From positions 4,776 to 68,775 of the forward strand of contig JBNAVN010000001.1 in the NCBI GenBank assembly GCA_049700315.1: a stretch of DNA of 64,000 nucleotides. The letters are read 5' to 3'. Within the stretch, counting starts at the first letter, position 1, and every line of letters begins with the position of its first letter. The notes under the pieces were generated by a model. The model saw only the letters and a list, made by a program, of their open reading frames with translations. It made no database searches and was not told where the DNA came from. Source of the DNA: a bacterium. Lineage in GTDB: Bacteria; Hydrothermota; Tepidihabitantia; SM23-42; JAOAFX01. The translations under genes and the position numbers were made by a program. This document shows, one piece after another, positions 1 to 64,000 of this stretch.

Positions 1-120
1 AACACCAATACCAAATTGTAAAGAAGAGAATAGCCTGTTTGGATTCCTTATCTTATCAACATAGGAGCCAAAATATATTCCACCAAAGCCCAATCCAAGC
101 ATAAATGCGGAGATAACCAT
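1..120 (-). CDS. Partial CDS (N-terminal 40 aa; continues beyond window start) of a hydrophobic membrane protein
   Basis: Reverse-complement of 1-120 translates MVISAFMLGLGFGGIYFGSYVDKIRNPNRLF... from an ATG at 120, open to the window edge. Product unknown. Confidence 0.3.
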   Translation of the reverse strand, partial: MVISAFMLGLGFGGIYFGSYVDKIRNPNRLFSSLQFGIGV

Positions 121-521
121 TGTATTTGCAATTGTGGTTGAACCAAATGCGAGCAAAAGCAATTTCGCCCAAACTACCTCATAAATCAACGAAGAAATAC
201 CAGAGAAAAAGAAAAAAATCAGATATCTCAGCATGTAGAATGAGTATAACTACCATAAAACTGAAGTCAAGAACAATATCAAACACTATCTTAATCTTAC
301 TTTCACGGCAACTATCTTTATATACGGTATTCATAATTGCACAATTGTGCATATGTAAATATCGTCATATATAGATGTTAAAAGATTACAAATAGGGTAG
401 TGCAAGAGATTTATCATCACAGTCTGATAAAGATCAATTCTACTGTTCTGTGATAACGACACAGAGAGAAATGAGAGCAAAGTAAACTTTGACAATCTCT
501 GGTAGATATATATAATTAGGT

Positions 522-2420
522 ATGCAGAAAACACATCTTAGCCTGTGGTCTATTGTCTTGTTGCTAATTTTTGCACTTGTATTTTTTTTATCCCTGCGGA
601 AAATCTATGATACAGACATCGGATTCCATCTTAGAGGCGGAGAATGGATGCTTGCAAATAAATCATTTCACCACTATGACCAGTTTACCTATACTGTACC
701 TGATAACGAATACATTGCAATATACTGGTTTTATCAGATTATTATATTCATTGTTTTCAAGTTCTTTGGTGATGGTGCAATTTCAATACTGAATAGCATT
801 TTGATCCTACTGTTTTTCTTTTTGATATATCTACGCCTGCGCAAATCTTCAATTCCAAACTGGTTGGTATGTATTCTACTTCTAAGTAGTATTTTTCCTT
901 TTGAAATAAGATTTGGAGTCAGACCTGAGATCTTCACCTATATTTTTATGGTCCTGATGCTTTTTATCCTTGACCTTTTCTATTTTCACAATAAAGATTA
1001 TCTCTTTTTGCTCCCTTTGATTCAGTTATTCTGGGTAAATCTTCACGGACTGTTCATCTTAGGATGGGGCATTATATTTTGTTATCTTATCAGTATTTTC
1101 TTCCACCATAAAACAAGATTTAGAAAATTACTAATATGGACTGCTGTTTCTCTGCTTGTATCATTTCTAAATCCATATCACATTAAAGGTATCCTATTTC
1201 CATTTTATCTCTTCACAAGGCTACAGAATTCAAGTGTATTCAAGGATTCAATAACTGAATTTGCCTCACCATTTTCTGCTCGAGGATTTTTGCTCACATC
1301 GCATTATGCACTTTTCATCTATTTTGTCTTGTTTACACTATCTGTTCTATCTTTGATTTTAACCAGAAAACAGAGAAAAATCCACGACTATTTGCTCATT
1401 ATTGCCTTTGGCTATCTATCAAGCGCCGCAGTGCGCAATCTGCCCCTATTTATAATAATAGCAATACAGATTCTCGCCCTTGCCATTAACGATCTATTGC
1501 CTAAAATAGAGAAATTTTGCCGCACTGCAAGATTGATAGAAAATTTAGGAGCAGCAATTATATCACTCTTTTTATTGTTATTTATTTTGCGCATCATAAA
1601 CAATGGTTACTATGCAAACAGGGGCAGTGGGAATTTTGGAATCGGATTTGACCCTGATATTCAGCCAATAAAGGCAGGCGAATTTCTCCTCGCCAACAAA
1701 TTTAGAGGAAGGATACTGAATGATATGAATCGCGGCAGCTGGTTGATATGGTCGGTTCGTGAGCCTGTATATATTGACGGAAGACTTGAAGTAATGAAAG
1801 AGGCATTATTCGCAGAATTCCACAATAGCCACCAACCAGGTGGCATAATCAAACTGATTGAAAAATATCAGCCTTCAATAATCATATTTGATTATTCCTA
1901 TCCTGAAGCACTTTTCTGGGACATTGATTTAGAAAATTTGCCTGATTGGAGGATTGTCTATTGGGATGAAACTTCTGTAATATATGCAAGAAATGGATAT
2001 ACTGAAAGATTAGAATCTATTTCTCTCTCTACAACTATTCAACAATTAGGTATTGATACTAATCTGGATGAACAGAAAATATGGAATATATTGCGCACAC
2101 CAACAAAGTCCTGTTTCAGTCTTTTATTTGAAAGTCTATATAAAAGGCAATCCTTTCCGATTACCCTGACACGAATGGCATTCTATGCCTCACTAAAATT
2201 GGATTTTCAAACCGCAGAAATTCTTTATCTGAATGCGCTAAAAATTGCTGATTACCACCGCTCTGAGATATATTTTCAGCTCGGTATCATTTATCACTTT
2301 ATGCAGAAATTTGATAAAGCAGAATATTGTTACAAGAGAGTTCTAAAAGAAAAACCAAAACACAAAAAGGCAAAGGAGATGCTTAATCGTTTGAAACAAG
2401 GCTTGTTACCAACTGGCTAA
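522..2420 (+). CDS. Polytopic membrane protein with C-terminal TPR repeats, possibly a PMT/ArnT-like glycosyltransferase or DUF2723-type protein
   Basis: 632 aa ORF. Many hydrophobic helices over the first ~300 aa. A TPR-like tail (ILYLNALKIADYHRSEIYFQLGIIYHFMQKFDKAEYCYKRVL). ATG start at 522. Confidence 0.55.
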   Translation: MQKTHLSLWSIVLLLIFALVFFLSLRKIYDTDIGFHLRGGEWMLANKSFHHYDQFTYTVPDNEYIAIYWFYQIIIFIVFKFFGDGAISILNSILILLFFFLIYLRLRKSSIPNWLVCILLLSSIFPFEIRFGVRPEIFTYIFMVLMLFILDLFYFHNKDYLFLLPLIQLFWVNLHGLFILGWGIIFCYLISIFFHHKTRFRKLLIWTAVSLLVSFLNPYHIKGILFPFYLFTRLQNSSVFKDSITEFASPFSARGFLLTSHYALFIYFVLFTLSVLSLILTRKQRKIHDYLLIIAFGYLSSAAVRNLPLFIIIAIQILALAINDLLPKIEKFCRTARLIENLGAAIISLFLLLFILRIINNGYYANRGSGNFGIGFDPDIQPIKAGEFLLANKFRGRILNDMNRGSWLIWSVREPVYIDGRLEVMKEALFAEFHNSHQPGGIIKLIEKYQPSIIIFDYSYPEALFWDIDLENLPDWRIVYWDETSVIYARNGYTERLESISLSTTIQQLGIDTNLDEQKIWNILRTPTKSCFSLLFESLYKRQSFPITLTRMAFYASLKLDFQTAEILYLNALKIADYHRSEIYFQLGIIYHFMQKFDKAEYCYKRVLKEKPKHKKAKEMLNRLKQGLLPTG

Positions 2421-2424
2421 AATG

Positions 2425-3450
2425 TCAATCAAGGACTTCACTAATCATGCCTCCACCCAGGACTGTGTCATTCTCATAAAACACAACTGACTGTCCGGGC
2501 GTGATTGCCCATTGGGGTTTTTCAAAGCATACCCGTGCTCTGTTATCTTCTAAATACACTACTGCCGGACTCAGTGGCGCAACATACCTTGTCTTTGCCA
2601 AAACACTCATCGGATCGCTGAAATCACAGGGGAAAATAAAACTCAAGTCATTGGCAATCAGACTTTTCTTATATACATCCTGTTTTTTACCCACATAAAT
2701 TGCATTATCTAAAGGGTCAATCTTTATTACATAATATGGTTCTTCATCGCTGATACCAATTCCCTTACGTTGTCCCCAGGTAAAATGAAAAATCCCTTTG
2801 TGCATACCAATTTTCCTTCCATTCTTGCTAAAAATTGGACCCGGTTGTTCCTTAACAATATTTTTCAAATATGTAGTATAATCCATATCCGGCAGGAAGC
2901 AGACATCCTGACTTTTTTTCCTGTGGGCTGTAGGTAATTTTAATTCTTTTGCATATTTCCTTATTTCTTCCTTTGTATAATCACCAAGTACAAGTATTAT
3001 TTTTGACAACTGTCTCTGACTTAATCTGTATAAAAAATAGGATTGTTCATTCTTATCTTTACCCTTCTTCAACAGATAAATACCTTCTTTTTCTTCAATC
3101 TTTGCATAATGACCCGTGGCAATCATATCAAAACCCATTTCAAGTGCTTTTTCCAGAAATACACCAAACTTGATTATCTCGTTGCACAATACACAGGGAT
3201 TGGGCGTTCTTCCTGATTGATATTCCCTCACGAAATTCTCAATGATTGTGTTTTGATAATATTCGCTGAAATCAAATAGATGGAATTTAATATTCAAGAT
3301 CTCGCACGCGCTTTTTGCATACTCAATATCTTCCTTTTCTACACCCTTGAACAACATTGTAGCACCCGCAACTTCATAGCCCTGCCTCTTCAATATTGCA
3401 GCTGCTGTGGATGAATCAACACCACCGCTCAATGCCACAAGAATTTTCAT
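2425..3450 (-). CDS. mnmA: tRNA-specific 2-thiouridylase MnmA
   Basis: N-terminal PP-loop MKILVALSGGVDSS. Full-length (341 aa) similarity pattern to MnmA/TrmU, including conserved Cys residues (NPCVLCN). Confidence 0.9.
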   Translation of the reverse strand: MKILVALSGGVDSSTAAAILKRQGYEVAGATMLFKGVEKEDIEYAKSACEILNIKFHLFDFSEYYQNTIIENFVREYQSGRTPNPCVLCNEIIKFGVFLEKALEMGFDMIATGHYAKIEEKEGIYLLKKGKDKNEQSYFLYRLSQRQLSKIILVLGDYTKEEIRKYAKELKLPTAHRKKSQDVCFLPDMDYTTYLKNIVKEQPGPIFSKNGRKIGMHKGIFHFTWGQRKGIGISDEEPYYVIKIDPLDNAIYVGKKQDVYKKSLIANDLSFIFPCDFSDPMSVLAKTRYVAPLSPAVVYLEDNRARVCFEKPQWAITPGQSVVFYENDTVLGGGMISEVLD

Positions 3451-3570
3451 TGTGTTAAGATGAGTTTGCCTACATCATTTTTCTTCATCATCACCTTATC
3501 TTCACAATGAGTGATGGGCATTTTGACAGGAAATTATCATGTGTTTCTGACCGGTTATTGGGCAAATATA

Positions 3571-4746
3571 CTATCTTTTTGTGATTGGAGATATCGCCCT
3601 TAATTCTTTTACAATTTTCGGGAATTGTTCACACACATAGTCTATATCCTCTTCAGTAGTAAGTCTACCTGTGGTTATCCTGATTGAACCCCTTGCGTCC
3701 TCAATCGGCACACCAATTGCAGTCAGCACATGGGATGGCTCAAGTGAGCCTGATGAGCAGGCAGAACCTGTAGCAACCTCAATTCCTATCTGGTCAAGGC
3801 GCATAAGCAATGCCTCACCTTCTATATACTTTACAATGATATGACAATTGTTGGGTAATCTTTTTTCAGGATGACCATTCAAAACTATATCATCCACATT
3901 ATTCAACAATGATTTAGTCAATTTATCCCTCAGCCTTCTTGAATGTTCAACCCTTTCTGCCATATCTCTTATCGCAAGTTCGGCAGCATATGCCATACCC
4001 ACGATGCCAGGCACATTATGCGTTGATGCCCTCTTTCCCATTTCCTGCGCACCACCATGAAGAAGGGATTCAACCCTGGTGCCTCTTCTTATAAACAAAG
4101 CACCCACACCCTTTGGTCCATAGAATTTGTGAGCAGATATTGAGAGTAAATCAACACCAAGTTTATTGACATTTGTATCAATAGCACCAAATGACTGGAC
4201 TGCATCGGTATGCAAGTATACACCCCTTTCCCTGCAAATCTTTGATATCTCTTCAATCGGTTCAATCGTGCCTATTTCATTATTGGCATGCATTATTGAA
4301 ACCAAAATTGTTTTGTCTGAAATTACCTTTTTCACATCGTCCGGGTTAACCATTCCATATTTATCAACTGGCAAGAATGTGGTCTTGAAGCCCTGGGTTT
4401 GCAGAAAAATAAATGGTTCAAGGACTGCGTGATGTTCAGTCTTTGCGGTAATAATATGATTGCCTTTTTCTGCCATTGCATAGGCAACACCCTTTATTGC
4501 CATATTATCAGATTCACTACCACCAGAAGTAAAAACAATCTCATCAGAACTTGCTCCCAGCATATCAGCAATTTTTTTTCTCGCTTTTTCAATTGCATCC
4601 TTTGCCTCCAATCCGGAAGTATGGAGACTTGATGGATTAGCAAATTTCTCAAAAAAATATGGCTTCATTGCCTCAAGCACATCCGGATGCAGTGGTGTGG
4701 TTGCCGCATAATCAAGGTAGATTCTACGGTTCATTGTATTTTCCAT
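3571..4746 (-). CDS. iscS: Cysteine desulfurase (group I, IscS/NifS type)
   Basis: YLDYAATTP N-terminus, PLP-lysine region SISAHKFYGPKGVGALF, active-site loop ATGSACSSGSLEPSHVL. Adjacent to mnmA, consistent with a sulfur relay. Confidence 0.85.
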   Translation of the reverse strand: MENTMNRRIYLDYAATTPLHPDVLEAMKPYFFEKFANPSSLHTSGLEAKDAIEKARKKIADMLGASSDEIVFTSGGSESDNMAIKGVAYAMAEKGNHIITAKTEHHAVLEPFIFLQTQGFKTTFLPVDKYGMVNPDDVKKVISDKTILVSIMHANNEIGTIEPIEEISKICRERGVYLHTDAVQSFGAIDTNVNKLGVDLLSISAHKFYGPKGVGALFIRRGTRVESLLHGGAQEMGKRASTHNVPGIVGMAYAAELAIRDMAERVEHSRRLRDKLTKSLLNNVDDIVLNGHPEKRLPNNCHIIVKYIEGEALLMRLDQIGIEVATGSACSSGSLEPSHVLTAIGVPIEDARGSIRITTGRLTTEEDIDYVCEQFPKIVKELRAISPITKR

Positions 4747-4830
4747 GTCCTATTATACCTCAAAAAAAACACCCTGTCAATTACCTGTTAAAATCATAAG
4801 CATAGAATGATCCTATCTTTCGGAAAGAGA

Positions 4831-5913
4831 TTACTGTCTTTTTACAGAACTGAACAATCTTTTGTGCCCTTCCAAAATCCGCTGTTCAAATGGGGATTCG
4901 CGGATTATTCTGAGTTCCTGTTTTGCATTATGCACAATTTCTTCTGCCCTATCATTTTTGTCATATAGATATTCATAAGCACAAGCACCAGCAATCTTTC
5001 CTTCAAGCATGGCGGTTGATGCCTCTTCAATTGAGGCAAGGTCACCAGCAACAAATATATGGGGTCTTGATGTCTGAAGGTCTTCGTTATAATAAGGAAC
5101 ATTTCCACCAAGGTCAGGAACATATCTTATCTCACAACCTGCCTGATATAAAAGTTCACACAGTGGCGACAATCCCACCGCAATCAAAATCATATCACAA
5201 TCAATGATTTTTTCCTTTCCCATAATACACTCAAATTTATCATTGACCTCGGTTATCACTGCAGATTCCACACAATCCTTTCCCCTCGCCTCAATGATTG
5301 TATGGTTCAATAAAATAGGCACCCCTGCTCTTCTTATCTTTGCTGCATGTACATAATACCCACCGATTTTTGGTAAAATCTCAATTATCGCTGCCACCTC
5401 AACACCAGCCTGGAGCAATTGATATGGAACAATCAAACCGATATTGCCTGAACCAATAACAAGTGCCCTTTTTCCAGGGATGACGCCATACACATTCATC
5501 ATTGTCTGGACCGCACCTGCACCATAAACACCTGGCAGATCTGCATTTTCAAAGGCAAGCATATTTTCACTCGCACCAGTAGCAAAGACATAACTCTTTG
5601 CCTTTATTTGAATCAGTTCATCATTCTTCAAAACCCCTATTGAATCATCATCATAATATCCTATCACCGTGGCATTCAACATCACATCAATACCCAACTG
5701 GTAAACGCGCTCACTCAGAATCTTTGCAATATCAATTCCCCTCACACCACAATAATGTTCTTTTGAACCGAAAAATTTATGGGTCTGTTTTATTAACTGC
5801 CCACCAAGTACAGGATTGTCGTCTATGATCAATACTGATGCACCGAGTTCCTTTGCAACCATCCCTGCGTTTAACCCAGCAGGACCACCACCTACAATAC
5901 AAATATCAACCAT
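4831..5913 (-). CDS. NAD(P)/FAD-dependent oxidoreductase (HcnB / opine-oxidase subunit A / sarcosine-oxidase-alpha-like)
   Basis: Two Rossmann dinucleotide motifs (ICIVGGGPAGLNAG; ALVIGSGNIGL). 8-nt overlap with the upstream small 2Fe-2S ORF. Confidence 0.75.
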   Translation of the reverse strand: MVDICIVGGGPAGLNAGMVAKELGASVLIIDDNPVLGGQLIKQTHKFFGSKEHYCGVRGIDIAKILSERVYQLGIDVMLNATVIGYYDDDSIGVLKNDELIQIKAKSYVFATGASENMLAFENADLPGVYGAGAVQTMMNVYGVIPGKRALVIGSGNIGLIVPYQLLQAGVEVAAIIEILPKIGGYYVHAAKIRRAGVPILLNHTIIEARGKDCVESAVITEVNDKFECIMGKEKIIDCDMILIAVGLSPLCELLYQAGCEIRYVPDLGGNVPYYNEDLQTSRPHIFVAGDLASIEEASTAMLEGKIAGACAYEYLYDKNDRAEEIVHNAKQELRIIRESPFEQRILEGHKRLFSSVKRQ

Positions 5914-6226
5914 CCAATATTCCCTTTCCTTTTTGCCTTTTCACAACCATTCCTTTTCTCAATGGTTCCATACAAACCATTACATTGGGTCTACCATCAA
6001 CCTCCATAAGACAGGAAGAACATTTGCCAACCGCACAGAAGAATCCCCTTGGTCTGTTATATTTCTCTGAAAACCTTAATACCCTTATCCCTGCGGCATG
6101 GAGTGCAGCCGCAATTGGAAGTCCTTCATAACCTTCAAATTCCTTGTCTTCAAAATAGAATTTTACCTTTCTGCCCCTTTTGAATTGTAGTATTGGATGT
6201 TCAGTTATATACCCTTCCATAATCAT
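5906..6226 (-). CDS. (2Fe-2S)-binding protein, partner of the flavoprotein (HcnA / OoxA N-domain-like)
   Basis: 106 aa with GFFCAVGKCSSCLMEVDGRPNVMVC, matching the sarcosine-oxidase-alpha N-terminal 2Fe-2S family. Confidence 0.7.
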   Translation of the reverse strand: MIMEGYITEHPILQFKRGRKVKFYFEDKEFEGYEGLPIAAALHAAGIRVLRFSEKYNRPRGFFCAVGKCSSCLMEVDGRPNVMVCMEPLRKGMVVKRQKGKGILDG

Positions 6227-6987
6227 TTAAAATAGTTCACAGCATTTTCAAAAATTTTAAAACCATCGCCTTCTTTATCCAATTCTTTCCTTGTGTGCAG
6301 GGGATGTTGCAGATAAGAGATATGTCTTTCAGGATGAGGCATCAATCCGAGGATTCTACCGGTCTTGTCTGCAATCCCTGCAATATTCATTACTGAGCCA
6401 TTTGGATTATATGGATACCCACCGAGTTTTTCTTTTTCATCTACATATTGGAACACAATCTGTTTTTCTAATTTCTTCAATATCTGTATGTTTCTCACCA
6501 CAAATTTGCCCTCGGCATGGGCAACAGGTAATGAGATTATTCTATTTATTCCTCTGGTGAATACCGACCGTTCAGGATATACCTTTAAATCAACCCACCG
6601 GTCTTCAAACCTTTCTGAATCATTGGTGATCAAACTGACGGTCTGGTCAGCAAAATAGCCATCAAAACCAGGCAATATTCCCGCCTTCACAAGTACCTGG
6701 AAACCATTACATATACCCAAGATAAGATTACCATTCTCAACAAATCTTAAGATTTTATCCTGCAATTTGTATTTGATTTCATTTGCAAGAATCTTTCCCG
6801 CGCTGATATCATCCCCATAGGTAAAACCACCAGGCAACACAAGAATCTTATACTCAAGCAGATTTTTGTTCTTTACTTCATCTATGTAAACACGCTCTGG
6901 TTCAGCACCCGCGAGTTCAAATGCGTAGGCGGTCTCAACATCACAATTTGTTCCCGCAGCACGAACAATGAGAGTCTTAATCTTCAT
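6223..6987 (-). CDS. purQ: Phosphoribosylformylglycinamidine synthase I (glutaminase subunit PurQ)
   Basis: 254 aa. Type I glutamine amidotransferase with catalytic Cys in GICNGFQVL and the LVLPGGFTYGD motif typical of PurQ. Confidence 0.85.
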   Translation of the reverse strand: MKIKTLIVRAAGTNCDVETAYAFELAGAEPERVYIDEVKNKNLLEYKILVLPGGFTYGDDISAGKILANEIKYKLQDKILRFVENGNLILGICNGFQVLVKAGILPGFDGYFADQTVSLITNDSERFEDRWVDLKVYPERSVFTRGINRIISLPVAHAEGKFVVRNIQILKKLEKQIVFQYVDEKEKLGGYPYNPNGSVMNIAGIADKTGRILGLMPHPERHISYLQHPLHTRKELDKEGDGFKIFENAVNYFK

Positions 6988-7184
6988 TCCTTTAAAGAAA
7001 CATAAATGGTTCTTTTTTCCCGCTTGAATCTGATCTTATCTTCACGCGCAAGCCAGCCAAGCCCCATATAAAATATATTTATTGGCATACCGCACCTGCG
7101 CTGCAATCTTGTGATAACCATCTCCCCTTCATCTTTCAATTTTTTCCATATGTTGCCTGCGGCAAAACCAATGTCTGTAATCAT
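6984..7184 (-). CDS. Small winged-helix-like hypothetical protein
   Basis: 66 aa ORF overlapping the purQ start by 4 nt. Does not resemble PurS. Confidence 0.4.
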   Translation of the reverse strand: MITDIGFAAGNIWKKLKDEGEMVITRLQRRCGMPINIFYMGLGWLAREDKIRFKREKRTIYVSLKE

Positions 7185-7293
7185 AACACCTCCTTGAAAT
7201 TCTTAAACATGTGAATTCTACTTTTTCTTCTCTTATTATTATTGATCTTCATATCTGATAATAGAAAAAGAAACTGATAAATTGTGATTTAAT

Positions 7294-8115
7294 CTACAGA
7301 TTGATTTCCGTACCGGTTTTTGCAGCATCAAGTTCATAGGCAGGGAATTTCGCACGCATTTCCTGAAGGTTTCTGTTGATAAACTCATCATTACTTGACG
7401 GGTCATGGTGCGTGAATATCACTTTTTTTACCATGCCATCTTTTGCAAGTTGCATTACCTGGTTATAGGTAGAATGACCCCAGCCAATTTTGGACTTGTA
7501 GTTCTCATCAACATATTGAGCATCATGTATCAATAGATCTGCACCATTGACAAACTTTACAAATCTTTTGTAAGGAGTTGTTGAATCTGGTGCGCAAAGT
7601 TCATTGTCAGTTAAAAAGACAGCAGTCTTCTTATTCTCAACAAATTTCAAACCAAGCGTGTAATTAGGGTGGTTGTTCTGAATAATATGAATCAGCATAT
7701 CACCAATTTTAAATCTGTTCTTGATATTTTTGAAGATAAATTTTGCTGGTAGATCCGTCAATTTTATTGTTGGGAAAAAAGGAATATGCATCTGATAAGA
7801 AAGTGCCTTTTTTGATCCTATCTCATTCTCAGGACCATAGATTTTTATGGAAGTATTAGGAAGATATGCTGGACCAAAAAATGGGAAACCCTGGATATGG
7901 TCCCAGTGATAATGGGTAAAGATCAAATGGAGGTCATTTTTCTTATTCTGTATCAAATATGCACCAAGTTCCCTGATTCCACTACCTGCATCCACAATAA
8001 TGGATTCCCCGGAGATTGTTTCAACATAAAGACAGGTGGTGTTTCCTCCATATTGAATAGTTGAACTACCTGAAACAGGGATTGAACCACGCGTCCCATA
8101 GAATTTGATAAACAT
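7294..8115 (-). CDS. MBL-fold metallo-hydrolase
   Basis: HxHxDH motif (THYHWDHIQGF). 273 aa. Confidence 0.8.
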   Translation of the reverse strand: MFIKFYGTRGSIPVSGSSTIQYGGNTTCLYVETISGESIIVDAGSGIRELGAYLIQNKKNDLHLIFTHYHWDHIQGFPFFGPAYLPNTSIKIYGPENEIGSKKALSYQMHIPFFPTIKLTDLPAKFIFKNIKNRFKIGDMLIHIIQNNHPNYTLGLKFVENKKTAVFLTDNELCAPDSTTPYKRFVKFVNGADLLIHDAQYVDENYKSKIGWGHSTYNQVMQLAKDGMVKKVIFTHHDPSSNDEFINRNLQEMRAKFPAYELDAAKTGTEINL

Positions 8116-8463
8116 TTAGTCTTTGTCCTTTGCTTTCTGTCCCATTTGGCAATTACCCTCAAAAAATACCCCGGACTGGATAATCAGACCCTTGCATATA
8201 ATATCACCAAACATCTGGGCACCACTCTGGAACTCAAGAAGTTCTTCAGCCTGAATGTTACCTTCTATCTTGCCTCCAATAACTGCAGATTTGCAATTAA
8301 TAGTACCTTTAATAGAACCAGTATTTCCACAATATAGATTATCCTTAACCACTACATTGCCTTCAATAGTTCCATCAATCTTTATTGAACCAGTAATCTT
8401 AACATCTCCATTCACAACCGTGTTTCTGCCAATAACGGTATCAATCTTACCTTCCTTATCCAT
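8116..8463 (-). CDS. Bactofilin-family polymer-forming cytoskeletal protein
   Basis: 115 aa of repetitive beta-helix pattern (GxIxGxVxVxG repeats) typical of the bactofilin DUF583. Confidence 0.75.
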   Translation of the reverse strand: MDKEGKIDTVIGRNTVVNGDVKITGSIKIDGTIEGNVVVKDNLYCGNTGSIKGTINCKSAVIGGKIEGNIQAEELLEFQSGAQMFGDIICKGLIIQSGVFFEGNCQMGQKAKDKD

Positions 8464-8748
8464 TAAACTCCTTTCTTAAAGGGAAATTATATATAAAAAT
8501 AAATGGAAGTCAACAATCAAGTTAACATCTTCCTGATTTGCGAAATAGGGATTCTATTTCAACAAAGATCATTCAGCAGTAATCTCATCCCCCTTGACAA
8601 AAACAAAGACTTTGTTATAATATAGTGTCAATTATAGATTCATATTTTTTGACAGATGTTCTAACTGATTTATGAGAAAGGGGGTGATTTTCATACAACA
8701 GAATAACTTAAGTCTAATAGATTCATAAAGCACAAGAAAGGAGACAAA

Positions 8749-11700
8749 ATGAAAAGAATCTTAATAGTATCATTATTGATTTGGGTGATACCGGTATTTG
8801 CTTTGATAAGCCCGGATTTAAAGAATGTTTCGGCCCGGGCAAATTCATCGGAATTCATTCCGATTGATATAGTGTTCAAAAAGCAAATGGACAATTATGA
8901 ATTGACAAGGGCAGTTGAGCATTTGCCAAAGCCCGAAAGAAGGGCTATGGTTGCTGAAATCCTGCGAACCTATTCATTGCAAAATCAAAAGCCTGTCCTT
9001 GAATATCTGGCAAGAATGGAAAAAAAGAATAAGGTTAAAAATATTGCATCAATCTGGATTGTCAACGCAATCTACTGCGAGGCAACAAGAGAAGTGATCG
9101 CTGAACTTGACAACAACCGCGAAATCTTCTATATTGACTATGACCTGAAACCCATCCAAATTGAAAAACCTGAGCAATTTCCTGCACCTGCAGACAAGAT
9201 TTCAAAAACAAGAGAAATTGCCTGGGGCGTAAGCAAAATCAACGCGCCTGCAGTATGGGCGCTTGGTTATACAGGGCAAGGAATCGTTGTGGGACATATT
9301 GACACAGGTTGCAACTATAACCATGTTGACCTTGCCGACCATCTCTGGACTGACCCTAATTATCCCAATCATGGCTGGAATTTTGAGAATGGTACCAATG
9401 ATCCAATGGATGCCCAGGGTCATGGTACCCACACTGCAGGAAGTGTAGCATCTGATGGTACTGCTGGTTCTCAATGTGGTGTTGCTCCAGATGCGCAGAT
9501 TATGGCATTGCGTGTAAGAACTGTTGCGGATTCAATTGCGGAAAATCAGGTCTGGCAGGCAATGCAATTTGTGGTCTCACCGCCCTTATCACCAACCCAT
9601 GGCGGTGATTTGATAACAATGTCCCTTGGGTGGCGTTATGTCTGGTATCCCCGTGTTGCATCCTGGCGCACTGCCTGCAACAATACTGGAGCCGGCGGTG
9701 TGATAATGATTGTTGCTGCAGGTAACGAACGTGGTGTTGATCTGCCACCTTATGCCTTAAGATGTCCAGGAAGTGTTCCTTCACCCTGGCGCCATCCCCA
9801 GAATGGTGCTACAGGAGCACTTTCCAATGTTGTTAGTATTGGTGCGACAGACATCAATGATGCGATTGCATCTTTCTCATCAAACGGTCCTGTGAGATGG
9901 GATACAGTTACCGGATACAACGATTATCCATATCCACCAGGATTGACAAAGCCAGATGTTTCAGCACCAGGTGTAAATATCAAATCCTGCGCCTATAATA
10001 ATAACAATGGTTATCTTGATGGTTGGAATGGCACATCAATGGCAACACCCCATACTGCAGGAACTGTTGCATTAATGCTTCAGAAAAATCCCTATCTGAC
10101 CAGGGCTGAAATTGATAGCATTCTTCAAATGACCGCAGTTGACCTGGGCACTGCTGGAAAGGATAATGATTTTGGCGCAGGAAGAATTGATGCTTTGGCT
10201 GCAGTAAATGCTACACCATTTCCTGGAGCACCATTTACACCTACAATAATAGCACCATTCAATTATGCCAGACTGCCAAGTGTCAATCCAATTTTCAAAC
10301 TCACAACAACCGATCCCCAGAATGACCCTGTTAAATACAGAATCTACTGGTCAACTGACACTGCATTTACTGTTCAGGATAGCATTACCACAGGCACATA
10401 TGCAAGTGGTTCAATCGCAAGCTACACACTATCTGTCCCGCTCACAAACGGGGTAACCTATTGGTGGCGTGTCCGTGCCGCTGATACAACAACTGGTGGA
10501 ATGTGGTCAGCGCCTACTGCAAAAAGGTCATTTACAATCGGTCTGAGTTTACCTGCAAATTCCTGTTCCTGGTTTCAGACCACCAATGCCCAGTTCCTGT
10601 CCTGTACTTTCACTGGTACACAGGTTCAGGGCGACAGCGTGGTATTGGTACCTGTTGGCTATGTTGAAGACACCTTACTTTTCGCGAATTTTGAGTCTGG
10701 TATGCCTTCGGGCTGGACCTGGGTTGATGGCAATAATGATGGCTATAGGTGGACTACAGGAACAACTTCTGATCTGGGTTCTTACACACCACCAAATTAT
10801 GGCACTGCTTATGCCTATTATTCAGATGACGACGCGGGAAACGGTGTGATAAATAATAACGAAGAACTGATATCACCAAAAGTGGGTGTTCCACCAACCG
10901 CAACTAATCTTGGTATCCGTTACGGTTATGGCTTCCAGGTGTATCAAACTGGTGAAAAACTACGTGTGAAATTCCGCAAACGGACTGGTGGTGCCTGGAC
11001 CAACTGGACAAATATTGCAGAGTATACTACAAGCGTAAGCGGAACTGCAAATATTGATCTTACTGCTCAATTACCATGTGATTCAGTACAGTTTGAATGG
11101 TTTTACAGCGATAGCACAGCATCATCCCACTGGGGCTGGGCATGTGCCACTGATAATGTAATCGTTTCGTATTCCTACACATACCAGAATAACTCTGGTG
11201 TTTTATATGGAACACCGGTTGTGTATTCTGATCTATCAAAAACCTATGCACGACCACGCTGGGGTGATATAATTTGGCGCAAAGCAACAAGTGGTGATTC
11301 CATCGGCATTCAGGTTGAATATTACAATGGCTCAATCTGGCAATTGGTACCAAACTCAATAATCCCGGGCAATTCTGTTGGTAAATTTACTACCCTCGCA
11401 GTAGACACAGTCAAGATGAACCTGATGACAGATACAGTGACCTATAACACGATTAGACCCAAGGCACTGTTCTACCGAATGACAAAATCACCTAACAACC
11501 CCGCATTGTTAGACTGGGAAGTTGGTAACCTTACGAGTTATGTTGGTATTGCCGACGCTGGTTCAGAGACAAATCCTCCAATGTTGATGGTCAGTCCCAA
11601 TCCATTCAGAAACCACCTACAAATCAGATACCAGATACCTGATACCCGATACCAGACTAATGGTGCAGGACAAGGTCTTCAAGAACCAGGGGTTCGCCTT

Positions 11701-11901
11701 GCAATTTATGATGTTTCAGGGAGGTTAGTGAGACAATGGGACTACAAGTCCACCACGCAAAACCGCGGAATAAGACAATCAGACTGCATTGTCTGGGATA
11801 CTAAAGATAATGCCGGTCGCAGGTTATCTGCTGGTGTTTACTTTGTGCGGTTGGAATCCGGAGACTTCAAACAGGTTGAGAAGGCAATCTTGCTCAGATA
11901 A
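8749..11901 (+). CDS. S8 (subtilisin) serine peptidase with MAM-like domain and T9SS C-terminal sorting domain
   Basis: Signal peptide. Catalytic triad motifs HIDTGC (Asp), HGTHTAGS (His), GTSMATPHTAG (Ser). MAM-like FESGMPSGWTW. C-terminal T9SS CTD ending GVYFVRLESGDFKQVEKAILLR. Confidence 0.9.
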   Translation: MKRILIVSLLIWVIPVFALISPDLKNVSARANSSEFIPIDIVFKKQMDNYELTRAVEHLPKPERRAMVAEILRTYSLQNQKPVLEYLARMEKKNKVKNIASIWIVNAIYCEATREVIAELDNNREIFYIDYDLKPIQIEKPEQFPAPADKISKTREIAWGVSKINAPAVWALGYTGQGIVVGHIDTGCNYNHVDLADHLWTDPNYPNHGWNFENGTNDPMDAQGHGTHTAGSVASDGTAGSQCGVAPDAQIMALRVRTVADSIAENQVWQAMQFVVSPPLSPTHGGDLITMSLGWRYVWYPRVASWRTACNNTGAGGVIMIVAAGNERGVDLPPYALRCPGSVPSPWRHPQNGATGALSNVVSIGATDINDAIASFSSNGPVRWDTVTGYNDYPYPPGLTKPDVSAPGVNIKSCAYNNNNGYLDGWNGTSMATPHTAGTVALMLQKNPYLTRAEIDSILQMTAVDLGTAGKDNDFGAGRIDALAAVNATPFPGAPFTPTIIAPFNYARLPSVNPIFKLTTTDPQNDPVKYRIYWSTDTAFTVQDSITTGTYASGSIASYTLSVPLTNGVTYWWRVRAADTTTGGMWSAPTAKRSFTIGLSLPANSCSWFQTTNAQFLSCTFTGTQVQGDSVVLVPVGYVEDTLLFANFESGMPSGWTWVDGNNDGYRWTTGTTSDLGSYTPPNYGTAYAYYSDDDAGNGVINNNEELISPKVGVPPTATNLGIRYGYGFQVYQTGEKLRVKFRKRTGGAWTNWTNIAEYTTSVSGTANIDLTAQLPCDSVQFEWFYSDSTASSHWGWACATDNVIVSYSYTYQNNSGVLYGTPVVYSDLSKTYARPRWGDIIWRKATSGDSIGIQVEYYNGSIWQLVPNSIIPGNSVGKFTTLAVDTVKMNLMTDTVTYNTIRPKALFYRMTKSPNNPALLDWEVGNLTSYVGIADAGSETNPPMLMVSPNPFRNHLQIRYQIPDTRYQTNGAGQGLQEPGVRLAIYDVSGRLVRQWDYKSTTQNRGIRQSDCIVWDTKDNAGRRLSAGVYFVRLESGDFKQVEKAILLR

Positions 11902-11924
11902 GGGAAATTAATTCTGCAACAAAA

Positions 11925-11970
11925 AAGGGTAGAAAGGAATAATGTTTGTTTCTTACTTCTTTCTACCCTT
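11925..11970. terminator. Bidirectional rho-independent terminator between the convergent S8 peptidase and M23 peptidase genes
   Basis: AAGGGTAGAAAG ... CTTTCTACCCTT inverted repeat flanked by A/T runs on both strands. Confidence 0.6.
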
Positions 11971-13164
11971 TTATTCTTTTGCCAATTCTGATCTAACATA
12001 ATCATTTTTCTTCAATTTATCTGCACCCGGGATCCAGCATCTTGGATCTGTAGGTATTCTATTCACCATAATTTGAAAATGCAAATTTGAACCCGTGCAC
12101 ATTCCGGTCTTACCCATTTCACCAATAACCTGCCCTTTCACAACTGTATCTCCTTCAGCAACATCTATTTTATTCAAATGGATATAAACAGTATGAATTC
12201 CCTGGCCATGGGCAATGACGACACTATTTCCATGTCCTTCAAGTTCTTTAGCCATTACTACAATCCCATTGTTGGCTGCAACAACCTCTGTCCCAATTGC
12301 ATTGGCAATATCAATTGCTTTATGCGACCACTTATCCAAACCATTATTATAGCGCCTTGCCATTCCATACATTGATGTGATTGAACCTGCACAGGGCCAG
12401 GTAAAATTACCGTCACATAAAAGGGTATCAAAAGATTTGCTATAGGCTTTGGCAAAATACTTCCAACCTTCAAATTTCATCATTTCCAGGGTTTCTTCAG
12501 TAAGGATATGGATATCAAGTTCTGCTGTATCCTGCTCTGCAAAATCACCGGGTATTACCCTGAACGGCACTTTCAAACTTTTTTTTATATCATTTTCTTC
12601 ATATTTCAAAGTCATAAAATACCTGCCTGTATCTGCATCCATTGGAACTGCAAGAACTGTACGGTAAATGTTTTTTCCTGCCGGATACAGTTTATAAGTC
12701 TTATACAAAAATCTTATTTCAGGCTTAATAATAGGTAGAACCGTAGTTACATTCAGCGTTGCAATTTCTCCCTGCTTGTATATTTTCTTGTCAAGGGCAA
12801 TATGTTGAAACAGTCCATTAATAAGAGTATCTGAAGTCATCAATCTGGAAGAAATCTTATCATTGATACTTGCCTTTCTGTCTCCTATTGCCTTTACGGG
12901 CATTAAATTTTCTTCTGGCAAAGGCTGATTTTGAATATTAAAATGAATAATAGAAGGATCAGCAAGTTGCGGAAACAGACCGGGCGCAAGATCAATCATT
13001 TTATCAATCGGTGTTATTCTTCTTTGTAAATCAATTGCCTTATTAAAGAAATTCAATTTTGTAGTATCCTTATTACTAATATCACCTATTTCTTCTCCTG
13101 CGCAATATTGAAAACTTGGGAAACACAATACAATCATTATAAGAAATCCATGAAATATTTTCAT
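11971..13164 (-). CDS. M23 family metallopeptidase (LytM/lysostaphin-type) with signal peptide
   Basis: C-terminal HxxxD...HxH motifs: HGNSVVIAHGQGIHTVYIHL, GKTGMCTGSNLHFQI. Confidence 0.85.
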   Translation of the reverse strand: MKIFHGFLIMIVLCFPSFQYCAGEEIGDISNKDTTKLNFFNKAIDLQRRITPIDKMIDLAPGLFPQLADPSIIHFNIQNQPLPEENLMPVKAIGDRKASINDKISSRLMTSDTLINGLFQHIALDKKIYKQGEIATLNVTTVLPIIKPEIRFLYKTYKLYPAGKNIYRTVLAVPMDADTGRYFMTLKYEENDIKKSLKVPFRVIPGDFAEQDTAELDIHILTEETLEMMKFEGWKYFAKAYSKSFDTLLCDGNFTWPCAGSITSMYGMARRYNNGLDKWSHKAIDIANAIGTEVVAANNGIVVMAKELEGHGNSVVIAHGQGIHTVYIHLNKIDVAEGDTVVKGQVIGEMGKTGMCTGSNLHFQIMVNRIPTDPRCWIPGADKLKKNDYVRSELAKE

Positions 13165-13217
13165 TTTACACGTAATTTTACCCGGAAATTCGTAGAAGTC
13201 AAGAGGTATTTTTCTAT

Positions 13218-14018
13218 CTATTCCCTTTTAACATCCTTTGCACAACGAAATCCATAATATCGGTCCTGGACAAATGGCTTTAATCCCATTCTTGAAGAGC
13301 ATTTTAAATGTCTTGGATTGATGCTCAACCAGGAGCCTCCCTTTAAGACCCTTACATATCCTGAATCCGGACCAGTTGGATTTTTTTCCGGACTTACTTT
13401 AAAAAAGGTAGTATCATAAAAATCAGCACACCATTCCCAGACATTGCCTGCCATATCATACAAGCCAAAATTGTTGGGTGAGAATCTGCCCACTGGTGCT
13501 GTATATCTGAAACCATCTGCCTCAAAGTTACCTTCGGGTGCATAGTTACATTTTCTCAATGGCGATTCATTACCCCAGGGATATTCTTTCTCAACAAGCC
13601 CGCCTCTTGCCGCGTATTCCCATTCTGCCTCAGTAGGTAGTCTTTTACCTGCCCATTTAGCATAGCATAACGCATCAAAAAAACTAACACCAACAACTGG
13701 TTGATTGGGATTATTCAAACAAGAGTCTTTGATAAATGCAGGTTTTGGATGACCTGTTGCTTTTACAAATTCAAGATACTGACGGTTTGTTACTTCATAT
13801 TTATCAAGATAGAAAGTATCTATCCAGATTCTATGCTTTGGACCTTCACCAGTTGAATCAGAACCCATTGTGAAATATCCCCCCGGGATCAATACCATAC
13901 CTGATGGTGGGGGCATTATTTTTTTTACCACCTTATCCTCAGTCTTTGTCTTATTACTACACAGAATAATCAGCAAGACAGCAAAAAATACGCAAGAAAA
14001 TCTGGTTAAAGGCTTCAT
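13218..14018 (-). CDS. Formylglycine-generating enzyme (SUMF1/FGE) family protein, membrane-anchored
   Basis: FGE-sulfatase domain motifs (DKYEVTNRQYLEFV, RGGSW). N-terminal TM/signal. Likely start at MKPLTRF. The ORF track extends to 14054. Confidence 0.75.
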   Translation of the reverse strand: MKPLTRFSCVFFAVLLIILCSNKTKTEDKVVKKIMPPPSGMVLIPGGYFTMGSDSTGEGPKHRIWIDTFYLDKYEVTNRQYLEFVKATGHPKPAFIKDSCLNNPNQPVVGVSFFDALCYAKWAGKRLPTEAEWEYAARGGLVEKEYPWGNESPLRKCNYAPEGNFEADGFRYTAPVGRFSPNNFGLYDMAGNVWEWCADFYDTTFFKVSPEKNPTGPDSGYVRVLKGGSWLSINPRHLKCSSRMGLKPFVQDRYYGFRCAKDVKRE

Positions 14019-14116
14019 TGTAAAACATAATATCCAGATTAAACAACAAGTCAAGAACCCATATCATTGAGAAATCTTCTTGACATTTTTAAGATTTTGT
14101 ATATGATTTTTCTACG

Positions 14117-14503
14117 ATGTACAAAGATCCGGTTTTTGATAGAATGCTTCAAAAAGACCCGCGCTACAGGCTAGAGGCATACATATTTGTTCTGGAGGCA
14201 TTGCACTATGCGCGGGGGAAATTCAATGTTGAAAAGCATGTGACTGGTAAACAACTTCTTGAAGGCATCAAAGAATTGGCAATAAAAAAATATGGGACAA
14301 TGGCAAAGATGGTTTTTGAACACTGGGGTGTCAAGAAAACGGTTGATTTTGGTAATATTGTCTTCAACATGGTTCAGGAGCATGTTCTAAGCAAAACCGA
14401 AGAAGACAAACTTGAGGATTTCAATGAAGTTTATGATTTTGAAGAAGTCTTTGTAAAAAATTATGAATTTGACTTCAATAACGAAAATAGAAATTTGATC
14501 TGA
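14117..14503 (+). CDS. Hypothetical protein (128 aa, acidic C-terminus)
   Basis: Intact ORF with coding-like composition. No recognised motif. Confidence 0.5.
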   Translation: MYKDPVFDRMLQKDPRYRLEAYIFVLEALHYARGKFNVEKHVTGKQLLEGIKELAIKKYGTMAKMVFEHWGVKKTVDFGNIVFNMVQEHVLSKTEEDKLEDFNEVYDFEEVFVKNYEFDFNNENRNLI

Positions 14504-14593
14504 GTTTATCTACCACCTGACCTTTTGAGTAATGGAACTCAACGTATGTACTTGACATTCTGAATATCCTAAATATAATATTATGTCATAGAA

Positions 14594-15235
14594 ATGGAAA
14601 ACTATTATAGTATACTTGGAGTAAGTAGCACTGCCACTATGGCGGAAATAAAGATGGCATATATGAAACTCGCCCGCCAGTACCATCCAGATAAATTTAC
14701 AGATGGAGAAGAGAAACAAAAGGCAAATGAGCATTTTGCCAAGATAACTGCTGCATACCGCGTGCTTTCGGATGAAAAACTAAGGGCTGAATATGACAAC
14801 TCACTTGAAAAAGGAATTAAACCAAAGGATCAGGTCCAGGAGACACAAGCCAAGAATGCCTTTACAAGGGCACTTGAATTCTTAAAGCACAACGACCCCT
14901 GGCGTGCAGTAAATCTTCTACGCATTGCCTGTCGTTATGACCCCCAACCACTTTATCTATCATACTTAGGACTTGCCCTTGTGTACACAAGGCAGTATCA
15001 GAAAGAAGGATTTGAAAGACTCCAGGGTGCAATAAAGCAATTGATGTTCAATCCTGTTGTTTATGTTAATTTAGGACTTGCCTATGAGTATGTTGGTAAC
15101 AAGGAACAGGCATTAAAGTATTTTTATGAAGCATTGAATTGGGATGGCAAAAATCATGCGGCAAGAAAAGGCATTGAACGATTAGAACCAAAGAAAACCA
15201 ACTTCTTCTCAAAATTTTTTGGAGGTGGTAAATGA
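14594..15235 (+). CDS. J-domain (DnaJ-like) protein with TPR repeats
   Basis: YYSILGVSSTATMAEIKMAYMKLARQYHPDK J-domain with HPD tripeptide. TPR-like C-terminal half. Confidence 0.85.
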   Translation: MENYYSILGVSSTATMAEIKMAYMKLARQYHPDKFTDGEEKQKANEHFAKITAAYRVLSDEKLRAEYDNSLEKGIKPKDQVQETQAKNAFTRALEFLKHNDPWRAVNLLRIACRYDPQPLYLSYLGLALVYTRQYQKEGFERLQGAIKQLMFNPVVYVNLGLAYEYVGNKEQALKYFYEALNWDGKNHAARKGIERLEPKKTNFFSKFFGGGK

Positions 15236-15474
15236 AGAAAACCACTTTAATTGAAATGCTTGAAGAACTCTGCCAGAAGCTTTCTATTATAGTAAAATAT
15301 GATCGATTCTTTGGCAAGGGTGGATTCTGTCGTCTCAAACAAAAGTCTTTTTTTATTATCAATGAGAGTCTATCCAATGCGACCAAAGAAGATATTTTTA
15401 TTCGTGAACTGAAACAGCTGAGTTTTGATCCCGATTTATTACCGCCTAAATTAAAAGAAGTTATTAAACAATGA
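15232..15474 (+). CDS. Hypothetical protein (80 aa)
   Basis: ATGA overlap with the upstream J-domain gene. Overlaps the downstream ORF. Confidence 0.4.
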   Translation: MKKTTLIEMLEELCQKLSIIVKYDRFFGKGGFCRLKQKSFFIINESLSNATKEDIFIRELKQLSFDPDLLPPKLKEVIKQ

Positions 15475-15692
15475 ATCTCGCCATATTTTTCATCTTTCTG
15501 GCTATTTTTTTCTGGCTTGCCAATTTCAGGATTCTATCCTGGTCAAGAGACTGGCCCATAATTCTGATCTTCTTTGGTATTATCAATATTCTAATTTTCC
15601 CTAAATATTCCAAGAAAAGAGTAATTGAGGACTTAGAAAAGGGCAAGATCACACCCGAAGAGGCATTGAAAAGATTGGAAAAATTGAGTTAG
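15471..15692 (+). CDS. Small membrane protein (73 aa, two TM helices)
   Basis: Hydrophobic N-terminal two-thirds. Charged C-terminal tail. Confidence 0.4.
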   Translation: MNLAIFFIFLAIFFWLANFRILSWSRDWPIILIFFGIINILIFPKYSKKRVIEDLEKGKITPEEALKRLEKLS

Positions 15693-15715
15693 CAAATCCT
15701 TCAAAATCATTTACC

Positions 15716-16807
15716 ATTCCTCCCAGGTCCACGGTCTTTGTCTGTGCCTGTGAACCATCAGGTGATTTATACGCAAGCTTTTTTGTTAAACATCAACTGA
15801 ATGAGAAAAACTGTATAATTTCTGGTGTGGGAGGACCAAATCTGAAAAAAGCAGGTATTGAACTAATCTTTGATTATGAAAATCTCACAACCCTCGGCTT
15901 TGCATCAGCAATTTCTTCATCTCTCAGAAATTATGAAATGTATAGAAAAGTCTGCAGGAAAATCTACACAATAAAACCTGAGATATTTGTTGCGGTTGCC
16001 TATCCTGGACTCAATCTATTGCTAAGTCGTTATGCAAAAAAATTGGGTGCCAGAGTAATATATCTACTTCCTCCCCAGATATGGGCTTGGGGTACTATCA
16101 GAAAGTATTTCATCAAGAAATGGACGAACCTGGTTATTTCAGTTTTTCCATTTGAATATCAATTCTACAATCATTATGGCATCAAGACTGCATACTGGCA
16201 CAACCCACTATTTGAAGAATTGAAAAAGTACAAAAGGATTGATTTTGATAAGAGAATAGGGCTTATGCCGGGTTCAAGGTTAAGTGAAATCAAGAAAAAC
16301 CTGCCCGTAATAATGGAGGTCATCAAGAGATTGAAGGAAAATGCCAAACATCGTTCTATGGATATTAAATTCTGTCTTATTCTGCATTCAGAAAAGACCA
16401 TTGGAATTTCAGATTTTACGAGGTCATTTCAGGATATTGATCTCAGGCTGATAACAAGAGACCGGTATCATCATATGGTCAATTGCGACCTGATAATCAC
16501 CTGTTCAGGAACCGCATCATTAGAAGCAGGAATAATGAACATTCCCCAGATCTTTTTCAATAGACCCGGGTTTGTTGATTACTATTTCTTCCGACGTTTT
16601 CTCAGAATTAAGGAATATAATCTAACGAATCTATATTTCGGAGAAACAATTGTCCCCTCCTTTGTGATGCGTAATAACAAAAGACTTATAGAAAAGGTGG
16701 TTGAAACAATAATTAAATACTTTGAGAATCCAGATTATTTACACAAGAGATATGCAGGGATGCAGCAATTCAGACAACCCAAAATAAGCAATGAGCGTTC
16801 AATTTAA
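15716..16807 (+). CDS. lpxB: Lipid-A-disaccharide synthase LpxB
   Basis: Conserved LpxB N-terminus TVFVCACEPSGDLYASFFVKHQL in frame upstream of the listed GTG (15827). QIWAWG motif. The listed ORF is N-terminally truncated. No ATG/GTG/TTG between the upstream stop (15626-15628) and the GEPSGD motif, so the 5' end is uncertain. Confidence 0.8.
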   Translation: MPPRSTVFVCACEPSGDLYASFFVKHQLNEKNCIISGVGGPNLKKAGIELIFDYENLTTLGFASAISSSLRNYEMYRKVCRKIYTIKPEIFVAVAYPGLNLLLSRYAKKLGARVIYLLPPQIWAWGTIRKYFIKKWTNLVISVFPFEYQFYNHYGIKTAYWHNPLFEELKKYKRIDFDKRIGLMPGSRLSEIKKNLPVIMEVIKRLKENAKHRSMDIKFCLILHSEKTIGISDFTRSFQDIDLRLITRDRYHHMVNCDLIITCSGTASLEAGIMNIPQIFFNRPGFVDYYFFRRFLRIKEYNLTNLYFGETIVPSFVMRNNKRLIEKVVETIIKYFENPDYLHKRYAGMQQFRQPKISNERSI

Positions 16808-16847
16808 TAAGGAGTTGACTTAAGGAGTTTTTCTTATATAATTAAGT

Positions 16848-17696
16848 ATGGAGATTGAAAATCTTGTTACCAGCCATACCGGTATTGGTGAACAACTGAT
16901 TTCCAGTCTTATTAAACGTGGAGAGACCATATATACTGTTTTCCCCTCACCCAAAGAAGTTCCGATGTCCTTCTTGGGCAAGATAAACTTGAAATATGGT
17001 TTTGTTAAATTTGACCAGGAACTCAATATTGAAAAAGGATTACCAAGAAAAGTAAAAAATATATTCCATATTTTTGAAAGTTATTCTGGTTCATTTACAA
17101 AAATCTTTATGACAAATGTGACAACAACCTTATTATTATTGGAATGGGCAAAAAAGATCGGTGCGAGCAAATTTGTTTTGTTATCTTCGGGTGAAGTGTA
17201 TGGCTACGGAGACAATGTCATTGAGAATGCACCATATAATCCCCGAAGTTTTTATGCTACAACCAAATTTCACGCAGAGACCCTTTGCCGCTATTATAAT
17301 AGAATTTTTGAGATTAAGATTCTAAGGGTATTTTTTCCGTATGGTAGAAACCTTCCACAGGGTTATATCCACAATCTTTTTGAAACAATCAAATCCAGTG
17401 GCATCATTGAAACTGATTATGCCTCAATCTGCCCTACATTTGTTGATGATATTACTGAACCAATGATTAATCTGCGTGATCTGCCGGGAAATGCAACCTA
17501 TAATATCTGTGGTCCCGCAATTCTTCTGACACAATTAATCAAAGATATTGAGTCCGTTACTGGCAAGACGCCAAAAAAGGTGAGCACAGGAAAGATCACA
17601 CTTTGCGGTAATTGCACAAAGGCAAAAGAAGAACTGGGTTACAGGGAAACACCCCTGAGAAACGGACTTCAGACCCTCATAGATCAAACAAAATGA
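16848..17696 (+). CDS. NAD-dependent epimerase/dehydratase family protein (divergent)
   Basis: 282 aa with an extended-SDR catalytic region (LLSSGEVYG). The stop overlaps the next start (ATGA). Confidence 0.6.
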   Translation: MEIENLVTSHTGIGEQLISSLIKRGETIYTVFPSPKEVPMSFLGKINLKYGFVKFDQELNIEKGLPRKVKNIFHIFESYSGSFTKIFMTNVTTTLLLLEWAKKIGASKFVLLSSGEVYGYGDNVIENAPYNPRSFYATTKFHAETLCRYYNRIFEIKILRVFFPYGRNLPQGYIHNLFETIKSSGIIETDYASICPTFVDDITEPMINLRDLPGNATYNICGPAILLTQLIKDIESVTGKTPKKVSTGKITLCGNCTKAKEELGYRETPLRNGLQTLIDQTK

Positions 17697-19105
17697 TTGA
17701 TATCCTCCTGGTAAATCCTGCAGAAAAAGGCGGCTTTTTTGAAAAGATGCCACCCCTGGGCTTGGCTTCACTTGCAAGTTTTCTTGAGGAAAACGGACTT
17801 TCCGTGAAGATTATTGACTTTGAGATAGAAAAAAAGCCATTGGAACACTGGCTTTCCTTTTACCAACCCAAATTCCTCGGTATTTCAGGTACAACCCATA
17901 CACGCTTTGAATCATTCAAGTTGGCACGCCAGGCAAAAACATTTAATAAAGAGATGGTGACAATATACGGAGGCATTAATGCTACATTTACCGCAAACGA
18001 AACATTGCGCAATATACCAGAAATAGATTTTGTAGTCAGAGGTGAGGGTGAAGAAGTGCTGCTTGAATTGTTAAAAACATTTAATACCGACCAGAAATTT
18101 GAAAAGATCCGAGGATTAAGTTTCAGAATGAATGATACAATTATTAATAACCCTCCAGGTAGCCGATTGCATCTTGATTCCCTACCACAACCTGCTTATC
18201 ACCTTCTGGAAATGAAGAAATATGAAATGAAGATGGAATTTGTTAAGAAAAAAGGAATTTCAGTTATCACCTCACGCGGCTGCCTGTATCGGTGTTCTTT
18301 TTGCTCAGCAAGCAGAATGTTTAATAACCTGTTGACTGTCCGTTCAGCAAAAAATATCGTTGATGAAATCGAAAAATTGTTAGAACAGTATCATTTTCAG
18401 GCGATAAAATTTTTTGACAGCGCCCTGACGCTTGACCGAGAGCACATTGAGACTTTGTGTGATGAAATTATTGCCCGCAATTTGCACTTTCCCTGGGAAT
18501 GTGAGGTCAGGGTCGGCACTGCAGATGAGCCATTGCTTGAAAAAATGCGCCGGGCGGGTTGTTATTATGTTGATATCGGAATTGAATCAGCAAGTCAAAA
18601 AGTTCTTGATCTGATGCGCAAGGGCATTACCGTTGAACAGTCTCAAAAATTGCTTGAAATCTGCCACCAGTTAGGATTCAAAGTGAAGGCATTTTTTTCA
18701 TTTGGCCATATCAGCGAGACAATGGCTGATGTTGAAAAAACATTTGAATTTATTGAGAAAAATCGGTCAATAATTACGACTGTAGCAAGTGGCGCAGGCA
18801 TTAGAATCTATCCTGGCACCTATCTTGAAGATTATGCAAGAAAGAACAACCTATTACCACCAGATTTTCAATGGTCAAACCCTTATGAAGAACCACGCAA
18901 TGAGTTAATAATGCAGGCAAAGGAAATTCCTGTTCTTATCCAGCCACAATTGGGTTATGATGAACTGGAGGCAATCGCACTGCGCATCTATTCAAATCGT
19001 TTTAGTGGTTGGGAAGGATTTAAAAGAGGTATCACAAAAATCACCAATCCGGAAAAAATCAAAAAACTCTCTCAACTTTTGAAACTAAGAATAAAACACG
19101 GTTGA
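17693..19105 (+). CDS. B12-binding-domain radical SAM protein
   Basis: Start MIDILLVNPAE at 17693 (ATGA overlap). B12-binding-like N-terminus (PPLGLASLASFLEENGL). CxxxCxxC in SRGCLYRCSFCSAS. The upstream extension in the ORF track is spurious. Confidence 0.85.
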   Translation: MIDILLVNPAEKGGFFEKMPPLGLASLASFLEENGLSVKIIDFEIEKKPLEHWLSFYQPKFLGISGTTHTRFESFKLARQAKTFNKEMVTIYGGINATFTANETLRNIPEIDFVVRGEGEEVLLELLKTFNTDQKFEKIRGLSFRMNDTIINNPPGSRLHLDSLPQPAYHLLEMKKYEMKMEFVKKKGISVITSRGCLYRCSFCSASRMFNNLLTVRSAKNIVDEIEKLLEQYHFQAIKFFDSALTLDREHIETLCDEIIARNLHFPWECEVRVGTADEPLLEKMRRAGCYYVDIGIESASQKVLDLMRKGITVEQSQKLLEICHQLGFKVKAFFSFGHISETMADVEKTFEFIEKNRSIITTVASGAGIRIYPGTYLEDYARKNNLLPPDFQWSNPYEEPRNELIMQAKEIPVLIQPQLGYDELEAIALRIYSNRFSGWEGFKRGITKITNPEKIKKLSQLLKLRIKHG

Positions 19106-19162
19106 GAAACTTCAGTTTAAGCCTATGTTAGAACCTACACTTGTACGCAAGTCAAACAATAT

Positions 19163-20227
19163 ATGAGAATTCTCCATCTGACTTTTGAAAACTTCCAGGA
19201 TGTTGCAGGACTTTTAAGCAGGTATCACAGGATATTTGACGATGAGAGTGTGCTTGTTACAATGACACACTCAAAACTCGGATTTCCTGATGGCATTCTG
19301 TTGAATTATCCACTTCTGAATTCAGACTCCCTGAATCTATTTCGCAAGATTTTCAACAGAAGCAATGTCAATGTTCTTCCCTCTGAATTAGGATTGAAAA
19401 TCAAAGGACAAGATTTTCTGGAAAAAATTTTCTTCAGGTCACGAGACCTGCTCTGGCTATACAGACTGCGTAAATTCTGGGACCGGTATGACTTTGGTTC
19501 TTTTGATATCTATCATTTTGATGGTGGCATACCTTTTATTTATGGCGATAGAATCTTAAAAAAAATAAAGAACAAGCATATTGTTGCCCATTTTTTTGGC
19601 AGTGACCTGCGCAAATGGGGACTTAATCCCTATTTGAAAGAATATACCCAATTGCAATTCACCTCTGAGGTGGATCATACAAAAATAGATCCTTCATTGA
19701 TATTCGTCCCAATTCCTTTTGAAGCAGAAAAAATAAAACCTCGGAACGCAGAAAACAAAATTCTAAAGGTCGGTCATTCACCAACCAGACGCGCTGCAAA
19801 AGGAACCGAAGAAATAGTTACAATTGTAGAAAAATTAAAGAAGAAAATTAGATTTGAATTTTTGTTGATAGAAGGTGTTTCACACAAAGAATGTATGGAA
19901 CTAAAGGCAACCTGCGACATTGGAATTGACCAGATTGGCAATTATGCAGGCACTGCATACGGTAGAAGTGGACTTGAATTTCTTGGTTTGGGTATACCGA
20001 CGATCACCGAGATACCAGAAGAATATGAATATCTACTGCCAGCACATCCTTTTGTCAACGCAAATAAACAAACTCTTGAAGAAGTCTTGTATTCTCTTCT
20101 AACTAACCCTGACCTGCGCAACAAGAAACGAAACCAGGGCATAAAATGGGTCAGGGAATTTCCTAATCCCAGAAGGGTGATGGGACTGATCTATAATGAA
20201 TACAGAAAACTGGGCTGGATAAAGTAA
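19163..20227 (+). CDS. Putative GT-B fold glycosyltransferase
   Basis: The C-terminal half resembles the GT1 nucleotide-sugar-binding domain (KVGHSPTRRAAKGTEE ... GRSGLEFLGLGIPTI). Confidence 0.5.
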   Translation: MRILHLTFENFQDVAGLLSRYHRIFDDESVLVTMTHSKLGFPDGILLNYPLLNSDSLNLFRKIFNRSNVNVLPSELGLKIKGQDFLEKIFFRSRDLLWLYRLRKFWDRYDFGSFDIYHFDGGIPFIYGDRILKKIKNKHIVAHFFGSDLRKWGLNPYLKEYTQLQFTSEVDHTKIDPSLIFVPIPFEAEKIKPRNAENKILKVGHSPTRRAAKGTEEIVTIVEKLKKKIRFEFLLIEGVSHKECMELKATCDIGIDQIGNYAGTAYGRSGLEFLGLGIPTITEIPEEYEYLLPAHPFVNANKQTLEEVLYSLLTNPDLRNKKRNQGIKWVREFPNPRRVMGLIYNEYRKLGWIK

Positions 20228-20345
20228 TATTATCACGATAATTGACAATTTGGATTGTTTATATATAATAGCAATATTGTAGACTATTGTCGCTACCCTC
20301 ACCTTAATCCTCTTCCATCAATGGAGAGGAAAGACGAGGTATTAC

Positions 20346-20431
20346 GCCGAGATGGCGGAACTGGGAGACGCGGCGGACTCAAAATCCGCAGTGCTGAAAG
20401 GCGCGTGGGGGTTCGACTCCCCCTCTCGGCA
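20346..20431 (+). tRNA. tRNA-Leu (anticodon CAA), type II with long variable arm
   Basis: Acceptor GCCGAGA / TCTCGGC plus discriminator A. Anticodon stem GCGGA/TCCGC with loop CUCAAAA. T-arm GGGGG-TTCGACT-CCCCC. 86 nt, CCA not encoded. Confidence 0.9.
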
Positions 20432-20751
20432 TAAGGGGAACGATTCCCCCTTATCTCCAAAAAGTTTGAACAAAACAATACTTTTTGGAGACCTCTAATC
20501 CCCCTCGTTAACCCACTCTCCCGCATCATCCCCTAATCCTCAACTCGGCACTCCCAGAAAAAATTTCACATCAGGAAAACCACCAAACTACCAAACGCTA
20601 AAGGGAACGATTCCCCCTTATCTCCAAAAAGTTTGAACAAAACAATACTTTTTGGAGACCTCTAATCCCCCTCGTTAACCCACTCTCCCGCATCATCCCC
20701 TAATCCTCAACTCGGCACTCCCAGAAAAAATTTCACATCAGGAAAACCACC
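20432..20751 (+). repeat. Two tandem ~152 bp direct repeats (20433-20584 and 20600-20751) directly after tRNA-Leu
   Basis: Near-identical copies. Each holds a GGGGAA-CGA-TTCCCC hairpin, a perfect 10 bp stem CTCCAAAAAG...CTTTTTGGAG and a C/T-rich tail ending GGAAAACCACC. Confidence 0.85.
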
Positions 20752-20759
20752 GTAACAGA

Positions 20760-21260
20760 TGGTCTGTGGTTAATGGGTTTGGATGCTGGAAAGGTTTATG
20801 GTTGATGGACATGGAGGTTGGTATGTTCTTTGGTCAATTGTCAGACGGTTTTGAAAAGCCTTTCGTTGATAGTCGGTCGTCAGTCGTCTCGCAGGACCAA
20901 TAAACCAAACCATAACGCATTTCGTAACCGGTAACCGCTTGAGAGATCTATTGTCTTACCCACCTTGTTCTGAAGTCGGTTGAGAGATAATCTACAAGCA
21001 CATCAATTAATTCACCATATGCCCGGTCAGGATCTTCTGCGTTAAATGAAAAAAACTTTCTTTCACTGAAAAGATTCCCGATCAAGTTTACTGCGACCAA
21101 TTGTTTTTAAAACCTCTTTTTCTGTACCCAGAACCACAATTCTGACCATACCCTGGTCTTCACGAATTGACTGTTTGAATCTTCGGGTCGCAAGTGGCGC
21201 AAATTTTCCCTCATTTGAACATTTGAATTGTATCATTCCGATGACTTCATATTCTTTCAA
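20760..21260 (-). pseudogene. Gene debris: 65 aa ORF (21063-21260) plus out-of-frame coding-like segments; possible disrupted gene
   Basis: A minus-strand coding-like translation changes frame (…IGRSKLDRESFQ* then RKFFSFNAEDPDRAYGELIDVLVDYLSTDFRTRWVRQ*) with no intact long ORF. Next to the tRNA and the tandem repeats. Confidence 0.3.
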
Positions 21261-21290
21261 CCTGCAAAAAATTTTTTATCACATTATGCT

Positions 21291-23354
21291 TCACACTGTC
21301 CAGTTTTTTAGTATAATATCTTTCTGTGTGATCGCCACCTTCAAAAGTGGTGTGCGATCAACTTCAATACCTTTTTCTCTTGCTTTAATAACAAATTCCA
21401 GATAATCTTCACCACTTAACTTCAATTGTGACAATGGTATTGCAACTTCACCAATTTCAGATATTTCATAGACAACATGCTGTGCGTGCCCAAATATGAA
21501 TCGCAAACCCGCAGGCTTCTCAAAATCTATCTCGTATTCATACTGCTTTATATCCTGATTCAAAACATCAAAACGAATATAAAGGTTGTCCTTGTCAAAC
21601 CCATAATAGACCATTGCAAATAGACCAGCAAATCTCTGCATTGTGCCACCCATTCTTCTCAAATCCAGATATCCTGCATTATACCATTCATAATAAAATG
21701 TCAGTCTACCATCAATAACCGGTGAAATCTGGTCAATCGGCTGAGTTACATAGAATTCTGTATGCGGGTTTATCGGAACAAATAGTTCATGAGGTGGCTC
21801 CAAACCAATCCTTTTGTATAACCATAGTGCATTTTTTCTAAATAACTCATCAAATACTTCCGTGGTCACCGAGAAAAAGTCATCGCCAAACCACCAGAAC
21901 CAATCACTCCCTTCAAGAAAATATAGGCGCTTCCATAGTTCTTTGTCTGTCACTTTCATTTCAACAAGCCTATCTCTTAAATTTTTCACGATCAACCAGC
22001 CTTTGTGGTCTTCAGGCCTACCAATCCATATATTGAAATTTGCACCGATCCAGGAACCCGGAAAAATATTTTTTAGATCATTGGTTACTACATTCTCCCT
22101 CAAGAATGAAGAAAATGTAGTTGTAGAAATTTTCTCCCTGGATAAGGTCTTGTAAAGCAATTGAATGAATTCATTACCATCACTCTTGAAATATTCCCAG
22201 GCATTTTCTCCATCAAGAATTACAGGTATAATGAATCTATCAACTGGAGATAGGGAATGTGAAATTTGTCTTATTCGACCAACAAAGTCATCTACTGCCT
22301 TTTTTGTTTCCCACCTATTATAAACAAAGGCAATTCTATCAGATAATAGATGATCGCGGAAAAAAATCTTCACATTGCCATATTTCCATGGTTTGAACAA
22401 CAGTTGACTATGATTGGGAATGCCGTTTTCATCCCGTTTAAATGATACATTTATAGAACGGGCAAGAATTTCTTCATCGGTAGCAATCCAATCTATGCCA
22501 AGCTCAGATAATATTGGAATCAATTCCTGACACACACTGCCTTCAGAAGGCCAGAGGCCACAGGGTTTAAAACCAAATATTTTCTCAAAAACTTGAATAC
22601 CCTGTAATATCTGTTCTCTGGCGTCTTCAGGATGCTTGAATTCAAAAGGAATGTCAAGATTAGGATTAGAGACCTTTGCTAAATTACTATCTATTAGCAA
22701 AGGCAATATCGGGTGAGCCAGTGGTGATGTAGTAATTTCAATCTGACCTGATTGTGCAGCATTCTTATACTCGTCAAATATCTTCGCAATAATTTTGTTC
22801 TGCAAGTTGATTATAATTTCTTTGTCCTGTTCACGAAAATTCTTTCCCCGTTGATACAATTCTTTTATCTCGTCCCTGAATAAAGGATCAATCCAGGCAA
22901 GATTTGCCCATACCTGTAAATCCCGGAATTCATCAACAGTAAAATTTTGTGCTACATTAGCAAGTTCTTCTGGCACTAATTTTTTCCCCCTTTTCATCAA
23001 CAACGAAAAATACCTTGGATAGGACTCAACCATTTCTTCCCAGTTAGCAAGAAAAAAGTCTTTGAGAATTTCAATCTTTTCTTCAATGGTCAAATCTTCT
23101 GCACGCTTTTTAAATAGAACAAACTGACGATCAGTAAAACCATTTTCTTTATAATCCTGGATTTGAATAAGCAGAGATGGAGTGAAGTTAAAAGTCGCAT
23201 GAATTTCAGGAAATTGCTGGAGATTTTTTAGCATATCAAGATAATCCTTTACAGCATGCAATCTTACCCAGGGCATCGGAAGAATTTTATCATCTGGTGT
23301 TGAATAAATCGGTTGGTGAAAATGCCACAAGAATGCAACTGAAAAATTATTCAT
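21291..23354 (-). CDS. Glycoside hydrolase family 57 protein (alpha-glucan-active) with C-terminal extension
   Basis: N-terminal FLWHFHQPIY motif diagnostic of GH57. 687 aa. Confidence 0.85.
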   Translation of the reverse strand: MNNFSVAFLWHFHQPIYSTPDDKILPMPWVRLHAVKDYLDMLKNLQQFPEIHATFNFTPSLLIQIQDYKENGFTDRQFVLFKKRAEDLTIEEKIEILKDFFLANWEEMVESYPRYFSLLMKRGKKLVPEELANVAQNFTVDEFRDLQVWANLAWIDPLFRDEIKELYQRGKNFREQDKEIIINLQNKIIAKIFDEYKNAAQSGQIEITTSPLAHPILPLLIDSNLAKVSNPNLDIPFEFKHPEDAREQILQGIQVFEKIFGFKPCGLWPSEGSVCQELIPILSELGIDWIATDEEILARSINVSFKRDENGIPNHSQLLFKPWKYGNVKIFFRDHLLSDRIAFVYNRWETKKAVDDFVGRIRQISHSLSPVDRFIIPVILDGENAWEYFKSDGNEFIQLLYKTLSREKISTTTFSSFLRENVVTNDLKNIFPGSWIGANFNIWIGRPEDHKGWLIVKNLRDRLVEMKVTDKELWKRLYFLEGSDWFWWFGDDFFSVTTEVFDELFRKNALWLYKRIGLEPPHELFVPINPHTEFYVTQPIDQISPVIDGRLTFYYEWYNAGYLDLRRMGGTMQRFAGLFAMVYYGFDKDNLYIRFDVLNQDIKQYEYEIDFEKPAGLRFIFGHAQHVVYEISEIGEVAIPLSQLKLSGEDYLEFVIKAREKGIEVDRTPLLKVAITQKDIILKNWTV

Positions 23355-23422
23355 AACTAAAAAATGTCTGAAATCCTAAACACCTGAATACCTAAAACCA
23401 TCCTTAAGAAGTTTGATGGACA

Positions 23423-24082
23423 TCATTTATTGAAATATCCCATATAAAATTTTGCATCACTAAGGATATCCTGAGGTGGATTTTGTTCCACAAGTTTTTT
23501 CAGGATTTCCTGTGCCTTATCTGTATTACCTAAAATTCCGTTCACCCTTGCCCAGGCAAGCATCCCCAAAAAGTAGAAATGTGAATCTCTGTTCCTGGCA
23601 ACCCGTTCATAATATTGCAAGGCACGTTCATAATCTTTTAAGCCTTCTGCTGCACATCCTGCACCAAATTGCGCTGAAGGTGTTAACAATGGGTCTTTTT
23701 TTTCCTTTGAAAGAAATTTATCAAAATAATCAATTGCTTCATTGAATCGAGCAGTGTGATAGTTTAATACTCCAAGGTAATAATTGGCAAGTCTCCCAGG
23801 TCTGGAATTACCATATTTTTCTGCCAATTGTAGAAAATAGTTTTCTGCTTCCTGGAGCCTTCCCATATTTACCAGATTTATCGCCTGTGTATATGTCATT
23901 TCTGCCTCAGGATTTACAGTCTCTTTAGGAAAAGCCAGATAGGCAATTGCAAAAACCGCAACAACGATACCAACACCTATCCATATTGCTGTTTCCCGAT
24001 GCTGGACAATAAATTTGATAACTTTCTCCATTGTCCGCTGGAATGAATCTTCAGTTTTCACACCTCGTTTCATATCTCTCAT
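23423..24082 (-). CDS. Membrane-anchored TPR-repeat protein (YfgM-like)
   Basis: N-terminal TM (AIWIGVGIVVAVFAIAYLAF) then TPR repeats. Start probably MRDMKRG at 24082. The listed ORF runs up to the tRNA-Arg 3' end at 24133. Confidence 0.7.
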   Translation of the reverse strand: MRDMKRGVKTEDSFQRTMEKVIKFIVQHRETAIWIGVGIVVAVFAIAYLAFPKETVNPEAEMTYTQAINLVNMGRLQEAENYFLQLAEKYGNSRPGRLANYYLGVLNYHTARFNEAIDYFDKFLSKEKKDPLLTPSAQFGAGCAAEGLKDYERALQYYERVARNRDSHFYFLGMLAWARVNGILGNTDKAQEILKKLVEQNPPQDILSDAKFYMGYFNK

Positions 24083-24133
24083 ATTGCTCCTTTTATTTAT
24101 GGGTGTCTTCCCAACCCATAAACCATATAACAA

Positions 24134-24207
24134 TACCCCTGACCCGATTTGAACGGGTGGCCTGCGGTTTAGGAAACCGCTGCTCTATCCTGCTGAGCTA
24201 CAGGGGC
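24134..24207 (-). tRNA. tRNA-Arg (anticodon CCT)
   Basis: Minus strand reads GCCCCTGTAGCTCAGCAGGATAGAGCAGCGGTTTCCTAAACCGCAGGCCACCCGTTCAAATCGGGTCAGGGGTA. Anticodon stem GCGGT/ACCGC with loop UUCCUAA. T-loop GTTCAAATC. Confidence 0.85.
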
Positions 24208-24470
24208 TAACAGATTGTTTAACAGTTGCGAAAAGCATTTGGCCGGTTGCAACCGATAACCGCAATACGACCTTCCAGGAATTATTAGTCTTTTATCACA
24301 CATATATTCACAACCCATAAAGCCATAAAACATTACTTAAAGTATATCTATTTTTGTAAGTTAGTCAATGATGCTTTTTGCTGATGAAGAGTTCTGCTGA
24401 TAAAGAAAGGAGTTGAATTGTACTGGAAAGACTATCAGATTTGAACTGCGAAGTTTGATGTAGAATTGTG

Positions 24471-25493
24471 TTATGGAAGAATTTTGAGTTTACCCGGATG
24501 TTCCCTAATTATTTTGCCAATCAATCTAACTGACCTCTGATATTTTTCCAAAAATAAATTTACTTTGTCTTCAGATAGAACAATTGCTAAACCACCTGAA
24601 GTCTCAGAACCAAATATCAAATTTCCAATTTCAGGGGTTATACCTTCTTTTTGGACTCGTTCTGAAAAAGACTTTGTATTCATTGCAATACCCGGTTCAA
24701 CAATGCCATTTCTTACAATTTCAATAGCCCCTGGATAGACTGGAATTTTGGATGCCCACAGTTCAATTCCCACATTGCTTGCTTCAGCCATTTCTATCAA
24801 ATGTCCGGCAAGCCCGTAACCAGTTATATCAGTTGCTGCATCAACTCCGATTTCCTGCATTATCCTGGATGCATTTCTATTCAGAGTAGTCATTCCCTCA
24901 AATACCGGTTTCAAATCTATTCCTTCTGCTTTGTCAAGAAGGGTAGCCTGAATAATTGTGCCGACTCCGATTGGTTTGGTGAGAATTATTACATCACCTA
25001 ATTTTGCATTCGCATTTGTAACTATCTTCTGGGGATGGATATAGCCGATGACCGAAAGTCCATACATTATCCCTTCAGAATTAAATGTATGGCCACCGCA
25101 AATAGTGACACCTGCCTCCTGTGCCTTTGCCTGTCCACCTTTCAATATTTCACCGAGTATCTTAGGATCTCCCGCCCCAGGGAAACCAACCACATTCAAT
25201 GCAAGTTTTGGCTCACCACCCATTGCATAGACATCAGATATACAGTTTGTTGCTGCAATCATTCCAAATAGATAAGGGTCATCAACAACCGGTGCGAGCA
25301 GGTCAACTGTATAAACAAGTGCTAAATTGTCATTTATCTGATATACACCTGCATCATCCGCAGTATTCAATCCCACAAGCAGATTAGAATCCGTAATCGC
25401 CGGCAGATTTGAAAGCGCCTGCGCTAACTGCGCCTTAGAAATCTTGCTTGCTCAACCCGCGCACTTGATAAAGGATAACAATCCTTTCGGCAT
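24471..25493 (-). CDS. selD: Selenide, water dikinase SelD (selenophosphate synthetase), a selenoprotein with in-frame TGA (Sec) at 25452-25454
   Basis: True N-terminus MPKGLLSFIKCAG-U-ASKISKAQLAQALSNLPAITDSNLLVGLNTADDAGVY, in frame with listed ORF 24471-25376. It matches the SelD GAG(C/U)G.KI...LLVG...DDAAVY region. The rest of the ORF is the AIR-synthase-like SelD body. ATG at 25493. Confidence 0.85.
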
Positions 25494-25595
25494 CAGAATC
25501 ACCCCCTTTTGTTCTATTGATTATATCTAAATACCGCACCAAGTCAATGACCTGGTTAGAAAGATAGTACAATCGTATAAAAAATCACTCGGTTT

Positions 25596-25636
25596 GTGCA
25601 AAACAAAAAGGGGCTGTAAAACAGCCCCTTTTTGAA
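25596..25636. terminator. Bidirectional rho-independent terminator
   Basis: AAAAAGGGGCTG-TAAAA-CAGCCCCTTTTT hairpin with A/T runs on both sides, just downstream of the minus-strand T9SS gene stop (25650). Confidence 0.7.
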
Positions 25637-25649
25637 GAAAATCCTGTAA

Positions 25650-27479
25650 TCATTCAAGCATTATTATTTTCTGGATAAGATTCTGGTCTCCCGCAGAAAA
25701 TTTTACAAAGTAGACACCAGCCGGTAGTTTGTAACCTTTATCATCTTCACCAAACCAAACAACCATTGATCGTTCATCCATTGCTGTTAACCGTGAAAAA
25801 TCCCTGACCAGCCTTCCTGTCGCATCGTAGATTCTTAATTTGATTTCTGATTTCTGAGAACTGAAGTCTGTTTTTGTGTTCTGCCATTTTATCATAACAT
25901 TTTCCTTAAATGGATTTGGTAAAACTGAAAATCCGGCAGATGATTTATCAGAAGCATATTCATCAATTCCAACAAGCACCGGCACTGCAATATCATCTAC
26001 ATACCATCCTTCTGCTACCACGCTCTGGTCACTGATAAATCTGAATCTCAGACGCACAGTCTGTCCAGAGTATGCAGAGAGCGGATAACTAACCTGGGTC
26101 CAGGTACTCTGGGTTCCATTATAAATCCCCAAAATTCGCCACCATCCACAATTGTTGTCAATTTCACAATATGAGTAATCATAGTTCAATTCTGTGGCAT
26201 ACTGATGATAGAATCGGAGCAAACTATCCGGGGTCACCACAAAATACGGCGAAACAAGCGAAGCATCATTCAAATTTGTATATTGCCAGGTATTCTCTAC
26301 GCCTGAATACCATGAATGGGTCGGTGAATTGCTTTTGTGAGTTGTGATATGCCAGTTATCATTTCCACCCGAATGTGTCCAGGAACCCTGCCCCGATTCA
26401 ATGTTATCAACAAACCCTGGTTGATTTGTCACAATGAAGTTTATTGTATTTGTATCACCAGGTGTGCCAAAGTTCAAATTGAATTGCACTGTGCGAGGAG
26501 TTGGACAGGATGCACTGATGGTAAAATTGACAACTAATACTGTATCAACCTCACCTGAGGCAATTGAGATGGTCTGCGGTGTTGCTGAGGTAATGGTTAT
26601 GTATGGGTCACTCTCAGAAATACTTGCTGTTCCCGTATATGTGCCATTGCCGTTATTCTTGCCCTGAATATAAGCCCTTATTGCCTCGCCAGGCTGGGCA
26701 ATGCGGTTACCATTTCCTGAAGTTTCTGTGAAGGTCAAACCATAATAATCCATATTTATTTTGCCAGTAACACCTACCTCAGCTGCCTGATAGATCTCTC
26801 TTGTTGAACCCTGAACAAACGCAACGATCTTACAGTTTTGCTCATTCCAACTGGCGTCAATTGTAAAATTTCTTGATTTGACAATATTCCCACTTGCGGG
26901 TATTGAAACCGCCTCACCGTTTGCATCAGGAAGCATATCCCGACAAACATGCTCAACTGTTGTCAATCCATACCAGGAATAAGGAATGTTGTTTTCAACC
27001 ACTGCAAATTGAAGAGTTCCGGAAACGGTTCCAGTTGAAGTATTAGTTATTGATGCTGTGACTGTACCACTATTTGAGACCGTATCATATGTGCAGGTCA
27101 TATCAATGGTGAGCGGGCTTGAAACTGCAAGTCTCTGGGTAATCCAGCGTCTATATATCGGATACATTGTGCCAGGCATACTCACGCCGCCAACCTCCTG
27201 ATTATTACCGTCAACCTGAATTATTGGCGTTCCACTGATACCATAATATGTCCACCTGGCAACACCATCAGGACAGGAAAATGGATAACCACTGGCATGA
27301 TAAGCAATGACTACCACTGAATCATAAGAACGATTATAGTTCTCAGCAAGACCTCTTGCTGCACCAGGACAATAAGGTCAGCCTGAAACCCTGGTGAATT
27401 CTTCAAAGACCACAACCCGCTGGCTGGCAAAAACAAAAACACCTGTGGCGAGTAGCCCTAACAGCATAAGTTTTTTCAT
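25650..27479 (-). CDS. T9SS C-terminal-sorting-domain protein with N-terminal signal peptide and thioredoxin-like U-x-x-C motif (selenoprotein; in-frame TGA at 27378-27380)
   Basis: Upstream of listed ORF 25650-27317 the frame continues to the ATG at 27479: MKKLMLLGLLATGVFVFASQRVVVFEEFTRVSG-U-PYCPGAARGLAENYNRSYDS-VVVIAYHASGY. The C-terminus is a T9SS CTD (GVYFVKFSAGDQNLIQKIIMLE). Confidence 0.7.
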
Positions 27480-27725
27480 AAGACCCCCTTTATGACTGAA
27501 TATATTATAATAAATTTTCTTAAAATGTCAAGGGGAGACTTAAATGTATGTAGTTGTTGACTTTTTGCAATAGATATGTATAATGTTGTAAGATTTTCAA
27601 CAAAGGAGGTGATTTCACAATAATAATTAAATGTGCATGTTTGGCTGGGTCCTGGTTTAGACCAATTCTAAATCCTGGATCGCCAATTTTTCAGGCTTTC
27701 TTAGGCATAACAAAAGGGAGGTAAT

Positions 27726-29369
27726 ATGAAATATGCCTTGACCATAGCGATTATGCTATCGCTATCTTTTGGACTGATATATGAATCATTCAGGTATCAG
27801 TCTACTGCAGGAATGTTTGAGGATGACTATGACCTGCTTTTTGACCCGGCAAGAATCTGTGAGATACAGGGTTCACGGGCATGGACAAGTCTATCCAATC
27901 TGGTCACGGGTAATGAAAATCTGTTTTCTAATGGAAGTGTCCCCTATATCCTGGTTGGCGGGGCAACAAACCTGGGCAAATTCTATCCTGGTATGGTCTA
28001 TGACCATAGCGTTGACAAAACAGCCCTGGCAACCGGTCTTGTTGATCCCAATGGCAATCAGATATTTGGAGACGGTAAATTGACAACCATTGACTGGAAT
28101 GACAATGATAACAATGGTGTCTATGACCAGCGGATTATTGAGACGCAGACACGTTCAGCCTATGAACAGACAAAAGATAATGATGTCTTTGTTGGTCTGG
28201 GCTACAAATTGGATAATCTACGTTTAGGCCTTGGATATCTCAGGATTGATAATAAATCTATTCTGACCGACCCTTTGAATAACTTCACCTATGATTACAC
28301 AGTGGAAGACCTCACGACAAATAGTTTTACGCTTATAAATAGGGCAGATTTTGCAGGTGATAATAACTACAATTATGGAGAAAATGACCTATTATTCAGT
28401 GTCTGGAAAGATATGGATAAGATATCCATCGGACTCCTTGCGGGCTTTGGATTAATTGGCTATGGAGAAAAAGCAAATATTACAGGAGATTCTACGATTT
28501 ATACAAATCCCGCTGATACAAACACATTCTACACCCGTGCCAATATCATTGATACTGCGAATCAGAAACAGTCGGGCAATGTTATGTCAGTCAATGTCCG
28601 CGCATTCTATAATTACAATGAAAATGCCCAGGGTAGATTCTATCTGGGATTCTACAACCAATCCCTCAGTTATGGTGATAATGCTATGGACTACTATTAC
28701 AAGACACGGGCAAATATCATGGCGCAATTTACCTGGGATACAACCAATACAATTACCTATTATGACGGTTCCTCAAACATCAAAGAGATCCAGATCGGCA
28801 CAAAACAGCTCTTTATTGTTTCAGAAAGACTGAAATTAGGATTTGGCTTACTCCTGTCTACTTCATCTGTGTTTGATTCAACTCTTGCCAGAGATACAAC
28901 GGTCTCAAGAAGAGTTTATGATGACAATGATGGTGTCAGTTTTGACCCTGATGACTATGTGCAGACCATCTGGTCAAGTCAGACCTGGATGACAAAAATC
29001 ACAGGTACGACCAGAGCCATTGCCCTTCCGATTGGTGTTGAATTCTATCTATTCCAGCCATTGGTTCTCAGACTTGGTGCCCAGCATACCTATACGATGG
29101 ATGACTATACTACAGTCACCGAACTTGTCCAGTATGAACCACAAAGAACCAGAACTGTTGATGGCACAGGCACAGTTACCGAAGATCTGATTGATCCTAA
29201 CCCTGCACCGATCGGTTCAGATGAGACAAAAAAAGTGAATACACCTCAGACCGATTATTTCTATGGCATTGGTTGGGCAGTGAATGATAACCTGCAAATT
29301 GATCTAATGGGTTTTAATCAGTTAACCAACCTGACAAATTGGAGAATTTCCGCAACATTGAAATTCTAA
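27726..29369 (+). CDS. Predicted outer-membrane beta-barrel protein (hypothetical)
   Basis: Signal peptide. Alternating amphipathic beta-strand pattern rich in Y/G/N/D. C-terminal ...ISATLKF, an aromatic terminal residue typical of OMPs. Confidence 0.55.
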   Translation: MKYALTIAIMLSLSFGLIYESFRYQSTAGMFEDDYDLLFDPARICEIQGSRAWTSLSNLVTGNENLFSNGSVPYILVGGATNLGKFYPGMVYDHSVDKTALATGLVDPNGNQIFGDGKLTTIDWNDNDNNGVYDQRIIETQTRSAYEQTKDNDVFVGLGYKLDNLRLGLGYLRIDNKSILTDPLNNFTYDYTVEDLTTNSFTLINRADFAGDNNYNYGENDLLFSVWKDMDKISIGLLAGFGLIGYGEKANITGDSTIYTNPADTNTFYTRANIIDTANQKQSGNVMSVNVRAFYNYNENAQGRFYLGFYNQSLSYGDNAMDYYYKTRANIMAQFTWDTTNTITYYDGSSNIKEIQIGTKQLFIVSERLKLGFGLLLSTSSVFDSTLARDTTVSRRVYDDNDGVSFDPDDYVQTIWSSQTWMTKITGTTRAIALPIGVEFYLFQPLVLRLGAQHTYTMDDYTTVTELVQYEPQRTRTVDGTGTVTEDLIDPNPAPIGSDETKKVNTPQTDYFYGIGWAVNDNLQIDLMGFNQLTNLTNWRISATLKF

Positions 29370-29432
29370 GACCCCTGACCCTTCCATCCACCTTGAAGGA
29401 AGAGGTTATAAGAGGGGTGAAAGGAGTAAAAA

Positions 29433-30665
29433 ATGAAGAAATTGATATTTCTTGGGTTAAGTTTCCTGTTGGTGATTGCCTGTCAAAAGGCAGAGAATAT
29501 CCTGTCACCAGACCCTGATATGCCTCAGGGTATTGGTGCAGGAAATCTGCCTACAGTGACAAGTATTACACCTGTCAACTACACTCAGATGACTGATCAG
29601 AATGGAAGCACCCCAGAAATTCAGGGTTTGATAACCGTAAGTTTTTCAGATTATATGGATCCTGCAAGTGTCACCAATAAAGACAACATCGTTATTCTGG
29701 ATGTAAGAACCAATGCAACAATCTCAAGTAATCTGATTACCACCGAATACTACCCTGAGATCAAAACTCTCTATATCTCAATCTCTAATGTACCTGATTC
29801 TGGATCATTTCTACTCAGACTTGTTTCAGGCTCATCAGGAATGAAAAATATTTATGGCTCGCCACTTGATGGAGATAATGACGATTTTGCTGATGGCACG
29901 CCTTATGATGATTACCATTCAACATTCTGGACCGCTCCGCTTTCTGATACACTTGTTGCCACATTCCAGCCTACGATAGATAACTTTGCGCCCGATACGA
30001 TTGCTACTAATAATACCACGCCCCAGATACAAATCGGTTTTCCCGCAATATCACCGATGGACACAAATACATTGAATACAAATAATATAAAGCTTGCTGA
30101 AGAAAGCGGTGGTTCAGTTACACTAAACATTGTCTCTCGCGATCCCTATGGCATTGTTCTTCAACCCCAGAATCCATTGACAACTGGTAGAAATTACACA
30201 ATTACTGTTGTCTGTAATAATATTAAAAGACTTGGTGATTCAAAAACACCTGCATACTTATTAAGGCTTGATGGCAATGATGATGGCCCTGAAGAAACTG
30301 AGCCGGATTTGCAATCCTATTTCCGGGTTGATGACCCAAATAATCCTCCAAGGATTCAAAGTGTGACCGCGATTGGGACAAGTGGTGTAATGATTACCTT
30401 CACAAGATTGACAGATAATTCAACTATTAATGCAAACAACATTATGGTTTATGATAACAGTGGCTATGTGCCTGGTGATATGAGAATCTATACGAATACT
30501 GGTGGCGATCGTACTATTGTAGATTACTACTACAAGAGAACTATTGGTGGTGGTCGTCGCGTATGGATTTCAAGACAAGTACAAGCAACAAATGGATACA
30601 ATCTTGACGGTAATGGTAATGGCATTGGCGGCGAACCATGGGATGATTATAAGAGTGCATTCTAA
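29433..30665 (+). CDS. Lipoprotein with Ig-like (SbsA/Big-type) domains
   Basis: Lipobox LLVIAC. Repeated beta-rich, T/S/N/D-rich segments. Confidence 0.55.
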   Translation: MKKLIFLGLSFLLVIACQKAENILSPDPDMPQGIGAGNLPTVTSITPVNYTQMTDQNGSTPEIQGLITVSFSDYMDPASVTNKDNIVILDVRTNATISSNLITTEYYPEIKTLYISISNVPDSGSFLLRLVSGSSGMKNIYGSPLDGDNDDFADGTPYDDYHSTFWTAPLSDTLVATFQPTIDNFAPDTIATNNTTPQIQIGFPAISPMDTNTLNTNNIKLAEESGGSVTLNIVSRDPYGIVLQPQNPLTTGRNYTITVVCNNIKRLGDSKTPAYLLRLDGNDDGPEETEPDLQSYFRVDDPNNPPRIQSVTAIGTSGVMITFTRLTDNSTINANNIMVYDNSGYVPGDMRIYTNTGGDRTIVDYYYKRTIGGGRRVWISRQVQATNGYNLDGNGNGIGGEPWDDYKSAF

Positions 30666-30685
30666 GGGTTGAAATTGAAACAGGA

Positions 30686-30721
30686 ATGGTAAAGGGAAGG
30701 GCAATCCGCCCTTCCCTTTTT
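30686..30721 (+). terminator. Rho-independent terminator downstream of the lipoprotein gene
   Basis: AAGGGAAGGGC-AATCC-GCCCTTCCCTT followed by TTTT. Confidence 0.75.
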
Positions 30722-30737
30722 GATTAAGGGAGGTGTA

Positions 30738-31028
30738 ATGGATTTGAACGAATACCAAGAAATCATAAAAGAAATATATTTTGAAAAAGACTCAAACAGG
30801 AGTCTTGATAAGACATTTAACTGGCTTGTTGAAGAAACCGGAGAACTGGCACGGGCAATTCGCAAAAAGGATAAAAAAATGATCACTGAAGAATTTGCTG
30901 ATTGCCTTGCCTGGTTATTATCAGTTGGTTCTATCCTTGGCATTGATGCAGAAAAGGCAATGGAGAAATACGCCAAGGGATGCCCAAAATGTGGGAAAAT
31001 GCCGTGTGGATGTAATGAAGATGGTTGA
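30738..31028 (+). CDS. Small MazG-like nucleotide pyrophosphohydrolase-domain protein with Cys-rich C-terminal tail
   Basis: EExxE metal-binding pattern (LVEETGELARAI...EEFADCLAWLL) of the MazG/HisE superfamily. Tail CPKCGKMPCGC. Start taken at MDLNEY. Confidence 0.65.
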   Translation: MDLNEYQEIIKEIYFEKDSNRSLDKTFNWLVEETGELARAIRKKDKKMITEEFADCLAWLLSVGSILGIDAEKAMEKYAKGCPKCGKMPCGCNEDG

Positions 31029-31053
31029 TGGGTTAGGGTTGGGAAGCTAGTTT

Positions 31054-31497
31054 ATGAATCGCAGTAAAAAAATAGCCAGTTTTAGAGATCTAGAAATCTA
31101 TCAAGAATCATACAATGCGGCAATTATGGTCATAAAAAGAATAATCCCTAAGTTGCCGCTGGAGGAAAAATACGACTTAGGCAGTCAATTAAGACGATCG
31201 GTTAAAGCAATTCCCAGGCTTATTGCAGAGGGATATTCCAAAAGACACCAGACCAAAGGTTTTCAGAAATATTTAGATGATGCACTTGCTGAAAGCAATG
31301 AGACAATTGTCTCACTCAGTCAAGTTCGTGATATATATGGTGTTGAAACTGATTTTTGTAATAAACTCATAAATGAATATGAAATTATTTCGCGTCAGAT
31401 TTATCGTTTGACATTGATATGGGAATCCTTTGGCAAAAGAAAAAGACCAACATCTCAACCTAAACCCAATGACCATAACATAGAGGAGGTAAAGTGA
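31054..31497 (+). CDS. Four-helix-bundle protein (family often found in 23S rRNA intervening sequences)
   Basis: SFRDLEIYQESY...IVSLSQ pattern typical of the TIGR02436-like four-helix-bundle family. ATGA overlap with the next gene. Confidence 0.65.
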   Translation: MNRSKKIASFRDLEIYQESYNAAIMVIKRIIPKLPLEEKYDLGSQLRRSVKAIPRLIAEGYSKRHQTKGFQKYLDDALAESNETIVSLSQVRDIYGVETDFCNKLINEYEIISRQIYRLTLIWESFGKRKRPTSQPKPNDHNIEEVK

Positions 31498-32579
31498 CCT
31501 TTTTTCTCTTGATATTCACAACCACCATCTCCCCACCCGGGGTGGTGCGGGCTTATGATGCGCCTGATGATGGCGGTGGTGCTGTAATAATAGAATGGCA
31601 GTTGTCACCAGATGATGCCATTATTGACGGTTATGAAATCTACCGGAGCGAAAATGGAATAGATTTTGAAAAGGTAGGATTTATCGGCAGGAGTAGAAAT
31701 TCCATTGATGACCAGACCGAAGATGGAACGAAATATTACTACAGAGTTGCTTCCCTGAAAGATACCGTAAGAGTATTTTCAGATATATCTTCACCGGTTA
31801 TGAGTTCTGCCCAGTGGATTGACCGCAATAAAATCAATATCCTCGTTGCATTGATGATTTTTGGTGGCATCATATTATATTATGTTTATCACGCAAAAAA
31901 AGGCAAAGAATTATACATTCGTAGAATCGCTGGACTTCAAGCAGTGGATGATGCAGTGGGCAGGGCAACAGAAATGGGCAAACCACTATTGTATATTCCG
32001 GGAATAGGCTATATAGAATATATTGCCACGATTGCATCAATGAACATCCTGGGAGAAGTAGCAAAGAAAGTTGCTCAGTATGATACCAAGTTCATAAATC
32101 CTCATGCTGACCCAATCGTTTATACTGTAGCACGGGAAATCATAAAAGAGGCATATACCAAAGTGGGGAGGCCAGACGCCTTCAATCCTGATTGCGTCTA
32201 TTTTATTACTGATTCCCAATTTGCCTTTGCCGCTGCCTGTGATGGTATAATGGTCCGTGAGCAACCAGCCGCGAATTTTTTGATTGGCTGGTTCCGTGCT
32301 GAATCTCTCATTCTTGCCGAAACCGGTGCTTCAACTGGGGCAATCCAAATTGCGGGAACCGACCAGTTGTCACAATTGCCTTTCTTTGTCACTGCCTGCG
32401 ATTATACATTGATTGGAGAAGAGTTATATGCAGCATCCGCATATATTTCAAAAGAACCATTGCTTTTAGGAGCCATCAAGGGGGAAGACCTTATTAAACT
32501 CATCATTGGTATTGTACTGATTTGCGCCTCGGTCATCGGTCTTAGCACGAAATTCCCAATCTTGAATTTGTTTAGATAG
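31494..32579 (+). CDS. Module copy 1, protein A: signal peptide + FN3-like domain + TM + conserved ~230 aa cytoplasmic domain + C-terminal TM (unknown family)
   Basis: Paralogous to 36400-37156 of ORF 35033-37156 and to 59521-60600(-). Shared motifs RRIAGLxAxDxAVGRATEMGKP, DPIVYTVAREI, AESLIxAExGASTGAIQIAGTD, QLPFFVTACDYTLIGEELYAASAY. Confidence 0.8.
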   Translation: MTFFLLIFTTTISPPGVVRAYDAPDDGGGAVIIEWQLSPDDAIIDGYEIYRSENGIDFEKVGFIGRSRNSIDDQTEDGTKYYYRVASLKDTVRVFSDISSPVMSSAQWIDRNKINILVALMIFGGIILYYVYHAKKGKELYIRRIAGLQAVDDAVGRATEMGKPLLYIPGIGYIEYIATIASMNILGEVAKKVAQYDTKFINPHADPIVYTVAREIIKEAYTKVGRPDAFNPDCVYFITDSQFAFAAACDGIMVREQPAANFLIGWFRAESLILAETGASTGAIQIAGTDQLSQLPFFVTACDYTLIGEELYAASAYISKEPLLLGAIKGEDLIKLIIGIVLICASVIGLSTKFPILNLFR

Positions 32580-32588
32580 GAGGATGAT

Positions 32589-33248
32589 ATGAAAAGAACA
32601 CTCCCTCTGATTTTAGTCTTCATCTTTGGAATTTGTGGTATTATTCCATTTTTAATACCACATCCTTATGTCCAGGGAACCGATGAGTTGTTACGTAATG
32701 ATTTATTAAGAATCCTCGCTGCATTCGCGCTGGTCTTAGGATTAGGGAGTCTACTGAGTGTCCACTTTGAAAAAATTCGTCGGCATAGACAAAACTGGCA
32801 ATATTCCTATGTTTTACTCATTGTCTTTTTTGTCACTTCAATCATCGGTCTTTTCGGTGGAGTTGCCGGTACCGGACCATTGCCGACAAAAATCGGTGCA
32901 TTCCCTTTTGACATCCAAACAATTTATATGAATATTGAAGTTCCGCTTGGTTCTACAATGTTTGCGCTATTGGCATTTTTGATGGCATCTGCTGCATACC
33001 GTGCTTTCCGTGCCCGCTCAACCGAAGCAAGTCTACTTCTTGTCGCAGCATTTATCGTAATGATTGGTATCCTCCCCCTTGGGAATAAAATTTCACCACA
33101 TCTTCCTTCATTCGCCCAATGGATTATGGATGTCCCAAATGTTGCGGGTAAAAGAGGTATTGGCTTTGGCATCGCCCTTGGCTCATTGGCAACAGCACTG
33201 AAAATCATTCTTGGAATAGAAAGGTCATGGCTTGGAGGTGGTGAATGA
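32589..33248 (+). CDS. Module copy 1, protein B: polytopic inner-membrane protein (unknown family)
   Basis: Paralogous to 37264-37941 and 58901-59524(-). Shared motifs [11 protein letters not shown], [18 protein letters not shown], LGIERSWLGG. Confidence 0.8.
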   Translation: MKRTLPLILVFIFGICGIIPFLIPHPYVQGTDELLRNDLLRILAAFALVLGLGSLLSVHFEKIRRHRQNWQYSYVLLIVFFVTSIIGLFGGVAGTGPLPTKIGAFPFDIQTIYMNIEVPLGSTMFALLAFLMASAAYRAFRARSTEASLLLVAAFIVMIGILPLGNKISPHLPSFAQWIMDVPNVAGKRGIGFGIALGSLATALKIILGIERSWLGGGE

Positions 33249-34108
33249 AGATTGTTGATCTAATGCTAAAGATTGACCGAAGAATCATCTATCTTGCCCT
33301 TGCTATTGTAGTAATTGTTCCATTGATTATAAAGTCCCCTCAGCATGTCCGAGTGATGACACCAGTTGAAAAACTTTTCAATGCGGTTGACACAATTCAT
33401 CAGGATAAAGCAATGATTCTTGACTGCGATTATGACCCTCAAACACAACCAGAATTGGAGCCTATGGCAATTGCTGTTCTCAGACACGCCTTCAAGAAAA
33501 GAATCAAGGTGCTGGTCTTGAGTTTATATGTGCAACCATTGGGGCTGGCAAAAGCCGCCTTAGACCAAACCGTGCAAGAACATAACCGCGAAGCAAAAAC
33601 GAATGAAGATAGTCTAATCTATGGAAGAGATTATGTCTTTTTAGGATGGCAGCCACCACCAATTGTTCCAATGCTCGGTATGGGTGAGAGTATTACCAAG
33701 GTTTACAAAAAAGATTATTACGGTCATCAGACAGATTCTCTGCCCCTGATGAAGACGATAAAGAACTACAATAATATTGAACTACTCGTATCACTGAGTG
33801 GTGCTGATACACCTCTTCTCTGGGTTGCCTATGCTCAAAACAGATTTGGAGTTCCGGTTGGTGCTGGGTGTACGGCTGTTTCAGCATCTGATTTCTATCC
33901 CTATCTTCAGACCGGTCAATTTTCTGGTCTATTGATCGGAATGAAGGGCGGTGCTGAATATGAAGAAATCGTAGAAGGAAAACTCGGAATACAGAGAAGA
34001 AGAAAGGCGAGCGAATCGCTTCTTTCACTTACTTATGCCCATTTGATAATGATATTATTTATTATTATTGGTAACATAGGTTATTTCATCAAGAGGAGGC
34101 AGAAATGA
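33245..34108 (+). CDS. Module copy 1, protein C: bitopic protein with N- and C-terminal TM helices and a ~230 aa periplasmic domain (unknown family)
   Basis: Paralogous to 37991-38866 and 58048-58869(-). Shared motifs LKIDRRIxxLxxAL, DYDPQTxPELxPMxIAxLRHAF, IYGRDYVFLG. Overlaps B by 4 nt. Confidence 0.8.
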   Translation: MKIVDLMLKIDRRIIYLALAIVVIVPLIIKSPQHVRVMTPVEKLFNAVDTIHQDKAMILDCDYDPQTQPELEPMAIAVLRHAFKKRIKVLVLSLYVQPLGLAKAALDQTVQEHNREAKTNEDSLIYGRDYVFLGWQPPPIVPMLGMGESITKVYKKDYYGHQTDSLPLMKTIKNYNNIELLVSLSGADTPLLWVAYAQNRFGVPVGAGCTAVSASDFYPYLQTGQFSGLLIGMKGGAEYEEIVEGKLGIQRRRKASESLLSLTYAHLIMILFIIIGNIGYFIKRRQK

Positions 34109-34746
34109 GTTTCAGTCATGACCCCTGGATCTGGATTAGTTCACTTTTGAGCCTTGCAATATTCTCTTTTCTTTACAAAGATAACCCATTCTACAAATTT
34201 GCTGAACATGTCTTTGTTGGCGCAGCAAATGGCTATGCAGTAACATTCTACTGGCACAATATCCTGGTTCCCTCACTCTTTGACCCGTTATTCAGACAAG
34301 GAAAATTACTTTATATAATAATCTTTGTTGTTGGTATACTATACTTCACAAGATTTATTCCTAAGATTTCCTGGCTTGTTAGAATACCAATTGCCATTCA
34401 AATTGGTTATTATACAGGTGCTGCTATTCCCGCAACCATACAAGCGGATATCATAAAGCAAATTCAGGGAACAATTCTTACAAAAGAGAACTTCCTCGCC
34501 TGGCATGCGGGAAACACGGGCATAGTCTGGTCAGTGATTCTGCTTGTTGGTGTCCTGTGCACTCTTTCCTACTTCTATTTTTCCCGAGAACACAAAGGAG
34601 TACTAAAAGTCACTTCACGCATTGGTATTGTTTTTATTATGATCGGTTTTGGTGCGGCATTCGGTTATACAGTAATGGCTAGGGTGAGCCTTTTGATTGG
34701 TCGGTTACAATTTCTACTGGGCCCCTGGCTGGGAATAATTAAATAA
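34105..34746 (+). CDS. Module copy 1, protein D: polytopic membrane protein (unknown family)
   Basis: Paralogous to 38998-39618 and 57434-58051(-). Shared motifs DPWIWIxxxL, FLYKxNPFY, SWLVRIPIA, ADIIKQIQGT, SREHKG, VMARxSLLIGRLQFLxGxWLGII. Overlaps C by 4 nt. Confidence 0.8.
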   Translation: MSFSHDPWIWISSLLSLAIFSFLYKDNPFYKFAEHVFVGAANGYAVTFYWHNILVPSLFDPLFRQGKLLYIIIFVVGILYFTRFIPKISWLVRIPIAIQIGYYTGAAIPATIQADIIKQIQGTILTKENFLAWHAGNTGIVWSVILLVGVLCTLSYFYFSREHKGVLKVTSRIGIVFIMIGFGAAFGYTVMARVSLLIGRLQFLLGPWLGIIK

Positions 34747-34840
34747 CAAATACTGGTTAGATTGTTAAATGGTTAAATAAACAAAGGTAATAAAGGGAAT
34801 TTTAAAGAGAAGGTGGTATTACTAAAATAAGACTAAAAAA

Positions 34841-34877
34841 TGCAACATTTCTCTGCCTGGCAGAAAAATGTTGCAAA
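34841..34877. promoter_or_regulatory. 16-17 bp near-perfect inverted repeat (TGCAACATTTCTCTGCC / GGCAGAAAAATGTTGCA) in the intergenic region between module copies 1 and 2
   Basis: Read directly from the sequence. Spacerless palindrome with one mismatch. Candidate operator or structured RNA upstream of the copy-2 A gene. Confidence 0.45.
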
Positions 34878-35032
34878 ATGTAAGATTTATCTTGATTTTT
34901 ATGGAATAACAAATATACTTAAGAGTAGCTTCATATCGGTCAAATCCGACTGTGAAAAATTAAATTGCTGATTTTTATTGGAACATGAATGTAAGGCAAC
35001 GTTTGAAGATGGGCGCACAATTATAAAAAGGG

Positions 35033-37156
35033 GTGTTTATGATGAACTCCATATTTTTTATCTTTGTTTTCTCGGTCCTGAATCCGCCCGAAAATGTTCG
35101 GGCATTGAAGGTAATCAATCAGGATAGCATCAGCATCACCATCACCTGGGATGTAAAAGAAGAAAAGGATTTTGATGGTTTTGAAATCTATCGCTCAAAA
35201 TATAAACTCTTAAAAACTGTATTTCAGGATACCATCTTTATTGATAATGATATCAAGACTGATAACGAATATCTCTATGATATAGTAAAAAAAGAAAGAA
35301 TGAAGGAATACAACCATCAAAAGAATTTTCTAAAGGTCGTCTCAATCGGTTATTTAGTTATAAAAGATACAATTAATAAAAGGAATATCATAAAATGGAG
35401 AAGACCAAATGACCTCTACCTCGGCGAAACTTATGAGATATGGCGCACAGAAAAGAATGGCGATTATGAACTCCTCGGTAGTGTGGATAAGAACCAAAAA
35501 AGTTTCCGTGATACGACAATGAAGGATGGGGTAAAATACTTCTATAAGGTTGCAGGGATAAAAGGGAATGAAAAAATATTCTCAGAGCCATCTTCTCCAC
35601 TCTTTACCATTGGCACTCCAAAATTTATCCATACTTGTGATATTCCCAATGACGAAGGAGAAGGTTTCAGAATAACCTGGGAACCGTCTCCAAATTATGA
35701 TATGATAAAGAGTTATGCATTGCTGCGCCTTGTCTATGATTCTATCGCTGCATTCAAAGATACCTTTTCTTATACTGATACAACTATAAAAAAAGATATT
35801 GAATACCATTACTACATTGGGAAAAACTATCAGATCACAATGCCGGCAAAGATTGTAGCAGATTCAATAGGAATGACAGGTAGGGTAATAAAAATAGAAT
35901 GGAAACTAAATCCGAAAGTTATTGGTCAGAATTATGACCTTACCCTTGTCTATCGTGCTGAAAGAGATAGTGCTGATAGATTCAAATATGTTGATTATAC
36001 TGCACCGGATGAAACAAAGTTTTTGGATGGAACTGCAGAACCAGATAAAGAATATATCTATGAAGCAAGGGCGGTTAAGGAAATCTCAATCCCATTCAAG
36101 ATTGAAAAGGATACAATCATCAATGGCAAAAGAAGTATTTCACTTTTCTGGAAAGGTTCAAAAGAACCACCTGAATTCTTGGGATATTATGTAATGCGGG
36201 CAGAAAAGGATAGTGGAAATTATGGTGTTTATGCACGTCTGGGAACTCAGATAGATAAATATCAGGACCGGGTTGGTATATATAACGGAATTCCTTATGC
36301 TTACCAGATTGTAGCAATAACAAAAGATGGAGAAAGAATATCATCAAAGACAACACCTTATGTGGTTGCTTCTCCCCAGTGGTTTCATACCGGTAGAATA
36401 AATGCCCTGATTGGCATTGTGATATTCATCTTTCTCGTCATATTCTTTATGGAATATACAAAAAAGGCAAAAAAGGATATCTTTGTGCGGCGCATTGCAG
36501 GTTTGTCAGCAATTGATGAGGCAGTGGGCAGGGCAACAGAAATGGGAAGACCAATTCTCTATGTTCCCGGGACATCGGTCATTGACGATGTCGCAACAAT
36601 TGCATCTTTGAATATTCTTGCTGAAGTCGCAAAAAAGACTGCGCAGTATAATACGCCATTAATCGTCCCCAACCGTGACCCGATTGTCTATACAGTCGCT
36701 CGCGAGGTTGTTAAAGAATCCTATAACAAAGTAGGCAGACCTGATGCATTTAATCCTGATAGTGTATATTTCGTCACTGATTCCCAGTTTGCCTATGCAG
36801 CAGCAGTAAGCGGCATTATGATCAGAGAAAAACCCGCAACAAATTTTCTGGTTGGAATGTTCTGGGCAGAATCTTTGATTATGGCAGAAAGCGGTGCATC
36901 TACTGGTGCAATACAGATTGCAGGAACAGATGCAGTTACACAACTGCCATTCTTTATCACGGCCTGCGATTATACACTCATTGGTGAAGAACTATATGCA
37001 GCAAGTGCATACATCTCAAGGAACCCAACGCTTTTAGCCGCGCTGAAGAGTCAGGATTATTGCAAATTAGTAATTGCCGGGGTGATGGCAATAGCAACAT
37101 TCCTTGCCCTTTTAAAAATCGGCATCCCGGTATTTAATTTATTCAATATTCAATGA
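35033..37156 (+). CDS. Module copy 2, protein A (expanded: signal peptide + ~5 FN3-like repeats + TM + conserved cytoplasmic domain + C-terminal TM)
   Basis: 707 aa. The C-terminal 250 aa align motif-for-motif with copy-1 A. The N-terminus holds repeated units with W...Y(E/R)I(Y/W)R...KY(F/Y)YKVAGI patterns. Confidence 0.8.
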   Translation: MFMMNSIFFIFVFSVLNPPENVRALKVINQDSISITITWDVKEEKDFDGFEIYRSKYKLLKTVFQDTIFIDNDIKTDNEYLYDIVKKERMKEYNHQKNFLKVVSIGYLVIKDTINKRNIIKWRRPNDLYLGETYEIWRTEKNGDYELLGSVDKNQKSFRDTTMKDGVKYFYKVAGIKGNEKIFSEPSSPLFTIGTPKFIHTCDIPNDEGEGFRITWEPSPNYDMIKSYALLRLVYDSIAAFKDTFSYTDTTIKKDIEYHYYIGKNYQITMPAKIVADSIGMTGRVIKIEWKLNPKVIGQNYDLTLVYRAERDSADRFKYVDYTAPDETKFLDGTAEPDKEYIYEARAVKEISIPFKIEKDTIINGKRSISLFWKGSKEPPEFLGYYVMRAEKDSGNYGVYARLGTQIDKYQDRVGIYNGIPYAYQIVAITKDGERISSKTTPYVVASPQWFHTGRINALIGIVIFIFLVIFFMEYTKKAKKDIFVRRIAGLSAIDEAVGRATEMGRPILYVPGTSVIDDVATIASLNILAEVAKKTAQYNTPLIVPNRDPIVYTVAREVVKESYNKVGRPDAFNPDSVYFVTDSQFAYAAAVSGIMIREKPATNFLVGMFWAESLIMAESGASTGAIQIAGTDAVTQLPFFITACDYTLIGEELYAASAYISRNPTLLAALKSQDYCKLVIAGVMAIATFLALLKIGIPVFNLFNIQ

Positions 37157-37263
37157 AAAAAGTTGGTTAAATGGTTAAAAGGTTAGATATAAAAAAGAAT
37201 GGTATCTTGTTGTTGTTCCAATTATTTAACCAATTACCATTTAACCAAAAATAAGGAGGTCTT

Positions 37264-37941
37264 ATGCAAAGAACAATTCCTTTAATAATTGTTTTGATAA
37301 TCGGCATTGCAATGCTTGTCCAATTCTTTGTTCCCCACAAGATATCCAAGGATATCTATATGTACTTCCTTGACTGGCTTGGAATCATTGCAGCATTCGC
37401 ACTGGTCCTTGGATTGGGCAGTTTGATAAACCATCACCTGGACAAGATTCAAAGGAAAAGAGAACACTGGCCCTATTCTTATGTTACATTGATTGCCATT
37501 TTGGTTACGGCAATAATCGGGCTTTTTGGCGGAATGGAAGGTAAGGGACCTTTACCAGTTCAACCACAATTTATGCTTGGCAATAAACTTATTGTGATTA
37601 AATATTCAATCCAGACAATCTATGAAAATATCATGACCCCGCTTGGTGGAACAATGTTTGCACTTCTGGCATTTTTTATGGCTTCAGCAGCGTATCGTGC
37701 ATTCCGTGCCCGCACATTTGAAGCCACACTCTTACTTGTTGCTGCATTCATCGTAATGATTGGTGTGGTACCACTTGGTTATTACATTTCACCAAAACTT
37801 CCTCATCTTGCTCAGTGGATAATGGATGTACCAAATACCGCTTCCAAAAGGGGAATCCTGTTTGGCGTTGGTCTGGGAATTGCCTCAACTTCTCTAAAGA
37901 TTATGCTCGGTATTGAAAGGAACTGGCTGGGAGGAAAATGA
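37264..37941 (+). CDS. Module copy 2, protein B
   Basis: 225 aa. Same motifs as copy-1 B. Confidence 0.8.
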
Positions 37942-37990
37942 TGGTCAAATCGTCTGATAGTTGGATGGTTAAAATAGGAAGGAGTAGAAT

Positions 37991-38866
37991 ATGAATCTGT
38001 GGGAGTATCTGTTAAAAATTGATAGAAGAATTGTTTTCTTGCTTGTTGGACTTTCGGTATTGATACCGTTAATATTCCCATTTGCAATAAAGACAAATGT
38101 AATGCCGCCAACCCAGACATTATTTAATACCATTGAAGAAATTGACCCTGAGGCAAAAGGCATTCTGATTGCTGCGGATTATGACCCTCAGACAATGCCT
38201 GAACTACAGCCAATGTTGATTGCCCTTTTGCGACATGCTTTTGCAAGAAGAATTCCTGTTCTTGTGATGACTTCTTATATTCAGGGTCCTGGGCTTGCAA
38301 AACAGGGACTTGACCAGGTGACCCAGGAATTCAATAGCCAGGCAATGATAAACGCAGATTCAATAATATACGGAAGGGATTATGTCTTTTTGGGTTTTCC
38401 ACCATTGTGGCTCGCTGCGGTTCTGAGAATGGGTTCTGATATCAGTCAGGCATTTCCTGCAGATTACTATAAAAACAGAACCGGATCTCTTGAAATGATG
38501 AAAAGAATAAAAAACTATAATGATATTGGGATTATTGTCTCCATTGCAGGTAGTGCCATTCCTCAATCCTGGGTAACCTATGCAAATACAAGATTTGGTG
38601 TAAAGGTCGGCTCAGGTGCAACTGCGGTCACTGCCCCTGATTTCTATCCATTCCTACAGACCGGACAGATGAGCGGAATGATTGCCGGATTGAAAGGCGC
38701 TTCTGAATATGAGTATCTTGTCAATACAAAATATAATCTTACCGGTCCAACCCCAGCGACAAGGGGGATGAGTTCCCAGTCTATTGCCCATCTTATGATT
38801 TTGCTTCTGGTCATCATCGGTAACATCGGACATTTTGCCACCCGCAAGAAGAAAACAAATGGTTAA
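37991..38866 (+). CDS. Module copy 2, protein C
   Basis: 291 aa. Same motifs and topology as copy-1 C. Confidence 0.8.
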   Translation: MNLWEYLLKIDRRIVFLLVGLSVLIPLIFPFAIKTNVMPPTQTLFNTIEEIDPEAKGILIAADYDPQTMPELQPMLIALLRHAFARRIPVLVMTSYIQGPGLAKQGLDQVTQEFNSQAMINADSIIYGRDYVFLGFPPLWLAAVLRMGSDISQAFPADYYKNRTGSLEMMKRIKNYNDIGIIVSIAGSAIPQSWVTYANTRFGVKVGSGATAVTAPDFYPFLQTGQMSGMIAGLKGASEYEYLVNTKYNLTGPTPATRGMSSQSIAHLMILLLVIIGNIGHFATRKKKTNG

Positions 38867-38909
38867 ATGGTTAAATAAATTGAGTGAAATGGAAAAGGGT
38901 TGAATAAAA

Positions 38910-39008
38910 ATGGAAAAGAACAGTAAAGAAAAGAAAAAGTTTAAGACTTTTGAGGATTTAGAAATTTATAAAAAGGCAAGAGAGTTTAGGAGGTTTTATG
39001 AGCAATGA
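38910..39008 (+). pseudogene. Truncated N-terminal remnant (32 codons) of a four-helix-bundle protein gene
   Basis: MEKNSKEKKKFKTFEDLEIYKKAREFRRFYEQ* shares the (F)xDLEIY motif with the intact four-helix-bundle gene at 31054. It ends overlapping the copy-2 D start. Its AGGAGG serves as the D2 ribosome-binding site. Confidence 0.45.
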
Positions 39009-39618
39009 TCCCTGGATCTGGATTGGTGCATTCTTGACCATCGGAATTCTCTCTTTTCTGTATAAAGAGAATCCATTTTATAGATTTTGTGAGCATTTAT
39101 TTGTGGGTGTAGCAAATGGTTATGCCATTGCCGTAACCTGGCATCTGATATTGACACCAAGGCTCATTATGCCTTTGCAGGGCGGAAATTATCTTGTGCT
39201 CATTCCGATGATCATTGGTTTACTCTATTTTTGTAGGTTTATTCCCAAGGTATCCTGGCTTGTGCGGATTCCTATTGCGGTTGCCTTGGGATTCTCTTCA
39301 GGTGTGAGCATCCCTGCCATATTGCAGGCAGATATCATTAAGCAAATTCAAGGAACAGTTGTTTATCCCCATTTGTTTAACAACTGGCAGCAGGGATTAT
39401 GGGCAGTGCTAATATTCGTCGGTGTCATTGCCACGATATTCTTCTTCTTCTTTTCCAAAGAACATAAAGGAATTCTCAAACCGGTCTCCTATATTGGTAT
39501 TATCTTCATTATGGTTGGTTTTGGTGCATCTTTTGGTTATACAGTTATGGCACGATTATCACTACTTATCGGCAGATTACAATTTTTATTTGGCACCTGG
39601 CTGGGAATAATAAGATAA
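38998..39618 (+). CDS. Module copy 2, protein D
   Basis: 206 aa. Same motifs as copy-1 D. Confidence 0.8.
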   Translation: MSNDPWIWIGAFLTIGILSFLYKENPFYRFCEHLFVGVANGYAIAVTWHLILTPRLIMPLQGGNYLVLIPMIIGLLYFCRFIPKVSWLVRIPIAVALGFSSGVSIPAILQADIIKQIQGTVVYPHLFNNWQQGLWAVLIFVGVIATIFFFFFSKEHKGILKPVSYIGIIFIMVGFGASFGYTVMARLSLLIGRLQFLFGTWLGIIR

Positions 39619-39685
39619 GAGAAAAAGACATAAAAGAAATGGTAAGTAGTAGGTATTAAGTAGTAGTGGAGAAGATGTTGTAGAA

Positions 39686-39716
39686 AAAAAGGGGGCTGAA
39701 AAAGCCCCCTTTTTTT
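39686..39716. terminator. Bidirectional rho-independent terminator between the convergent D2 and BNR-protein genes
   Basis: AAAAAAAGGGGGCT-GAAAA-AGCCCCCTTTTTTT. Confidence 0.75.
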
Positions 39717-39733
39717 ATTCTTAAGTAGATTGA

Positions 39734-41377
39734 TTAGTGGGTGACCACCAATTTGGCTGAAACAACCTTTTTGTCAGCCTTCAGCACAGCAATATAGGCA
39801 CCATTCGCAAGTTCACGGGTATCAAGTGAAGTGGTATAAAATCCAGCATTTCTATTGCCCTGGTCAATGGTCTGGACCAATCTGCCATCAACAGTGTAAA
39901 GATTAATTGAAACACTGCCTGATTTGGGTAAGGCATAGGAAATGCCAGTTTGATTGCGTACTGGATTGGGTGCAATACTTAGTGCAAGTTTCTTCGGTGT
40001 CTCGGTTCTGTTTTCAGCAATACCCACAATTGGATTCCTGCCAACATACCAGCGAGCAGGAGTCGCAGCTCCTCCATTATTGATGTTCCAGTAGAGATCC
40101 AGCAATGGATCTGCGATAGCACAGCCAAATGCAAAGAATAATTGTCCATTTCCTGCGGAATCAAGCCTCTTGGAAATCTGCCATAGACAGTTGTTGTGGT
40201 CAGTAATGGAACCGGTCAGGTTTCTTGGTGTTGACCAGGTAGCACCATTATTCGCGGAATAGTTATAATAGACATCCCAGAATGTATACTGACCTGTGCC
40301 ACTGCGCGGCTGACCAAATAGCGCCACCACATAATTACCTTCCGCAGCAACTGTTGGATAGAAATTCCGTGCATCAGTTGCAGTATTACCCACTTCTATA
40401 CAATTGGCACCTGAAGCCGTGGAAACATAGACCTTACCACGATAAGGATAATTGCCTGCACCATAATCATCACCATGCCAGTTATCAAAGATCAGAATCG
40501 GATTACCCGCATCGGTAACCGCAAGCTGGGTGTAAGCAATGATATTGCTCGGAAATGGATTGGGCCAGACCAGGTTGTAAGATTGCTGGGCACTCCAGGT
40601 CAGACCATCTGTTGTTGTCTTGTAGTAAACATTGAGTGCATCATCATAATAAAATACGTAGGCAATTCCGCCATTCAGATCAAAGCCCCAATAATTTGAA
40701 ACTGCTGGTGCAATCGTGCCACCGGCAAGTCTTGTAGTAAGGTCCGTGCTGTATGTGCTCCAGAGAATATTACCATTTTGTTCAACACCAACAAAGAGTA
40801 TGTTACCGTTCGGCAACTGCTTACCAGGGTTCTTATGGGTTCCCAAATTTCCTGTGCCCACATCTACTGGTGTATCCCAGAATGAAGAGAACCAGCCACC
40901 ACTCTCATATTGAGCACCCATTCCACCCCAGGCACCACCGATAAGATATGGAAATGAGATATGTGGGCCAGAACCATTTATTGAAGCCACTGCACCAGGA
41001 TACCGGGCTGGACCAAGATCACCTGCATAAACCTCAACATCAGTCAATGCGCCACTAAAAATGTTATCATTCTGCCATACATCAAGGTTGCCACTTGTGA
41101 CAAAATTTCTGCAGACAAATTCAACATAACCGTCACCCGGCTCATAAGCAAGACATTCTTGCATCTGGGTCCACATAGAATATTCGTTTGCTGAAGAATC
41201 GGCAACTTCAATATCTCTTGTGACCATTACCGGGACATGTTTGTCACAAGTACCTGTACCATCATCCATCTTTGCCCTGTCAATATTTGCGGGCACAGTA
41301 ACTGCCCAGATTACACAGGCAAAAACCATAATAATTGATAGTTTCTTCATTTTTCTCTCCTTTCTTTTATATTTCAT
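39734..41377 (-). CDS. T9SS cargo protein with BNR/sialidase-like repeats (probable glycosidase)
   Basis: Signal peptide. BNR motifs SxDxGxTW (TTDGLTWS, SANNGATWS). C-terminal T9SS CTD (AYIAVLKADKKVVSAKLVVTH). Confidence 0.65.
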   Translation of the reverse strand: MKYKRKERKMKKLSIIMVFACVIWAVTVPANIDRAKMDDGTGTCDKHVPVMVTRDIEVADSSANEYSMWTQMQECLAYEPGDGYVEFVCRNFVTSGNLDVWQNDNIFSGALTDVEVYAGDLGPARYPGAVASINGSGPHISFPYLIGGAWGGMGAQYESGGWFSSFWDTPVDVGTGNLGTHKNPGKQLPNGNILFVGVEQNGNILWSTYSTDLTTRLAGGTIAPAVSNYWGFDLNGGIAYVFYYDDALNVYYKTTTDGLTWSAQQSYNLVWPNPFPSNIIAYTQLAVTDAGNPILIFDNWHGDDYGAGNYPYRGKVYVSTASGANCIEVGNTATDARNFYPTVAAEGNYVVALFGQPRSGTGQYTFWDVYYNYSANNGATWSTPRNLTGSITDHNNCLWQISKRLDSAGNGQLFFAFGCAIADPLLDLYWNINNGGAATPARWYVGRNPIVGIAENRTETPKKLALSIAPNPVRNQTGISYALPKSGSVSINLYTVDGRLVQTIDQGNRNAGFYTTSLDTRELANGAYIAVLKADKKVVSAKLVVTH

Positions 41378-41452
41378 ATATCACCATAACCACCACATTG
41401 TGGTTGGCTTTTCTGCTATTATTTTTTATTATCGCATCACCTCCTTTTTTCT

Positions 41453-44101
41453 TTATTTAACCAGAAGCACCTTAATAATGAAGTTATGTTCACCAGTATG
41501 AACCCGCACAAAATAAACGCCAGACGCGCAACCATCTGGTAACCACAGAAAATCATTATTGCCTTTGGATAATCTGCCTTGATAAATCGTTGCGGTTTTT
41601 CTACCGGTGATATCAAAAACTTCAATTGCCCCTGTTATTTCTTTGTCGATTGAAAATTGAATATGCACAGAAGAATTCAAGTTGGCGGGCTGGGGCAATA
41701 CCTTCAAAAAACCAGAGATGGACTCTTTGTAATTTTCTTCAACACCCACAACATCCTGTTTGATAATCAATAATCCAGAATTGCCATCAGCAAGATAAAT
41801 CAGATTATTTCTATCATCAAAACTCGTAGCAGTACTGACCGAGAGCATATATCCAACTTCTGCGGGTGCTGATGGACTGGCAACATTTATCACCCTGATA
41901 CCACCTGCTGTTCCGTCAGCAACAAAAATGTGATTGTTGAAATACTGGACACCAGAAGCAGTTCCTGGCGTATCAAGAGAACCTAACAATACAAGGGTAT
42001 CAGAGTTTGATACATCAAAGACCTTAATTCCAGCCGTGCCATCTGCAGCATATACATAATTGCCTGCTTTTGCCACACTATATGCTATTCCATTCGTATC
42101 ATAATATCCTGTTTCAACTGGATTGGAAGGGGTTGAAACATCTATTATTCTCACACCTTTTGTAGCATCTGCAACATAGGCAAAGTTATTGGAAACTACA
42201 ACATCATAGGCAAACCCTGCGGTGTTGAATGTCCCGAGAATTACTGGACTTGCAGGATTTTGCACATTGACAATGACCAATCCTTGAGACCGAGCACAAA
42301 CATAGAGCGTATTGCCTGAAACAAATAAACCAAGCACATCATCTGCTAAACTTAATTTTCCTATCTGAACAGGATTTGTTGGATTGGACAACGAAAGAAT
42401 TCTCAGGGTATCTTCACGATCACCAATATATAAATACTGGGATGAGCCGGTAATCGTGATTGAATTGCCTGGCAGGCTTATCTGATTTACATAATCAGGC
42501 AATGTTGAATCACTCACATCCAAGACAATCAAACCTGCAGGACCATCCACAATATATGCATAATTACCCAGAACCACAACATCATTTGCCCAGCCTGGTG
42601 TGTCATAATGTCCGATCAGATTAACATTTGTAGAGTGGTTCAATTCTACTACCCGAGACCTGCCAAAACTTCCATCTGCAGCAAGCCGGGTGTTACCTGA
42701 ATTCAGGGCACTAATATTCACCCGGAGTGAGCAACCAACAACATCTGTACAGGTCCAGACATATTTACCAGTATTGGGAACATTGTTGGCAATCAATGTC
42801 CAGCGCAATGAATCGTAACTATCAAGATTATTACCCTTTGACCACCATAGTTTCATATGATCAATCTCAGTTCCTTCAGTATGCCAGCGAATCGCATATT
42901 TTATATTCTTGAACATTACCGGTATATTGTAAGTATCACCACCCCTTGGATAATCCAGGAAAACATTATTTGGATTTGAACCACCAGGTACAAGGGTTAC
43001 GACATAATCATAAGAATACACTCCATTATAATATGTCCACAGGGGCCAGAGCGGTTCATTGTTATCCCAAGTTGTATGGACAATGACAAATGTGTCACTA
43101 CTGGTAATCTCGTAACCAACACCAGTAATGGAATGATTAATATAATCAGACATTGGTGGATACCAGTAATAAAGAACATTCCAGTGACAGGGCCGCTGAC
43201 CATCAATCTCAGTTTTTATCCAGGAGAAAACATATTGGTTCCAGTTGCCACCCTGTGGTGAGGTGGCAGATGTAAATGAATAACTATTATATGTATTCGC
43301 AACGGTTAGCATACCAGGTCTGATATTACCAATCGTTGTGCCACCGGTCAGAGTATCAGTATTCATTGCGATAGCAAGTTCACGATTCGTATTGGCACAA
43401 TCATTCCATTCATTCTCAGGGTTGTCCCAGTGTGTGAAAAAATGATCAACAAGTTTTCCATAACCCCGATAATCCCAGTACCAGAACATCATAGAAGCAG
43501 CAGTTGGTGAACATCCATACACCCAGTCAATAAAAGGCACCGAATCAACATAACCACTTTGCAGGATTCTAAAATCATCAATCTCCAGATATCGCTCCCA
43601 CTTCTGCCTTGTGAGCGATTCAAGATTTGGATCAGACTTGCATTTTTCCAATTCCTCATTTAAGCGAATCTGTCCGTTTCGGACATTTACCAACATCTTT
43701 TTTCCATCTACATCAAAACCTGCATATTCTTCCCCTGCTCCAAAATAGTAGTAATGCTGGAATACCGGCTCACCAGAAATTTGCTTTCTCAAATTATCCA
43801 ATGCACGGTTCAGGAATTTCTCACAATATGGTGCACTGTGATATATTTCACCAACCGGTGATGTAGTATATCTTGCACCCATTATAATGGTTATACTATC
43901 CTTTCCATCTTGAAATACATAACCATGAGCATTGGGGCTTTCATCAATGCCAAAATAGGTTATGACATTACTCAACCTGTATTCTGAACCATATCTCTGT
44001 TCAACGAACTTATATGCCAATGTTTCAATTTTTTCTCTGGGTACAAATTCAGAACCCAGAACAATGCCCGCCATAATCAACAAAACAGAAAATTTCTTCA
44101 T
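41453..44101 (-). CDS. C10-family (streptopain-like) cysteine peptidase with N-terminal Spi-inhibitor-like prodomain, LVIVD beta-propeller repeats and T9SS CTD
   Basis: Catalytic-Cys region VYGCSPTAASMMFWYWDYRGYG. Tandem repeats of the pattern YVADxxxGLxIxDVSNPxxP. C-terminus GVYFVRVHTGEHNFIIKVLLVK. Confidence 0.7.
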   Translation of the reverse strand: MKKFSVLLIMAGIVLGSEFVPREKIETLAYKFVEQRYGSEYRLSNVITYFGIDESPNAHGYVFQDGKDSITIIMGARYTTSPVGEIYHSAPYCEKFLNRALDNLRKQISGEPVFQHYYYFGAGEEYAGFDVDGKKMLVNVRNGQIRLNEELEKCKSDPNLESLTRQKWERYLEIDDFRILQSGYVDSVPFIDWVYGCSPTAASMMFWYWDYRGYGKLVDHFFTHWDNPENEWNDCANTNRELAIAMNTDTLTGGTTIGNIRPGMLTVANTYNSYSFTSATSPQGGNWNQYVFSWIKTEIDGQRPCHWNVLYYWYPPMSDYINHSITGVGYEITSSDTFVIVHTTWDNNEPLWPLWTYYNGVYSYDYVVTLVPGGSNPNNVFLDYPRGGDTYNIPVMFKNIKYAIRWHTEGTEIDHMKLWWSKGNNLDSYDSLRWTLIANNVPNTGKYVWTCTDVVGCSLRVNISALNSGNTRLAADGSFGRSRVVELNHSTNVNLIGHYDTPGWANDVVVLGNYAYIVDGPAGLIVLDVSDSTLPDYVNQISLPGNSITITGSSQYLYIGDREDTLRILSLSNPTNPVQIGKLSLADDVLGLFVSGNTLYVCARSQGLVIVNVQNPASPVILGTFNTAGFAYDVVVSNNFAYVADATKGVRIIDVSTPSNPVETGYYDTNGIAYSVAKAGNYVYAADGTAGIKVFDVSNSDTLVLLGSLDTPGTASGVQYFNNHIFVADGTAGGIRVINVASPSAPAEVGYMLSVSTATSFDDRNNLIYLADGNSGLLIIKQDVVGVEENYKESISGFLKVLPQPANLNSSVHIQFSIDKEITGAIEVFDITGRKTATIYQGRLSKGNNDFLWLPDGCASGVYFVRVHTGEHNFIIKVLLVK

Positions 44102-44117
44102 TTTTATTCCTCTTTTA

Positions 44118-44155
44118 AGGGCGGGGTTCTGAGAAATTCAGAACCCCGCCCGATT
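44118..44155 (-). terminator. Strong GC hairpin just downstream of the porV-like gene
   Basis: GGGCGGGGTTCTGA-GAAAT-TCAGAACCCCGCCC. The T-run is on the + strand side only, so its function on the minus strand is uncertain. Confidence 0.4.
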
Positions 44156-44157
44156 TT

Positions 44158-45270
44158 TCAGAATCCAATAATCAGTCCAAGACGGTGGGTCGCTTTTAAC
44201 ACTCCCTTATTCATATAGGCGTAATCAATGCGCAATTCCCTTTCTGCCATCTTCAGATTGAATCCAACACCAGCACAGAGGTTATTCAGAAGCCACTCGG
44301 TATTTTCGCCCCATTTTGGATAGGTATACTTTTCTTGAGCAGAATCATACACTGGTTCAGCGCCGGTCATCGCCTTCATATAATCCGTGTTCAGATATGC
44401 CTTGTATCCTGCCCTCAGAAATATCGTATTCAGGTAGCCATACTCAAACCCGAGGTTTATGGTTTCGTAATTGTCATTCGGGTGATTCAGATCAAGGGCA
44501 ACTGTTAACTTTTGATTTTCATTTTCAACCGGATTCATTGCAAGACCAAACCTGAATATCAATGGTAGAGAAAATGGAGTTGCTTTCATAGAAACAGGAA
44601 TATCTTCATAATCCAGGGGTGAATCAGGAAACGGATCCTTAGAAGTATCCAATTGTCTGCCACCAAAGTTAATATCTGAGCCGAAATTAGCCATTGAGGC
44701 AGCAATTTTCAACCCCTTGAAACCAGTATTATAATGAATGCCAAAATCCGTACCGATTCCACTTGCTGACATATCCCAGATCATTTCCTGTATTGCCTTG
44801 ATTGTGAATCCAGCAGCAAGACGGTCAGTGAACATCCTTCCAAAGGAAATTCCAACAGCAAAATCAGAAGCATTGAAAAAGGTCCCGGTACCAGTATCTT
44901 CACGCACAGTTTTAGTATTTGGGTCGTCCACAGTTGTATATTCCATCTTGCCCATTGTCAAGGCAGTCAGGCTGATTCCGAGTGTTCCCATATTGGAAAG
45001 GGGAAGGACAACAGCAAGATATTCATGTCTTAAATCCGCAATCCATTCATTATGCTGTAGTGATAACTGACGGTCATTCAATATGCCCAGCCCAGCCGGG
45101 TTCCAGTAGGCGGCTGAGGCATCATCAGCAATAGCGACAAATGCCTCACCCATTGCTGCACCACGACCTACACCAATCTTCAAGAACTGGGCACCTGATG
45201 TCCCGAGTTTGGCAAAATCTGCAAACAGGGGAATCGCCAATATCAAGATTATTGTTAGGTACCTTTTCAT
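44158..45270 (-). CDS. porV: PorV/LptO-like (FadL-like) outer-membrane beta-barrel protein
   Basis: Signal peptide then GAQFLKIGVGRGAAMGEAFVAIADDASAAYWNPAGL, a motif shared by PorV and FadL-family barrels. 370 aa. Sits directly downstream of a large T9SS-CTD protein, as in porU-porV operons. Confidence 0.5.
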   Translation of the reverse strand: MKRYLTIILILAIPLFADFAKLGTSGAQFLKIGVGRGAAMGEAFVAIADDASAAYWNPAGLGILNDRQLSLQHNEWIADLRHEYLAVVLPLSNMGTLGISLTALTMGKMEYTTVDDPNTKTVREDTGTGTFFNASDFAVGISFGRMFTDRLAAGFTIKAIQEMIWDMSASGIGTDFGIHYNTGFKGLKIAASMANFGSDINFGGRQLDTSKDPFPDSPLDYEDIPVSMKATPFSLPLIFRFGLAMNPVENENQKLTVALDLNHPNDNYETINLGFEYGYLNTIFLRAGYKAYLNTDYMKAMTGAEPVYDSAQEKYTYPKWGENTEWLLNNLCAGVGFNLKMAERELRIDYAYMNKGVLKATHRLGLIIGF

Positions 45271-45279
45271 ATTTGCCTC

Positions 45280-48243
45280 CTATCGGATAACGACAAACTT
45301 ACCGACCTGTTCACCAACCTTAGAATCAACATGGAAGATGTACACACCGCTTGCCACAATCTGACGGTTTTCAGTCAGTAAGTCCCACCATGCATCTCCA
45401 CCCGCATCACCTTGAACCGACCCTATGGTCGCTCTGTGCACAATGGTCTTTATCAAATCACCATTGAGGGTGTATATCCTTATTGTGCATTCATCAGGAA
45501 GATTTATGAATCTCAATCTCCTGACAAGTGATGATTGCTGCCATTCATTGTGGAGAAGATATGGATTGGGCACGACCTTGACATTGAGGGTAATTGTCGT
45601 GTCTGTTAGCATGCTCGCAGGTGTTGAAACAATGGCAAATGTGCTCTTGAATGGTGCCGGTGCATAGTTAGCCGAAGCCCTGACAATCCAGACATCATTT
45701 TCTGACGGTCTGGGTTCACCACCTGGATTCAACCAGCCTCTTGCAATTCCTATTTTGCCACTGCAGATATACAAAGTTCTGGTTCCAGACTGAGCAGTTC
45801 CATATATTATGGTATCGCTTGTATATTGATTCTGGAGGGAACGGAAACACCAACCATCAGCCAGTGTATCTGTCGCTGTATTCTCAAGATATGGTTTATA
45901 GGGAATTGTATCACCGGTATTGAGATCAATCACAGTCACTGTATTGACCTCTCCACCAGGATCTTTTTTCTTCCATATTATTTTGTAATCATTTCCACGA
46001 TAGGCCCAGTTTACTTCTCTTCCCACGATTGCCGGTGCTAACGATATCAGAGAATCAGGATAGGTACCTGATTCTTTTGTGACAGTATCAAAAATAACCA
46101 CAGCACCTTTTGTTTTGCTCTTGACGAACGATGCGGTGACATTAAGGCCGTTGACCTCTTTGAATTCATAGAAAAGGCTGTGGGCAAATGAATCAAGTGG
46201 TATCGTTACCTTGAAACTGTCTACTGCCACACTATCCTTGTCCAGAAGGTAGGCTGAATAATTCGGATTTCCATTATCCCTTACAATTGGACCAAAGCGT
46301 AAGAATTGATTGTCTGAGGTCATATGCAATGGATAGGTAATCTTTGCACTGACATTTGCCAATAATTTTTCATTACCACTTACAAAAATGATTGTGTCTT
46401 TTCCCGCTATGTAATTTGCTGGATCTCTTCTCGGTGTTCCGACAACTCCGGTCAGACCGCTTTCAAAATACAATGCCCTGGGTCCCTGAACCTTGATTGT
46501 ATCATAATCGTAAACCCAGAATGTATCATTTCCAATAATCGTATCAATCCACTTGTCTCGGATAAAGATTGAATCCAGCATTGTTTTTACTTGATTATAG
46601 TCAAACGAAGTTACCGCATAGTAATAGCCAAATCCATTACGGACATCCGTATCTACAAATGAATGGGTCAAGCCCACATCAGTTGCCTGCAGTGCAATAG
46701 AATCAGCCATTGTGGTATCTTTGAAAGTGATGCCATTTGCCAGATCATAAGATGCAAGTAGAGACCAGGTACCGGTCTTTCCTGATGGACTTCGCCACAC
46801 CCGATAACCTTCAAAATCATACTGTTTGTAGTATGGGTCATAATTTTGTCCAGGTTTGCTAACAACATCATAATATGGATCCGGAGTAACCTCTGAAATA
46901 TTATTCCAGATTAAGGTCACCTTTCCATCACCTGGAACACAGGTTAATGTTGGAGGTGGAGGAGGACCAGGCAACAACCAGTTCATATCATAAATATACT
47001 GCACAGTCTGGTCAAGTTTTGCAAGTGCAGTATCCGGGCGTGCATCATTATGATCCCAATCCGTAAGCATTATTCCCACAAGGACTATCGCAATTGAATC
47101 CGCATCAAGTTCAAATGGCCCACTGCACTGCAAGAAACGCTGGTCATCTGCCTGAGGGGGTAATGTATCGTATGGTTCGTAATTCATGGTCTTGAAGTTA
47201 TAACCAGCAAGGGTAATATAACGTTCATTGTCTTTATTCGGTTCAAGATTCAGTGTGAAACGTTTAAATGCACTCATACCTAACTGAGGAATTTCTGAAG
47301 GATCGCGCCAGTCAGGGGTGCCATCTGCATCCACATCCCATTGGGTAGGTGGCACATTATCCACGTAGTATGCACTATCTCGCTCATACTGATCAGGAAT
47401 ACCATCATTATCTTTGTCCACACCTGATTTTAGATCCCAGGGGCTCTGAAGATAATCAAAGCCAATTGCTCCAGTAATTTCCCAACCAGGTTCAATTGGT
47501 GATTGCCATTGATAACCAAGGTTATCAACCCACAATGATTCACCTTCAATCACATACCACTGCCCGACAATGCCCGAGATAATATCATTGGCATTTGTTC
47601 CTGATTCATTACCAATGTCGTTGTCTGTGCACACACCAAAATAGCAATTGGTCAGTTTCTTACCACTGACATTTTTCAGTTCGTATCTTACAAAGATAAT
47701 ATCTTTGGTCGTGCTCAGATTCCAGGCATAGACAGTTTGATAGACTTCAAGACCGATTGGTCTCGTATCACCAGGAATGTGTTGATTTATATCAAGGTCA
47801 TTATAGGCACACCAGGAATCCTGATGGGATTTATTAATCTGCGGAGCCATAGTAAATACATCGGCTGGAGGTGGCCAGGGCGATGGATACATAAAAATAA
47901 TGGCATTCGGATCACTGGATGCCATATCTTTCAATCCAGGAGTAAATTCAGCCTCGCCACCATGTGGACCGTAGCCAATGGTTACCAGTGTATCATTACC
48001 ATCAATTGTGCCAAACCAGGGTCCAGCACCAAAGATGTAGGTATTTCCACTACCTTTGGGCCAGAACAAACCTGAATTACCTGCACTGGTTTGACCAAAC
48101 TTACCATAGTTAGAGACACACATTTCTACATTATTGATGTCGTGCTTCTTTATCTCAAACGGACGGTATTGAGGTATAGATGTTGCCGTCCTGGCAAAGG
48201 CTATAATAGCCATCAAAAGCACCAAGGTCAATGTCTTTTTCAT
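45280..48243 (-). CDS. Large secreted protein with T9SS type A C-terminal sorting domain (PorU-like position)
   Basis: Signal peptide. 987 aa. CTD IYTLNGDLIKTI...GVYIFHVDSKVGEQVGKFVVIR. No C25 catalytic motif could be confirmed by eye. Confidence 0.5.
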   Translation of the reverse strand: MKKTLTLVLLMAIIAFARTATSIPQYRPFEIKKHDINNVEMCVSNYGKFGQTSAGNSGLFWPKGSGNTYIFGAGPWFGTIDGNDTLVTIGYGPHGGEAEFTPGLKDMASSDPNAIIFMYPSPWPPPADVFTMAPQINKSHQDSWCAYNDLDINQHIPGDTRPIGLEVYQTVYAWNLSTTKDIIFVRYELKNVSGKKLTNCYFGVCTDNDIGNESGTNANDIISGIVGQWYVIEGESLWVDNLGYQWQSPIEPGWEITGAIGFDYLQSPWDLKSGVDKDNDGIPDQYERDSAYYVDNVPPTQWDVDADGTPDWRDPSEIPQLGMSAFKRFTLNLEPNKDNERYITLAGYNFKTMNYEPYDTLPPQADDQRFLQCSGPFELDADSIAIVLVGIMLTDWDHNDARPDTALAKLDQTVQYIYDMNWLLPGPPPPPTLTCVPGDGKVTLIWNNISEVTPDPYYDVVSKPGQNYDPYYKQYDFEGYRVWRSPSGKTGTWSLLASYDLANGITFKDTTMADSIALQATDVGLTHSFVDTDVRNGFGYYYAVTSFDYNQVKTMLDSIFIRDKWIDTIIGNDTFWVYDYDTIKVQGPRALYFESGLTGVVGTPRRDPANYIAGKDTIIFVSGNEKLLANVSAKITYPLHMTSDNQFLRFGPIVRDNGNPNYSAYLLDKDSVAVDSFKVTIPLDSFAHSLFYEFKEVNGLNVTASFVKSKTKGAVVIFDTVTKESGTYPDSLISLAPAIVGREVNWAYRGNDYKIIWKKKDPGGEVNTVTVIDLNTGDTIPYKPYLENTATDTLADGWCFRSLQNQYTSDTIIYGTAQSGTRTLYICSGKIGIARGWLNPGGEPRPSENDVWIVRASANYAPAPFKSTFAIVSTPASMLTDTTITLNVKVVPNPYLLHNEWQQSSLVRRLRFINLPDECTIRIYTLNGDLIKTIVHRATIGSVQGDAGGDAWWDLLTENRQIVASGVYIFHVDSKVGEQVGKFVVIR

Positions 48244-48255
48244 CTTGGCCTCCTC

Positions 48256-51027
48256 TTAAAATCCTAAACCAACACCGATTCGTATCCGGAAAGGACCATT
48301 GTAATTTGTTGGGTCAAGATAGTAGTCTGTTCTCGTTGCGATATATGCTGTCTTCATCTCCGGCGGTGTAATCAGTCCATCGTGGTTATAATCTGCCTGT
48401 GGTGAGTATCGGGTTGAGGCAATAGTGATATTACCAAACTGAGTGAGCGTAGGTTCCGCATCACCATGATTGTCCGGGTCGCCAGTAGTAGTGTAGACAT
48501 CAATGATTTGTTTTGTATTAAAGAGATTCTCAACCAGTGCGCTTAAAAGGAATTTCGCCGGACCAATCCTTATCAGTTTGCTCGCATTCATATCCACACC
48601 CCACCAACCAGGCATCCTTGCTGAATTTTCATCACCGAGTTTGTTCCCTCTCAAATCAACAGGTGTATATGGATGTCCTGAATGGTAGGACAAGACAAAT
48701 GAGGAATTGAAGTCCTGCAGGGGAATAAAGATGAAATCATGTGGTAAGGAAAGATCAAGATTGGCATTCACAATATTCCGCTCGTCAAAGTCAAGCCAGT
48801 AATCTATGACCGGAGGTTGCAAAGGTAATCCTGTGATCGGATCAATTCCGCCGTAGTAGAAATCATAATAGAATTCGCCCGCATAAGAAGCAGTTCCTTT
48901 TGCAAACTGAAGTGTGTAACTCAATCCAAATGCCCATACACTATTTGCCATTAGTTTGTCAAGCCGAATCTCAAATCCCTTGATATTTCCGTAGTCAACA
49001 TTGAAAAACTGGAAGTAAGGCATTGGCAGGGCAATAACCTGACGAATCTGCGATAGGTCATAGACATCCTTGAAATATGCAGTAAAGCCCAATACCACGT
49101 CCTGAGTGAACTGATTTTCAATACCAACTTCATACTGAACTGTTTTCTCTGGTTTCATAAAGATATTTCCAACGATGGTGTTCCCTCGTGAAAGTGCAAG
49201 CCTGATCACTGCGGTGTCAGTAGTGCCAAACATATCATCAAGTGCAGGCAACTGGAAATAATGTCCATAATTGAAACGGAATTTCATTCTTTCGGTTACC
49301 GGTAAAGAGAAACCAATTCTTGGTGAAACCCTATAACTCTTTTCTGCCCAGCTGAGTGTATCATTTTTGGGGTCATTCGGAACTTTGTAGGTGAAGCTAT
49401 TAGGATCAAAATAGTCAAATCTTATCCCAAGTCGCGCAATCAAACCTTCAAAATCCATTTTGTCCTGGAGATACGCAGCAACCTTGAATGGTGTTCGCTC
49501 ATAGTAATCCCAGAATGGATTTGCAACCCAGGGAAGGTTATTATCATAGTATTTCAGATTGTAGGTCACATAGTCAACGCCGGTTTTGAATTCGTGAATT
49601 TTACCGATTGCATGAGAAACATCAAATCTCGCCTGGATATCATCATTCTGCCAGTATCTCCAGACCCGGTAATCACCATAAGTGTAAAACCAGTTTTCAA
49701 TTCCATAAGGATTATGCCGCAATGCTAATTCTCCACTGTTGTTATATTCTGTATGATATTGCATTACACTATCAACAATCACATCTTTGGGAGGCAAATC
49801 ACCTTCAGTAAGGTACTCTATACAATGTTCTGCCTTGAGCCGGTAATCAGAATACCACTGATGGTCATTTTCCTGTTCCCAGGCATAATCCCTTGTTCCA
49901 TAGAGTCGGTCATAATGGGTCATTCCTGCTTTAAGAGAAAACAGGGTCTGGGCAGTGAGCATATAGTTGAATGTTGAAGAAAGTATGTAATTTTTTGTCC
50001 TGCTCATTGGTCTATTTTGAAAATACTTCAAACCCCCTGATGACCAGGTCACATACTGATCCCGTGAATTGAATCCACTCAGTGTAATTTTGCCTTTATT
50101 GTTCGGCATCGTATATGAGAGTCTTCCTTGTGCGCGATAAGTATTTCTTGGTGAAGGTACTTTGTATAATGCCTCGGCATAGGCATCGGTTAAGGTCAAT
50201 TCTCCAGAAAGGAAATATTTTATTCTATGAACTGCAGGTAGTGGACCACCCAGGGATAAATCATAAAAGTTATAACCAGTATTCAGTTTTTCCTTAAGTG
50301 CATCCATTGAGAAAATTTCATCGGTCAGATACCGGAAATTGCCGGATGGTTTTGTTCCACCTTCTTTTGTCACAACATTAATGATGCCTGAAAGTGCATC
50401 ACCATATTCTGCATCAAAACCGCCACTAACCACTGATACTTCTTCCACGGCTGAGGCGTTTATCTGAGTTGATAATGCACCAGTGTGTGGCACCTTGGTC
50501 ATAATACCATCAACATAGTAAGTGACTTCTTCGTTTCTGCCACCACGAATATGGGTTCCAAGATTGGATGTAGATACACCAGCTTGCAAGGTAACAACCT
50601 GGTTAATTGTGGTCACAGGTAAACGGGCAATGTCTTGCGAGGTTACTGAATGTCCACTCTGCACCTGAGAAGCAACAATCGGTGGTTTCTCAGCAACGAC
50701 CGTGACTTTTTCAACTTCAATCACAGTTGGTTTCAATCGGAAATTCAGATTGGTGGTCTGGTCAGCATTGACAATCACCTGGGTATAGGTATATGGATCG
50801 TAACCCAAATATGAAGCAGTAACCACATAGTTTCCTGCAGGCACATAGAGAATCACATAATCACCCTTTTCATCAGTTGCACCACCAAGCTCTGTACCTT
50901 CAATAATCACATCCGCGCCAATCAAAGGTTCACCGGTTTCAGCGTCTCTTACCTTACCGGTAATCTTTCCATATTCAGCACCAAATAAGAGTGCGCCGGC
51001 AAGGATTAAGGCCCATAGCTTTTTCAT
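48256..51027 (-). CDS. TonB-dependent receptor with N-terminal carboxypeptidase-regulatory-like domain
   Basis: CarbopepD_reg-like GKITGKVRDAETGEPLIGADVII. Plug region. 923 aa barrel ending in a terminal aromatic (GVGLGF). Confidence 0.85.
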   Translation of the reverse strand: MKKLWALILAGALLFGAEYGKITGKVRDAETGEPLIGADVIIEGTELGGATDEKGDYVILYVPAGNYVVTASYLGYDPYTYTQVIVNADQTTNLNFRLKPTVIEVEKVTVVAEKPPIVASQVQSGHSVTSQDIARLPVTTINQVVTLQAGVSTSNLGTHIRGGRNEEVTYYVDGIMTKVPHTGALSTQINASAVEEVSVVSGGFDAEYGDALSGIINVVTKEGGTKPSGNFRYLTDEIFSMDALKEKLNTGYNFYDLSLGGPLPAVHRIKYFLSGELTLTDAYAEALYKVPSPRNTYRAQGRLSYTMPNNKGKITLSGFNSRDQYVTWSSGGLKYFQNRPMSRTKNYILSSTFNYMLTAQTLFSLKAGMTHYDRLYGTRDYAWEQENDHQWYSDYRLKAEHCIEYLTEGDLPPKDVIVDSVMQYHTEYNNSGELALRHNPYGIENWFYTYGDYRVWRYWQNDDIQARFDVSHAIGKIHEFKTGVDYVTYNLKYYDNNLPWVANPFWDYYERTPFKVAAYLQDKMDFEGLIARLGIRFDYFDPNSFTYKVPNDPKNDTLSWAEKSYRVSPRIGFSLPVTERMKFRFNYGHYFQLPALDDMFGTTDTAVIRLALSRGNTIVGNIFMKPEKTVQYEVGIENQFTQDVVLGFTAYFKDVYDLSQIRQVIALPMPYFQFFNVDYGNIKGFEIRLDKLMANSVWAFGLSYTLQFAKGTASYAGEFYYDFYYGGIDPITGLPLQPPVIDYWLDFDERNIVNANLDLSLPHDFIFIPLQDFNSSFVLSYHSGHPYTPVDLRGNKLGDENSARMPGWWGVDMNASKLIRIGPAKFLLSALVENLFNTKQIIDVYTTTGDPDNHGDAEPTLTQFGNITIASTRYSPQADYNHDGLITPPEMKTAYIATRTDYYLDPTNYNGPFRIRIGVGLGF

Positions 51028-51038
51028 TGCACACCTCC

Positions 51039-52073
51039 TTAATTAACCCTTACGGGTATAAGCCAGAATCTTGCTAATAATTGACTGGCAGGTTTCACAT
51101 AGATCAATCCGTCGGTTACGATCACTTCAATAACAAGATTTTTCACACCTGTGCCACTGATTCCAATCTTTCCTGAACCACCTGGCAATTGAACCTTCTT
51201 GCCATCCTGAATCGCAAAGAATGTGCAGAGATCACTCGTAATTGTCCCGGAAAGAGTAATTGCGATTGTCACTGAGTCACCAGCACTATACTCAAGTAGC
51301 GAATCTATTGAGCGGAAACGGTTCATTGCATGATGCGGATACAGTGTATCGGTATTACTCGCCCATACTGTATCAATTCTGGATGTGTTCTGGGAAGTCA
51401 ATATTGCGGTATAAATGTACGGAATACTGGCAGCACGATTCGGTAATCCATAATTACCGTAGGAAATTCTTTTCAAAATCCATTCCCGTGGTTCCTTGAT
51501 TTTCAACACTGAATCGCCAAGTTCTTCATCCCATACTTTTTCTTTTACTGGTTCCACATACAGATGACGCAGTCCTTCTACAGTGATGGTATCATAAGAA
51601 TAATATCCACCAGTGCTATCCACGATCACAATGTCAAGTTTTTTGTTTGTATCACCCTGCCAGAAATAATAACCTTTGTACAAAGTATCATAATGGACCT
51701 CCTGTATGAGGTTAAATGTATCGTAAAGATACACTGTGCAGGTCGTATCTTTTGTATACCAGAGGTCCTTAAAACGGGAACTTGATGCAATCTTGTCATG
51801 AAGACTATCTACATGCTGTTTAACAAGCACTGATTCAGTCTTAAAGTATGAATCTGCCACTGGAAATGTAACTGCTGCAAGTGTTATCGGAATGTAACTA
51901 TCCAGAAAGACATCGTCGGTCTTAAGAAACTCCGAATGTGCATCAAGCACAGCATTGATCAATGTGTCATCTCTTGGTGTCCCGTCGTAGAAACCTTCTG
52001 GTGGCTCATTACCACAACTAACAAATGCTAATGCCAATATTGCCAACAGGCAAAGCCAGTTCATCCTATTCAT
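51039..52073 (-). CDS. Hypothetical lipoprotein
   Basis: Lipobox LAFVSC. 344 aa. Confidence 0.5.
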   Translation of the reverse strand: MNRMNWLCLLAILALAFVSCGNEPPEGFYDGTPRDDTLINAVLDAHSEFLKTDDVFLDSYIPITLAAVTFPVADSYFKTESVLVKQHVDSLHDKIASSSRFKDLWYTKDTTCTVYLYDTFNLIQEVHYDTLYKGYYFWQGDTNKKLDIVIVDSTGGYYSYDTITVEGLRHLYVEPVKEKVWDEELGDSVLKIKEPREWILKRISYGNYGLPNRAASIPYIYTAILTSQNTSRIDTVWASNTDTLYPHHAMNRFRSIDSLLEYSAGDSVTIAITLSGTITSDLCTFFAIQDGKKVQLPGGSGKIGISGTGVKNLVIEVIVTDGLIYVKPASQLLARFWLIPVRVN

Positions 52074-52201
52074 TTATGCCTCCTTTGCTTTGTTTCTTCA
52101 ATATTTATTTTTTGTCTCTTTTTTGCTTTTATTTCTCACCCCCTTTTTTTGCTAATATTATATATCTATTATAATAAAAAAAAAGAATTTGTCAAGGGTA
52201 T

Positions 52202-52834
52202 TCATTTGAATTTGAACTCTATCTTTCTAAAAACCCAAACCCTGACAAGTTTGTCCCGTTGTTTTGCCGGCGTAAACTTATATTTCCACACGCTTGCAAC
52301 TGCTGCTTCATCAAGGAGTTGATTACCGCTGGATTTGACAACCTGAACATCAATCACACTACCATCAATATTCACCAAGAATTTCACCTGCAGACTACCT
52401 TCAATGCCTGCCCTTTTTACCAGTTCAGGCCATTCAGGGGGTGGCATTGATATGGGCTGTGGTTTTACCTCTACTTTAAAATAGGGAACCACTTCAATCT
52501 CCGGACCTGTAGGCTGGGTTCTTATAATGTCTTCCCGGAATTCAGTCGCTGCAATTGTTTCAACTGCTTCTTCAGCAACTTCGGTTGCGGCTGCTGCCAC
52601 TGCAACCTTTGGTCTTTCCACTGGTGGTGGCTCTTCATATTTCTCAATCTCAGCGGAGATTTGCTCAACCATCGTTACAATCTCTTTTCTCAACTTATAA
52701 GGTTCAACCTCAGCATAGGGTAAAAACAGAAATAACAGGATTAGAATGATTATGCCCAGGAGCATACCAGTGCGGAAATATACACCATACATCAATTTAT
52801 GGTCGCGCATATTAACCTCCAAATTCAGTGGCAA
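52202..52834 (-). CDS. tonB: Energy transducer TonB family protein
   Basis: N-terminal TM, Pro/Glu/Ala-rich linker, C-terminal TonB domain (GIEGSLQVKFLVNIDGSVIDVQVVKSSG). Confidence 0.8.
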   Translation of the reverse strand: MPLNLEVNMRDHKLMYGVYFRTGMLLGIIILILLFLFLPYAEVEPYKLRKEIVTMVEQISAEIEKYEEPPPVERPKVAVAAAATEVAEEAVETIAATEFREDIIRTQPTGPEIEVVPYFKVEVKPQPISMPPPEWPELVKRAGIEGSLQVKFLVNIDGSVIDVQVVKSSGNQLLDEAAVASVWKYKFTPAKQRDKLVRVWVFRKIEFKFK

Positions 52835-53231
52835 AAGTTATCTTAAATGCCCGAGACTCTTTCAGTTGATCAAGAACAACATCAACAGTGCCATATTCAA
52901 TATTTTCATCAATGTTGAGAATCGTAACCAGCTCTGGATTTTCTGCAATCTTGGGGAGCATTTTTGTACTCACCCTTTCCTTTGGAACAAGACTATCATC
53001 AATAAACACCCTGCCGTTATTATCAACCCAGACATGGGTGATATTTCTTCGGATCAAGATTCTTTCAGTAGATTTTGCCTTGGGTAAAATAAGTTTAAGA
53101 TTGAGTGCAGTTGCTCTGAACACGGTTGTCACCATAAAGAAAAGAATCAACAAGAATGCAACATCAGCAGTTGATGCAGTGGGAATGTCCGGTGTTTTTG
53201 TAAATCTTCTTATAATACTCTTACGCATCAT
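52812..53231 (-). CDS. exbD: Biopolymer transporter ExbD/TolR (paralogue 2)
   Basis: 139 aa. N-terminal TM with ADVAFLLILFFMVTTVF motif. Confidence 0.8.
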   Translation of the reverse strand: MMRKSIIRRFTKTPDIPTASTADVAFLLILFFMVTTVFRATALNLKLILPKAKSTERILIRRNITHVWVDNNGRVFIDDSLVPKERVSTKMLPKIAENPELVTILNIDENIEYGTVDVVLDQLKESRAFKITFATEFGG

Positions 53232-53692
53232 TCCTCACTGGTTGGTATTAAACTTATCTTATTTGCCCTCAACTCCCTGCCATCCTGGGTGATAACCCGA
53301 CACAGTTTTATCTGGTCAAGCACTGAAATCATTGCCTGATATCTTGCATCCTTACTTGTTCTCAATGAAACCACAAGCAGGGTATCCCGTTCAAGAAGTT
53401 TTTCTTCAACTATCCGGCGGACTTCAGAGTATTGCTGTGGAGAAATATCAATTCCATCATATCCGGAAGCCTTTAATTTCAATGCGCCTTCAGGATTGAT
53501 CAGAATTGAAACAACATTTTCTGGTTTGACCTTGGTCTCGGTCTGGGATTTTTCAGGCAGGAGCATTTTTATACCTTTTTCCCGGGTAAATACTGTGGTT
53601 GTCATAAAGAAGATGATTATCAAGAATGCGATATCGCCCATTGAGGCAGTAGGGATGATGGCGCTTATTTTTTTCTTCGCCCTCAACTCCAT
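53228..53692 (-). CDS. exbD: Biopolymer transporter ExbD/TolR (paralogue 1)
   Basis: 154 aa. MGDIAFLIIIFFMTTTVF. Confidence 0.8.
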   Translation of the reverse strand: MELRAKKKISAIIPTASMGDIAFLIIIFFMTTTVFTREKGIKMLLPEKSQTETKVKPENVVSILINPEGALKLKASGYDGIDISPQQYSEVRRIVEEKLLERDTLLVVSLRTSKDARYQAMISVLDQIKLCRVITQDGRELRANKISLIPTSEE

Positions 53693-54316
53693 CTATTTTT
53701 TCCTTTTCTGATAATGTTCAATCATATAGTCAATCAAGCCCGCAGCAACCTCTTCCATATCCTTTGTGTATCCATCAACCTTACCGGAGAAGAGAATGTG
53801 CAATATTGCCAGGGGGGTTGCGATAATCAAACCCCATTTGGTTGTAATCAATGCCTCAGAAATACCACTGGCAACGATTGTTGGTTCAACCTCGCCTGCT
53901 GCTGCTATTGCTGCAAATGCACGAATCATTCCTGTAACAGTACCCAAAAATCCTAAGAATGGTGCAACCGTAGTCAAACCTGCTAATAAAGCCATACCCC
54001 GGTCCAAAAATCCCAGTTCAATTGCTGCAGCACGGGCAGCAACCTCTTCCATTGCATCCTTACCTTTGTCTGCCTTTTGCAGAATCTCTCTGGCAATTTT
54101 TGCGGCCGGAGATGTTGTATGGTCACACAGCGCAATACCAGCATCAACACCCTGGGCATCAATTGTAGAAATGAGTTTCTCCAGGAAACTCTTGGGATTT
54201 AATCTTATCTTTATCAAAAGTGAAAAAAGCCGCTCAAGTATTATGCCCAGTGCCAGTATAATGCACACCAATAATAACCACATCACACCACCACCAATTG
54301 TAAATTCCCTAACCAT
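53693..54316 (-). CDS. exbB: MotA/TolQ/ExbB proton-channel family protein
   Basis: 207 aa. Three TM helices. Conserved GLLGTVTGMIRAF region. Confidence 0.85.
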   Translation of the reverse strand: MVREFTIGGGVMWLLLVCIILALGIILERLFSLLIKIRLNPKSFLEKLISTIDAQGVDAGIALCDHTTSPAAKIAREILQKADKGKDAMEEVAARAAAIELGFLDRGMALLAGLTTVAPFLGFLGTVTGMIRAFAAIAAAGEVEPTIVASGISEALITTKWGLIIATPLAILHILFSGKVDGYTKDMEEVAAGLIDYMIEHYQKRKK

Positions 54317-54378
54317 AAGATAAGCCTCCTTTCAATTATTATTATAGATTATATTAAATTTGCTGACAATGTCAAGCC

Positions 54379-54729
54379 TCATTTTGAACTTGCACTATAA
54401 TAGAGTACTCCGCCGATAAGCGGGAAAAGACCCGCACCAAAAAACAGAAAACTCTCATACCGTGCAAGCACGAGAGAACGCACAATCAAATCAAAAAGGT
54501 CACCTGGACCGGCAACGCTCAGAAGTGGAAAATAGAAGACAATACGGTAGATATGGAATACGGCAACTGCAATCAGAAATACACAACCGATCACAGGGAA
54601 AATCCATATTCCTTTACCACCAATTAAATTCAACAATCTTTTCAGAATCAAACCAAAGATTATCAATGAAACAATGGCGAGCAGTATCGCCACCATGAAG
54701 ATGACTTCTGCCAAAATATCAGCCCTCAT
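54379..54729 (-). CDS. Small polytopic membrane protein (hypothetical)
   Basis: 116 aa with three hydrophobic helices. Confidence 0.45.
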   Translation of the reverse strand: MRADILAEVIFMVAILLAIVSLIIFGLILKRLLNLIGGKGIWIFPVIGCVFLIAVAVFHIYRIVFYFPLLSVAGPGDLFDLIVRSLVLARYESFLFFGAGLFPLIGGVLYYSASSK

Positions 54730-54805
54730 TATACCTCCTTGTTAACATGGTTAACCAATATAGTCCAGCGTCTCAACCCAAACCCAATGACCATTTTGTA
54801 GTACT

Positions 54806-55174
54806 TCATTTCCCTTTAGTGACTCCATAGAATCTCAAATTTGCTACGAGAGAGAGAATACCTGAAAGAAAGAATAGACCATATGCAAGGTAGTTAATGC
54901 CGCCCTTCGGAAGCATCATTTTTCCACCAATGCCGCAGAATATCAATTGGATCAATGCAAAAAGTAAAATACCTGTGGGTGCAATCACCATAAACTGCCA
55001 GTTTGTTTTTTCACCAAGCACAATCTCATATCTGCGGGCAATTATGCCCAAAAATATGAACGCAAACCATAACAATACCGCACCCAGAACCAATACATAG
55101 TTCGGGAAAATTGCCAGCGCTTGATAAGTAGAAGGTTCAATCCCGAATGGTGCGGAAAATAAAATCAATCCCAT
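54806..55174 (-). CDS. Small polytopic membrane protein (hypothetical)
   Basis: 122 aa with four hydrophobic helices. Confidence 0.45.
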   Translation of the reverse strand: MGLILFSAPFGIEPSTYQALAIFPNYVLVLGAVLLWFAFIFLGIIARRYEIVLGEKTNWQFMVIAPTGILLFALIQLIFCGIGGKMMLPKGGINYLAYGLFFLSGILSLVANLRFYGVTKGK

Positions 55175-55204
55175 AAAACCTCCTTTTCCTAAAACTCAGA
55201 TGTA

Positions 55205-55792
55205 TCACTTCAGTTTCCCCAAAAGTTTATTCGTCAAATCTTTGCCTTTTGTCGGACCAACAATCATACCTGCTGCCTTGCCCAGGGCAAAGATGAATCT
55301 CCTTATGTCTTCTTCATAAAGTTCATCTGCTTTTATTCTCTGCGCCTTGAGCTGATTCTGATATACCCTTTCTGTAAAATCACCCAAATAATCCTGAATA
55401 ACTGCTTTTAGTTGGTCAAGAAATTCTGGCGCAAATTTCTCTTTTGGTCTTTCTGCTTCAACAACCTCGGTCTTTTGCTTGGTTCTGATCTCCTTAATTG
55501 CATTCAAGATAGTATCCAGTATTTCTGTCTGGGTTGTAGCATAAATGTGTCCAATCATTTCATTTTCAGCAATGTCACAAAGCAGACTTTGATTACTACC
55601 AACGATTTCAATGGTATCAATCTTAATACCACCTACTGCACCAATGGATTCAAAAAGAACAGTTCCAGTTTGTGAAAACTTTGACTTTTTCTGTTCACCA
55701 CCCTTAGAAGTAATCGTCTCTCCATCTTTCATTACAATAAAAGGCAAACCCAAACCTCGTTCTTCAATCTTGTTCAGTATCTCTTCATTCAT
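55205..55792 (-). CDS. Hypothetical protein, possibly roadblock/LC7-like N-domain
   Basis: 195 aa. The segment GAVGGIKIDTIEIVGSNQSLLCDIAENEMIGHIY weakly resembles the roadblock fold. Confidence 0.4.
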   Translation of the reverse strand: MNEEILNKIEERGLGLPFIVMKDGETITSKGGEQKKSKFSQTGTVLFESIGAVGGIKIDTIEIVGSNQSLLCDIAENEMIGHIYATTQTEILDTILNAIKEIRTKQKTEVVEAERPKEKFAPEFLDQLKAVIQDYLGDFTERVYQNQLKAQRIKADELYEEDIRRFIFALGKAAGMIVGPTKGKDLTNKLLGKLK

Positions 55793-55803
55793 CTCTTACC
55801 CCC

Positions 55804-56589
55804 TTATATCTGCTTCATTTTTTCAATAACTGCCTGGACTTTTACCCGTGCCTGAGATGATCCCATTTCTTCAACTGCCTTTTTAACAAGAAAGTCAATC
55901 ACAGTACGCAGTATCTGCACAATATCATCCTCTTTTTCAGGTGGCGGAGTCTGCTTGAATTCTATTTTTTCACCAATAATACCTATCATTGGCAATATAT
56001 CAGTAGCAATCACCCCAAGCCCCTGATTCAGAATACCGAGCCAGTGTTCCTTTTTCCCACCACTTCCAAATTCTTCAACCAGCAGGTTTATCTGGGTCAA
56101 TTTAGAATTAATGCCCCGGGACAATTGTATTTCAACCTTTGGTGGTACCGGCGGAGGTTTGACTTCTTCAACAACCTTCTCTTCAATTACCTTTTCCTCA
56201 ACCTTCTCCTCAATTTTTTCTTCAACCTGAATTTCAGGTTTTTCTTCAACCTTTTCTTCTATCTTTTCCTCTTTGACCGGAACCATCTGTTCCTTAATTC
56301 TTTCAATAATATCCAACGGTCTTTCATCTCGTACCACCTCAACTCCAAGGTATTTGCCGCTATGGATAAAAATTATCAAACGATTTGCTCCATAACACAT
56401 AGAAACAAACTTTATCTCACCTAAGTTCAGTGTGTTTTTTATTACCTCAGCAGCCGAGGAGAAAAATGCAGTAAGGTCACCAAGGGGCGAAGTTGATGAA
56501 CCCTTGACTTTTTCTATTGAACCATCCTCGGCATTAACCACTGCATAATTGATTATTCCCGGAATCTTATCTAATATTTCCATTCCCAA
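55804..56589 (-). CDS. Roadblock/LC7 (MglB-like) domain protein with E/K-rich repeat linker
   Basis: N-terminal ~100 aa roadblock-like. Then (EEKxE)n repeats and PPPVPP. Confidence 0.55.
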   Translation of the reverse strand: MGMEILDKIPGIINYAVVNAEDGSIEKVKGSSTSPLGDLTAFFSSAAEVIKNTLNLGEIKFVSMCYGANRLIIFIHSGKYLGVEVVRDERPLDIIERIKEQMVPVKEEKIEEKVEEKPEIQVEEKIEEKVEEKVIEEKVVEEVKPPPVPPKVEIQLSRGINSKLTQINLLVEEFGSGGKKEHWLGILNQGLGVIATDILPMIGIIGEKIEFKQTPPPEKEDDIVQILRTVIDFLVKKAVEEMGSSQARVKVQAVIEKMKQI

Positions 56590-56596
56590 CTCCTTT

Positions 56597-57433
56597 CTAT
56601 TTCAATCCTGCATAGAGTTCATCCATCTTCTTTTTGAATAGCAATTTTCCATAAAGCTGTGGTCCTTCGCTGTTTACGAATTGCTCAAATTTTTTTCTGA
56701 ACTTATCAATCTGCTCCTGAGTCAATGGATTTTGCACAGTAATCTCCAGGGTATCTTCATCAACCTTAAATGCTGAACCCAATGATTGATTTTCGGGTTC
56801 CATTTCCGACCATCTTCTGTACCAGTTTAATCCATTCTTCCCAAATGTTTTGAAAAAAACATTAAAATAATGAATCAAAACCGCCATCAATCTTTCCGCT
56901 TCTCTGGGGTCGTAAATAAGCCCCTGTTCTTTGAGCCAGATAATCGTCTTTATTGTTTCATAGCCACCTAATTGAGATTGGGCAATGATTTCATTTAATG
57001 TTCTCTTGCCATCAACCATTGCCAGAACCTGCCAATCTGTACGCCGGAGCGCAACTGCCGAAGGTAATTCTTTTGTTGATTTTGCCAATACCGCATCCCG
57101 CGGTGGCAAGCGGTCTTTGATCTTTTCAAATTCAACACGCCTCTTTTCAATATTTTCATTTAACTTTCCCACATCTTCAGATATTGTCTGTTCAATTGCC
57201 CTTATCCCCGTTTCAAATGTCGCATGTTCAAGCCGGGCAAGTGTAAGATTAAGAAGTGATTCAAATCCCTTTTCCATACCATCAGTGGCATGAACAATAT
57301 ATCCTTCCTTCACATATACTTCACCATTCAATTCTCCACTCACCTTTAACAGACCAGTCTTTTTCAATTGAACAAGAAAATTTAATATATCAAAAAGATT
57401 AAATTCTTTCAAATTAATTTCAATATCTATCAT
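56597..57433 (-). CDS. DUF4388 domain protein
   Basis: N-terminal LFDILNFLVQLKKTGLLKVSGELNGEVYVKEGYIVHA matches the DUF4388 signature. Confidence 0.6.
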   Translation of the reverse strand: MIDIEINLKEFNLFDILNFLVQLKKTGLLKVSGELNGEVYVKEGYIVHATDGMEKGFESLLNLTLARLEHATFETGIRAIEQTISEDVGKLNENIEKRRVEFEKIKDRLPPRDAVLAKSTKELPSAVALRRTDWQVLAMVDGKRTLNEIIAQSQLGGYETIKTIIWLKEQGLIYDPREAERLMAVLIHYFNVFFKTFGKNGLNWYRRWSEMEPENQSLGSAFKVDEDTLEITVQNPLTQEQIDKFRKKFEQFVNSEGPQLYGKLLFKKKMDELYAGLK

Positions 57434-58051
57434 TTATATCACTCCTAACCAGTTATGCAAAAGAAAATAGACTCTACCGATAAACAACGATACACGAGCC
57501 ATAATTGTATAACCGAAAGATGCGCCAAACGATACCATCATAAACCAGATACCGATTTTTGCCCCAGTGCCCAGGGGACCTTTGTGTTCTTTGGAAAAAT
57601 AGAAATAAAGGAGTGTAAAGATTACACCAAGAATAATCAAAATATTGGAAAATGTAGTAAACACAGAGATATTTTTCAAAGGTAGAAAGGTTGCCTGTAA
57701 TTGCGGGAAAATATCACCTTGAACAATCTGAGTTATGGATACGGCCATCGCTATGCCCATGGTAAATGTGAGGGGAATGCGAATCATCCAGGAGATTTTG
57801 GGGATGAGCGGAGCAAACATCAAAAAACCTATAAAAATGGGAAAGATATTGTACCATTGTCCCTTCTGAAACAAGGGTTCAAAGAGGTTGGGCCAGGCAA
57901 AATCATACCAGAGCACGACTGCCCAATATCCTGCCGAAACACCAACAAAAATATTTTCAGCAATCTTATAAAAAGGATTATCCTTGTACAAAAATGAGTA
58001 TATTGCCAGGGTCAGCAATGCAGCAATCCATATACCTATTATATTTATCAT
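57434..58051 (-). CDS. Module copy 3, protein D
   Basis: 205 aa. FLYKDNPFY, SWMIRIPL, SKEHKG, VMARVSLFIGR. Abuts the DUF4388 gene with no gap. Confidence 0.8.
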   Translation of the reverse strand: MINIIGIWIAALLTLAIYSFLYKDNPFYKIAENIFVGVSAGYWAVVLWYDFAWPNLFEPLFQKGQWYNIFPIFIGFLMFAPLIPKISWMIRIPLTFTMGIAMAVSITQIVQGDIFPQLQATFLPLKNISVFTTFSNILIILGVIFTLLYFYFSKEHKGPLGTGAKIGIWFMMVSFGASFGYTIMARVSLFIGRVYFLLHNWLGVI

Positions 58052-58869
58052 TTTTTTCTCCGCTGGTAAACCAATATCACATTGCCAAGCACAATAAATC
58101 CAACAAGGAGTAGATGAACAATAGATTGGGCATCCATTCCCCTCAAACCTCTGCCCTTTCTGTCAACAAGTGTTTCATATTCTGCGGCACCTTTTAATCC
58201 GCCCAAAAGCCCAACCAACTGTCCTGAACTCAGATAGGCATATTGTTGTGGTGCCATAATCGCAGTAGTTGCACCACAAATCGGCACACCGTAACGGGCG
58301 TGGAAATAAATTATCCAGTGGAGAATACCAGGATCACCCGCAGAAAAGGTCATGACGGCCTTGATGTCCTTTGCTGATTTTACTGCCCTGCCCAAAGCAA
58401 ATGAGTCTATCAGAATACCTTGATAATCAACTTTTATCACATCTGAAAAACTGCGCCCCAAACTCAAAAGCATTACTGCACCACCAGGCCGATAACCAAC
58501 ATTGATATAGTCTTCACCATATCTTTTGTTATAAATGCGGGCAAGACTGCTCAGGGCAATATTTCCAAGTTCACTACCAGCAGGCCATAAGCCCATCATA
58601 TATATTTTCAAATCTCTGCGAAAACAATGTTCAATTACTGCTTCAGTTGCCGGATAAAGTTCTGCCTCACTGCCCGGGTCATAATCAGTAGAAATAAGTA
58701 TTATAGAACCGCGGGGCAATGATTCAATTTTATCATAGACATTTTTAACCGGTTTCGTAATATCAACCGGTAGATTCAATGGCACAATCATCGGAATGAT
58801 AACTGCCAGTGCAACGAGAAGAAAAATAATTCTACGATCAAGACGGGCAAGAGATTCAATGATATTCAT
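58048..58869 (-). CDS. Module copy 3, protein C
   Basis: 273 aa. LARLDRRIIFLLVALAV, DYDPGSEAELYPATEAVIEHCF. TM at both ends. Confidence 0.8.
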   Translation of the reverse strand: MNIIESLARLDRRIIFLLVALAVIIPMIVPLNLPVDITKPVKNVYDKIESLPRGSIILISTDYDPGSEAELYPATEAVIEHCFRRDLKIYMMGLWPAGSELGNIALSSLARIYNKRYGEDYINVGYRPGGAVMLLSLGRSFSDVIKVDYQGILIDSFALGRAVKSAKDIKAVMTFSAGDPGILHWIIYFHARYGVPICGATTAIMAPQQYAYLSSGQLVGLLGGLKGAAEYETLVDRKGRGLRGMDAQSIVHLLLVGFIVLGNVILVYQRRKK

Positions 58870-58900
58870 AATTTAGTGCTTCCGCAAAACGATAGACTTT

Positions 58901-59524
58901 TTATTCATGCCCTCCTCCCATATAACTTCTCTCAATCCCTAAAAGAACGCGCAATGCCATGGATATTAATCCTAAGTCAATGCCAAACAAGATACCCCGC
59001 TTTGCTGCGGTATTGGGAACCTGCATTATCCACTCAACAAGGTCAGGAAATTTGTGCCAGATCAAATAGCCAATAGGAATTCTCCCAATCATCACAATTA
59101 CCGCGGCGGTCAGAAGCAGTGTTGCCTCAGGTGTCTTTGCCCTGAATGCCCTGAATGATGCTGACGCAACAAAAAAGGCAAGCAAAGAAAACATTGTTGC
59201 ACCAAGTGGAACCTGAAAATTTTCAAAGAGGTACAAAAATATCCTTGAATCCCTGCCACCAATGAATCCAGCACCAAGCATAATACCAAGAAAGAAAAGT
59301 AGAATTATGCTGTATTGCCAGTCCCGTAATTTGCGTTGAATTTTATCAATGTTTATTCTTATTAGATTGAATATCCCAATAAAGACAAAAAACGCAGCAA
59401 CACCCTGATACCACAACTGAAGCAATTGAGAACTATCCTGGGCAAATTTCGCAGGGATAAAAAAGGTTATCAGCATATAAAATCCACAACCGAAAACGAT
59501 TATCAAAGGTATAATTATCTTCAT
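58901..59524 (-). CDS. Module copy 3, protein B
   Basis: 207 aa. ASASFRAFRAK, EWIMQVPNTAAKRGILFG, LGIERSYMGG. Confidence 0.8.
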   Translation of the reverse strand: MKIIIPLIIVFGCGFYMLITFFIPAKFAQDSSQLLQLWYQGVAAFFVFIGIFNLIRINIDKIQRKLRDWQYSIILLFFLGIMLGAGFIGGRDSRIFLYLFENFQVPLGATMFSLLAFFVASASFRAFRAKTPEATLLLTAAVIVMIGRIPIGYLIWHKFPDLVEWIMQVPNTAAKRGILFGIDLGLISMALRVLLGIERSYMGGGHE

Positions 59525-60600
59525 TCTATCGTATTGAAAAGGCTTATAAAAAACTGCCAGTTCAAAAGCTGGCTTAAAACCCCAATGATTATTACACTGA
59601 TGAATATCAACTTTCCGAGATCCTGCCCTTTTAATGAACCTAACTGAACTGGTTCTTGAGAAAGATAAGCACTGGCTGCATACAATTCTTCACCAAGCAG
59701 TGTAAAATCACATGCCGCTACGAAGAATGGTAATTGATCAGACATTGCAGTGCCGGCAATCTGAATTGCCCCTGTTGAATGACCGGTTTCAGCAAGAATC
59801 AATGACTCAGCATAGAATGTGCCAAGGTATAAATTTGTTGCTGGTCTTTCACGAACCATAATACCATCCACTGCTGATACATAAGCAAATTGGTCATCTG
59901 TTATATAACGGATATTATCTGAATTATACCAATCAGAACGACCCATTCTGGTTGCTGATTCCTTTACAACCTGTTGTGCCATCGTCATTGCCATTGAATG
60001 ACAGGTCGGTACATATAAGGGTGTACCATATTCAGCAGTCTTCTCCGCAACCCGTGACAGAATGCTCATTGAGGCAATTGTCTGAGGGTCGTCAATATCC
60101 ATAATTCCCGGTACATATAAAACAGGCTTTCCCATTTCGGTTGCCCTGCCAATTGCCTCTTCAATGGCACTGAGCGCCGGTATTTTTCTGATAAACAAAT
60201 TACCACCTTTCCTTGCTTGGCTAATGTAAAAGATAACTGACCCAAAAAGGATTATTATGCATATTGCCAGCGGCAGGCGATACAAATTGAAATATTGAAC
60301 AACAGGTTTTATAGGACCGACAAGGTTGGAAAAAACCGTGTTATTATCAACGATACCAGCAATTTTGTAATAGTATGTTGCACCGGGTATTAAGTTATTA
60401 TCCTGATATGATTTCTCTTTCCCGTCAACCTCATCAATTTTCTCAAAAATTCCTTCAGGTTCAACACCCCTGAATATTTCAATCGTTCTATACTCAGTGT
60501 CAAACTGCCATTTCAGGGTTATGCTTGAACCATCATCATTGGGCGTGTCAAAAACCCTTAAATCAATGTTATATATAAGAAACAAACTAAATAAAAACAT
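59521..60600 (-). CDS. Module copy 3, protein A (one FN3-like domain + TM + conserved cytoplasmic domain + C-terminal TM)
   Basis: 359 aa. RKIPALSAIEEAIGRATEMGKPVLYVPG, AESLILAETGHSTGAIQIAGT, QLPFFVAACDFTLLGEELYAASAY. Confidence 0.8.
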   Translation of the reverse strand: MFLFSLFLIYNIDLRVFDTPNDDGSSITLKWQFDTEYRTIEIFRGVEPEGIFEKIDEVDGKEKSYQDNNLIPGATYYYKIAGIVDNNTVFSNLVGPIKPVVQYFNLYRLPLAICIIILFGSVIFYISQARKGGNLFIRKIPALSAIEEAIGRATEMGKPVLYVPGIMDIDDPQTIASMSILSRVAEKTAEYGTPLYVPTCHSMAMTMAQQVVKESATRMGRSDWYNSDNIRYITDDQFAYVSAVDGIMVRERPATNLYLGTFYAESLILAETGHSTGAIQIAGTAMSDQLPFFVAACDFTLLGEELYAASAYLSQEPVQLGSLKGQDLGKLIFISVIIIGVLSQLLNWQFFISLFNTIE

Positions 60601-60630
60601 CTAATAATTTTATTCAAAATAAATGCAATG

Positions 60631-61440
60631 TCAAGCATTTGTTCCACGCCACTTTCTGAAATACTTGATCGCACTAATCAAATGAAACCAAAAGAATCTA
60701 TTAAACAGTAAATCAATTATTTTTGTTTTTGCCGACCATCTGGAATATTGATGACGAAATTTTGCTTCGGGGAAATAGACCACTCTATATCCGTGATTTT
60801 GAAATCGGCGACACCAATCAACATCTTCAAAATATAGAAAAAATCTCTCATCCATTAAGCCAACCTTTTTTATCAAAGAATCCTTGGTCATCATCGCCGC
60901 ACCTAAGACCCAATCCACTTCTCTTGTTGTTTTGTGGTCAAAATCCAGCATCAGGTATCTTATCATTTCTTTTCTACCAAAAGATAGTTCTTTTAAAAAG
61001 GTTCGTCTAATAAGGGGCGTTAGAACCCCTGGAAAACGGAAACAAGAATTTTGAATTGTGTTGTCAAAATTCAGCAACTGTGGTGCCAGAATACCGATAT
61101 TTTCATCCATTTCAAAACATAATATCATTTTTTTAATTGCACCAGGCATTATCAGGACATCAGGATTGATGATTAATAGGTATTTACCATGGGCACTTTT
61201 TATTCCCTGATTCACAGCCCGGGCATACCCAAGATTCTTACTATTTTCTATCAATTGAATGGTTAAAATTTGTTCGTATTCTCTTACTAAATATTCCAGA
61301 GAAACTGTCGCAGTATTGTTAACAACAACAACCTCAGCATTAAAACCCGATAATACATCCTTAAGATTTTCCAGACAGTCTCTTAACACCCGGGCTGGAT
61401 TATAGTTAACAATTATTACTGAAATCATCTTTTTTTTCAA
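60631..61440 (-). CDS. Glycosyltransferase family 2 protein
   Basis: MISVIIVNYN...DxD region (YFEDVDW). 269 aa. Confidence 0.8.
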   Translation of the reverse strand: MKKKMISVIIVNYNPARVLRDCLENLKDVLSGFNAEVVVVNNTATVSLEYLVREYEQILTIQLIENSKNLGYARAVNQGIKSAHGKYLLIINPDVLIMPGAIKKMILCFEMDENIGILAPQLLNFDNTIQNSCFRFPGVLTPLIRRTFLKELSFGRKEMIRYLMLDFDHKTTREVDWVLGAAMMTKDSLIKKVGLMDERFFLYFEDVDWCRRFQNHGYRVVYFPEAKFRHQYSRWSAKTKIIDLLFNRFFWFHLISAIKYFRKWRGTNA

Positions 61441-62074
61441 GAATTACAAGCGACATTGGAATATTTTCTATTGGAGTGAACATTTTTTCTATTCTTATAA
61501 TAAAGTTTCTTTTATTAAGTTTATTTTCCGCCTGTCTTAATTCATTTTCAATTGCCATAGTTTTGTAGAAAATCGCCCTCCCTCCGGATGCGACCAGCCG
61601 GTCAATCGTTTTGACAAGATTACTGATCTTGCCTGCTGCCTTAACGAGAATCAAATCAAATTTTTTTGCTGTGTATTGCTCTGCTCGTGCATTAATTACC
61701 TTGGTATCAGATAGATTCAGGTGCTCAATCAAATACTCCAGGAAATGAGCCCTTTTTTTTACCGATTCAAAAAGGGTAAGATCTATTTCCGATCTCAGAA
61801 TCTTTACCGGCACTGATGGAAAACCTGCACCTGCTCCAATATCACATACATATTTTTCACTGCCAAGAAATTTTAATACAATTAGAGAAGGTAAAAAATG
61901 CTTCAGACTTATTCGGCTGAAATCGCTATGGGAAATAAGATGTAATCGACCCTCAAAACCATATAGAATCTTCAAATAATCGCGAAATTTGCTGATCACA
62001 ATCTCTGAATAATCTATTTTCATTTCTTCAAGACCCGTTTTCAGCACCTCAATTTCCCTGTCAACCGAGTGCAT
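61406..62074 (-). CDS. rsmG: 16S rRNA (guanine527-N7)-methyltransferase RsmG
   Basis: SAM-binding DIGAGAGFPSVPVKIL. GidB-family length and pattern. Confidence 0.8.
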   Translation of the reverse strand: MHSVDREIEVLKTGLEEMKIDYSEIVISKFRDYLKILYGFEGRLHLISHSDFSRISLKHFLPSLIVLKFLGSEKYVCDIGAGAGFPSVPVKILRSEIDLTLFESVKKRAHFLEYLIEHLNLSDTKVINARAEQYTAKKFDLILVKAAGKISNLVKTIDRLVASGGRAIFYKTMAIENELRQAENKLNKRNFIIRIEKMFTPIENIPMSLVILEKKDDFSNNC

Positions 62075-62091
62075 AATTGGAATCTCTATTC

Positions 62092-62850
62092 TTAGATTCT
62101 TCTCTTCTTAACTTGGTTCCAGACCTGGTCCATTTCTTTAAGACTCAATGATGACAAATCCCTTTTTTCTGCTGTTAGGATTTTCTGCATAAGTCTGAAT
62201 CTCTTCACAAATTTTTTGTTTGCCCGGCGCAATGCTTCTTCTGGGTCAATCCTCAAATGTCTTGCAATATTTACACAGGAAAATAATAGATCGCCCATCT
62301 CTTCCATTAGTCCTTTCCGTAATTTCGTTTTGTTCAATTCATCAATCTCTTCAATCAATTTCTCTTTTGCCCCTGCGGCATTATCCCAGTCAAATCCTAT
62401 GCGTGCAGCGCGCTCTTGAATCAATCTTGCCGCAAGTAATGCAGGCAGTGAGTATGGAATACCGTGAAAAATATCTTTTTTGGTGCTATGCCAGAATTTT
62501 ATAATTTCTTTCGTGTTTCTGAATTTCTTTGATTTAAAAACATGGGGATGTTTGGTCTGATATTTTCTAATAGTTGCTGAAATAACTTCTTTGAGTGGTG
62601 TGCCCTGTTCCTCAAGAATCTGACTTAAAAAAAAACCCAAAAAAAGTAAATCTCCGATCTCTTCCCTGATATCCACAATATTCTGTTCTTCAATTGCGCT
62701 GACAACTTCATATGCCTCTTCAATGACATTGTTTTTTATCGTTTTGAGGGTCTGTTTTCTATCCCAGGGACATTTTTTGCGTAAAGTTTTAACTAATTTA
62801 ATAAGTTCAAGGACTAAATCAGAATTCTTCAATTTCGCTTTCTTCTTCAC
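62092..62850 (-). CDS. mazG: Nucleoside triphosphate pyrophosphohydrolase MazG (tandem-domain)
   Basis: KCPWDRKQT motif. Two EExxE-type MazG domains. 252 aa. Confidence 0.85.
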   Translation of the reverse strand: MKKKAKLKNSDLVLELIKLVKTLRKKCPWDRKQTLKTIKNNVIEEAYEVVSAIEEQNIVDIREEIGDLLFLGFFLSQILEEQGTPLKEVISATIRKYQTKHPHVFKSKKFRNTKEIIKFWHSTKKDIFHGIPYSLPALLAARLIQERAARIGFDWDNAAGAKEKLIEEIDELNKTKLRKGLMEEMGDLLFSCVNIARHLRIDPEEALRRANKKFVKRFRLMQKILTAEKRDLSSLSLKEMDQVWNQVKKRRI

Positions 62851-63502
62851 TATCGGCCTTTACAAGATAACCAGCATTCTGAAAATCCGCATAAAAATCT
62901 TCTTCAAAATTCAAACAGCAAAGCAATTTTCCACATATTCCCGATAACTTGCTTGGCGCAACAAAAATCTTCTGTTCCCGTGCCATTCTTAATGATATTG
63001 ACTTTAGATCTCTCAAAAATGTAGCACAACAAATTCTTCTTCCACACGGACCAATTCCACCAGCATAACGTACATAATCACGCGCACCAATCTGTTTTAT
63101 CACAACCCGCTTGTTCAGTTTCTGAGAGATGTAGCGATGGAGTTTACGGAATTTCATCTTTTTTTCTGCGGTAAAATAAAATATCACCCTTTCCTCATCA
63201 TACTGGCAATGGGCGTAAACGACCTTCATATTCAGATTAAATTCATTTATTGCATTTTTCAATTCAATCAAACAAAACTCTTCATATTCTCTTAATTCTT
63301 CTATTTTGGCTGAATCTTCACCGTGTAAGGGGCGCAGAATTTGTCCAGCCACGGGTTCCAACTCATCACTTTGAAAGCCAATAATCTTACCCACATCAAC
63401 CCCATCACTACCTTTAAAAAGAATCTGGTCTCTGAGGGTATATATACCCTCTCCGGCAACATATACGGTCCAGAATGGAGTGACTTCCAATTGATAATTC
63501 AT
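62819..63502 (-). CDS. PSP1/YaaT(RicT)-like protein
   Basis: PSP1 C-terminal-domain-like pattern with Cys-rich GGIGPCGRRICCATFL. Confidence 0.6.
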   Translation of the reverse strand: MNYQLEVTPFWTVYVAGEGIYTLRDQILFKGSDGVDVGKIIGFQSDELEPVAGQILRPLHGEDSAKIEELREYEEFCLIELKNAINEFNLNMKVVYAHCQYDEERVIFYFTAEKKMKFRKLHRYISQKLNKRVVIKQIGARDYVRYAGGIGPCGRRICCATFLRDLKSISLRMAREQKIFVAPSKLSGICGKLLCCLNFEEDFYADFQNAGYLVKADSEEESEIEEF

Positions 63503-63777
63503 TGCTTCAAAAAATATACCTTCTCACCTTTTTTTATCATTCCCAGATCATCTCTTGCGCGTGTTTCAACAAACAATCCTCTGCGATAATCATCAATCCT
63601 TTTCTTCAGCAATTCATTCTCAGCGGAAAGAATAAGAATTTGCTTCTGCAATACCTTCTCAGTATGAAGGGCATTAACCAGTAAAAATAGTTTTCTGCCA
63701 AAATAAAATAACGGAATAAAAATAAAGACAATCACCAAAATCCAGCGCTTTAGTGATGAGAATATTTTCCTCTTCAT
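63499..63777 (-). CDS. ftsB: Septum formation initiator (FtsB/DivIC family)
   Basis: N-terminal TM followed by a leucine-zipper-like coiled coil (ILILSAENELLKKRIDDY). Confidence 0.55.
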   Translation of the reverse strand: MKRKIFSSLKRWILVIVFIFIPLFYFGRKLFLLVNALHTEKVLQKQILILSAENELLKKRIDDYRRGLFVETRARDDLGMIKKGEKVYFLKQ

Positions 63778-63800
63778 TTTTCCCTCACTAACAGAGGTCT

Positions 63801-64000
63801 TCAGTCGTGAGGCTTGTAGTGTTGATAGTAGTAATAATAACGGTGCCGATAGTATCGCTGAGTAACATCAACGCCATTCAAAACATAGCCGACAATCTTT
63901 TCACCAGCACGTTCCAGTTCTTCTTTTACCTCAAGAACTGCATCCCGATTTGTCTTGCCGGTCATAACCACCACAAGAATCCCATCACAGATCTTGCCTA
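63801..64000 (-). CDS. Partial CDS (C-terminal end; continues beyond window) of a BY-kinase / CpsD-CapB-type tyrosine autokinase
   Basis: Minus-strand translation ...VVMTGKTNRDAVLEVKEELERAGEKIVGYVLNGVDVTQRYYRHRYYYYYQHYKPHD*. C-terminal tyrosine cluster typical of BY-kinases. Stop at 63801-63803. Confidence 0.6.
   Translation of the reverse strand, partial: GKICDGILVVVMTGKTNRDAVLEVKEELERAGEKIVGYVLNGVDVTQRYYRHRYYYYYQHYKPHD

Follow-up and report, generated by a model that had tools for sequence, protein, structure and literature searches.

The selD gene on this stretch of DNA belongs to a bacterium of candidate division WOR-3 and very probably encodes an enzyme that is itself a selenoprotein, the UGA at codon 14 being recoded, probably by way of a hairpin within the coding sequence. 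Several kinds of evidence bear on this reading: the identity of the translated protein and the alignment of its active site, the conservation of the TGA and of the codons on either side of it among related genomes, the start signals that precede the full-length frame, an RNA element immediately 3' of the UGA, and a second TGA-containing gene next door.

The selD gene and its product

An earlier note on this DNA had placed an in-frame TGA at the Cys/Sec position of the SelD active site. Its coordinates proved exact on direct check and the position in the enzyme stands, while the motif it quoted, GAG-U-ASKIS, reads CAG-U-ASKIS in the sequence. This is the only in-frame TGA in the frame, and the N-terminal peptide around it is M-P-K-G-L-L-S-F-I-K-C-A-G-U-A-S-K-I-S. 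The following features describe the gene and its start region within the window, the whole 64-kb stretch that was analysed:

24471..25493, minus strand: selD coding sequence, 340 codons including Sec14 and then a TAA stop, translated from the sequence
25493..25491, minus strand: ATG start of selD
25452..25454, minus strand: in-frame TGA, codon 14 of selD, in K-C-A-G-U-A-S-K, assigned from active-site alignment and conservation
24473..24471, minus strand: TAA stop of selD
25520..25547, minus strand: sigma-70-type promoter TTGACT-16-TATAAT, 5' of selD, matching 11 of 12 consensus positions
25499..25508, minus strand: Shine-Dalgarno sequence AAGGGGGTGA, ending 5 nt before ATG 25493, read from the sequence
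25440..25442, minus strand: ATT, codon 18 of selD, the start used in public record MGB9719880.1, which shortens the annotated protein

Upstream of ATG 25493 the frame is closed by in-frame stops 10 and 12 codons away. Relatives of the locus have TTGAC and TATAAT boxes at the equivalent place, and the Shine-Dalgarno sequence in most of them is AAGGGGGTGA or AAGGAGGTGA, with AGGAG and AGGGAG in L005 and L084. The N-terminus is missing from the mechanical list of open reading frames, as the earlier note had remarked: the entry there begins at GTG 25376 and is 301 aa long. The identical public protein (MGB9719880.1, 'MAG: selenide, water dikinase SelD [bacterium]'; 100% identity, 323 aa) is likewise short, beginning MSKAQ at codon 18 and lacking the catalytic residue. 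Close relatives of this SelD carry the label candidate division WOR-3.

We scored the full-length protein with U written as C. Read through the TGA in this way, it reaches 335.5 bits against TIGR00476 (selD), above the curated cutoff of 125, which upholds the identification as selD made in the earlier note; the match begins at residue 6, that is, upstream of the TGA. Two narrower selD models scored below their cutoffs (NF002098, 279 versus 299 bits; NF010705, 150 versus 291 bits). Both AIR-synthase-related Pfam domains are present (AIRS, PF00586, 87.5 bits; AIRS_C, PF02769, 54.3 bits), and the best matches among solved structures are SelD of Aquifex aeolicus (2yye, E = 2.4e-55) and of Escherichia coli (3u0o, E = 1.7e-54). 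In these alignments codon 14 (U14) falls on Cys17 of the E. coli enzyme and on the Cys at the Sec site of 2yye, a residue which we take to be an engineered replacement of the natural Sec13 in the crystallised Aquifex protein, while K17, the catalytic lysine three residues further on, falls on E. coli K20 and on the equivalent residue of 2yye. In the E. coli enzyme, both Cys17 and Lys20 are essential residues. The DD, TVD, N..D and D.TG motifs are likewise conserved.

Conservation of the UGA codon and competing readings

For comparison, 16 related loci were fetched from genome and metagenome collections. In all 16 of these WOR-3-clade loci, which come from independent assemblies of different samples and are 63–87% identical, TGA occupies the equivalent codon, and amino acids are conserved on both sides of it. 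The 13 codons upstream keep their amino acids across 12 lineages while synonymous sites vary, for example CCG/CCT, GGA/GGG/GGC, TTA/CTT/CTG and TGC/TGT; judged from these alignments, protein-level selection acts on the selD frame both before and after the UGA. Three distant SelD sequences from other lineages (L085, L086 and L088; 39–45% identity) have TGA at the same position. Cysteine occupies the Sec column in 74 Bacteroidota SelD loci and also in a selD paralog of one clade member (L161:10001 / P0058). As a whole, the recoding signal is far beyond chance, and the UGA at the catalytic position almost certainly encodes selenocysteine.

MGB9719880.1 and many of its relatives are annotated as though the TGA were a real stop, with a truncated SelD lacking the N-terminal loop made from ATT 25442 or GTG 25376, and TGA is indeed a normal stop in this genome. 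Against such a downstream start, the stretch 5' of the TGA evolves as protein; promoter and Shine-Dalgarno sequence precede ATG 25493, with none of the latter before ATT 25442 or GTG 25376; and the selD model match already begins on the far side of the TGA. A protein started at either codon would also be without the counterpart of E. coli Cys17, and one started at GTG 25376 would lose the lysine aligned with K20 as well. We consider this reading very improbable.

About equally improbable is that the UGA is read as something other than selenocysteine, whether through a code reassigned to Trp or Gly or through near-cognate insertion of Trp or Cys. What favours it is that the public gene calls of three relatives (P0026, P0052 and P0065) show W at the Sec position, which suggests that the gene caller used code 4. 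In the window, TGA ends 23 of the 52 long open reading frames, the neighbouring gene included, and is the most common stop there, so the genetic code is not reassigned; further, neither Trp nor Gly would work at what is the catalytic Cys/Sec position of SelD, SelA and SelB are encoded near selD in relatives, and a conserved RNA element follows the UGA. Turning a TGC or TGT Cys codon into TGA takes one base change, and the source is a metagenome-assembled genome, which gives some room for a pseudogene or an assembly or sequencing error. Yet the same TGA recurs in the 16 independent assemblies, and the other 326 codons are intact and score as a full-length SelD; we regard this as the least probable reading of the three, and as effectively excluded. 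Conservation of the TGA, its Cys counterparts, the start signals and the use of TGA as a stop thus together exclude sequencing error, pseudogene and reassigned code, and make a downstream start very unlikely.

Candidate SECIS and Sec decoding

Recoding of the UGA as selenocysteine would call for a signal in the mRNA, and two nested structures lie immediately 3' of the codon:

25405..25444, minus strand: extended stem-loop, predicted in this sequence only, comprising a 7-bp helix and a lower stem AGAUUU/AAAUCU; minimum free energy (MFE) −18.7 kcal/mol
25421..25433, minus strand: conserved core, candidate SECIS, GCGC-AGUUA-GCGC; RNAalifold consensus, loop starting 22 nt after the UGA

The earlier note had put forward a 7-bp stem, including one G-U pair, as the candidate SECIS. 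Such a stem is present 15 nt after the UGA (AAGGCGC, 25436..25430; 11-nt loop, 25429..25419; GCGCUUU, 25418..25412) and forms part of the MFE fold, but it does not behave as a conserved helix: across 13 distinct homologs the C23-G39 pair is found in 3, with zero compensatory changes, and 499 of 500 shuffles gave a covariation score at least as high. Folding of this helix is favourable (−7.6 kcal/mol) in the window and L001-type sequences alone. The folding energy of the region shows no excess over chance, with z = −1.06 for 60 nt (29 of 200 shuffles equal or better) and z = +0.21 for 81 nt. The 7-bp helix is probably not the conserved one.

The core, in the form GCGC-AGUUR-GCGC, keeps its pairs in 9 to 13 of the 13 sequences, has an energy of −6.4 kcal/mol, and is found in the MFE fold of six homologs. 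Irrespective of any folding, synonymous variation in selD is at its minimum in codons 15–26: mean codon entropy there is 0.74, as against 1.25 elsewhere, and no other window of equal size along selD is as low; the two Ala codons within the core hairpin are GCG in 11 of 11 and 11 of 12 sequences, although just 12% of the Ala codons in the window are GCG. Because the core hardly varies, none of its pairs shows convincing covariation among the 13 sequences. The nucleotides of the core hairpin are also retained in the Cys paralog of L161. The C-terminal ~80 residues of that paralog are almost identical to those of the Sec copy, and gene conversion is therefore plausible; the nucleotide conservation may thus partly reflect the A-Q-L-A-Q peptide or a recent gene conversion. 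Permissive Rfam scans around the UGAs of selD and of its neighbour matched no SECIS family, a result that is uninformative because bacterial SECIS elements are poorly covered by Rfam.

In the published bSECIS model, the loop has 3–9 nt, with a G as its first or second nucleotide and then a U; the spacing is 16–37 nt and the energy criterion −7.5 kcal/mol (PMC13188914). The selD core resembles it in its place inside the reading frame, a little 3' of the UGA codon, in its upper stem of 4 bp and loop of 5 nt, in having G second and then U in the loop, and in a distance of +22 nt that falls within the range. It differs in that the minimal hairpin, at −6.4 kcal/mol, is weaker than the energy criterion, and the 11-nt loop of the 7-bp helix lies outside the permitted loop sizes. 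From comparison of the sequences, a SECIS hairpin 3' of the selD UGA is likely, and we treat the core as a candidate for it.

We envisage that SelB, carrying Sec-tRNA(Sec), would recognise a small hairpin within the selD coding sequence. The GCGC-AGUUR-GCGC core would serve as that hairpin, its loop 22 nt from the UGA, and in this sequence the longer stem with the 7-bp helix may stand in for the core or extend it. Recoding would yield a 340-residue enzyme making selenophosphate from selenide and ATP. As a selenoprotein, SelD requires selenophosphate, its own product, for its synthesis, which would then depend on selenium supply.

No gene of the decoding machinery was detected in the window. 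ARAGORN and Rfam detected no tRNA-Sec in its 64 kb, nor did ARAGORN in 17 related loci; at gathering thresholds, Rfam reports two tRNAs only across the whole window. Searches of the window by tblastn with a relative's SelA and SelB recovered neither selA nor selB, family scans found no Sec-machinery genes among its long open reading frames, and at NCBI no SelB accessions lie near MGB9719880.1 or near SelD accessions of the MEO01239xx type. In relatives, the machinery is found: L162 (SelD 64% identical) has selA and selB 5–7 kb downstream of selD, in L166 (SelD 70% identical) selA shares a 15-kb contig with selD and a SelB is on record for a contig of equal length, and SelB is annotated in many WOR-3 metagenome-assembled genomes. 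Sec decoding in this organism thus draws support from two lines of sequence evidence, the neighbouring TGA-containing gene and the machinery in relatives.

Elsewhere in the window, a radical-SAM open reading frame (17612..19105) was considered as a further selenoprotein on account of a weak match to a CUAEP-tail (seleno)protein model, and rejected; it ends in TGA plus 4 codons, and its tail, KHG*ETSV*, is not that of a selenoprotein. Where other open reading frames have a short open run ahead of a TGA, this looks like a chance 5' extension.

The Omp28-like neighbour and known systems

The earlier note had predicted that other TGA-interrupted genes should occur, and one lies within the window, as the next gene upstream of selD; its in-frame TGA is conserved and falls in a U-x-x-C motif:

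25650..27479, minus strand: second TGA-containing gene, Omp28-like, with ATG at 27479 and stop at 25652..25650; matches to NF045500, NF033782 and Por_Secre_tail
27378..27380, minus strand: in-frame TGA, codon 34 of the Omp28-like gene, in S-G-U-P-Y-C (U-x-x-C)
27344..27361, minus strand: hairpin CAGCAAG-AGGU-CUUGCUG, candidate SECIS, starting 16 nt from the UGA and part of the MFE fold; z = −1.79

The product has a signal peptide followed by ...FEEFTRVSG-U-PYC-PGAARGL..., and carries both an Omp28-like domain and, at the C-terminus, a T9SS sorting domain. The TGA of the gene is kept in three orthologs (L003, L004 and L006) and stands at the place of the first Cys in the classic thioredoxin-type motif W-C-x-Y-C of the Cys homologs, namely L161:6513 and several database homologs. 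The candidate hairpin shows no nucleotide difference among the three Sec orthologs, and in the Cys ortholog other sequence stands in its place. Counted from the UGA, the apical loop of the hairpin begins at 23 nt, close to the distance seen in selD. The gene falls below the cutoffs of both NF045500 (Omp28-related selenoprotein; 67.9 versus 200 bits) and NF033782 (Omp28; 66.8 versus 150 bits). On these scores and alignments, it is related to the Omp28 family and has a Sec/Cys pair of its own, but is not a member at the NCBI threshold. Public gene calls of relatives with the Sec form (P0244–P0246) lack the N-terminus.

In the window and in L003, L004, L006, L164 and L161, the gene immediately upstream of selD is of the Omp28 family, and L163 has only fragmented T9SS/MAM-domain gene calls in that place, so that the adjacency recurs in six or seven of about 16 clade loci. 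This recurrent Omp28-like selenoprotein beside selD is one of the two more interesting leads to come from the locus, the other being a clade-specific motif in SelD itself, where a Cys stands three residues before the Sec (Cys11-x-x-Sec14, C-x-x-U). One could imagine, though we think it unlikely, that selD and the secreted Omp28-like U-x-x-C/T9SS protein form a functional pair, in which a selenol/thiol oxidoreductase at the cell surface would capture or reduce selenium from the environment and feed it towards SelD. In a smaller variant of the idea, Cys11-x-x-Sec14 of SelD may form a selenenylsulfide that alters selenium binding or delivery.

Our literature search on WOR-3 and selenocysteine found no description of Sec use, which is no surprise given the many public SelB annotations in WOR-3; a search on Omp28 selenoproteins likewise found nothing relevant. 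The main value of the present analysis is practical, in that it corrects a SelD that is truncated in public records of this genome and of many WOR-3 relatives. Together, selD and the Omp28-like gene mark an uncultured lineage as a user of selenocysteine, and other 'truncated' or 'split' genes in these genomes therefore deserve re-examination; their two native UGA contexts can be used for building a lineage-specific SECIS model.

Sec-containing SelD is textbook selenobiology, and the Sec-type selD described here is an ordinary, well-known arrangement that leaves the understanding of SelD and of Sec decoding unchanged. Among prokaryotic selenoprotein families, SelD ranks second in breadth of distribution (PMC13188914, PMC1794560), and a 2026 database paper describes it as frequently misannotated (PMC13326102). 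About 19% of prokaryotic SelD genes carry Sec, always at one position in the N-terminal loop (PMC4561486). The WOR-3 protein shares that position with catalogued Sec-containing bacterial SelD, as do L085, L086 and L088. With the E. coli enzyme (3u0o) it has in common the aligned pairs U14/Cys17 and K17/K20 and the Asp/Asn motifs; E. coli SelD differs in being a Cys-type enzyme, with no recoding and no SECIS, and in having Cys19 where the WOR-3 protein has Ser16. Aquifex SelD (2yye, 2zod, 2zau) has the same fold, the same ATP-site motifs and the local motif G-[U/C]-A-[AS]-K; the similarity to it is moderate, however, the SECIS sequences are unrelated, and the WOR-3 protein is set apart by the extra Cys of C-A-G-U.

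The Omp28-like selenoprotein gene and the flanks of selD

The selenophosphate synthetase gene selD lies between the following features of the window:

25650-27479 (-), second selenoprotein gene, Omp28-like, directly upstream of selD
27378-27380 (-), in-frame TGA of the Omp28-like gene
27344-27361 (-), hairpin of the Omp28-like gene
25600-25628 (-), hairpin GGGGCUG-UUUUA-CAGCCCC followed by UUUUUGUUUU, in the stretch from the Omp28-like gene to the selD promoter
24134-24207 (-), tRNA-Arg(CCU) gene, just downstream of selD

The product of the Omp28-like gene, whose start the ORF track places at GTG 27317, combines a signal peptide, an Omp28-like domain bearing S-G-U-P-Y-C, and a T9SS sorting tail; it scores only 67.9 bits against model NF045500, for which the cutoff is 200. 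Its TGA is kept in three related loci (L003, L004 and L006), and Cys takes its place (W-C-T-Y-C) in a fourth, at L161:6513, and in database homologs. An Omp28-family gene directly precedes selD in about 7 of the 16 clade loci (the window, L003, L004, L006, L161, L163 and L164), the clade loci being the WOR-3 relatives with TGA at selD codon 14, and in L161 such a gene adjoins both of two selD copies, an adjacency that may reflect a functional link.

Judged by its sequence, the hairpin at 25600-25628 and the tract that follows it look like an intrinsic terminator, a structure not among the matches of the consensus scan; if this terminator works, selD would be transcribed from its own promoter. 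On the other side of selD, the tRNA-Arg(CCU) gene recurs downstream in L003, L006 and L163.

Surroundings of selD in relatives

A conserved gene cluster follows selD in the more distant relatives (L162:11380-19238; L164:11992-20920; L166:2920-11962; L167:11397-20945), made up of FeThRed_B, HGD-D and BcrAD_BadFG activator genes, a methyltransferase gene, one for a B12-binding protein and URO-D-like genes; the FeThRed_B/HGD-D/BcrAD_BadFG cluster is absent from the 64-kb window. After it comes selA in L162 and L166, with selB adjoining selA in L162, and we infer that the L166 contig also carries selB. In the closest relative, at 87% identity, the divergent neighbour of selD is a seryl-tRNA synthetase gene (L165:8494-9762), and likewise in L001; this is the enzyme that charges tRNA-Sec with serine.

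Other genes of the window

2425-4746 (-), adjoining genes for MnmA (tRNA 2-thiouridine synthase) and a NifS-type cysteine desulfurase
17612-19117 (+), B12-binding radical SAM ORF, ending in TGA and then four further codons
31494-34746 (+), 35033-39618 (+) and 57434-60600 (-), three paralogous four-gene cassettes

The desulfurase scores 549.7 bits against TIGR03402 and matches the selenocysteine lyase model SclA weakly (115.6 bits against a cutoff of 525); from its sequence, it might supply sulfur or selenium. The radical SAM ORF, a weak match to the CUAEP-tail (seleno)protein model, was ruled out as a Sec-tail protein, its tail reading KHG*ETSV*. In each cassette, of a type also present in L163, the gene for a DUF6754 protein comes first, and after it lie three small ORFs (~205-225, 273-291 and 206-213 aa) for which no family match was found.

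SelD records, paralogs and active-site motif

Public records of the window SelD and its relatives (P0001, P0002, P0018, P0021, P0026, P0052 and P0065) are either truncated, beginning at ATT codon 18 (25440-25442, -) or later, or carry W at the Sec position, presumably through gene calling with code 4.

The two selD paralogs on the L161 contig (L161:4768-5790 and L161:10001-11023) have TGA as catalytic codon in one and TGC in the other, the selD hairpin sequence downstream of that codon being retained in the Cys copy. Because their products (P0058 and P0059) are near-identical over the last ~80 residues and divergent over the remainder, the sequences suggest gene conversion or an assembly chimera.

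Codons 11-14 of SelD (25452-25463, -) encode Cys11-Ala-Gly-Sec14, a C-x-x-U motif kept in 16/16 clade loci, and Ser occupies the position of E. coli Cys19 in SelD of this clade. The other Sec-type SelDs compared, those of three distant lineages (L085, L086 and L088), are without Cys at -3.

Follow-up and report, generated by a model that had tools for sequence, protein, structure and literature searches.

The minus-strand gene at positions 27479-25650 of the window (i.e., the whole 64-kb stretch of DNA analysed here) is almost certainly a real selenoprotein gene of a WOR-3-type bacterium, which encodes an exported protein with the active site Sec-Pro-Tyr-Cys; we put the probability of this explanation as a whole at about 0.85. 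The GenBank entry of the gene is, almost certainly, a mis-annotated and truncated protein. The features of the gene and its immediate flanks are as follows:

27504-27531, minus strand: sigma-70-type promoter, TTGACA-16 nt-TATAAT, 12/12 match to consensus, about 25 nt 5' of the ATG (pattern scan)
27484-27490, minus strand: Shine-Dalgarno-like AAGGGGG, 4 nt 5' of the ATG (read from the sequence)
27479-27477, minus strand: start codon ATG (read from the sequence)
25650-27479, minus strand: full selenoprotein coding sequence, 609 residues plus stop, with Sec as residue 34
27426-27479, minus strand: signal peptide MKKLMLLGLLATGVFVFA, predicted cleavage between VFA and SQ (by inspection)
27380-27378, minus strand: in-frame TGA (UGA), codon 34, proposed Sec codon, aligned with the invariant first Cys of CxYC
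27369-27380, minus strand: redox motif U-P-Y-C, which corresponds to glutaredoxin-type CPYC and to CGYC in HBP35 with Sec for the first Cys
27344-27361, minus strand: SECIS-like hairpin CAGCAAG-AGGU-CUUGCUG, 7 bp, stem starting 16 nt past the UGA
25600-25628, minus strand: terminator-like hairpin GGGGCUG-UUUUA-CAGCCCC followed by UUUUUGUUUU, 22 nt past the stop (read from the sequence)

A first-pass annotation of this DNA had extended the listed open reading frame upstream through the TGA at 27378-27380 to an ATG at 27479, had recognized a signal peptide followed by U-PYCP on this extension, and had pointed out that the protein has no signal peptide unless the TGA is read through; each of these observations is borne out. 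Beyond codon 34, the frame is open for 575 codons up to a TGA stop at 25652-25650, and the predicted product starts with MKKLMLLGLLATGVFVFA, followed after the cleavage site by SQRVVVFEEFTRVSG-U-PYCPG, with SQRVVVFEEFTR as the predicted mature N-terminus. By inspection, the signal peptide is of the signal peptidase I type and has no lipobox Cys, and its n-h-c pattern is common to all Sec-form and Cys-form homologues. The listed ORF, by contrast, starts at GTG 27317 (MVVIAYH...) and has no signal peptide, and there is no further start downstream that would yield a signal peptide, such that the N-terminal Sec-dependent (i.e., translocon-directed) signal peptide is present, again by inspection, only if the UGA is read through. 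GenBank entry MGB9719881.1 (P0136) is exactly the 555-residue call from this GTG. The position of the promoter indicates that transcription and translation begin upstream of the TGA rather than at the annotated GTG, and homologous loci carry equivalent (A)AGG(A/G)GG motifs 5' of the ATG (translated as KGG or QGG); as judged from these signals, the mRNA begins at the consensus promoter and translation starts from ATG 27479. With regard to the 3' end, the terminator-like hairpin was absent from the pattern-scan list, and weak Rfam matches of the sRNA-terminator type all cluster there.

Evidence that the UGA is retained as a sense codon comes from comparison with related genes. A DNA-pattern scan of metagenomes returned 31 matches on 27 contigs, all of which represent an in-frame TGA in homologues of this gene, with a Shine-Dalgarno motif, an ATG, a signal peptide and '..VVFEEFTRVSG' upstream and 'xYC[PY]GAA[RK]GL' downstream; a further locus that was reached independently via selD (L099) has the same in-frame TGA. 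Loci L067, L074 and L087 come from sediment and groundwater metagenomes. More than 30 homologous genes, drawn from independent metagenomes, thus keep the TGA in frame between stretches of conserved protein sequence, and this pattern shows, at the level of sequence comparison, that codon 34 is under selection for read-through. Up to three Sec paralogues occur in tandem in one locus. Alignment A1 shows no variation at C34, Y36, C37 and G39, and the UGA falls in the column of C34. Among the best 126 database homologues, 98 have a complete N-terminus with CxYC, and of the others, about 20 are calls that are cut exactly at the point of the UGA. In addition, a scan of genome contigs by the peptide pattern C[PTQ]YC[PY]GAA[RK], which by design finds Cys forms only and served as a control set, identified 61 genomic Cys-form loci. 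The alignment to Cys-containing homologues that had been proposed as a check on the Cys/Sec correspondence thus came out in its favor, as approximately 100 Cys homologues have an invariant Cys exactly at the UGA, with CGYC of HBP35 aligning there as well, and the N-terminal extension is homologous to the N-termini of approximately 100 full-length Cys forms. These alignments show that, within a thioredoxin fold, the UGA takes the place of the N-terminal Cys, the attacking one, of the invariant CxYC motif. Overall, three features of selenoprotein genes were found together, including a conserved in-frame UGA with coding sequence on both sides, Cys homologues, and a downstream hairpin with G and U in its apical loop.

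The stem-loop that had been put forward as a SECIS candidate is present, although its stem starts 16 nt past the UGA and not 15 nt as originally given. The AGGU loop lies about 24-27 nt past the UGA, and the hairpin (dG -9.9 kcal/mol) is the minimum-energy fold when folding proceeds from the UGA onward; a 64-nt fold around the UGA gave z = -1.23 versus shuffles and a different minimum-energy structure. As folding energy alone is not significant, the case that this hairpin is more than a chance structure rests on comparative data, and these data uphold the candidate. The stem is 100% paired in 16/16 distinct relatives, and its 3' arm had been left unconstrained by the metagenome search pattern; pair 21-36 is AU in 13 of these and GC in 3, with GC reached via two different 3' codons (GUC and GCC), and pair 22-35 alternates between GC (12 sequences) and GU (4 sequences). 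Covariation is confined to one pair plus one wobble pair because the stem doubles as coding sequence. Synonymous variation is suppressed, with a third-codon-position entropy of 0-0.6 bits in the hairpin versus 1.7-2.0 bits for the same codons in 59 Cys forms, and the hairpin is absent from all 59 of these Cys forms, none of which has more than 5 of the 7 pairs. At residue +12, Sec forms have Ala or Val, while 52/59 Cys forms have Asp or Glu; the protein sequence thus appears to have been bent to fit the stem. In a second subfamily, another hairpin, UAAAGGUC-UGNNN-GACCUUUA, is just as invariant; it is shifted by 4-5 nt. Rfam searches at gathering and at permissive thresholds identified no SECIS-type family at the UGA of this gene or at that of the neighboring selD, a result that speaks neither for nor against the hairpin. 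Bacterial SECIS elements (e.g., of the Escherichia coli fdhF type and as described by the bSECISearch consensus) are hairpins that lie within the coding sequence, directly after the UGA; prediction of these elements allows for a loop 16-37 nt past the UGA, and the fdhF loop is GGUC. The hairpin in the window resembles these elements in its location 3' of the UGA within the coding sequence, in the G and U of its small apical loop, and in a loop distance that falls inside the 16-37 nt range, and differs from them in having a stem of only 7 bp without an identified bulged U.

Downstream of the signal peptide, three domains were delineated:

26760-27422, minus strand: Omp28/HBP35-like module, residues ~20-240, thioredoxin fold followed by a beta-sandwich (Pfam, AF2, Foldseek)
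25977-26384, minus strand: MAM-like / choice-of-anchor J beta domain, residues ~366-501 (PF20773, NF038128)
25662-25922, minus strand: T9SS type A C-terminal sorting domain, residues 520-606 (PF18962, TIGR04183)

Pfam family PF11551 (Omp28) matches residues 78-238 with 71.1 bits and passes its gathering cut-off of 34.9, while the MAM-like domain scores 41 bits with PF20773 (cut-off 26.9) and 30.5 bits with NF038128 (cut-off 30). For structure prediction, the Cys homologues P0001 and P0007 were modelled in place of the window protein; AF2 with a 12-sequence alignment yielded a pLDDT of 55 and an unusable N-terminal half, which a 104-sequence alignment resolved. The model of P0007, a Cys homologue 46% identical to the window protein, reached a pLDDT of 93.5 and shows a beta-alpha-beta-alpha-beta-beta-alpha order, with a strand at residues 23-28, CxxC at residues 33-36 and a helix at residues 36-53, which places CxxC at the N-terminus of helix 1. 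P85, which is invariant in a G-T-P motif ahead of strand 3 in alignment A1, is probably the cis-Pro of the thioredoxin fold. The fold predicted for the Cys homologue thus agrees with a CxxC-type motif with Sec in the first position, as originally suggested, and fold and motif together suggest that the window protein is an oxidoreductase.

The sorting domain, too, had been correctly recognized, as both PF18962 (37.3 bits, cut-off 27) and TIGR04183 (31.1 bits, cut-off 23) score above cut-off. The window contains other proteins with such C-terminal domains as well as a further gene linked to type IX secretion:

44158-45270: PorV/PorQ-family protein (202 bits, cut-off 90)

SprA_N adjoins the orthologous loci L092, L093 and L097, and these data are consistent with a type IX secretion system that functions outside Bacteroidota.

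A mechanism compatible with these features would start with SelB and Sec-tRNA(Sec), which would bind the hairpin 16 nt 3' of the UGA through its apical loop AGGU and insert selenocysteine. [quoted passage not shown] Once outside, the U-P-Y-C site may cycle between a selenolate/thiol and a selenenylsulfide form, either as a thiol-disulfide-type oxidoreductase or as a chalcogen- or metal-binding site, with target binding possibly supplied by the beta-sandwich and the MAM-like domain. Compared to Cys, Sec would, at neutral pH, be present as an ionised nucleophile that is resistant to irreversible over-oxidation, a plausible advantage for an extracellular redox site, where no thioredoxin reductase is available; we know of no extracellular reductant for such a site.

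The next gene downstream encodes selenophosphate synthetase and has its own Sec codon:

25547-25520, minus strand: selD promoter, 11/12 match to consensus (pattern scan)
24471-25493, minus strand: selD (TIGR00476, 335 bits)
25454-25452, minus strand: in-frame UGA of selD (KCAG-U-ASKIS) at the catalytic-site position

The selD hairpin has the loop AGUUA at +26 to +30, a distance from its UGA that matches the one in the upstream selenoprotein gene (+27 to +30 on this count). SelB is present in a related lineage, while selA, selB and tRNA-Sec were not found within the 64-kb window.

This neighborhood allows for a different functional reading in which Sec is accepted but the module is not a general oxidoreductase, and instead represents a surface site for capture and hand-over of selenium (or another chalcogen, a metal or haem) on an uptake route that ends in YedF and SelD. 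In support of this reading, selD lies directly downstream in the window and in loci L087, L001, L092, L093 and L099, and it is found 1.4-2.5 kb downstream in eleven Cys-form WOR-3 loci. Locus L032 has a Sao-like/NitT-type ABC transporter, an outer-membrane protein, an Omp28-like T9SS protein, an Omp28-like lipoprotein, a small T9SS protein, YedF (184 bits, cut-off 110) and selD in this order, and in L100, selD, an NMT1-type ABC transporter and an Omp28-like gene occur within 7 kb. Furthermore, the closest relative of known structure, HBP35, is a hemin binder that supports growth under hemin scarcity (PMC2907840). On the other hand, when the comparison was started from seven SelD homologues, the gene was adjacent in 1/7 and within 7 kb in 1/7; selD was not found downstream of the Sec forms L067, L079, L088, L090 and L095 and is not present downstream of the closest Cys forms (L004-L020). 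Shared selD arrangements may also be inherited rather than independently selected, and the window gene and selD have separate promoters with the terminator-like hairpin between them. Linkage to selD and YedF is thus recurrent but patchy, and with linkage in 2/7 of the selD-side sample, we lowered the selenium-uptake reading to a minority hypothesis, which we regard as rather unlikely. A fuller version, which we consider improbable, is that Omp28/HBP35-like CxxC/UxxC proteins of WOR-3-type bacteria would form the outermost part of a dedicated selenium-acquisition route, where a thioredoxin-like surface module delivered by T9SS would capture or reduce selenium from the environment (as an S-Se-S or Se-Se-S adduct) and pass it via a periplasmic Omp28-like lipoprotein and an ABC transporter to YedF and SelD; if so, the Sec forms would themselves contribute to the selenium supply on which their synthesis as selenoproteins depends.

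The two readings that deny selenocysteine altogether fare far worse than the selenoprotein reading. That the annotation is correct (i.e., that the TGA is a true stop, with a product of 555 residues from GTG 27317 or a decaying pseudogene, and with the upstream 33 codons representing a separate small ORF or non-coding DNA) agrees with MGB9719881.1, which is the same call, and with the separate 33-residue ORF that gene callers report upstream in relatives; we nevertheless consider this very unlikely, as the 555-residue product would keep a secretion tail but have neither a signal peptide nor the redox motif, with its thioredoxin fold missing the first strand, the 20 codons from the TGA to GTG 27317 (PYCPGAARGLAENYNRSYDS) show conservation at the protein level and have homologues in uninterrupted Cys-form ORFs, the TGA and the frame have been kept in more than 30 diverged genes, and promoter and Shine-Dalgarno motif are placed ahead of ATG 27479. 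Decoding of the UGA as another amino acid (Trp, Gly or Cys), whether by a variant genetic code or by near-cognate read-through that needs no SECIS, has in its favor that UGA is reassigned in some uncultivated bacterial lineages and that no tRNA-Sec was found in the 64-kb window, but it is hardly credible given that TGA is the commonest stop in the window, ending 23/52 long ORFs including this gene, which indicates a standard genetic code, that in-frame TGAs flanked on either side by coding sequence occur just twice in the 64 kb (here and at the catalytic site of selD), and that the codon stands in for a catalytic Cys and is followed by a conserved hairpin at the distance of bacterial SECIS elements.

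If the gene is read as a selenoprotein gene, at least about 20 database entries, including MGB9719881.1 and the adjoining SelD, are truncated at the Sec codon, and entries of this gene family cut there lose both signal peptide and active site as annotated. The sites of action of selenoproteins would be extended to T9SS cargo displayed at the surface or released by cells of an uncultivated phylum of the FCB group (WOR-3/Stahlbacteria). With Sec and Cys orthologues, tandem Sec paralogues and two different hairpin solutions at one site, the family also provides a study system for Sec/Cys exchange and for SECIS evolution within coding sequence, and the recurrent though patchy neighborhood with selD, YedF and ABC transporters bears on the function of Omp28/HBP35-type proteins in general.

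While a secreted Sec oxidoreductase had been called unusual in the first-pass annotation, it is less so than claimed. The NCBIfam family NF045500 ('Omp28-related selenoprotein', Omp28_seleno) shows that Sec-containing relatives of Omp28 have already been recognized by curators, and the find is therefore solid but has a precedent; periplasmic selenoproteins, e.g., formate dehydrogenase-N, have long been known. The window protein scores 67.9 bits with NF045500 over residues 19-244, far below the cut-off of 200, and 66.8 bits with NF033782 ('Omp28 family outer membrane lipoprotein'), far below the cut-off of 150; all tested relatives, Sec or Cys, also fall far short of both cut-offs, with NF045500 scores of 47-81 bits. 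The protein shares the homologous Omp28 domain with NF045500, NF033782 and PF11551, but unlike the lipoproteins of NF033782 it has a signal peptide of the non-lipoprotein type, and unlike members of either NCBIfam family it is about 610 residues long, with an additional MAM-like domain and a T9SS tail. Our literature searches found no paper on Omp28 together with selenoproteins and nothing relevant on selenoproteins and type IX secretion or on selenocysteine and WOR-3, and Haft's 2022 selenoprotein preprint makes no mention of Omp28.

Among proteins with solved structures, Porphyromonas gingivalis HBP35 (PDB 5y1a) was the best match to the model (Foldseek E 5.7e-10, TM 0.70, 247 columns) as well as the best profile match, with FTAEWCGYCPG aligned to FT..[C/U]xYCPG of the family; weak sequence matches were also found to Methanocaldococcus jannaschii thioredoxin (1fo5) and to Grx1 (3lgc). 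Both HBP35 and the window protein have a signal peptide, a thioredoxin fold, a beta-sandwich and a C-terminal sorting domain, while HBP35, which is only ~20% identical, has Cys instead of Sec, has no MAM-like domain and comes from Bacteroidota. HBP35 is T9SS cargo, and its in vitro thioredoxin activity (insulin reduction) requires the two aligned Cys (PMC2907840). Finally, PMC9312934 lists bacterial thioredoxin-fold UxxC selenoproteins, including Trx, Grx, DsbA-like, thiol-disulfide isomerase-like and redoxin-family proteins. These are small cytoplasmic or periplasmic proteins, none of which is of the Omp28 type or T9SS-sorted in the table given there; the window protein nevertheless shares with them Sec in place of the N-terminal Cys of CxxC, a thioredoxin fold and the coexistence of Cys orthologues, and its U-P-Y-C matches the classical CPYC of glutaredoxins, with Sec for the first Cys.

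The listed ORF, which runs on the minus strand from GTG 27317 to TGA 25650 (555 residues), extends in frame upstream through TGA 27380-27378 to ATG 27479, which is preceded by AAGGGGG; read-through would yield a product of 609 residues plus stop with the N-terminus MKKLMLLGLLATGVFVFA|SQRVVVFEEFTRVSG-U-PYCPGAARGLAENYNRSYDS-VVVIAYH.... Re-reading of the minus-strand sequence upheld every coordinate of the first-pass annotation, which had proposed an exported selenoprotein here, and its candidate selenocysteine (Sec) insertion element, the stem-loop CAGCAAG-AGGU-CUUGCUG, is present. The features of the locus are as follows.

27531-27504, minus: promoter TTGACA-16-TATAAT, a perfect match, about 25 nt upstream of ATG 27479
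27361-27344, minus: stem-loop CAGCAAG-AGGU-CUUGCUG, beginning 16 nt past the UGA
25600-25628, minus: terminator-like hairpin (GC-rich stem and U-tract) after the stop codon of the gene
25493-24471, minus: selD (TIGR00476, 335 bits), immediately downstream on the same strand

The window ORF has an identical GenBank entry, MGB9719881.1 ("Omp28-related outer membrane protein", 555 residues), which is one of the calls truncated after the UGA position; the database entry for the neighbouring SelD (P0150, same contig, 323 residues) is likewise truncated at its UGA. The terminator-like hairpin was overlooked by a terminator pattern scan and draws all weak sRNA-type Rfam matches.

Five lines of evidence argue that UGA codon 34 is translated rather than read as a stop, and a real selenoprotein gene is well supported. 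The genetic code of the window is standard, with TGA terminating 23 of 52 long ORFs (the gene under study included), and the only in-frame TGAs in the whole 64 kb that are flanked by substantial coding sequence both before and after are those of this gene and of selD. The latter is also a selenoprotein gene (MPKGLLSFIKCAG-U-ASKISK...), with its TGA (25454-25452) at the catalytic-loop position (KCAG-U-ASKIS); the organism therefore probably decodes Sec. When metagenome contigs were scanned with the DNA pattern GGN-TGA-NCN-TAY-TGY-NNN-GGN-GCN-GCN-ARR-GG, 31 matches were obtained on 27 contigs, and in all 31 the TGA lies in frame within a homologue, preceded by a Shine-Dalgarno motif, an ATG, a signal peptide and "...V(V/L)FEEFTRVSG" and followed by "xYC[PY]GAA[RK]GL..." and the remainder of the protein; gene callers break these Sec-form genes into a 33-residue ORF and a truncated protein. 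Homologues with Cys at the motif (Cys forms) are contiguous ORFs in which an invariant C-x-Y-C-P-G aligns with U-P-Y-C-P-G. CxYC occurs within a complete N-terminus in 98 of the 126 best database homologues, most frequently as CTYC; among the remainder, about 20 are calls that start just past the UGA position. These comparisons show that the UGA is under selection for translation and sits where a thioredoxin-fold CxxC has its attacking Cys. Sec forms of the "RVSG-U" kind carry one additional residue, always Gly, right before Sec as compared with Cys forms (FTATW-C or RVT-C); the Sec-form locus L099 (FTATT-U) lacks it, unlike all other Sec forms. In relatives, two or three Sec-form paralogues stand in tandem at L001 (1836-6858), L086, L092 (6065-9647), L075 and L073, and every copy has both a UGA at codon 34 and a hairpin. 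Directly after them comes selD in the L001 and L092 clades, so that L001 has four selenoprotein genes in succession.

The stem-loop has a dG of -9.9 kcal/mol and base-pair probabilities of at least 0.985 when the 12 nt adjoining the UGA are left out of the fold. Sec forms split into two hairpin groups. Type I, the group of the window (...CPGAARGLAE...), has this hairpin, and 112 of 112 base-pair cells in its 16 distinct sequences are standard pairs; pair 21-36 is A-U in 13 and G-C in 3, the latter arising via two different 3' codons (GUC in L003/L085, GCC in L099), while pair 22-35 varies between G-C (12 sequences) and G-U (4). L099 constitutes an independent confirmation because it was retrieved through a selD look-up, not the DNA pattern, and its context differs (EEFTATT-U-PYCPGTARGLAE). 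Across the hairpin codons, third-codon-position entropy stays within 0-0.6 bits for Sec forms versus 1.7-2.0 bits for 59 distinct Cys-form genes, which reach at most 5 of 7 pairs in the hairpin register, even among the 18 that encode the identical GAARGL peptide. In the 3' arm, left free by the search pattern, the encoded residue is Ala or Val in Sec forms versus Asp or Glu in 52 of the 59 Cys forms, and the protein sequence thus seems to have accommodated the stem. Type II (...CYGAAKGLxDLY...) has a different invariant 8-bp hairpin, UAAAGGUC-UGNNN-GACCUUUA, displaced 4-5 nt downstream, which is 100% paired, with no covariation, in 12 sequences. The hairpin of selD (GCGC-AGUUA-GCGC, 18 nt past its UGA) places its loop at +26 to +30, a distance equal to that of the AGGU loop (+27 to +30). 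Folding energy was unremarkable against shuffled sequences, and no Rfam family matched the hairpin.

Pfam places Omp28 at residues 78-238 (71.1 bits), an InhA-like MAM domain at 455-501 and a T9SS sorting domain at 520-606, with an additional NCBIfam match to choice-of-anchor J. For the single-module Cys homologue P0007 (46% identical; 104-sequence alignment; pLDDT 93.5), AlphaFold predicts a thioredoxin fold (beta-alpha-beta-alpha-beta-beta-alpha) at residues 23-119, with the CxxC motif at the start of helix 1, followed by a beta-sandwich at 125-237. Among PDB structures this model is closest to Porphyromonas gingivalis HBP35 (5y1a; E 5.7e-10, TM 0.70), also the first match of the family profile, with FTAEWCGYCPG aligned to the family motif. 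HBP35 is a T9SS cargo that binds hemin and whose in-vitro thioredoxin activity is lost when both motif Cys are mutated (PMC2907840). A PorV/PorQ-family protein and further CTD-bearing proteins are encoded in the window, within a surface/secretion block at 39734-51027, and SprA adjoins orthologous loci of relatives; among genomes, the nearest relatives are MAGs that bear the labels candidate division WOR-3 and Candidatus Stahlbacteria.

39734-41377 and 41453-44101, minus: two T9SS-CTD proteins
44158-45270, minus: PorV/PorQ-family protein (202 bits)
within the block, minus: unassigned 987-residue protein
48256-51027, minus: TonB-dependent receptor-like protein

The window also holds three paralogous copies (31494-34746, plus; 35033-39618, plus; 57434-60600, minus; 30-62% identical among themselves) of a four-gene module, a protein of ~360-700 residues followed by membrane proteins of ~220, ~290 and ~210 residues, with a syntenic copy in the related locus L067.

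A minority reading of the function, which also takes the protein to contain Sec, would give it a role in selenium uptake. selD directly follows the gene or its homologue in the window, in L087, in the L001/L092/L093 clade and in L099, and lies 1.4-2.5 kb downstream in 11 Cys-form WOR-3 loci, where the intervening stretch encodes another Omp28-like protein (a smaller lipoprotein), a small T9SS protein and sometimes YedF. Ahead of this set, L032 has a Sao-like/NitT-type ABC transporter and an outer-membrane protein, and its YedF scores above cut-off. This neighbourhood suggests a link to selenium handling. As conserved in Cys-form WOR-3 genomes at L032 (91-8723), L029, L030, L036 and L100, it comprises an SsuA/SaoX-like binding protein, a SaoP-like permease (147 bits), a SaoA-like ATPase (242 bits), the outer-membrane protein, the Omp28-like T9SS protein, the lipoprotein (ELFTWQRC[VS]YCPYAA), the small T9SS protein, YedF and selD(Sec). 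The selD linkage is not general; selD is absent in five Sec-form loci with sufficient flank and beside the closest Cys forms, and when seven SelD homologues were taken as the starting point, an Omp28-like gene was adjacent in one and within 7 kb in one. Within the window, each of the two has a promoter of its own, and the terminator-like hairpin lies between the gene and selD. We thus treat selenium uptake as a minority hypothesis. L097, a relative sharing the ispA/selD context of L001 without an Omp28-like gene, encodes an aminotransferase class V protein, Se_S_carrier (PF11823) and SelB at 11329-14630, 3.4-6.7 kb downstream of selD. In GCA_900174595.1, selD (L101, 115-3723) retains the downstream synteny of the window (TPR protein, GH57) with a TonB-dependent receptor upstream in place of the Omp28-like gene, which lies on a separate contig (L067) with the upstream synteny of the window.

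For the exported selenoprotein, we propose that SelB would bind the hairpin and insert Sec, that the Sec translocon would export the protein with cleavage after VFA, that the T9SS would carry it to the surface, and that a U34-C37 selenenylsulfide would undergo redox cycling there. We know of no reductant outside the cell; speculatively, the sulfidic sediments in which these organisms live might be a source of one.

In the commonest type of bacterial selenoprotein, Sec takes the place of the first Cys in a thioredoxin-fold CxxC (PMC9312934), and an "Omp28-related selenoprotein" (NF045500) is already curated in NCBIfam. With the NF045500 model, for which the cut-off is 200 bits, the window protein and every relative tested score 47-81 bits, and they also fall short of the Omp28 lipoprotein model; on these scores they are therefore judged clearly homologous to, but not members of, both curated families. 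We found no publication on an Omp28-type or T9SS-sorted selenoprotein. The significance is moderate and lies chiefly in annotation, in Sec/Cys and SECIS evolution and in a clue to the function of Omp28/HBP35-type proteins. Our verdict is that the selenoprotein belongs to a separate clade of ~600-residue T9SS cargo proteins.

Follow-up and report, generated by a model that had tools for sequence, protein, structure and literature searches.

What kind of membrane system is encoded by a four-gene cassette that recurs along a single contig of an uncultured bacterium of the WOR-3 group, and does any of its proteins belong to a characterised family? The window analysed here (64,000 nucleotides; contig JBNAVN010000001.1, positions 4,776 to 68,775 of the forward strand) contains three diverged copies of this operon, whose genes are designated A, B, C and D.

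Three cassettes in the window

Cassettes 1 and 2 lie in tandem on the plus strand (31494-34746 and 35033-39618). As reported by a first-pass annotation of the same DNA, the two consecutive cassettes encode the same four proteins in the same order, all eight ORFs being present, and the motifs quoted in that annotation are found and are conserved family-wide in our alignments. Cassette 1 consists of A1 (361 aa; 31494..32579), B1 (219 aa; 32589..33248), C1 (287 aa; 33245..34108) and D1 (213 aa; 34105..34746). The 4-nt overlap proposed for all four genes of this copy exists between B1 and C1 and between C1 and D1, whereas 9 nt lie between A1 and B1. The GTG start of A1 is overlapped by 4 nt by a plus-strand gene coding for a four-helix-bundle ('23S rRNA IVS') protein of family PF05635 (31054..31497; Pfam E 6.8e-20), so that the first part of the region originally assigned to the module falls outside it, the cassettes lying within the remainder. 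Cassette 2 consists of A2 (707 aa; 35033..37156), B2 (225 aa; 37264..37941), C2 (291 aa; 37991..38866) and D2 (206 aa; 38998..39618), and the 286-nt spacer between the two cassettes carries a perfect palindrome with a 16-bp stem (34841..34875).

By BLASTP, A1 and A2 share 53% identity over 343 aa (E 1e-121), B1 and B2 61%, C1 and C2 49%, and D1 and D2 60%. At the DNA level the identity between cassettes 1 and 2 is only 65-73%, so that the duplication is an old one and no artefact of the assembly. The possibility of an artefact, already raised by the annotation, was further checked with negative outcome, since the paralogues of these cassettes are only 49-61% identical and an independent metagenome contig (L016) is laid out in the same way, a 707-aa A coming after one of 360 aa.

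A third cassette, missed in the first-pass annotation, was assigned by HMM on the minus strand at 57434-60600. It comprises A3 (359 aa; 59521..60600), with one FN3 unit and a DUF6754 domain, B3 (207 aa; 58901..59524), overlapping A3 by 4 nt, C3 (273 aa; 58048..58869) and D3 (205 aa; 57434..58051), which overlaps C3 by 4 nt and has zero gap to the following gene. Compared with cassettes 1 and 2, identity is 45-49% for A, B and D (A3 is 47% identical to A1, B3 45-46% to B1 and B2, D3 49% to D1 and D2) and 32-33% for C. A-B-C-D is a self-contained operon, partly translationally coupled, encoding four integral inner-membrane proteins of four mutually unrelated, uncharacterised families. The earlier description of a conserved, co-transcribed four-gene membrane module is therefore upheld, profile searches having placed no component in any characterised family.

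Architecture of the four subunits

Topology was predicted from hydropathy and positive-inside statistics on 82-96 sequences per family, and broadly agrees with that first proposed: the FN3 part of A lies outside the inner membrane and its DUF6754 domain in the cytoplasm, B and D cross the membrane several times, and C is anchored by a TM helix at both ends with its domain outside. Three loci back these assignments: in L096 A has a classical signal peptide, in L014 C contains an inserted CARDB domain, and in L013 D bears an anchor and an extension at its N-terminus.

Proteins of the A family carry zero to five FN3 units in the periplasm and, after a first TM helix, an acidic and very conserved DUF6754 domain in the cytoplasm, followed by another TM helix. 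In A1, a short hydrophobic N-terminus is followed by an FN3 unit (residues 14-104), TM1 (114-132; net charge after it +4.2), DUF6754 (~133-325) and TM2 (332-350). All three copies match Pfam DUF6754 (PF20539) over its full length (profile positions 2-257), with 378.6, 377.7 and 391.2 bits for A1, A2 and A3 against a gathering threshold of 27. Hence the initial label of unrecognised families applies to B, C and D, and not to A, although DUF6754 is, to our knowledge, a catalogued domain family without known function. It was not mentioned in the literature searched, and no description of it that we found covers its topology, its setting in an operon or the partner proteins B, C and D. Mean column identity in this domain is 65%, and numerous Gly, Arg, Glu, Asp and Gln positions are invariant. 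A sequence-profile search of the cytoplasmic domain against the PDB was negative and, in the AlphaFold model of A1, it has a pLDDT below 50, the FN3 unit and TM helices being confidently modelled.

The family FN3 HMM detected one FN3 unit each in A1 and A3 and five FN3-like units in A2 (18-89, 119-190, 197-263, 281-350 and 359-446). A2 also matches Pfam fn3 (27.5 bits; cut-off 25), the A-family profile matches titin FN3 in the PDB (E 6e-6), and the FN3 strands of A1 are predicted by AlphaFold with a pLDDT of about 80-90. Both by profile and by its beta-sandwich, the ectodomain of A is a fibronectin type III domain. Since the host is a diderm, this part is periplasmic, not extracellular, and the receptor role once suggested for it finds no support; some homologues are devoid of FN3 (in L015, A is 284 aa long and the FN3 part is wholly absent).

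B and D have about six TM helices each. B1 is predicted to have six, with both termini cytoplasmic, and conserves a TM4-YRAFRAR-TM5 hairpin and the C-terminal motif LGIERxWLGG; D1, with approximately six and the N-terminus outside, conserves a cytoplasmic KDNPFYKFAEH loop and a FGASFGYTVMAR TM6 with an amphipathic C-terminus. No family match was obtained for B1 or D1 in Pfam or NCBIfam, and PDB sequence-profile searches were negative for both. The A domain has a net charge of -9.5 +/- 1.5, the cytoplasmic loops of B of +2.3 to +3.2. As for energy-coupling motifs, neither Walker motifs nor a conserved acidic residue in the TM core were found in A-D.

C, for which no Pfam match was found, has a Rossmann-like domain in the periplasm flanked by two TM helices. 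In C1 these correspond to TM1 (12-29), a six-stranded domain (39-247; AlphaFold pLDDT 97) and a long TM2 helix (254-286), with basic tails at both ends. The protein is thus not the periplasm-spanning strut imagined at first, its ~210-aa domain being compact, globular and clamped on the membrane by the two helices. The conserved residues D62, P65, E70, P73, T210, V212, Q225, G228, G232 and G235 map in the model to the C-terminal ends of beta1, beta5 and beta6, a position that suggests a candidate binding site. An RCK/KTN (TrkA_N) NAD-binding domain was also considered for C; neither the GxGxxG loop nor a match to the TrkA_N profile was found.

Spread, conservation and gene neighbourhood

Within about 100 loci surveyed, the order A-B-C-D is kept in 81/81 complete cassettes. 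The cassette occurs in WOR-3, TA06, Stahlbacteria, Armatimonadota and Ca. Lernaella, the fixed order also holding in the last two and in further distant loci, and at least 12 loci carry two or three tandem copies. The operon is therefore conserved with fixed gene order over several phyla, often in two or three diverged copies per genome. Clustering at 90% gave at least 8000 A, at least 7999 D and 3673 C sequences, the C family forming 3423 clusters at 50% identity. Pairwise comparison of 56 non-redundant cassettes ranked the A domain first in conservation among the subunits in 93% of the pairs and C last in 88%. Conservation scores in B and D are 0.75-0.86 for the loops facing the cytoplasm and the TM helices next to them, and 0.40-0.43 for the periplasmic loops. 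The conserved core of the module is its cytoplasmic face, divergence being fastest in C.

No consistent partner or ATPase was found among 133 flanking genes from about 75 loci, in which the most frequent family occurs at most 7 times. WOR-3 operons carry no ATPase; a MutL/GlmL-type ASKHA ATPase-like gene and that of a 374-aa partner adjoin the cassette in a small number of distant lineages. Upstream of the PF05635 gene, a small MazG-like NTP pyrophosphohydrolase is encoded (102 aa; 30720..31028, plus strand; Pfam MazG E 6.5e-13). Its homologues precede A in 10 loci, and likewise in L014 and L098, and it may be only co-transcribed with the module, with no functional tie. The PF05635 family, among the commonest neighbours (6/133), is found between B and C in L004, and its gene appears to insert into spacers of the operon without being a module component. 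The surroundings of the cassettes are of housekeeping type (purF, rpsA, mazG, gidB, sua5).

Possible function and relation to known systems

The operon structure suggests that the four proteins would form one complex. Our preferred reading, tentative and held with a probability of at most about 0.4, is that this complex is a transporter of a new kind, relying on a periplasmic binding domain. The membrane pathway would be provided by B and D, and the Rossmann-like domain of C, held above the membrane by its two TM helices, would bind the ligand or cap the pathway and set the specificity of each paralogue. The acidic DUF6754 domain of A might dock on the conserved basic cytoplasmic loops of B/D and gate or energise the cycle, the FN3 units acting as an optional periplasmic arm of variable length. 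Against a transporter counts that no sequence or structural similarity to known transporters was found for any subunit searched, and that A-D showed no energy-coupling motif. The housekeeping neighbours also differ from the catabolic genes and regulators often located near nutrient transporters, and the very high conservation of the A domain is more enzyme-like than gate-like.

Such enzyme-level conservation would fit a machine for envelope biogenesis or export (serving, for instance, a surface polysaccharide, a lipid-linked glycan or the anchoring of surface proteins), in which A would be a membrane-anchored cytoplasmic enzyme, B/D would move the product and C, with the FN3/CARDB arms, would pass it on in the periplasm. 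We consider this unlikely, even though the core-genome, housekeeping positions of the cassettes fit it, domains such as FN3 and CARDB are typically found at cell surfaces or in association with glycans, and polysaccharide-related neighbours occur: a GT2 glycosyltransferase gene directly upstream of A3, a Wza-like gene (SLBB/Poly_export) in 5 loci, Wzi in 3, and an NAD-dependent epimerase with a phosphoglucomutase 3' of D in L015 and L098. Each of these is present in no more than ~6% of the loci, possibly in close relatives; profile searches revealed no glycosyltransferase, flippase or polymerase signature in A-D, and tandem paralogues with a fastest-diverging periplasmic subunit suit substrate-specific transport at least equally well. 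Clearly less probable is an ion-driven motor or mechanotransducer like ExbBD-TonB, MotAB or GldLM/PorLM, in which the FN3 arm would carry energy from the inner membrane to the periplasm or the outer membrane. Motors of this type usually occur in several copies, the five FN3 units of A2 could span a periplasm, the diderm host has many T9SS-type cargo proteins, and a DUF4388/PATAN-domain protein (278 aa; 56597..57433, minus strand) is encoded directly after D3, the linkage of D, PATAN and a 261-aa protein recurring in L081, L079 and L082. DUF4388 is equated with the PATAN domain, and PATAN regulators act on pilus motors (bioRxiv 10.1101/2021.06.11.447907). A motor is disfavoured by the TM core, which lacks a conserved acidic residue, by the dispensability of the FN3 arm in some lineages and by true ExbB and ExbD genes encoded elsewhere in the window (53228-54316). 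B1 scores 14.9 bits on MotA_ExbB, below the threshold of 22.9, only 1/72 B members matches, and hhalign comparisons with the window's ExbB/ExbD gave probabilities of 0.1-0.3% for B, D and C.

Little credence is given to a signal-transducing receptor complex, with variable periplasmic sensors (FN3 and C) acting on a conserved cytoplasmic output, DUF6754. The variable periplasmic and conserved cytoplasmic sides, as well as PilZ-like, GGDEF and PATAN-domain genes as occasional neighbours, would agree with it, but profile searches found no known signalling domain in A-D, four obligatory membrane subunits, two of them polytopic, are unusual in a sensor, and no cognate regulator is consistently adjacent among the 133 flanking genes. 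Least plausible of all is that the module belongs, as a divergent member, to one of the known systems (ABC-2/GldFG, exosortase, ECF or TRAP transporter) or that its duplication arose in the assembly. GldG has the same TM-periplasmic domain-TM layout as C, and the overall layout recalls an ABC importer; yet 72-111 diverse members per subunit gave no profile match to any of these families and no ABC ATPase adjoins any of the about 100 loci, and an artefact is at odds with paralogues only 32-61% identical and a layout recurring in independent assemblies.

Besides the periplasmic-binding transporter that we prefer, a wider formulation is possible and about equally tentative: A-B-C-D may be a previously unrecognised class of multi-subunit inner-membrane machine, a transporter or energy/substrate transducer with DUF6754, a membrane-tethered alpha/beta domain of the cytoplasm without known relatives, as its engine and, in some lineages, a MutL/GlmL-type ASKHA ATPase. 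It would serve a core envelope function, duplicated as paralogous copies, in WOR-3, TA06, Stahlbacteria, Armatimonadota and related uncultured phyla. If the four proteins do form a single machine, the module would represent a large membrane system without a characterised relative, with thousands of sequences in several phyla and often two or three copies per genome, and in the core genome of lineages known from metagenomes only. Establishing what it does could close a gap in our picture of how these bacteria acquire nutrients or construct their envelope, would give DUF6754 a function and would define three protein families absent from Pfam. The MutL-like ATPase link of some lineages suggests a candidate energy source, and deep paired alignments exist for complex prediction of A-B-C-D.

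The systems that the first-pass annotation named as able to overturn its proposal, an ABC-2/GldFG-type transporter and an exosortase, gave no profile match, nor did MotA/ExbB or defence systems. No ABC_tran match was found in A-D or among the top families of the flanking genes, and BPD_transp_1, ABC2_membrane and ABC_transp_aux were absent even among weak matches of 72 B and 76 D members. For exosortase (EpsH), Pfam and NCBIfam gave no match, B reaching only a sub-threshold 'midcut_by_XrtH' hit (14 vs 45 bits). Membership in the MotA/ExbB/TolQ plus MotB/ExbD/TolR motors was rejected, no invariant acidic residue being present in the TM core, and PADLOC anti-phage defence models matched none of nine proteins.

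With respect to individual systems, the Pfam family DUF6754 covers only one of the four subunits. RCK/KTN (TrkA-N) Rossmann domains share about 10% identity with C; they carry GxGxxG after beta1, where C has an acidic DYDP...PE..PM loop, and are cytoplasmic, whereas the domain of C is predicted to be periplasmic. GldF/GldG and ExbBD/GldLM are, like the module, inner-membrane complexes of FCB-group-like diderms with periplasmic arms, but show no profile similarity to it, and the module lacks a GldA-type ATPase and the conserved acidic TM residue. In architecture only, the module resembles type I ABC importers, with which it has in common two different subunits of about six TM helices, one periplasmic and one conserved cytoplasmic alpha/beta domain, the encoding of all of these in one operon, and a periplasmic component that diverges fastest among paralogues.

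The A-B-C-D cassettes of the window and their spacers

All eight consecutive plus-strand ORFs of the first-pass annotation were present at exactly the positions it had reported. They form two tandem cassettes, each encoding the four membrane proteins A, B, C and D of one operon, namely A1 (31494–32579), B1 (32589–33248), C1 (33245–34108) and D1 (34105–34746) in cassette 1, and A2 (35033–37156), B2 (37264–37941), C2 (37991–38866) and D2 (38998–39618) in cassette 2. HMMs built from the families added a third, minus-strand cassette, composed of A3 (59521–60600), B3 (58901–59524), C3 (58048–58869) and D3 (57434–58051). The 4-nt overlaps attributed to the whole of cassette 1 are found at B1/C1 and C1/D1 only, A1 and B1 being 9 nt apart. 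Fibronectin type III (FN3) units were counted anew, resulting in five FN3-like units in A2 and one in A1.

The proteins of cassettes 1 and 2 share 53% identity for A (C-terminal 343 aa), 61% for B, 49% for C and 60% for D. With proteins 49–61% and DNA only 65–73% identical, the two cassettes derive from an old duplication and not from an assembly artefact, which is also argued against by the identical layout, a short A together with a long A, repeated on the independent metagenome contig L016. When cassette 3 is compared with cassettes 1 and 2, A, B and D are 45–49% identical and C 32–33%.

Unlike in cassette 1, all genes of cassette 2 are separated by spacers. The motif GGTTAAATGGTTAAA was detected in 6 copies (≤2 mismatches; 0.41 expected), five of them directly downstream of the D1, A2 and C2 stop codons (34755–34777, 37165–37187 and 38861–38875; also 37942–37990). 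The A2-B2 spacer contains an inverted GGTTAAATGGTTAAA copy as well, so that a hairpin would result; the motif may be the scar of an insertion or an intergenic RNA element. Cassettes 1 and 2 are separated by 286 nt, and this spacer contains a perfect palindrome with a 16-bp stem (34841–34875); with a T-run confined to the minus strand, the palindrome is not a classical terminator of the plus-strand operon. The segment 31054–31497, previously included in the module, encodes instead an unrelated four-helix-bundle protein (PF05635, "23S rRNA IVS protein"), whose gene precedes A1 and extends into the A1 start. Another PF05635 gene is found between B and C in the metagenome locus L004 (2225–2626), and spacers of the ABCD operon appear to be insertion sites for genes of this family. 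A peptide encoded in the C2-D2 spacer (38909–38992; ..FEDLEIYKKAREF..) resembles the PF05635 N-terminus by eye only, and was rejected as a remnant of it because tblastn gave no significant match.

Distribution, host and genomic neighbourhood

An NCBI MAG protein labelled "DUF6754 domain-containing protein" has the same sequence as A1, whose nearest relatives are in candidate division WOR-3. Several proteins encoded by flanking genes have T9SS C-terminal sorting domains, thus the host is a diderm with T9SS-type secretion. Large secreted T9SS-sorted proteins comprise an Omp28/MAM protein, a 547-aa protein and an LVIVD-repeat/C39-like protein (25650–27317, 39734–44101). A 547-aa protein encoded at 27726–29369 is without Pfam match, and its last residues (...ISATLKF) resemble the terminus of an outer-membrane beta-barrel; its gene, conserved upstream of the cassettes in loci L001–L003 and L016, is followed by that of a Big_5 Ig-like lipoprotein (29433–30665). 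A genuine ExbB-ExbD pair, separate from the cassettes, is encoded at 53228–54316.

At 90% clustering, the families amount to at least 8000 A-like, at least 7999 D-like and 3673 C-like sequences; clustering of C at 50% identity gave 3423 clusters at E≤1e-3, 495 of which at E≤1e-30. Homologue neighbourhoods were compared across candidate phyla, as the first-pass annotation had suggested, in about 100 loci from WOR-3, TA06, Stahlbacteria, Armatimonadota, Ca. Lernaella and further metagenome bins. The A-B-C-D order was kept in 81 out of 81 complete cassettes, and tandem arrays of two or three cassettes occur in at least 12 loci. The four genes of ABCD constitute an invariant unit with partial translational coupling.

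The genes immediately flanking the cassettes (133 genes from about 75 non-redundant loci, 121 Pfam families) are mostly housekeeping. The commonest families were purF (7), PF05635 (6), Wza-like SLBB (5) and lipoate ligase (4), followed by rpsA, Sua5 and Wzi (3 each); no family exceeding 7 of the 133 genes, a consistently linked partner was not found, and the purF, PF05635 and Wza-like neighbours seem to reflect synteny within lineages or mobile insertions. An Rfam search for a riboswitch that could betray a ligand found none before the cassettes, the window yielding two tRNAs only, located elsewhere.

Three further links to the cassettes, with MazG, PATAN and MutL/GlmL-set genes, are recurrent, each in a minority of loci. 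A small MazG-like gene (30720–31028, 102 aa) is found just upstream of cassette 1, and likewise just upstream of A in ten related loci as well as in L014 and L098, while a full-length MazG (62092–62850, minus strand, 252 aa) is encoded two genes upstream of cassette 3. On the 3' side of D3, with a gap of 0, a PATAN/DUF4388 protein (56597–57433) is followed by proteins of 261 and 195 aa without assigned family (55205–57433 in all, minus strand); the linkage of D, PATAN and the 261-aa protein is shared by copies of the cassette 3 type, in the window and in loci L081, L079 and L082 (29–31% identity in L082).

In some distant lineages (L096, L076, L086 and L082), A is preceded by four same-strand genes. 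Their products are a small protein of 150 aa with two TM helices, a second one of 125 aa, a 600-aa MutL/GlmL-family, ASKHA-type ATPase-like protein (PF13941 match, E 5e-127) and a 374-aa protein that gives a weak barrel-sandwich signal. Members of the set were located at L096:910–4706, L076:394–4250, L086:223–4033, L082:984–4239, L099:8201–11153 and L011:2943–4064, and none within the 64-kb window. In L096, 4-nt overlaps or 1–2-nt gaps connect the four genes to each other and to A; in L099, the 600-aa ATPase-like and 374-aa genes are placed after D, and in Armatimonadota the 374-aa gene alone was found. Being linked in two different arrangements, the MutL/GlmL set and ABCD are suggested to be functional partners in those lineages. 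PDB profile searches with the proteins designated G and H gave nothing useful.

Topology and conservation of the four subunits

The products of A, B, C and D are integral membrane proteins, with topologies derived from hydropathy and positive-inside statistics on 82–96 sequences per family. A consists of a short hydrophobic N-terminus (a classical signal peptide in L096), FN3 unit(s), TM1, a domain of about 195 aa, TM2 and a short tail; FN3 is wholly absent from some A proteins (L015, 284 aa). The domain is placed in the cytoplasm because the net charge is +4.2 in the 15 residues after TM1 and +0.07 before it. B has six TM helices with both termini inside and cytoplasmic loops of net charge +3.2 and +2.3. 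C is organised as TM-domain-TM, and its domain is assigned to the periplasm since both tails are basic (+1.9 and +3.0), in agreement with the CARDB-containing insertion in C of L014. D has about six TM helices and an outside N-terminus, in agreement with the extra N-terminal anchor and 120-aa extension of the L013 protein. Enlarged subunits were also observed: C of L096 (7001–8893; 630 aa) carries the Rossmann domain duplicated in tandem, C of L014 (8001–10517) reaches 838 aa with an insertion of about 550 aa including CARDB, and B of L099 (4181–6595) measures 804 aa, presumably from a large insertion.

For C, a deep alignment (111 sequences, median identity about 33%) led to an AlphaFold model with pLDDT 97 and pTM 0.93, in which TM1 (12–29) is followed by a six-stranded beta-alpha Rossmann-like domain (39–247) and a long TM2 helix (254–286) containing H266 and the invariant N277. 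The best-conserved residues are D62, P65, E70, P73, D129, D157, T210, V212, Q225, G228, G232, G235, Y239 and E240. Judging from the order of secondary structures, conserved residues would be located at the C-terminal ends of beta1, beta5 and beta6 and in the following loops; the C-terminal strand edge is the usual ligand-binding side of Rossmann-like folds. In the A1 model, obtained with a shallow alignment (68–85% identity), FN3 and the TM helices were confident and the DUF6754 domain (pLDDT <50) was not; from its sequence, this domain is read as alternating beta-alpha.

Pairwise comparison of 56 non-redundant cassettes (1540 pairs) ranked the cytoplasmic domain of A as the best-conserved subunit in 93% of cases and C as the least conserved in 88%, with mean pairwise identities of 61% for the A domain, 52% for D, 48% for B and 43% for C. 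Within B and D, conservation is highest (0.75–0.86) in cytoplasmic loops and adjoining helices (B TM4-YRAFRAR-TM5, B TM6-LGIER, D TM1-KDNPFYKFAEH and D TM6) and lowest (0.40–0.43) in periplasmic loops. The A domain is strongly acidic, with a net charge of −9.5 ± 1.5, and B has basic cytoplasmic loops.

Possible function and comparison with known systems

In the conserved core of the putative complex, the cytoplasmic domain of A would be docked on B and D, and the variable periplasmic side (C and FN3), which differs most between paralogues, would determine specificity. Binding-protein-dependent transporters likewise combine a conserved core with a specificity-setting periplasmic side, and for this reason we adopted a transporter-like complex of this logic as a working model, with a probability of about 0.35–0.40. 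Against it stand the lack of similarity to any transporter, the housekeeping positions of the cassettes, a conservation of the A domain at the level of enzymes and the fact that no energy-coupling motif is visible. The MutL/GlmL-like set is the only candidate energy-supplying partner among the loci inspected.

The main rival, an envelope-biogenesis or export machine, is favoured by GT2, Wza, Wzi, epimerase and PGM genes found occasionally next to cassettes, and we consider it possible, with a lower probability than the transporter-like complex. A receptor complex is improbable, even slightly more so than a proton-driven motor, itself unlikely. We would least expect ABCD to be a divergent form of a known system, or artefactual. 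The "novel envelope system" of the first-pass annotation finds support as a candidate, while its picture of a receptor arm and a strut found none. The original observation is confirmed, and to it are added a third copy, the five FN3 units and a distribution across several phyla; ABCD represents a large, conserved and well-delimited module suited to complex prediction and biochemistry.

As for known families, the description of all four proteins as unrecognised holds for B, C and D, which are missing from Pfam and NCBIfam and had no match in PADLOC, and fails for A, whose cytoplasmic domain is Pfam DUF6754 (PF20539; 378–391 bits). Precomputed Pfam annotation was blank for every listed homologue, and member-by-member Pfam scans gave no consistent family, with scattered sub-threshold matches to unrelated TM-rich families for 72 B proteins and, at most, matches of the same kind for 76 D proteins. 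Deposited records label the products of the module genes "hypothetical" or "DUF6754" proteins; no published description of the operon was found, the literature searched made no mention of DUF6754 or PF20539, and searches for PF13941 and for WOR-3 with FN3 gave nothing useful.

Two motifs of A were considered and rejected. The GxSxG sequence (GASTG) is not a hydrolase nucleophile elbow, because Ser is replaced by Thr in some members and the motif comes after a helix and before a strand, the opposite of the elbow order. "GRATEMGKP" is not a P-loop, having the wrong spacing, a Lys without following Ser/Thr and a position at a helix end instead of after a strand. Both A and C being TM-alpha/beta domain-TM, and B and D both having about six TM helices in apparently opposite orientation, inverted homologous pairs were suspected; nevertheless hhalign, run with shallow and deeper alignments (68–96 sequences), gave probabilities of ≤3% with the TM helices alone aligned, and detected no relationship among the four families, nor with ExbB and ExbD of the window.

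In profile searches of all PDB sequences, FN3 was the single result, obtained with A; the A domain, B, C and D matched no entry. C, the sole subunit with a reliable (predicted) structure, has no specific relative and, unlike dinucleotide-binding Rossmann folds, is without a GxGxxG loop. On present evidence the module falls outside every tested kind of known system, A, B and D having been compared below HHpred or fold level; for these three subunits, comparison at that level might still tie the module to a known superfamily.

Follow-up and report, generated by a model that had tools for sequence, protein, structure and literature searches.

Gene Content and Order of the Locus

The window, i.e., the whole 64,000-nucleotide stretch of DNA that was analyzed, carries a string of 19 genes on the minus strand that runs from position 60600 down to 39734 with intergenic gaps of −23 to 128 nt, and the ORF listing bears out the gene order, the ~21 kb extent and the short gaps given in the preliminary description. 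The order is A3-B3-C3-D3, a PATAN (DUF4388) protein, Rb1, Rb2, m1, m2, ExbB, two ExbD paralogs, TonB, a lipoprotein, a TonB-dependent receptor (TBDR), P987, a PorV/PorQ-family barrel and two T9SS cargo proteins; all coordinates given for these genes refer to the minus strand. The minus-strand run extends further upstream to 63777 through GT2, RsmG-like, MazG-like, PSP1-like and FtsB-like genes, which we place outside the conserved block because the upstream flanks of the orthologous loci vary and the block begins exactly at A. At the other end, the sequence contains a bidirectional intrinsic terminator (39690–39715, GGGGGCT-loop-AGCCCCC with T runs) that separates the string from the convergent D2 gene.

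A3 (59521–60600) is a DUF6754 protein (Pfam, 2e-117, 391 bits) in which Pfam and hydropathy delineate a signal-like N-terminus, a periplasmic Fn3 domain, a transmembrane helix, the cytoplasmic DUF6754 domain and a C-terminal transmembrane helix. Its AlphaFold model is confident for Fn3 and poor for the DUF6754 domain, and its matches in the PDB, by sequence and fold alike, are confined to Fn3. Based on hydropathy, B3 (58901–59524), whose counterpart comes after A in all 80 A-centered loci, has ~6 transmembrane helices, C3 (58048–58869) has a ~210 aa soluble domain, probably periplasmic, flanked by two transmembrane helices, and D3 (57434–58051) is a polytopic membrane protein. None of the three belongs to a known family, with no consistent Pfam match among 32 diverse members of C and 31 of D, and profile, PDB and fold searches detected no similarity of A–D to any transporter or other known family. 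Apart from A–D, m1 and m2, the locus encodes no polytopic inner-membrane protein, and Pfam and hydropathy revealed no ABC or MFS permease in it.

The soluble PATAN protein (56597–57433; Pfam DUF4388/PatA_N, 36.9 bits), with PatA_N also called in orthologous loci, ends in ~100 residues weakly similar to the C-terminus of Rb1 (hhalign E = 0.004). In Rb1 (55804–56589), an N-terminal domain of roadblock/LC7 fold is joined through a variable linker rich in E, K and P to a helical C-terminal domain that is conserved. Its AlphaFold model (pLDDT 77) shows an α-β-β-α-β-β-β-α N-terminal domain, and its best Foldseek matches in the PDB are Ragulator/LAMTOR, archaeal Roadblock and dynein LC7 (E 1e-5 to 1e-4). 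Rb2 (55205–55792), always the downstream neighbor of Rb1, is soluble and of similar layout, and a roadblock fold is plausible. Neither protein has a Pfam, NCBIfam or PDB sequence match, even at E = 10. Of the two roadblock proteins first proposed, only Rb1 has its fold supported by AlphaFold and Foldseek; Rb2 aligns with Rb1 at hhalign E = 0.058. The Rb1 family is small (190 clusters), and the labels in the best 120 of the 190 are candidate division WOR-3 or "bacterium". Uptake loci seldom contain PATAN or roadblock proteins. By hydropathy, m1 (54806–55174), which is kept in WOR-3-type loci, has 3–4 transmembrane helices, and m2 (54379–54729) has 2–4.

The next four genes encode an ExbB/TolQ-family proton channel subunit (53693–54316; Pfam MotA_ExbB, 1.7e-25; NCBIfam TolQ/ExbB matches below the equivalog cutoffs), two ExbD paralogs (Pfam ExbD) with 31% identity that each keep the transmembrane Asp (53228–53692, MGDIAFLIIIFF; 52812–53231, ADVAFLLILFF), and TonB (52202–52834; Pfam TonB_C, 1.5e-19), with an N-terminal transmembrane helix, a Pro/Glu-rich spacer and the TonB_C domain; the true start of TonB is likely the ATG at 52810.

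The lipoprotein (51039–52073), identified by its lipobox, belongs to no known family; its gene always lies immediately 5′ of the receptor gene, and the pair is kept in WOR-3-type and group-2 loci. The TBDR (48256–51027) consists of a CarboxypepD_reg domain, a TonB-box-like EKVTVVA segment, Plug and barrel, and scores below every NCBIfam subfamily cutoff. It aligns over its full length with the A–D-adjacent receptors of Fermentibacteria and Eisenbacteria-like loci (28–30% identity, E 1e-89 to 1e-100) and, judged by sequence, is a member of a specific receptor subfamily. P987 (45280–48243) is a secreted 987 aa protein with collinear homologs. Its novel N-terminal domain is accompanied by DxDxDG-type loops, a PPPPP-Fn3 segment and, at the C-terminus, a CTD-like β-sandwich; no Pfam family was found for it, and its own family has 348 representatives at E ≤ 1e-30. 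An identification of P987 as PorU was rejected: its resemblance to the PorZ and PorU C-termini is weak and confined to the final ~70 residues. The barrel encoded next (44158–45270) is a PorV/PorQ-family outer-membrane protein (NCBIfam PorV_fam, 202 bits against a cutoff of 90) that falls below the PorV and PorQ equivalog cutoffs. Profile searches thus confirmed the earlier assignments of the DUF4388 gene, the ExbB-ExbD-ExbD-TonB set, the TBDR with a carboxypeptidase-regulatory domain and the PorV-like barrel.

For the two terminal genes, the T9SS CTDs previously described were recovered, both of type A, but not the enzyme classes. The protein at 41453–44101, first labeled a C10 peptidase, gave no C10 match; Pfam and NCBIfam instead identify an LVIVD β-propeller (1.8e-40), a papain-like domain with a sub-threshold Peptidase_C39_2 match (1.9e-4) and a GCSPTAAS motif, and the CTD (TIGR04183, 31 bits). 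A CTD-bearing cysteine peptidase after the PorV-family gene is found both here, where the domain is weakly C39-like, and in stand-alone modules (Peptidase_C11, 2e-47). The protein at 39734–41377, first labeled BNR glycosidase-like, had no match besides the CTD (Por_Secre_tail, 34.6 bits; TIGR04183, 36.2 bits), and with a single degenerate Asp-box and no BNR or glycosidase match that label was rejected.

Transcription Units

Conserved σ70 promoters and a conserved hairpin split the string into units. Near-perfect promoters lie upstream of A3, exbB and the lipoprotein gene, and all three are conserved in orthologous loci. The A3 promoter (60607–60634, minus strand, TTGACA-16-TAAAAT) has a −35 box that overlaps the stop codon of GT2, the gene upstream, and a −10 box ending 6 nt upstream of the A3 ATG; with this spacing and no Shine-Dalgarno sequence, the predicted A3 mRNA probably lacks a leader. 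Four orthologous loci with different upstream genes (L081, L083, L084, L085) keep this layout (11/12 match, 5–6 nt from the start codon). The exbB promoter (54348–54375, minus strand) is a perfect TTGACA-16-TATAAT and matches 12/12 in 13 of 18 orthologous loci, while control gaps reach at most 9/12. The lipoprotein promoter (52168–52195, minus strand), likewise a perfect TTGACA-16-TATAAT, matches at 12/12 in nine of 17 orthologous loci and at 11/12 in seven more, and precedes a 5′UTR of ~95 nt that bears a conserved stand-alone Shine-Dalgarno-like motif, AAAGGGGGTGA. Directly 3′ of the PorV-family gene is a GC-rich stem-loop (44119–44151), and nine orthologous loci have a strong hairpin of differing sequence in the same position; the lipoprotein-TBDR-P987-PorV unit probably ends at this stem-loop.

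Unit 1 therefore comprises A3-B3-C3-D3, the PATAN protein, Rb1, Rb2, m1 and, as its final gene, m2; unit 2 is ExbB-ExbD-ExbD-TonB; and unit 3 contains the lipoprotein, TBDR, P987 and PorV-family genes. The string is a conserved supra-operonic locus of several promoted units and no single operon. The preliminary description had held that a clear nutrient-uptake annotation of the receptor/lipoprotein pair, with terminators between the units, would refute its proposal; the promoters and hairpin do divide the string, but the pair carries no nutrient annotation.

Conservation across Lineages

The same gene order occurs in many independent contigs, and the string is found in its entirety in WOR-3 relatives that have different upstream flanks and an Rb1 of only 53–72% identity. 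In Fermentibacteria the order is A-D-TBDR-ExbB-ExbD-ExbD-TonB-(P987-like), and in Eisenbacteria-like contigs (A-D)x2-TBDR-P987-PorV-PorV-ExbB-ExbD-ExbD-TonB, so that A–D adjoins the Exb/TonB, receptor and PorV partners in at least three gene orders and three phylum-level lineages. The recurrence of the string in divergent WOR-3 genomes and the co-localization of the partners in other orders argue that the adjacency of A–D is no accident. Genes for PATAN and roadblock proteins turned up only in WOR-3-type loci and in L008, an unclassified MAG; the other lineages with the A–D/TBDR/TonB link (Fermentibacteria, Eisenbacteria-like) do not have them.

The TBDR/P987/PorV trio is almost invariant (40/52 and 23/39 adjacencies), with a TBDR immediately upstream in 40 of the 52 P987-centered loci; where these have at least 9 kb of flank, A–D lies upstream in 19 of 29. 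Viewed from A, the receptor subfamily is downstream in only ~11 of 80 loci, by estimate about one in four of the loci whose downstream sequence is long enough, and most A–D loci lack receptor and Exb genes over a 10 kb range. In one lineage lipoprotein-TBDR-P987-PorV-peptidase stands without a neighboring A–D, and the Exb unit is missing from an otherwise intact string in L093 and also in a comparison of L081 with L082.

Proposed Function and Alternatives

Since the same partners recur together in other phyla, the genes of the string probably work as one envelope system, and uptake is a more likely purpose than gliding. From the arrangement of the locus we infer a direction of transport, a substrate, docking of P987 on the PorV-like barrel and a role for A–D. 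The reading that we favor, at about an even chance of being correct, is a TonB-energized outer-membrane station, probably for uptake of peptides or protein fragments, with A–D as its inner-membrane partner. The lipoprotein, TBDR, P987 and PorV-family barrel would make up the station, and ExbB-ExbD-ExbD-TonB would be its proton-motive-force motor. P987 would probably be exported by the T9SS and retained on the PorV-like barrel via its C-terminal domain, in the way that two T9SS proteins, PorZ and PorU, remain attached to PorQ and PorV. A polymer, probably protein, would be processed by secreted or surface enzymes, and the receptor, opened by TonB, would import the fragments. The CTD-bearing cysteine peptidase encoded after the barrel is a clue to the substrate, and the lack of polytopic inner-membrane proteins other than A–D, m1 and m2 is one to the inner-membrane step. 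A–D may form a ~15-helix inner-membrane complex, with the Fn3 of A and the soluble domain of C in the periplasm and DUF6754 in the cytoplasm, that would serve as cognate inner-membrane partner in fragment import or in coupling to the station; the WOR-3 unit 1 would add soluble PATAN/roadblock-type adaptors and two small membrane proteins.

The near-invariance of the TBDR/P987/PorV trio and the CTD cargo genes downstream of it would also suit TonB-powered export or surface display, in which the receptor and PorV-like barrel would bring P987, and perhaps further CTD proteins, to the cell surface or mount them there by an Oar/PopC-like or T9SS-alternative route powered by ExbB-ExbD-ExbD-TonB, with A–D as inner-membrane/periplasmic feeder. 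There is precedent for a CarboxypepD_reg-type TBDR needed for protein secretion (PMC6434023), and Fn3 occurs in both A and P987, a similarity that is generic only (hhalign E = 5.5e-4). However, the receptor has an ordinary Plug and TonB-box-like segment and matched no Oar-specific model in Pfam or NCBIfam, and we consider such a role unlikely.

We are similarly doubtful that an ordinary TonB uptake locus with T9SS cargo merely sits beside an unrelated A–D operon through inherited synteny. Each unit does have its own strong promoter, loss of the Exb unit leaves the rest intact, and in most A–D loci, as in one P987 lineage, the other partner is not in the vicinity; yet inherited synteny alone does not predict at least three gene orders in different phylum-level lineages, and the upstream edge of the conserved block falls exactly at A amid variable flanks. 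A rough neighbor-joining tree of A, which is weak evidence, points the same way, as A3 groups with other PATAN-linked copies near the receptor-linked Fermentibacteria copies and apart from A1 and A2 of the window.

Very improbable is the gliding or surface-motility apparatus suggested by the preliminary description, in which ExbB and two ExbD would correspond to AglRQS, roadblock proteins to MglB and the outer-membrane proteins to a Glt-type platform: although Rb1 has a roadblock fold, one MotA-like gene is joined by two TolR-like genes, P987 could be a surface adhesin and PATAN domains, as one preprint indicates (bioRxiv 10.1101/2021.06.11.447907), bind motility motors, the MotA-like and two ExbD genes are followed directly by TonB and a plug-containing TBDR and with them make up a canonical TonB system, a pair of exbD genes in a TonB locus is already known and normal in Bacteroidota, gliding-specific NCBIfam models reach 15 bits against a cutoff of 650 and only on the generic TonB_C part, no MglA-like GTPase was found in the window or within ±10 kb of 165 related loci, and the Fermentibacteria and Eisenbacteria-like versions of the cluster lack PATAN/roadblock genes. 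A gliding motor of the AglRQS type with MglB-like polarity regulators is accordingly unsupported; of the proposal that A–D is part of, or regulates, a proton-motive-force-driven apparatus, the link to Exb/TonB, receptor and PorV genes in at least three gene orders stands and the motility analogy does not.

Comparison with Known Systems

Like the Agl–Glt machinery of Myxococcus, the locus combines a TolQ/ExbB-like channel and two TolR/ExbD-like subunits with a nearby roadblock-fold protein, and TonB-like periplasmic proteins with outer-membrane barrels in one system. It differs from Agl–Glt and MglA/MglB in having a bona fide TonB and a plug-containing receptor and no MglA GTPase or Glt homologs; the roadblock proteins have a further domain at the C-terminus and were found only in WOR-3-type loci and the one unclassified MAG. 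Oar, a Myxococcus TBDR required for PopC secretion (PMC6434023), shares a CarboxypepD_reg-type N-terminal domain, needs ExbBD-TonB and is functionally linked to a secreted protease, but no specific similarity to it was found, and Oar is not known to be associated with PorV-like barrels or DUF6754 modules.

As in the PorU–PorV and PorZ–PorQ pairs, the barrel gene directly follows that of a large secreted protein with a PorZ/PorU-like C-terminus. P987 nevertheless lacks the C25 peptidase and PorZ β-propeller signatures (12.7 bits against 420 and 20.9 against 260), the barrel falls short of both the PorV and PorQ equivalog cutoffs, and the P987–barrel pair is joined to a TonB-dependent receptor, a linkage not known for T9SS components.

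Bacteroidota SusCD/RagAB-type loci that work with T9SS-secreted hydrolases such as gingipains likewise feature a lipoprotein/TBDR pair, a CarboxypepD_reg extension on the receptor, an ExbB-ExbD-ExbD-TonB motor and CTD-bearing secreted peptidases alongside. In contrast to these loci, the receptor described here falls outside SusC/RagA (70 bits; cutoff, 368), and the lipoprotein, encoded before the receptor, resembles neither SusD nor RagB. The operon has a large CTD protein and a PorV-family barrel as constant members, PATAN and roadblock proteins come with the locus, and the uncharacterized A–D, m1 and m2 are its sole inner-membrane candidates.

Organization of the gene string

The ORF map from 60600 down to 39734 revealed an unbroken minus-strand series of 19 genes with gaps of -23 to 128 nt, confirming the one-strand order claimed in the preliminary description, and family scans upheld most of the protein labels given there while correcting three. 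The string begins with copy 3 of the four-gene inner-membrane module A-B-C-D (hereafter A–D; 57434-60600, -), in which A3 matches DUF6754 with 391 bits. Next come a DUF4388/PatA_N protein, here called the PATAN protein (56597-57433; PF14332, 36.9 bits against a gathering score of 25), Rb1 (55804-56589), Rb2 (55205-55792), the small membrane proteins m1 and m2, and the stretch 53693-52202 encoding MotA_ExbB, ExbD, ExbD and TonB_C. A lipoprotein gene precedes the TonB-dependent receptor (TBDR; 48256-51027), which combines CarboxypepD_reg, Plug and barrel domains, the gene for P987, a secreted protein of 987 aa (45280..48243, -), and that for a barrel of the PorV/PorQ family (44158-45270; NF033709, 202 bits against a cutoff of 90). 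B3, C3, D3, Rb1, Rb2, m1, m2, the lipoprotein and P987 gave no family match in these scans.

The last two genes encode proteins with a type A T9SS C-terminal sorting domain (CTD; TIGR04183/PF18962, cutoff 23 bits), an LVIVD protein (41453-44101, 31 bits) and the 547 aa protein P547 (39734-41377, 36.2 bits). The former had been labeled a C10 peptidase, yet it lacks any C10 match and consists of an LVIVD β-propeller with a Peptidase_C39_2 hit of 22.5 bits against a cutoff of 24; the latter had been labeled a BNR glycosidase, and its CTD is its sole Pfam, NCBIfam or PDB match, accompanied by one degenerate Asp-box. Two additional large secreted proteins with a similar CTD-like C-terminus, one of them subtilisin-like by eye, are encoded at 8749-11901 (+) and 25650-27317 (-), which makes the window rich in cargo of the T9SS type.

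Two more A–D copies (31494-34746 and 35033-39618, both +) converge on the string, the three copies being 31-61% identical in pairwise comparison, protein by protein. The A protein of copy 2 has 707 aa, with an additional N-terminal part of ~350 aa that contains another Fn3-like segment. Ahead of copy 1 (27726-31497, +) lie genes for a 547 aa protein resembling an outer-membrane barrel, a Big_5 lipoprotein and a four-helix protein of the 23S-rRNA-IVP type. The same barrel-like and IVP-type proteins again precede the A–D array of a related locus (L063), and in another (L084, 1769-4634) a Big_5 protein adjoins a 645 aa protein divergent from A.

Promoters and transcription units

A consensus scan of the coding strand located a perfect TTGACA-16-TATAAT promoter twice in the string, once ahead of exbB (54375-54348) and once ahead of the lipoprotein gene (52195-52168), and both sites coincide with its two largest gaps. 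In orthologous loci the exbB promoter matches at 12/12 positions in 13 of 18 cases and the lipoprotein promoter at 12/12 in 9 and 11/12 in 7 of 17, as against at most 9/12 in control gaps. The A3 promoter, TTGACA-16-TAAAAT (60607-60634, -), ends 6 nt ahead of the ATG without a Shine-Dalgarno sequence, and its -35 box and the stop codon of the preceding glycosyltransferase gene overlap, an arrangement kept in four orthologous loci despite different upstream genes. The short distance, the absence of a Shine-Dalgarno sequence and this conservation argue that the A3 mRNA is probably leaderless and that the block truly begins at A.

Just behind the PorV-family gene lies a GC-rich hairpin, with a strong hairpin of other sequence at the same place in nine orthologous loci, and a canonical bidirectional terminator at about 39700 ends the string. 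Promoters, hairpin and terminator thus delimit five units, namely A3-B3-C3-D3-PATAN-Rb1-Rb2-m1-m2, ExbB-ExbD-ExbD-TonB, lipoprotein-TBDR-P987-PorV, the LVIVD protein, and P547; median gaps range from -11 to 37 nt inside units versus 62-131 nt at unit borders. The lipoprotein 5'UTR carries a stand-alone Shine-Dalgarno-like motif, AAAGG(G/A)GGTGA, at about 52136-52147 (-). Of 12 orthologous UTRs compared, most have it 20-45 nt past the -10 box, and we take it to resemble a STAB-SD mRNA stabilizer. Orthologous lipoprotein UTRs range in length from 50 to 223 nt and show no conservation outside this motif; an Rfam scan of the region gave no match, and no riboswitch was found in the long lipoprotein 5'UTR.

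Perfect TTGACA-16/17-TATAAT sites number eight in the whole window. At least six (489, 4780, 8594, 14552, 52195 and 54375) lie just 5' of a same-strand gene start, and no ORF start is listed nearer than about 200 nt to those at 20242 and 27531. In this organism, consensus σ70 promoters could mark operons, and the conserved near-perfect promoters, one of which probably yields a leaderless mRNA, amount to an operon map that can be used for an uncultured phylum.

TonB motor and receptor

The second unit encodes the four motor proteins together (Pfam E-values of 1.7e-25 for MotA_ExbB, 3e-20 and 2e-17 for the two ExbD, and 1.5e-19 for TonB_C). The transmembrane Asp essential to ExbD, read from the sequence by comparison with E. 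coli D25, is kept in both paralogues (MGDIAFLIIIFF and ADVAFLLILFF). NCBIfam equivalog cutoffs were missed (TolQ 83.7 vs 221, ExbB 62 vs 206 and TolR 37 vs 127 bits), the proteins being divergent members of these families, and we assign the proteins to ExbBD rather than TolQR because the TonB and TBDR genes adjoin. The receptor scores 35 bits for Plug and 98 bits for the barrel in Pfam, and a TonB-box-like EKVTVVA is visible by eye beyond its CarboxypepD_reg domain. Judged by these matches, an ExbB with two ExbD, followed by TonB and a Plug-bearing receptor, constitutes a canonical TonB system. The receptor falls outside SusC/RagA (TIGR04056, 70.3 bits vs a cutoff of 368) and gave no match as Oar.

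P987 and the PorV-family barrel

The preliminary description had placed P987 in the position of PorU. Its last ~70 residues are weakly similar to the C-termini of PorZ and PorU and do not match TIGR04183/PF18962. The PorU model NF033707 reaches 12.7 bits vs 420, confined to the C-terminal ~55 residues, a Peptidase_C25 match is lacking, and the listed invariant columns of six aligned homologues, three of them missing the C-terminal part, contain no Cys; PorZ was likewise rejected, the resemblance being weak and restricted to the same C-terminal segment. P987 is accordingly neither PorU nor PorZ and bears no C25 peptidase signature. A P987 profile found nothing meaningful in the PDB, and an iterated version was left out because it drifted onto the Fn3 domain of A; the Fn3 domains of A and P987 resemble each other only generically, and a special kinship was discarded. 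The barrel encoded downstream also lies below all equivalog cutoffs (PorV 51.8 vs 250, PorQ 86.7 vs 220, PorV2 89 vs 325 bits).

Conservation and co-localization of A–D with the TonB genes

Scanning 185,579 species genomes with an alignment of A matched at least 600 stretches, and 588 of the 600 listed encode A relatives; among the matches listed, the A family comprises at least 8000 clusters at 90% identity. Three of the four module proteins have no Pfam family, recurrent weak Pfam matches were sought in 32 C and 31 D family members and none were found, and none of the methods used assigned a fold or family to A–D. A literature search for DUF6754 found no mention of it, and searches on PorV2/PorU2 and on WOR-3 with T9SS or TonB returned nothing relevant.

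Direct listing of the best 80 A-centered loci, which come from Zixibacteria, Fermentibacteria, Cloacimonadota, WOR-3/Stahlbacteria, Ignavibacteria, Eisenbacteria and others, revealed an invariant A-B-C-D order, with two to three tandem copies in about one third. Within the limits of their flanks, WOR-3/Stahlbacteria loci match the order in the window, one (L027) as far as the lipoprotein gene and another (L047) as far as the TBDR. In Fermentibacteria the order is A-D-TBDR-ExbB-ExbD-ExbD-TonB, followed by a protein matched collinearly by the P987 profile (E 1e-13 to 1e-17), and in Eisenbacteria-like loci it is A-D-(LplA)-TBDR-P987-PorV-PorV. Receptors of both groups align with the window TBDR over their full length at 28-30% identity (E 1e-89 to 1e-100). 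Unrelated TBDR paralogues are expected to align far less strongly, and we infer from this that the receptors form one subfamily. Loci of Rb1 homologues with 53-72% identity carry the full string from A to P987 behind three different upstream flanks, and in one WOR-3-type locus (L093) the Exb unit alone is missing.

A reciprocal scan of metagenome contigs with a P987 alignment placed a TBDR immediately upstream of P987 in 40 of 52 loci (at least 3 kb upstream available), a PorV-family gene immediately downstream in 23 of 39 (those with enough downstream sequence), and a same-strand A–D in 19 of 29 (at least 9 kb upstream). Three arrangements recur: the WOR-3 order, convergent A–D copies included, exactly as in the window; (A-D)x2-TBDR-P987-PorV-PorV-ExbB-ExbD-ExbD-TonB; and lipoprotein-TBDR-P987-PorV-Peptidase_C11, standing alone without A–D or Exb genes. 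This stand-alone five-gene module (L113-L146, e.g., L117, 6047-16054), found in housekeeping surroundings and with a CTD-like tail on its Peptidase_C11, is a minimal form of the outer-membrane part.

Across phyla the partners remain linked although their order changes, which argues for functional coupling rather than inherited synteny; the proposed link of A–D to its Exb, TonB and receptor neighbors is thus borne out by their recurrence, and a functional link is supported at the level of gene neighborhoods. The receptor subfamily lies downstream of A–D in only about 11 of the 80 A-centered loci, by our estimate about one in four of the loci that extend far enough downstream, and at the level of single loci coupling is thus no requirement. 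Two loci encoding an identical A protein (L081, CP070686.1, and L082, a Logan contig) differ exactly at a unit border, one running m1-m2-ExbB and the other m1, a 72 aa ORF, an epimerase and glycosyltransferases, which is either a strain-level rearrangement or a mis-assembly. The string in CP070686, a complete genome, is without the Exb unit.

The A–D module and its soluble neighbors

Hydropathy and charge distribution suggest that A runs from a periplasmic Fn3 domain through one transmembrane helix to a cytoplasmic DUF6754 domain and a final C-terminal helix, that B has ~6 and D at least 4 helices, and that C is a soluble, probably periplasmic domain flanked by two helices. The only polytopic inner-membrane proteins of the locus are A–D, m1 and m2, so that an uptake system complete in this locus would have no other candidates for its inner-membrane step. 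Behind the PorV-family gene comes a secreted cysteine peptidase, both in the window (sub-threshold C39-like) and in the stand-alone modules (Peptidase_C11), and in other phyla A–D adjoins glycine-cleavage, acyl-CoA dehydrogenase and MutL-family (PF13941) genes. Together these neighbors hint at a connection with peptides or amino acids. The PF13941 protein, an actin-fold ATPase of ~616 aa, is encoded immediately ahead of A–D or divergently from it in ~16 loci (L001, L003-L008, L019, L023, L036, L041, L042, L051 and L080 among them) from Fermentibacteria, Zixibacteria and others; accompanied by conserved familyless partners of 375, 133 and 145 aa, it is a second recurrent neighbor set of A–D.

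Rb1 and Rb2 had been described as a roadblock and a roadblock-like protein. Neither matches a Pfam (Robl_LC7), NCBIfam or PDB entry at E<=10 with single sequences or profiles. The AlphaFold model of Rb1 (pLDDT 77), for which 32 homologues were aligned, starts with an α-β-β-α-β-β-β-α domain, continues through a disordered linker rich in E, K and P, and ends in a helical C-terminal domain modeled with confidence. Because the top Foldseek matches of the N-terminal domain in the PDB are Ragulator/LAMTOR, archaeal Roadblock and dynein LC7 (E 1e-5 to 1e-4, probability 1.0), Rb1 has the roadblock/LC7 fold. The label holds for Rb1 on this ground and is no more than plausible for Rb2, which has weak similarity to Rb1 (E=0.058) and no family match. 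Between the C-terminal domain of Rb1 and the C-terminal end of the PATAN protein there is a weak match (hhalign E=0.004 over 98 columns), and iterated profiles of the two families merged; the PATAN protein (56597-57433) and Rb1 (55804-56589) appear to have in common a helix-hairpin-helix domain of ~100 aa. With 190 clusters the Rb1 family is a small one, and wherever the best 120 carry a taxonomic label, it reads candidate division WOR-3 or plain 'bacterium'; a PatA_N domain is likewise recognized in orthologous loci. PATAN domains are protein-binding modules on motility motors (bioRxiv 10.1101/2021.06.11.447907), which makes a role as regulatory adaptor at the cytoplasmic face of A–D plausible.

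Proposed function

The system is a TonB-dependent locus built around an uncharacterized and very widespread module. In our best model, which we hold with evenly divided confidence, it would form a TonB-energized outer-membrane station with P987 as a PorV-docked surface protein and A–D as its inner-membrane partner. The locus gives A–D a first concrete functional context in a TonB motor, one receptor subfamily and a putatively PorV-docked protein, and if protein fragments are imported, it would help explain the feeding of uncultured WOR-3 and Fermentibacteria-type bacteria.

A more ambitious and unlikely reading is that A–D, the dedicated ExbB-ExbD-ExbD-TonB, the TBDR, P987 and the PorV-family barrels constitute a previously undescribed trans-envelope machine that uses TonB energy beyond simple nutrient import. 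TonB energy would then mount or move the PorV-docked surface protein or export CTD proteins, the hosts would be FCB-related candidate phyla (WOR-3, Fermentibacteria, Eisenbacteria-like and others), and in WOR-3 the PATAN and roadblock adaptor proteins would exert cytoplasmic control. A role in TonB-powered export or display, taken by itself, we consider improbable.

The gliding motor proposed in the preliminary description is not supported and is the weakest reading, given a canonical TonB system, no MglA-like GTPase in the window or the related loci scanned, and PATAN and roadblock genes confined to some lineages, with Fermentibacteria and Eisenbacteria-like versions of the cluster lacking them. 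The stoichiometry likened to AglRQS, one TolQ-like and two TolR-like proteins, is indeed present but unspecific, TonB loci with two exbD genes having been reported in Flavobacterium and Bacteroides. The sole match to gliding models was GltG (15 bits vs a cutoff of 650), on the TonB_C part. No Ras-like GTPase was found in the window or in 165 related loci, where a G1/G3/G4 motif scan over all ORFs returned only an EngB-like protein, and neither the string locus nor related loci offer Rb1 or Rb2 a small GTPase partner for a GAP function.

Compared with known systems, the fixed trio of TBDR, CTD protein and PorV-like barrel appears not to have been described previously. It links TonB-dependent transport with T9SS-type surface anchoring, and if surface proteins are exported or moved by the system, this would constitute a new use of the TonB motor.
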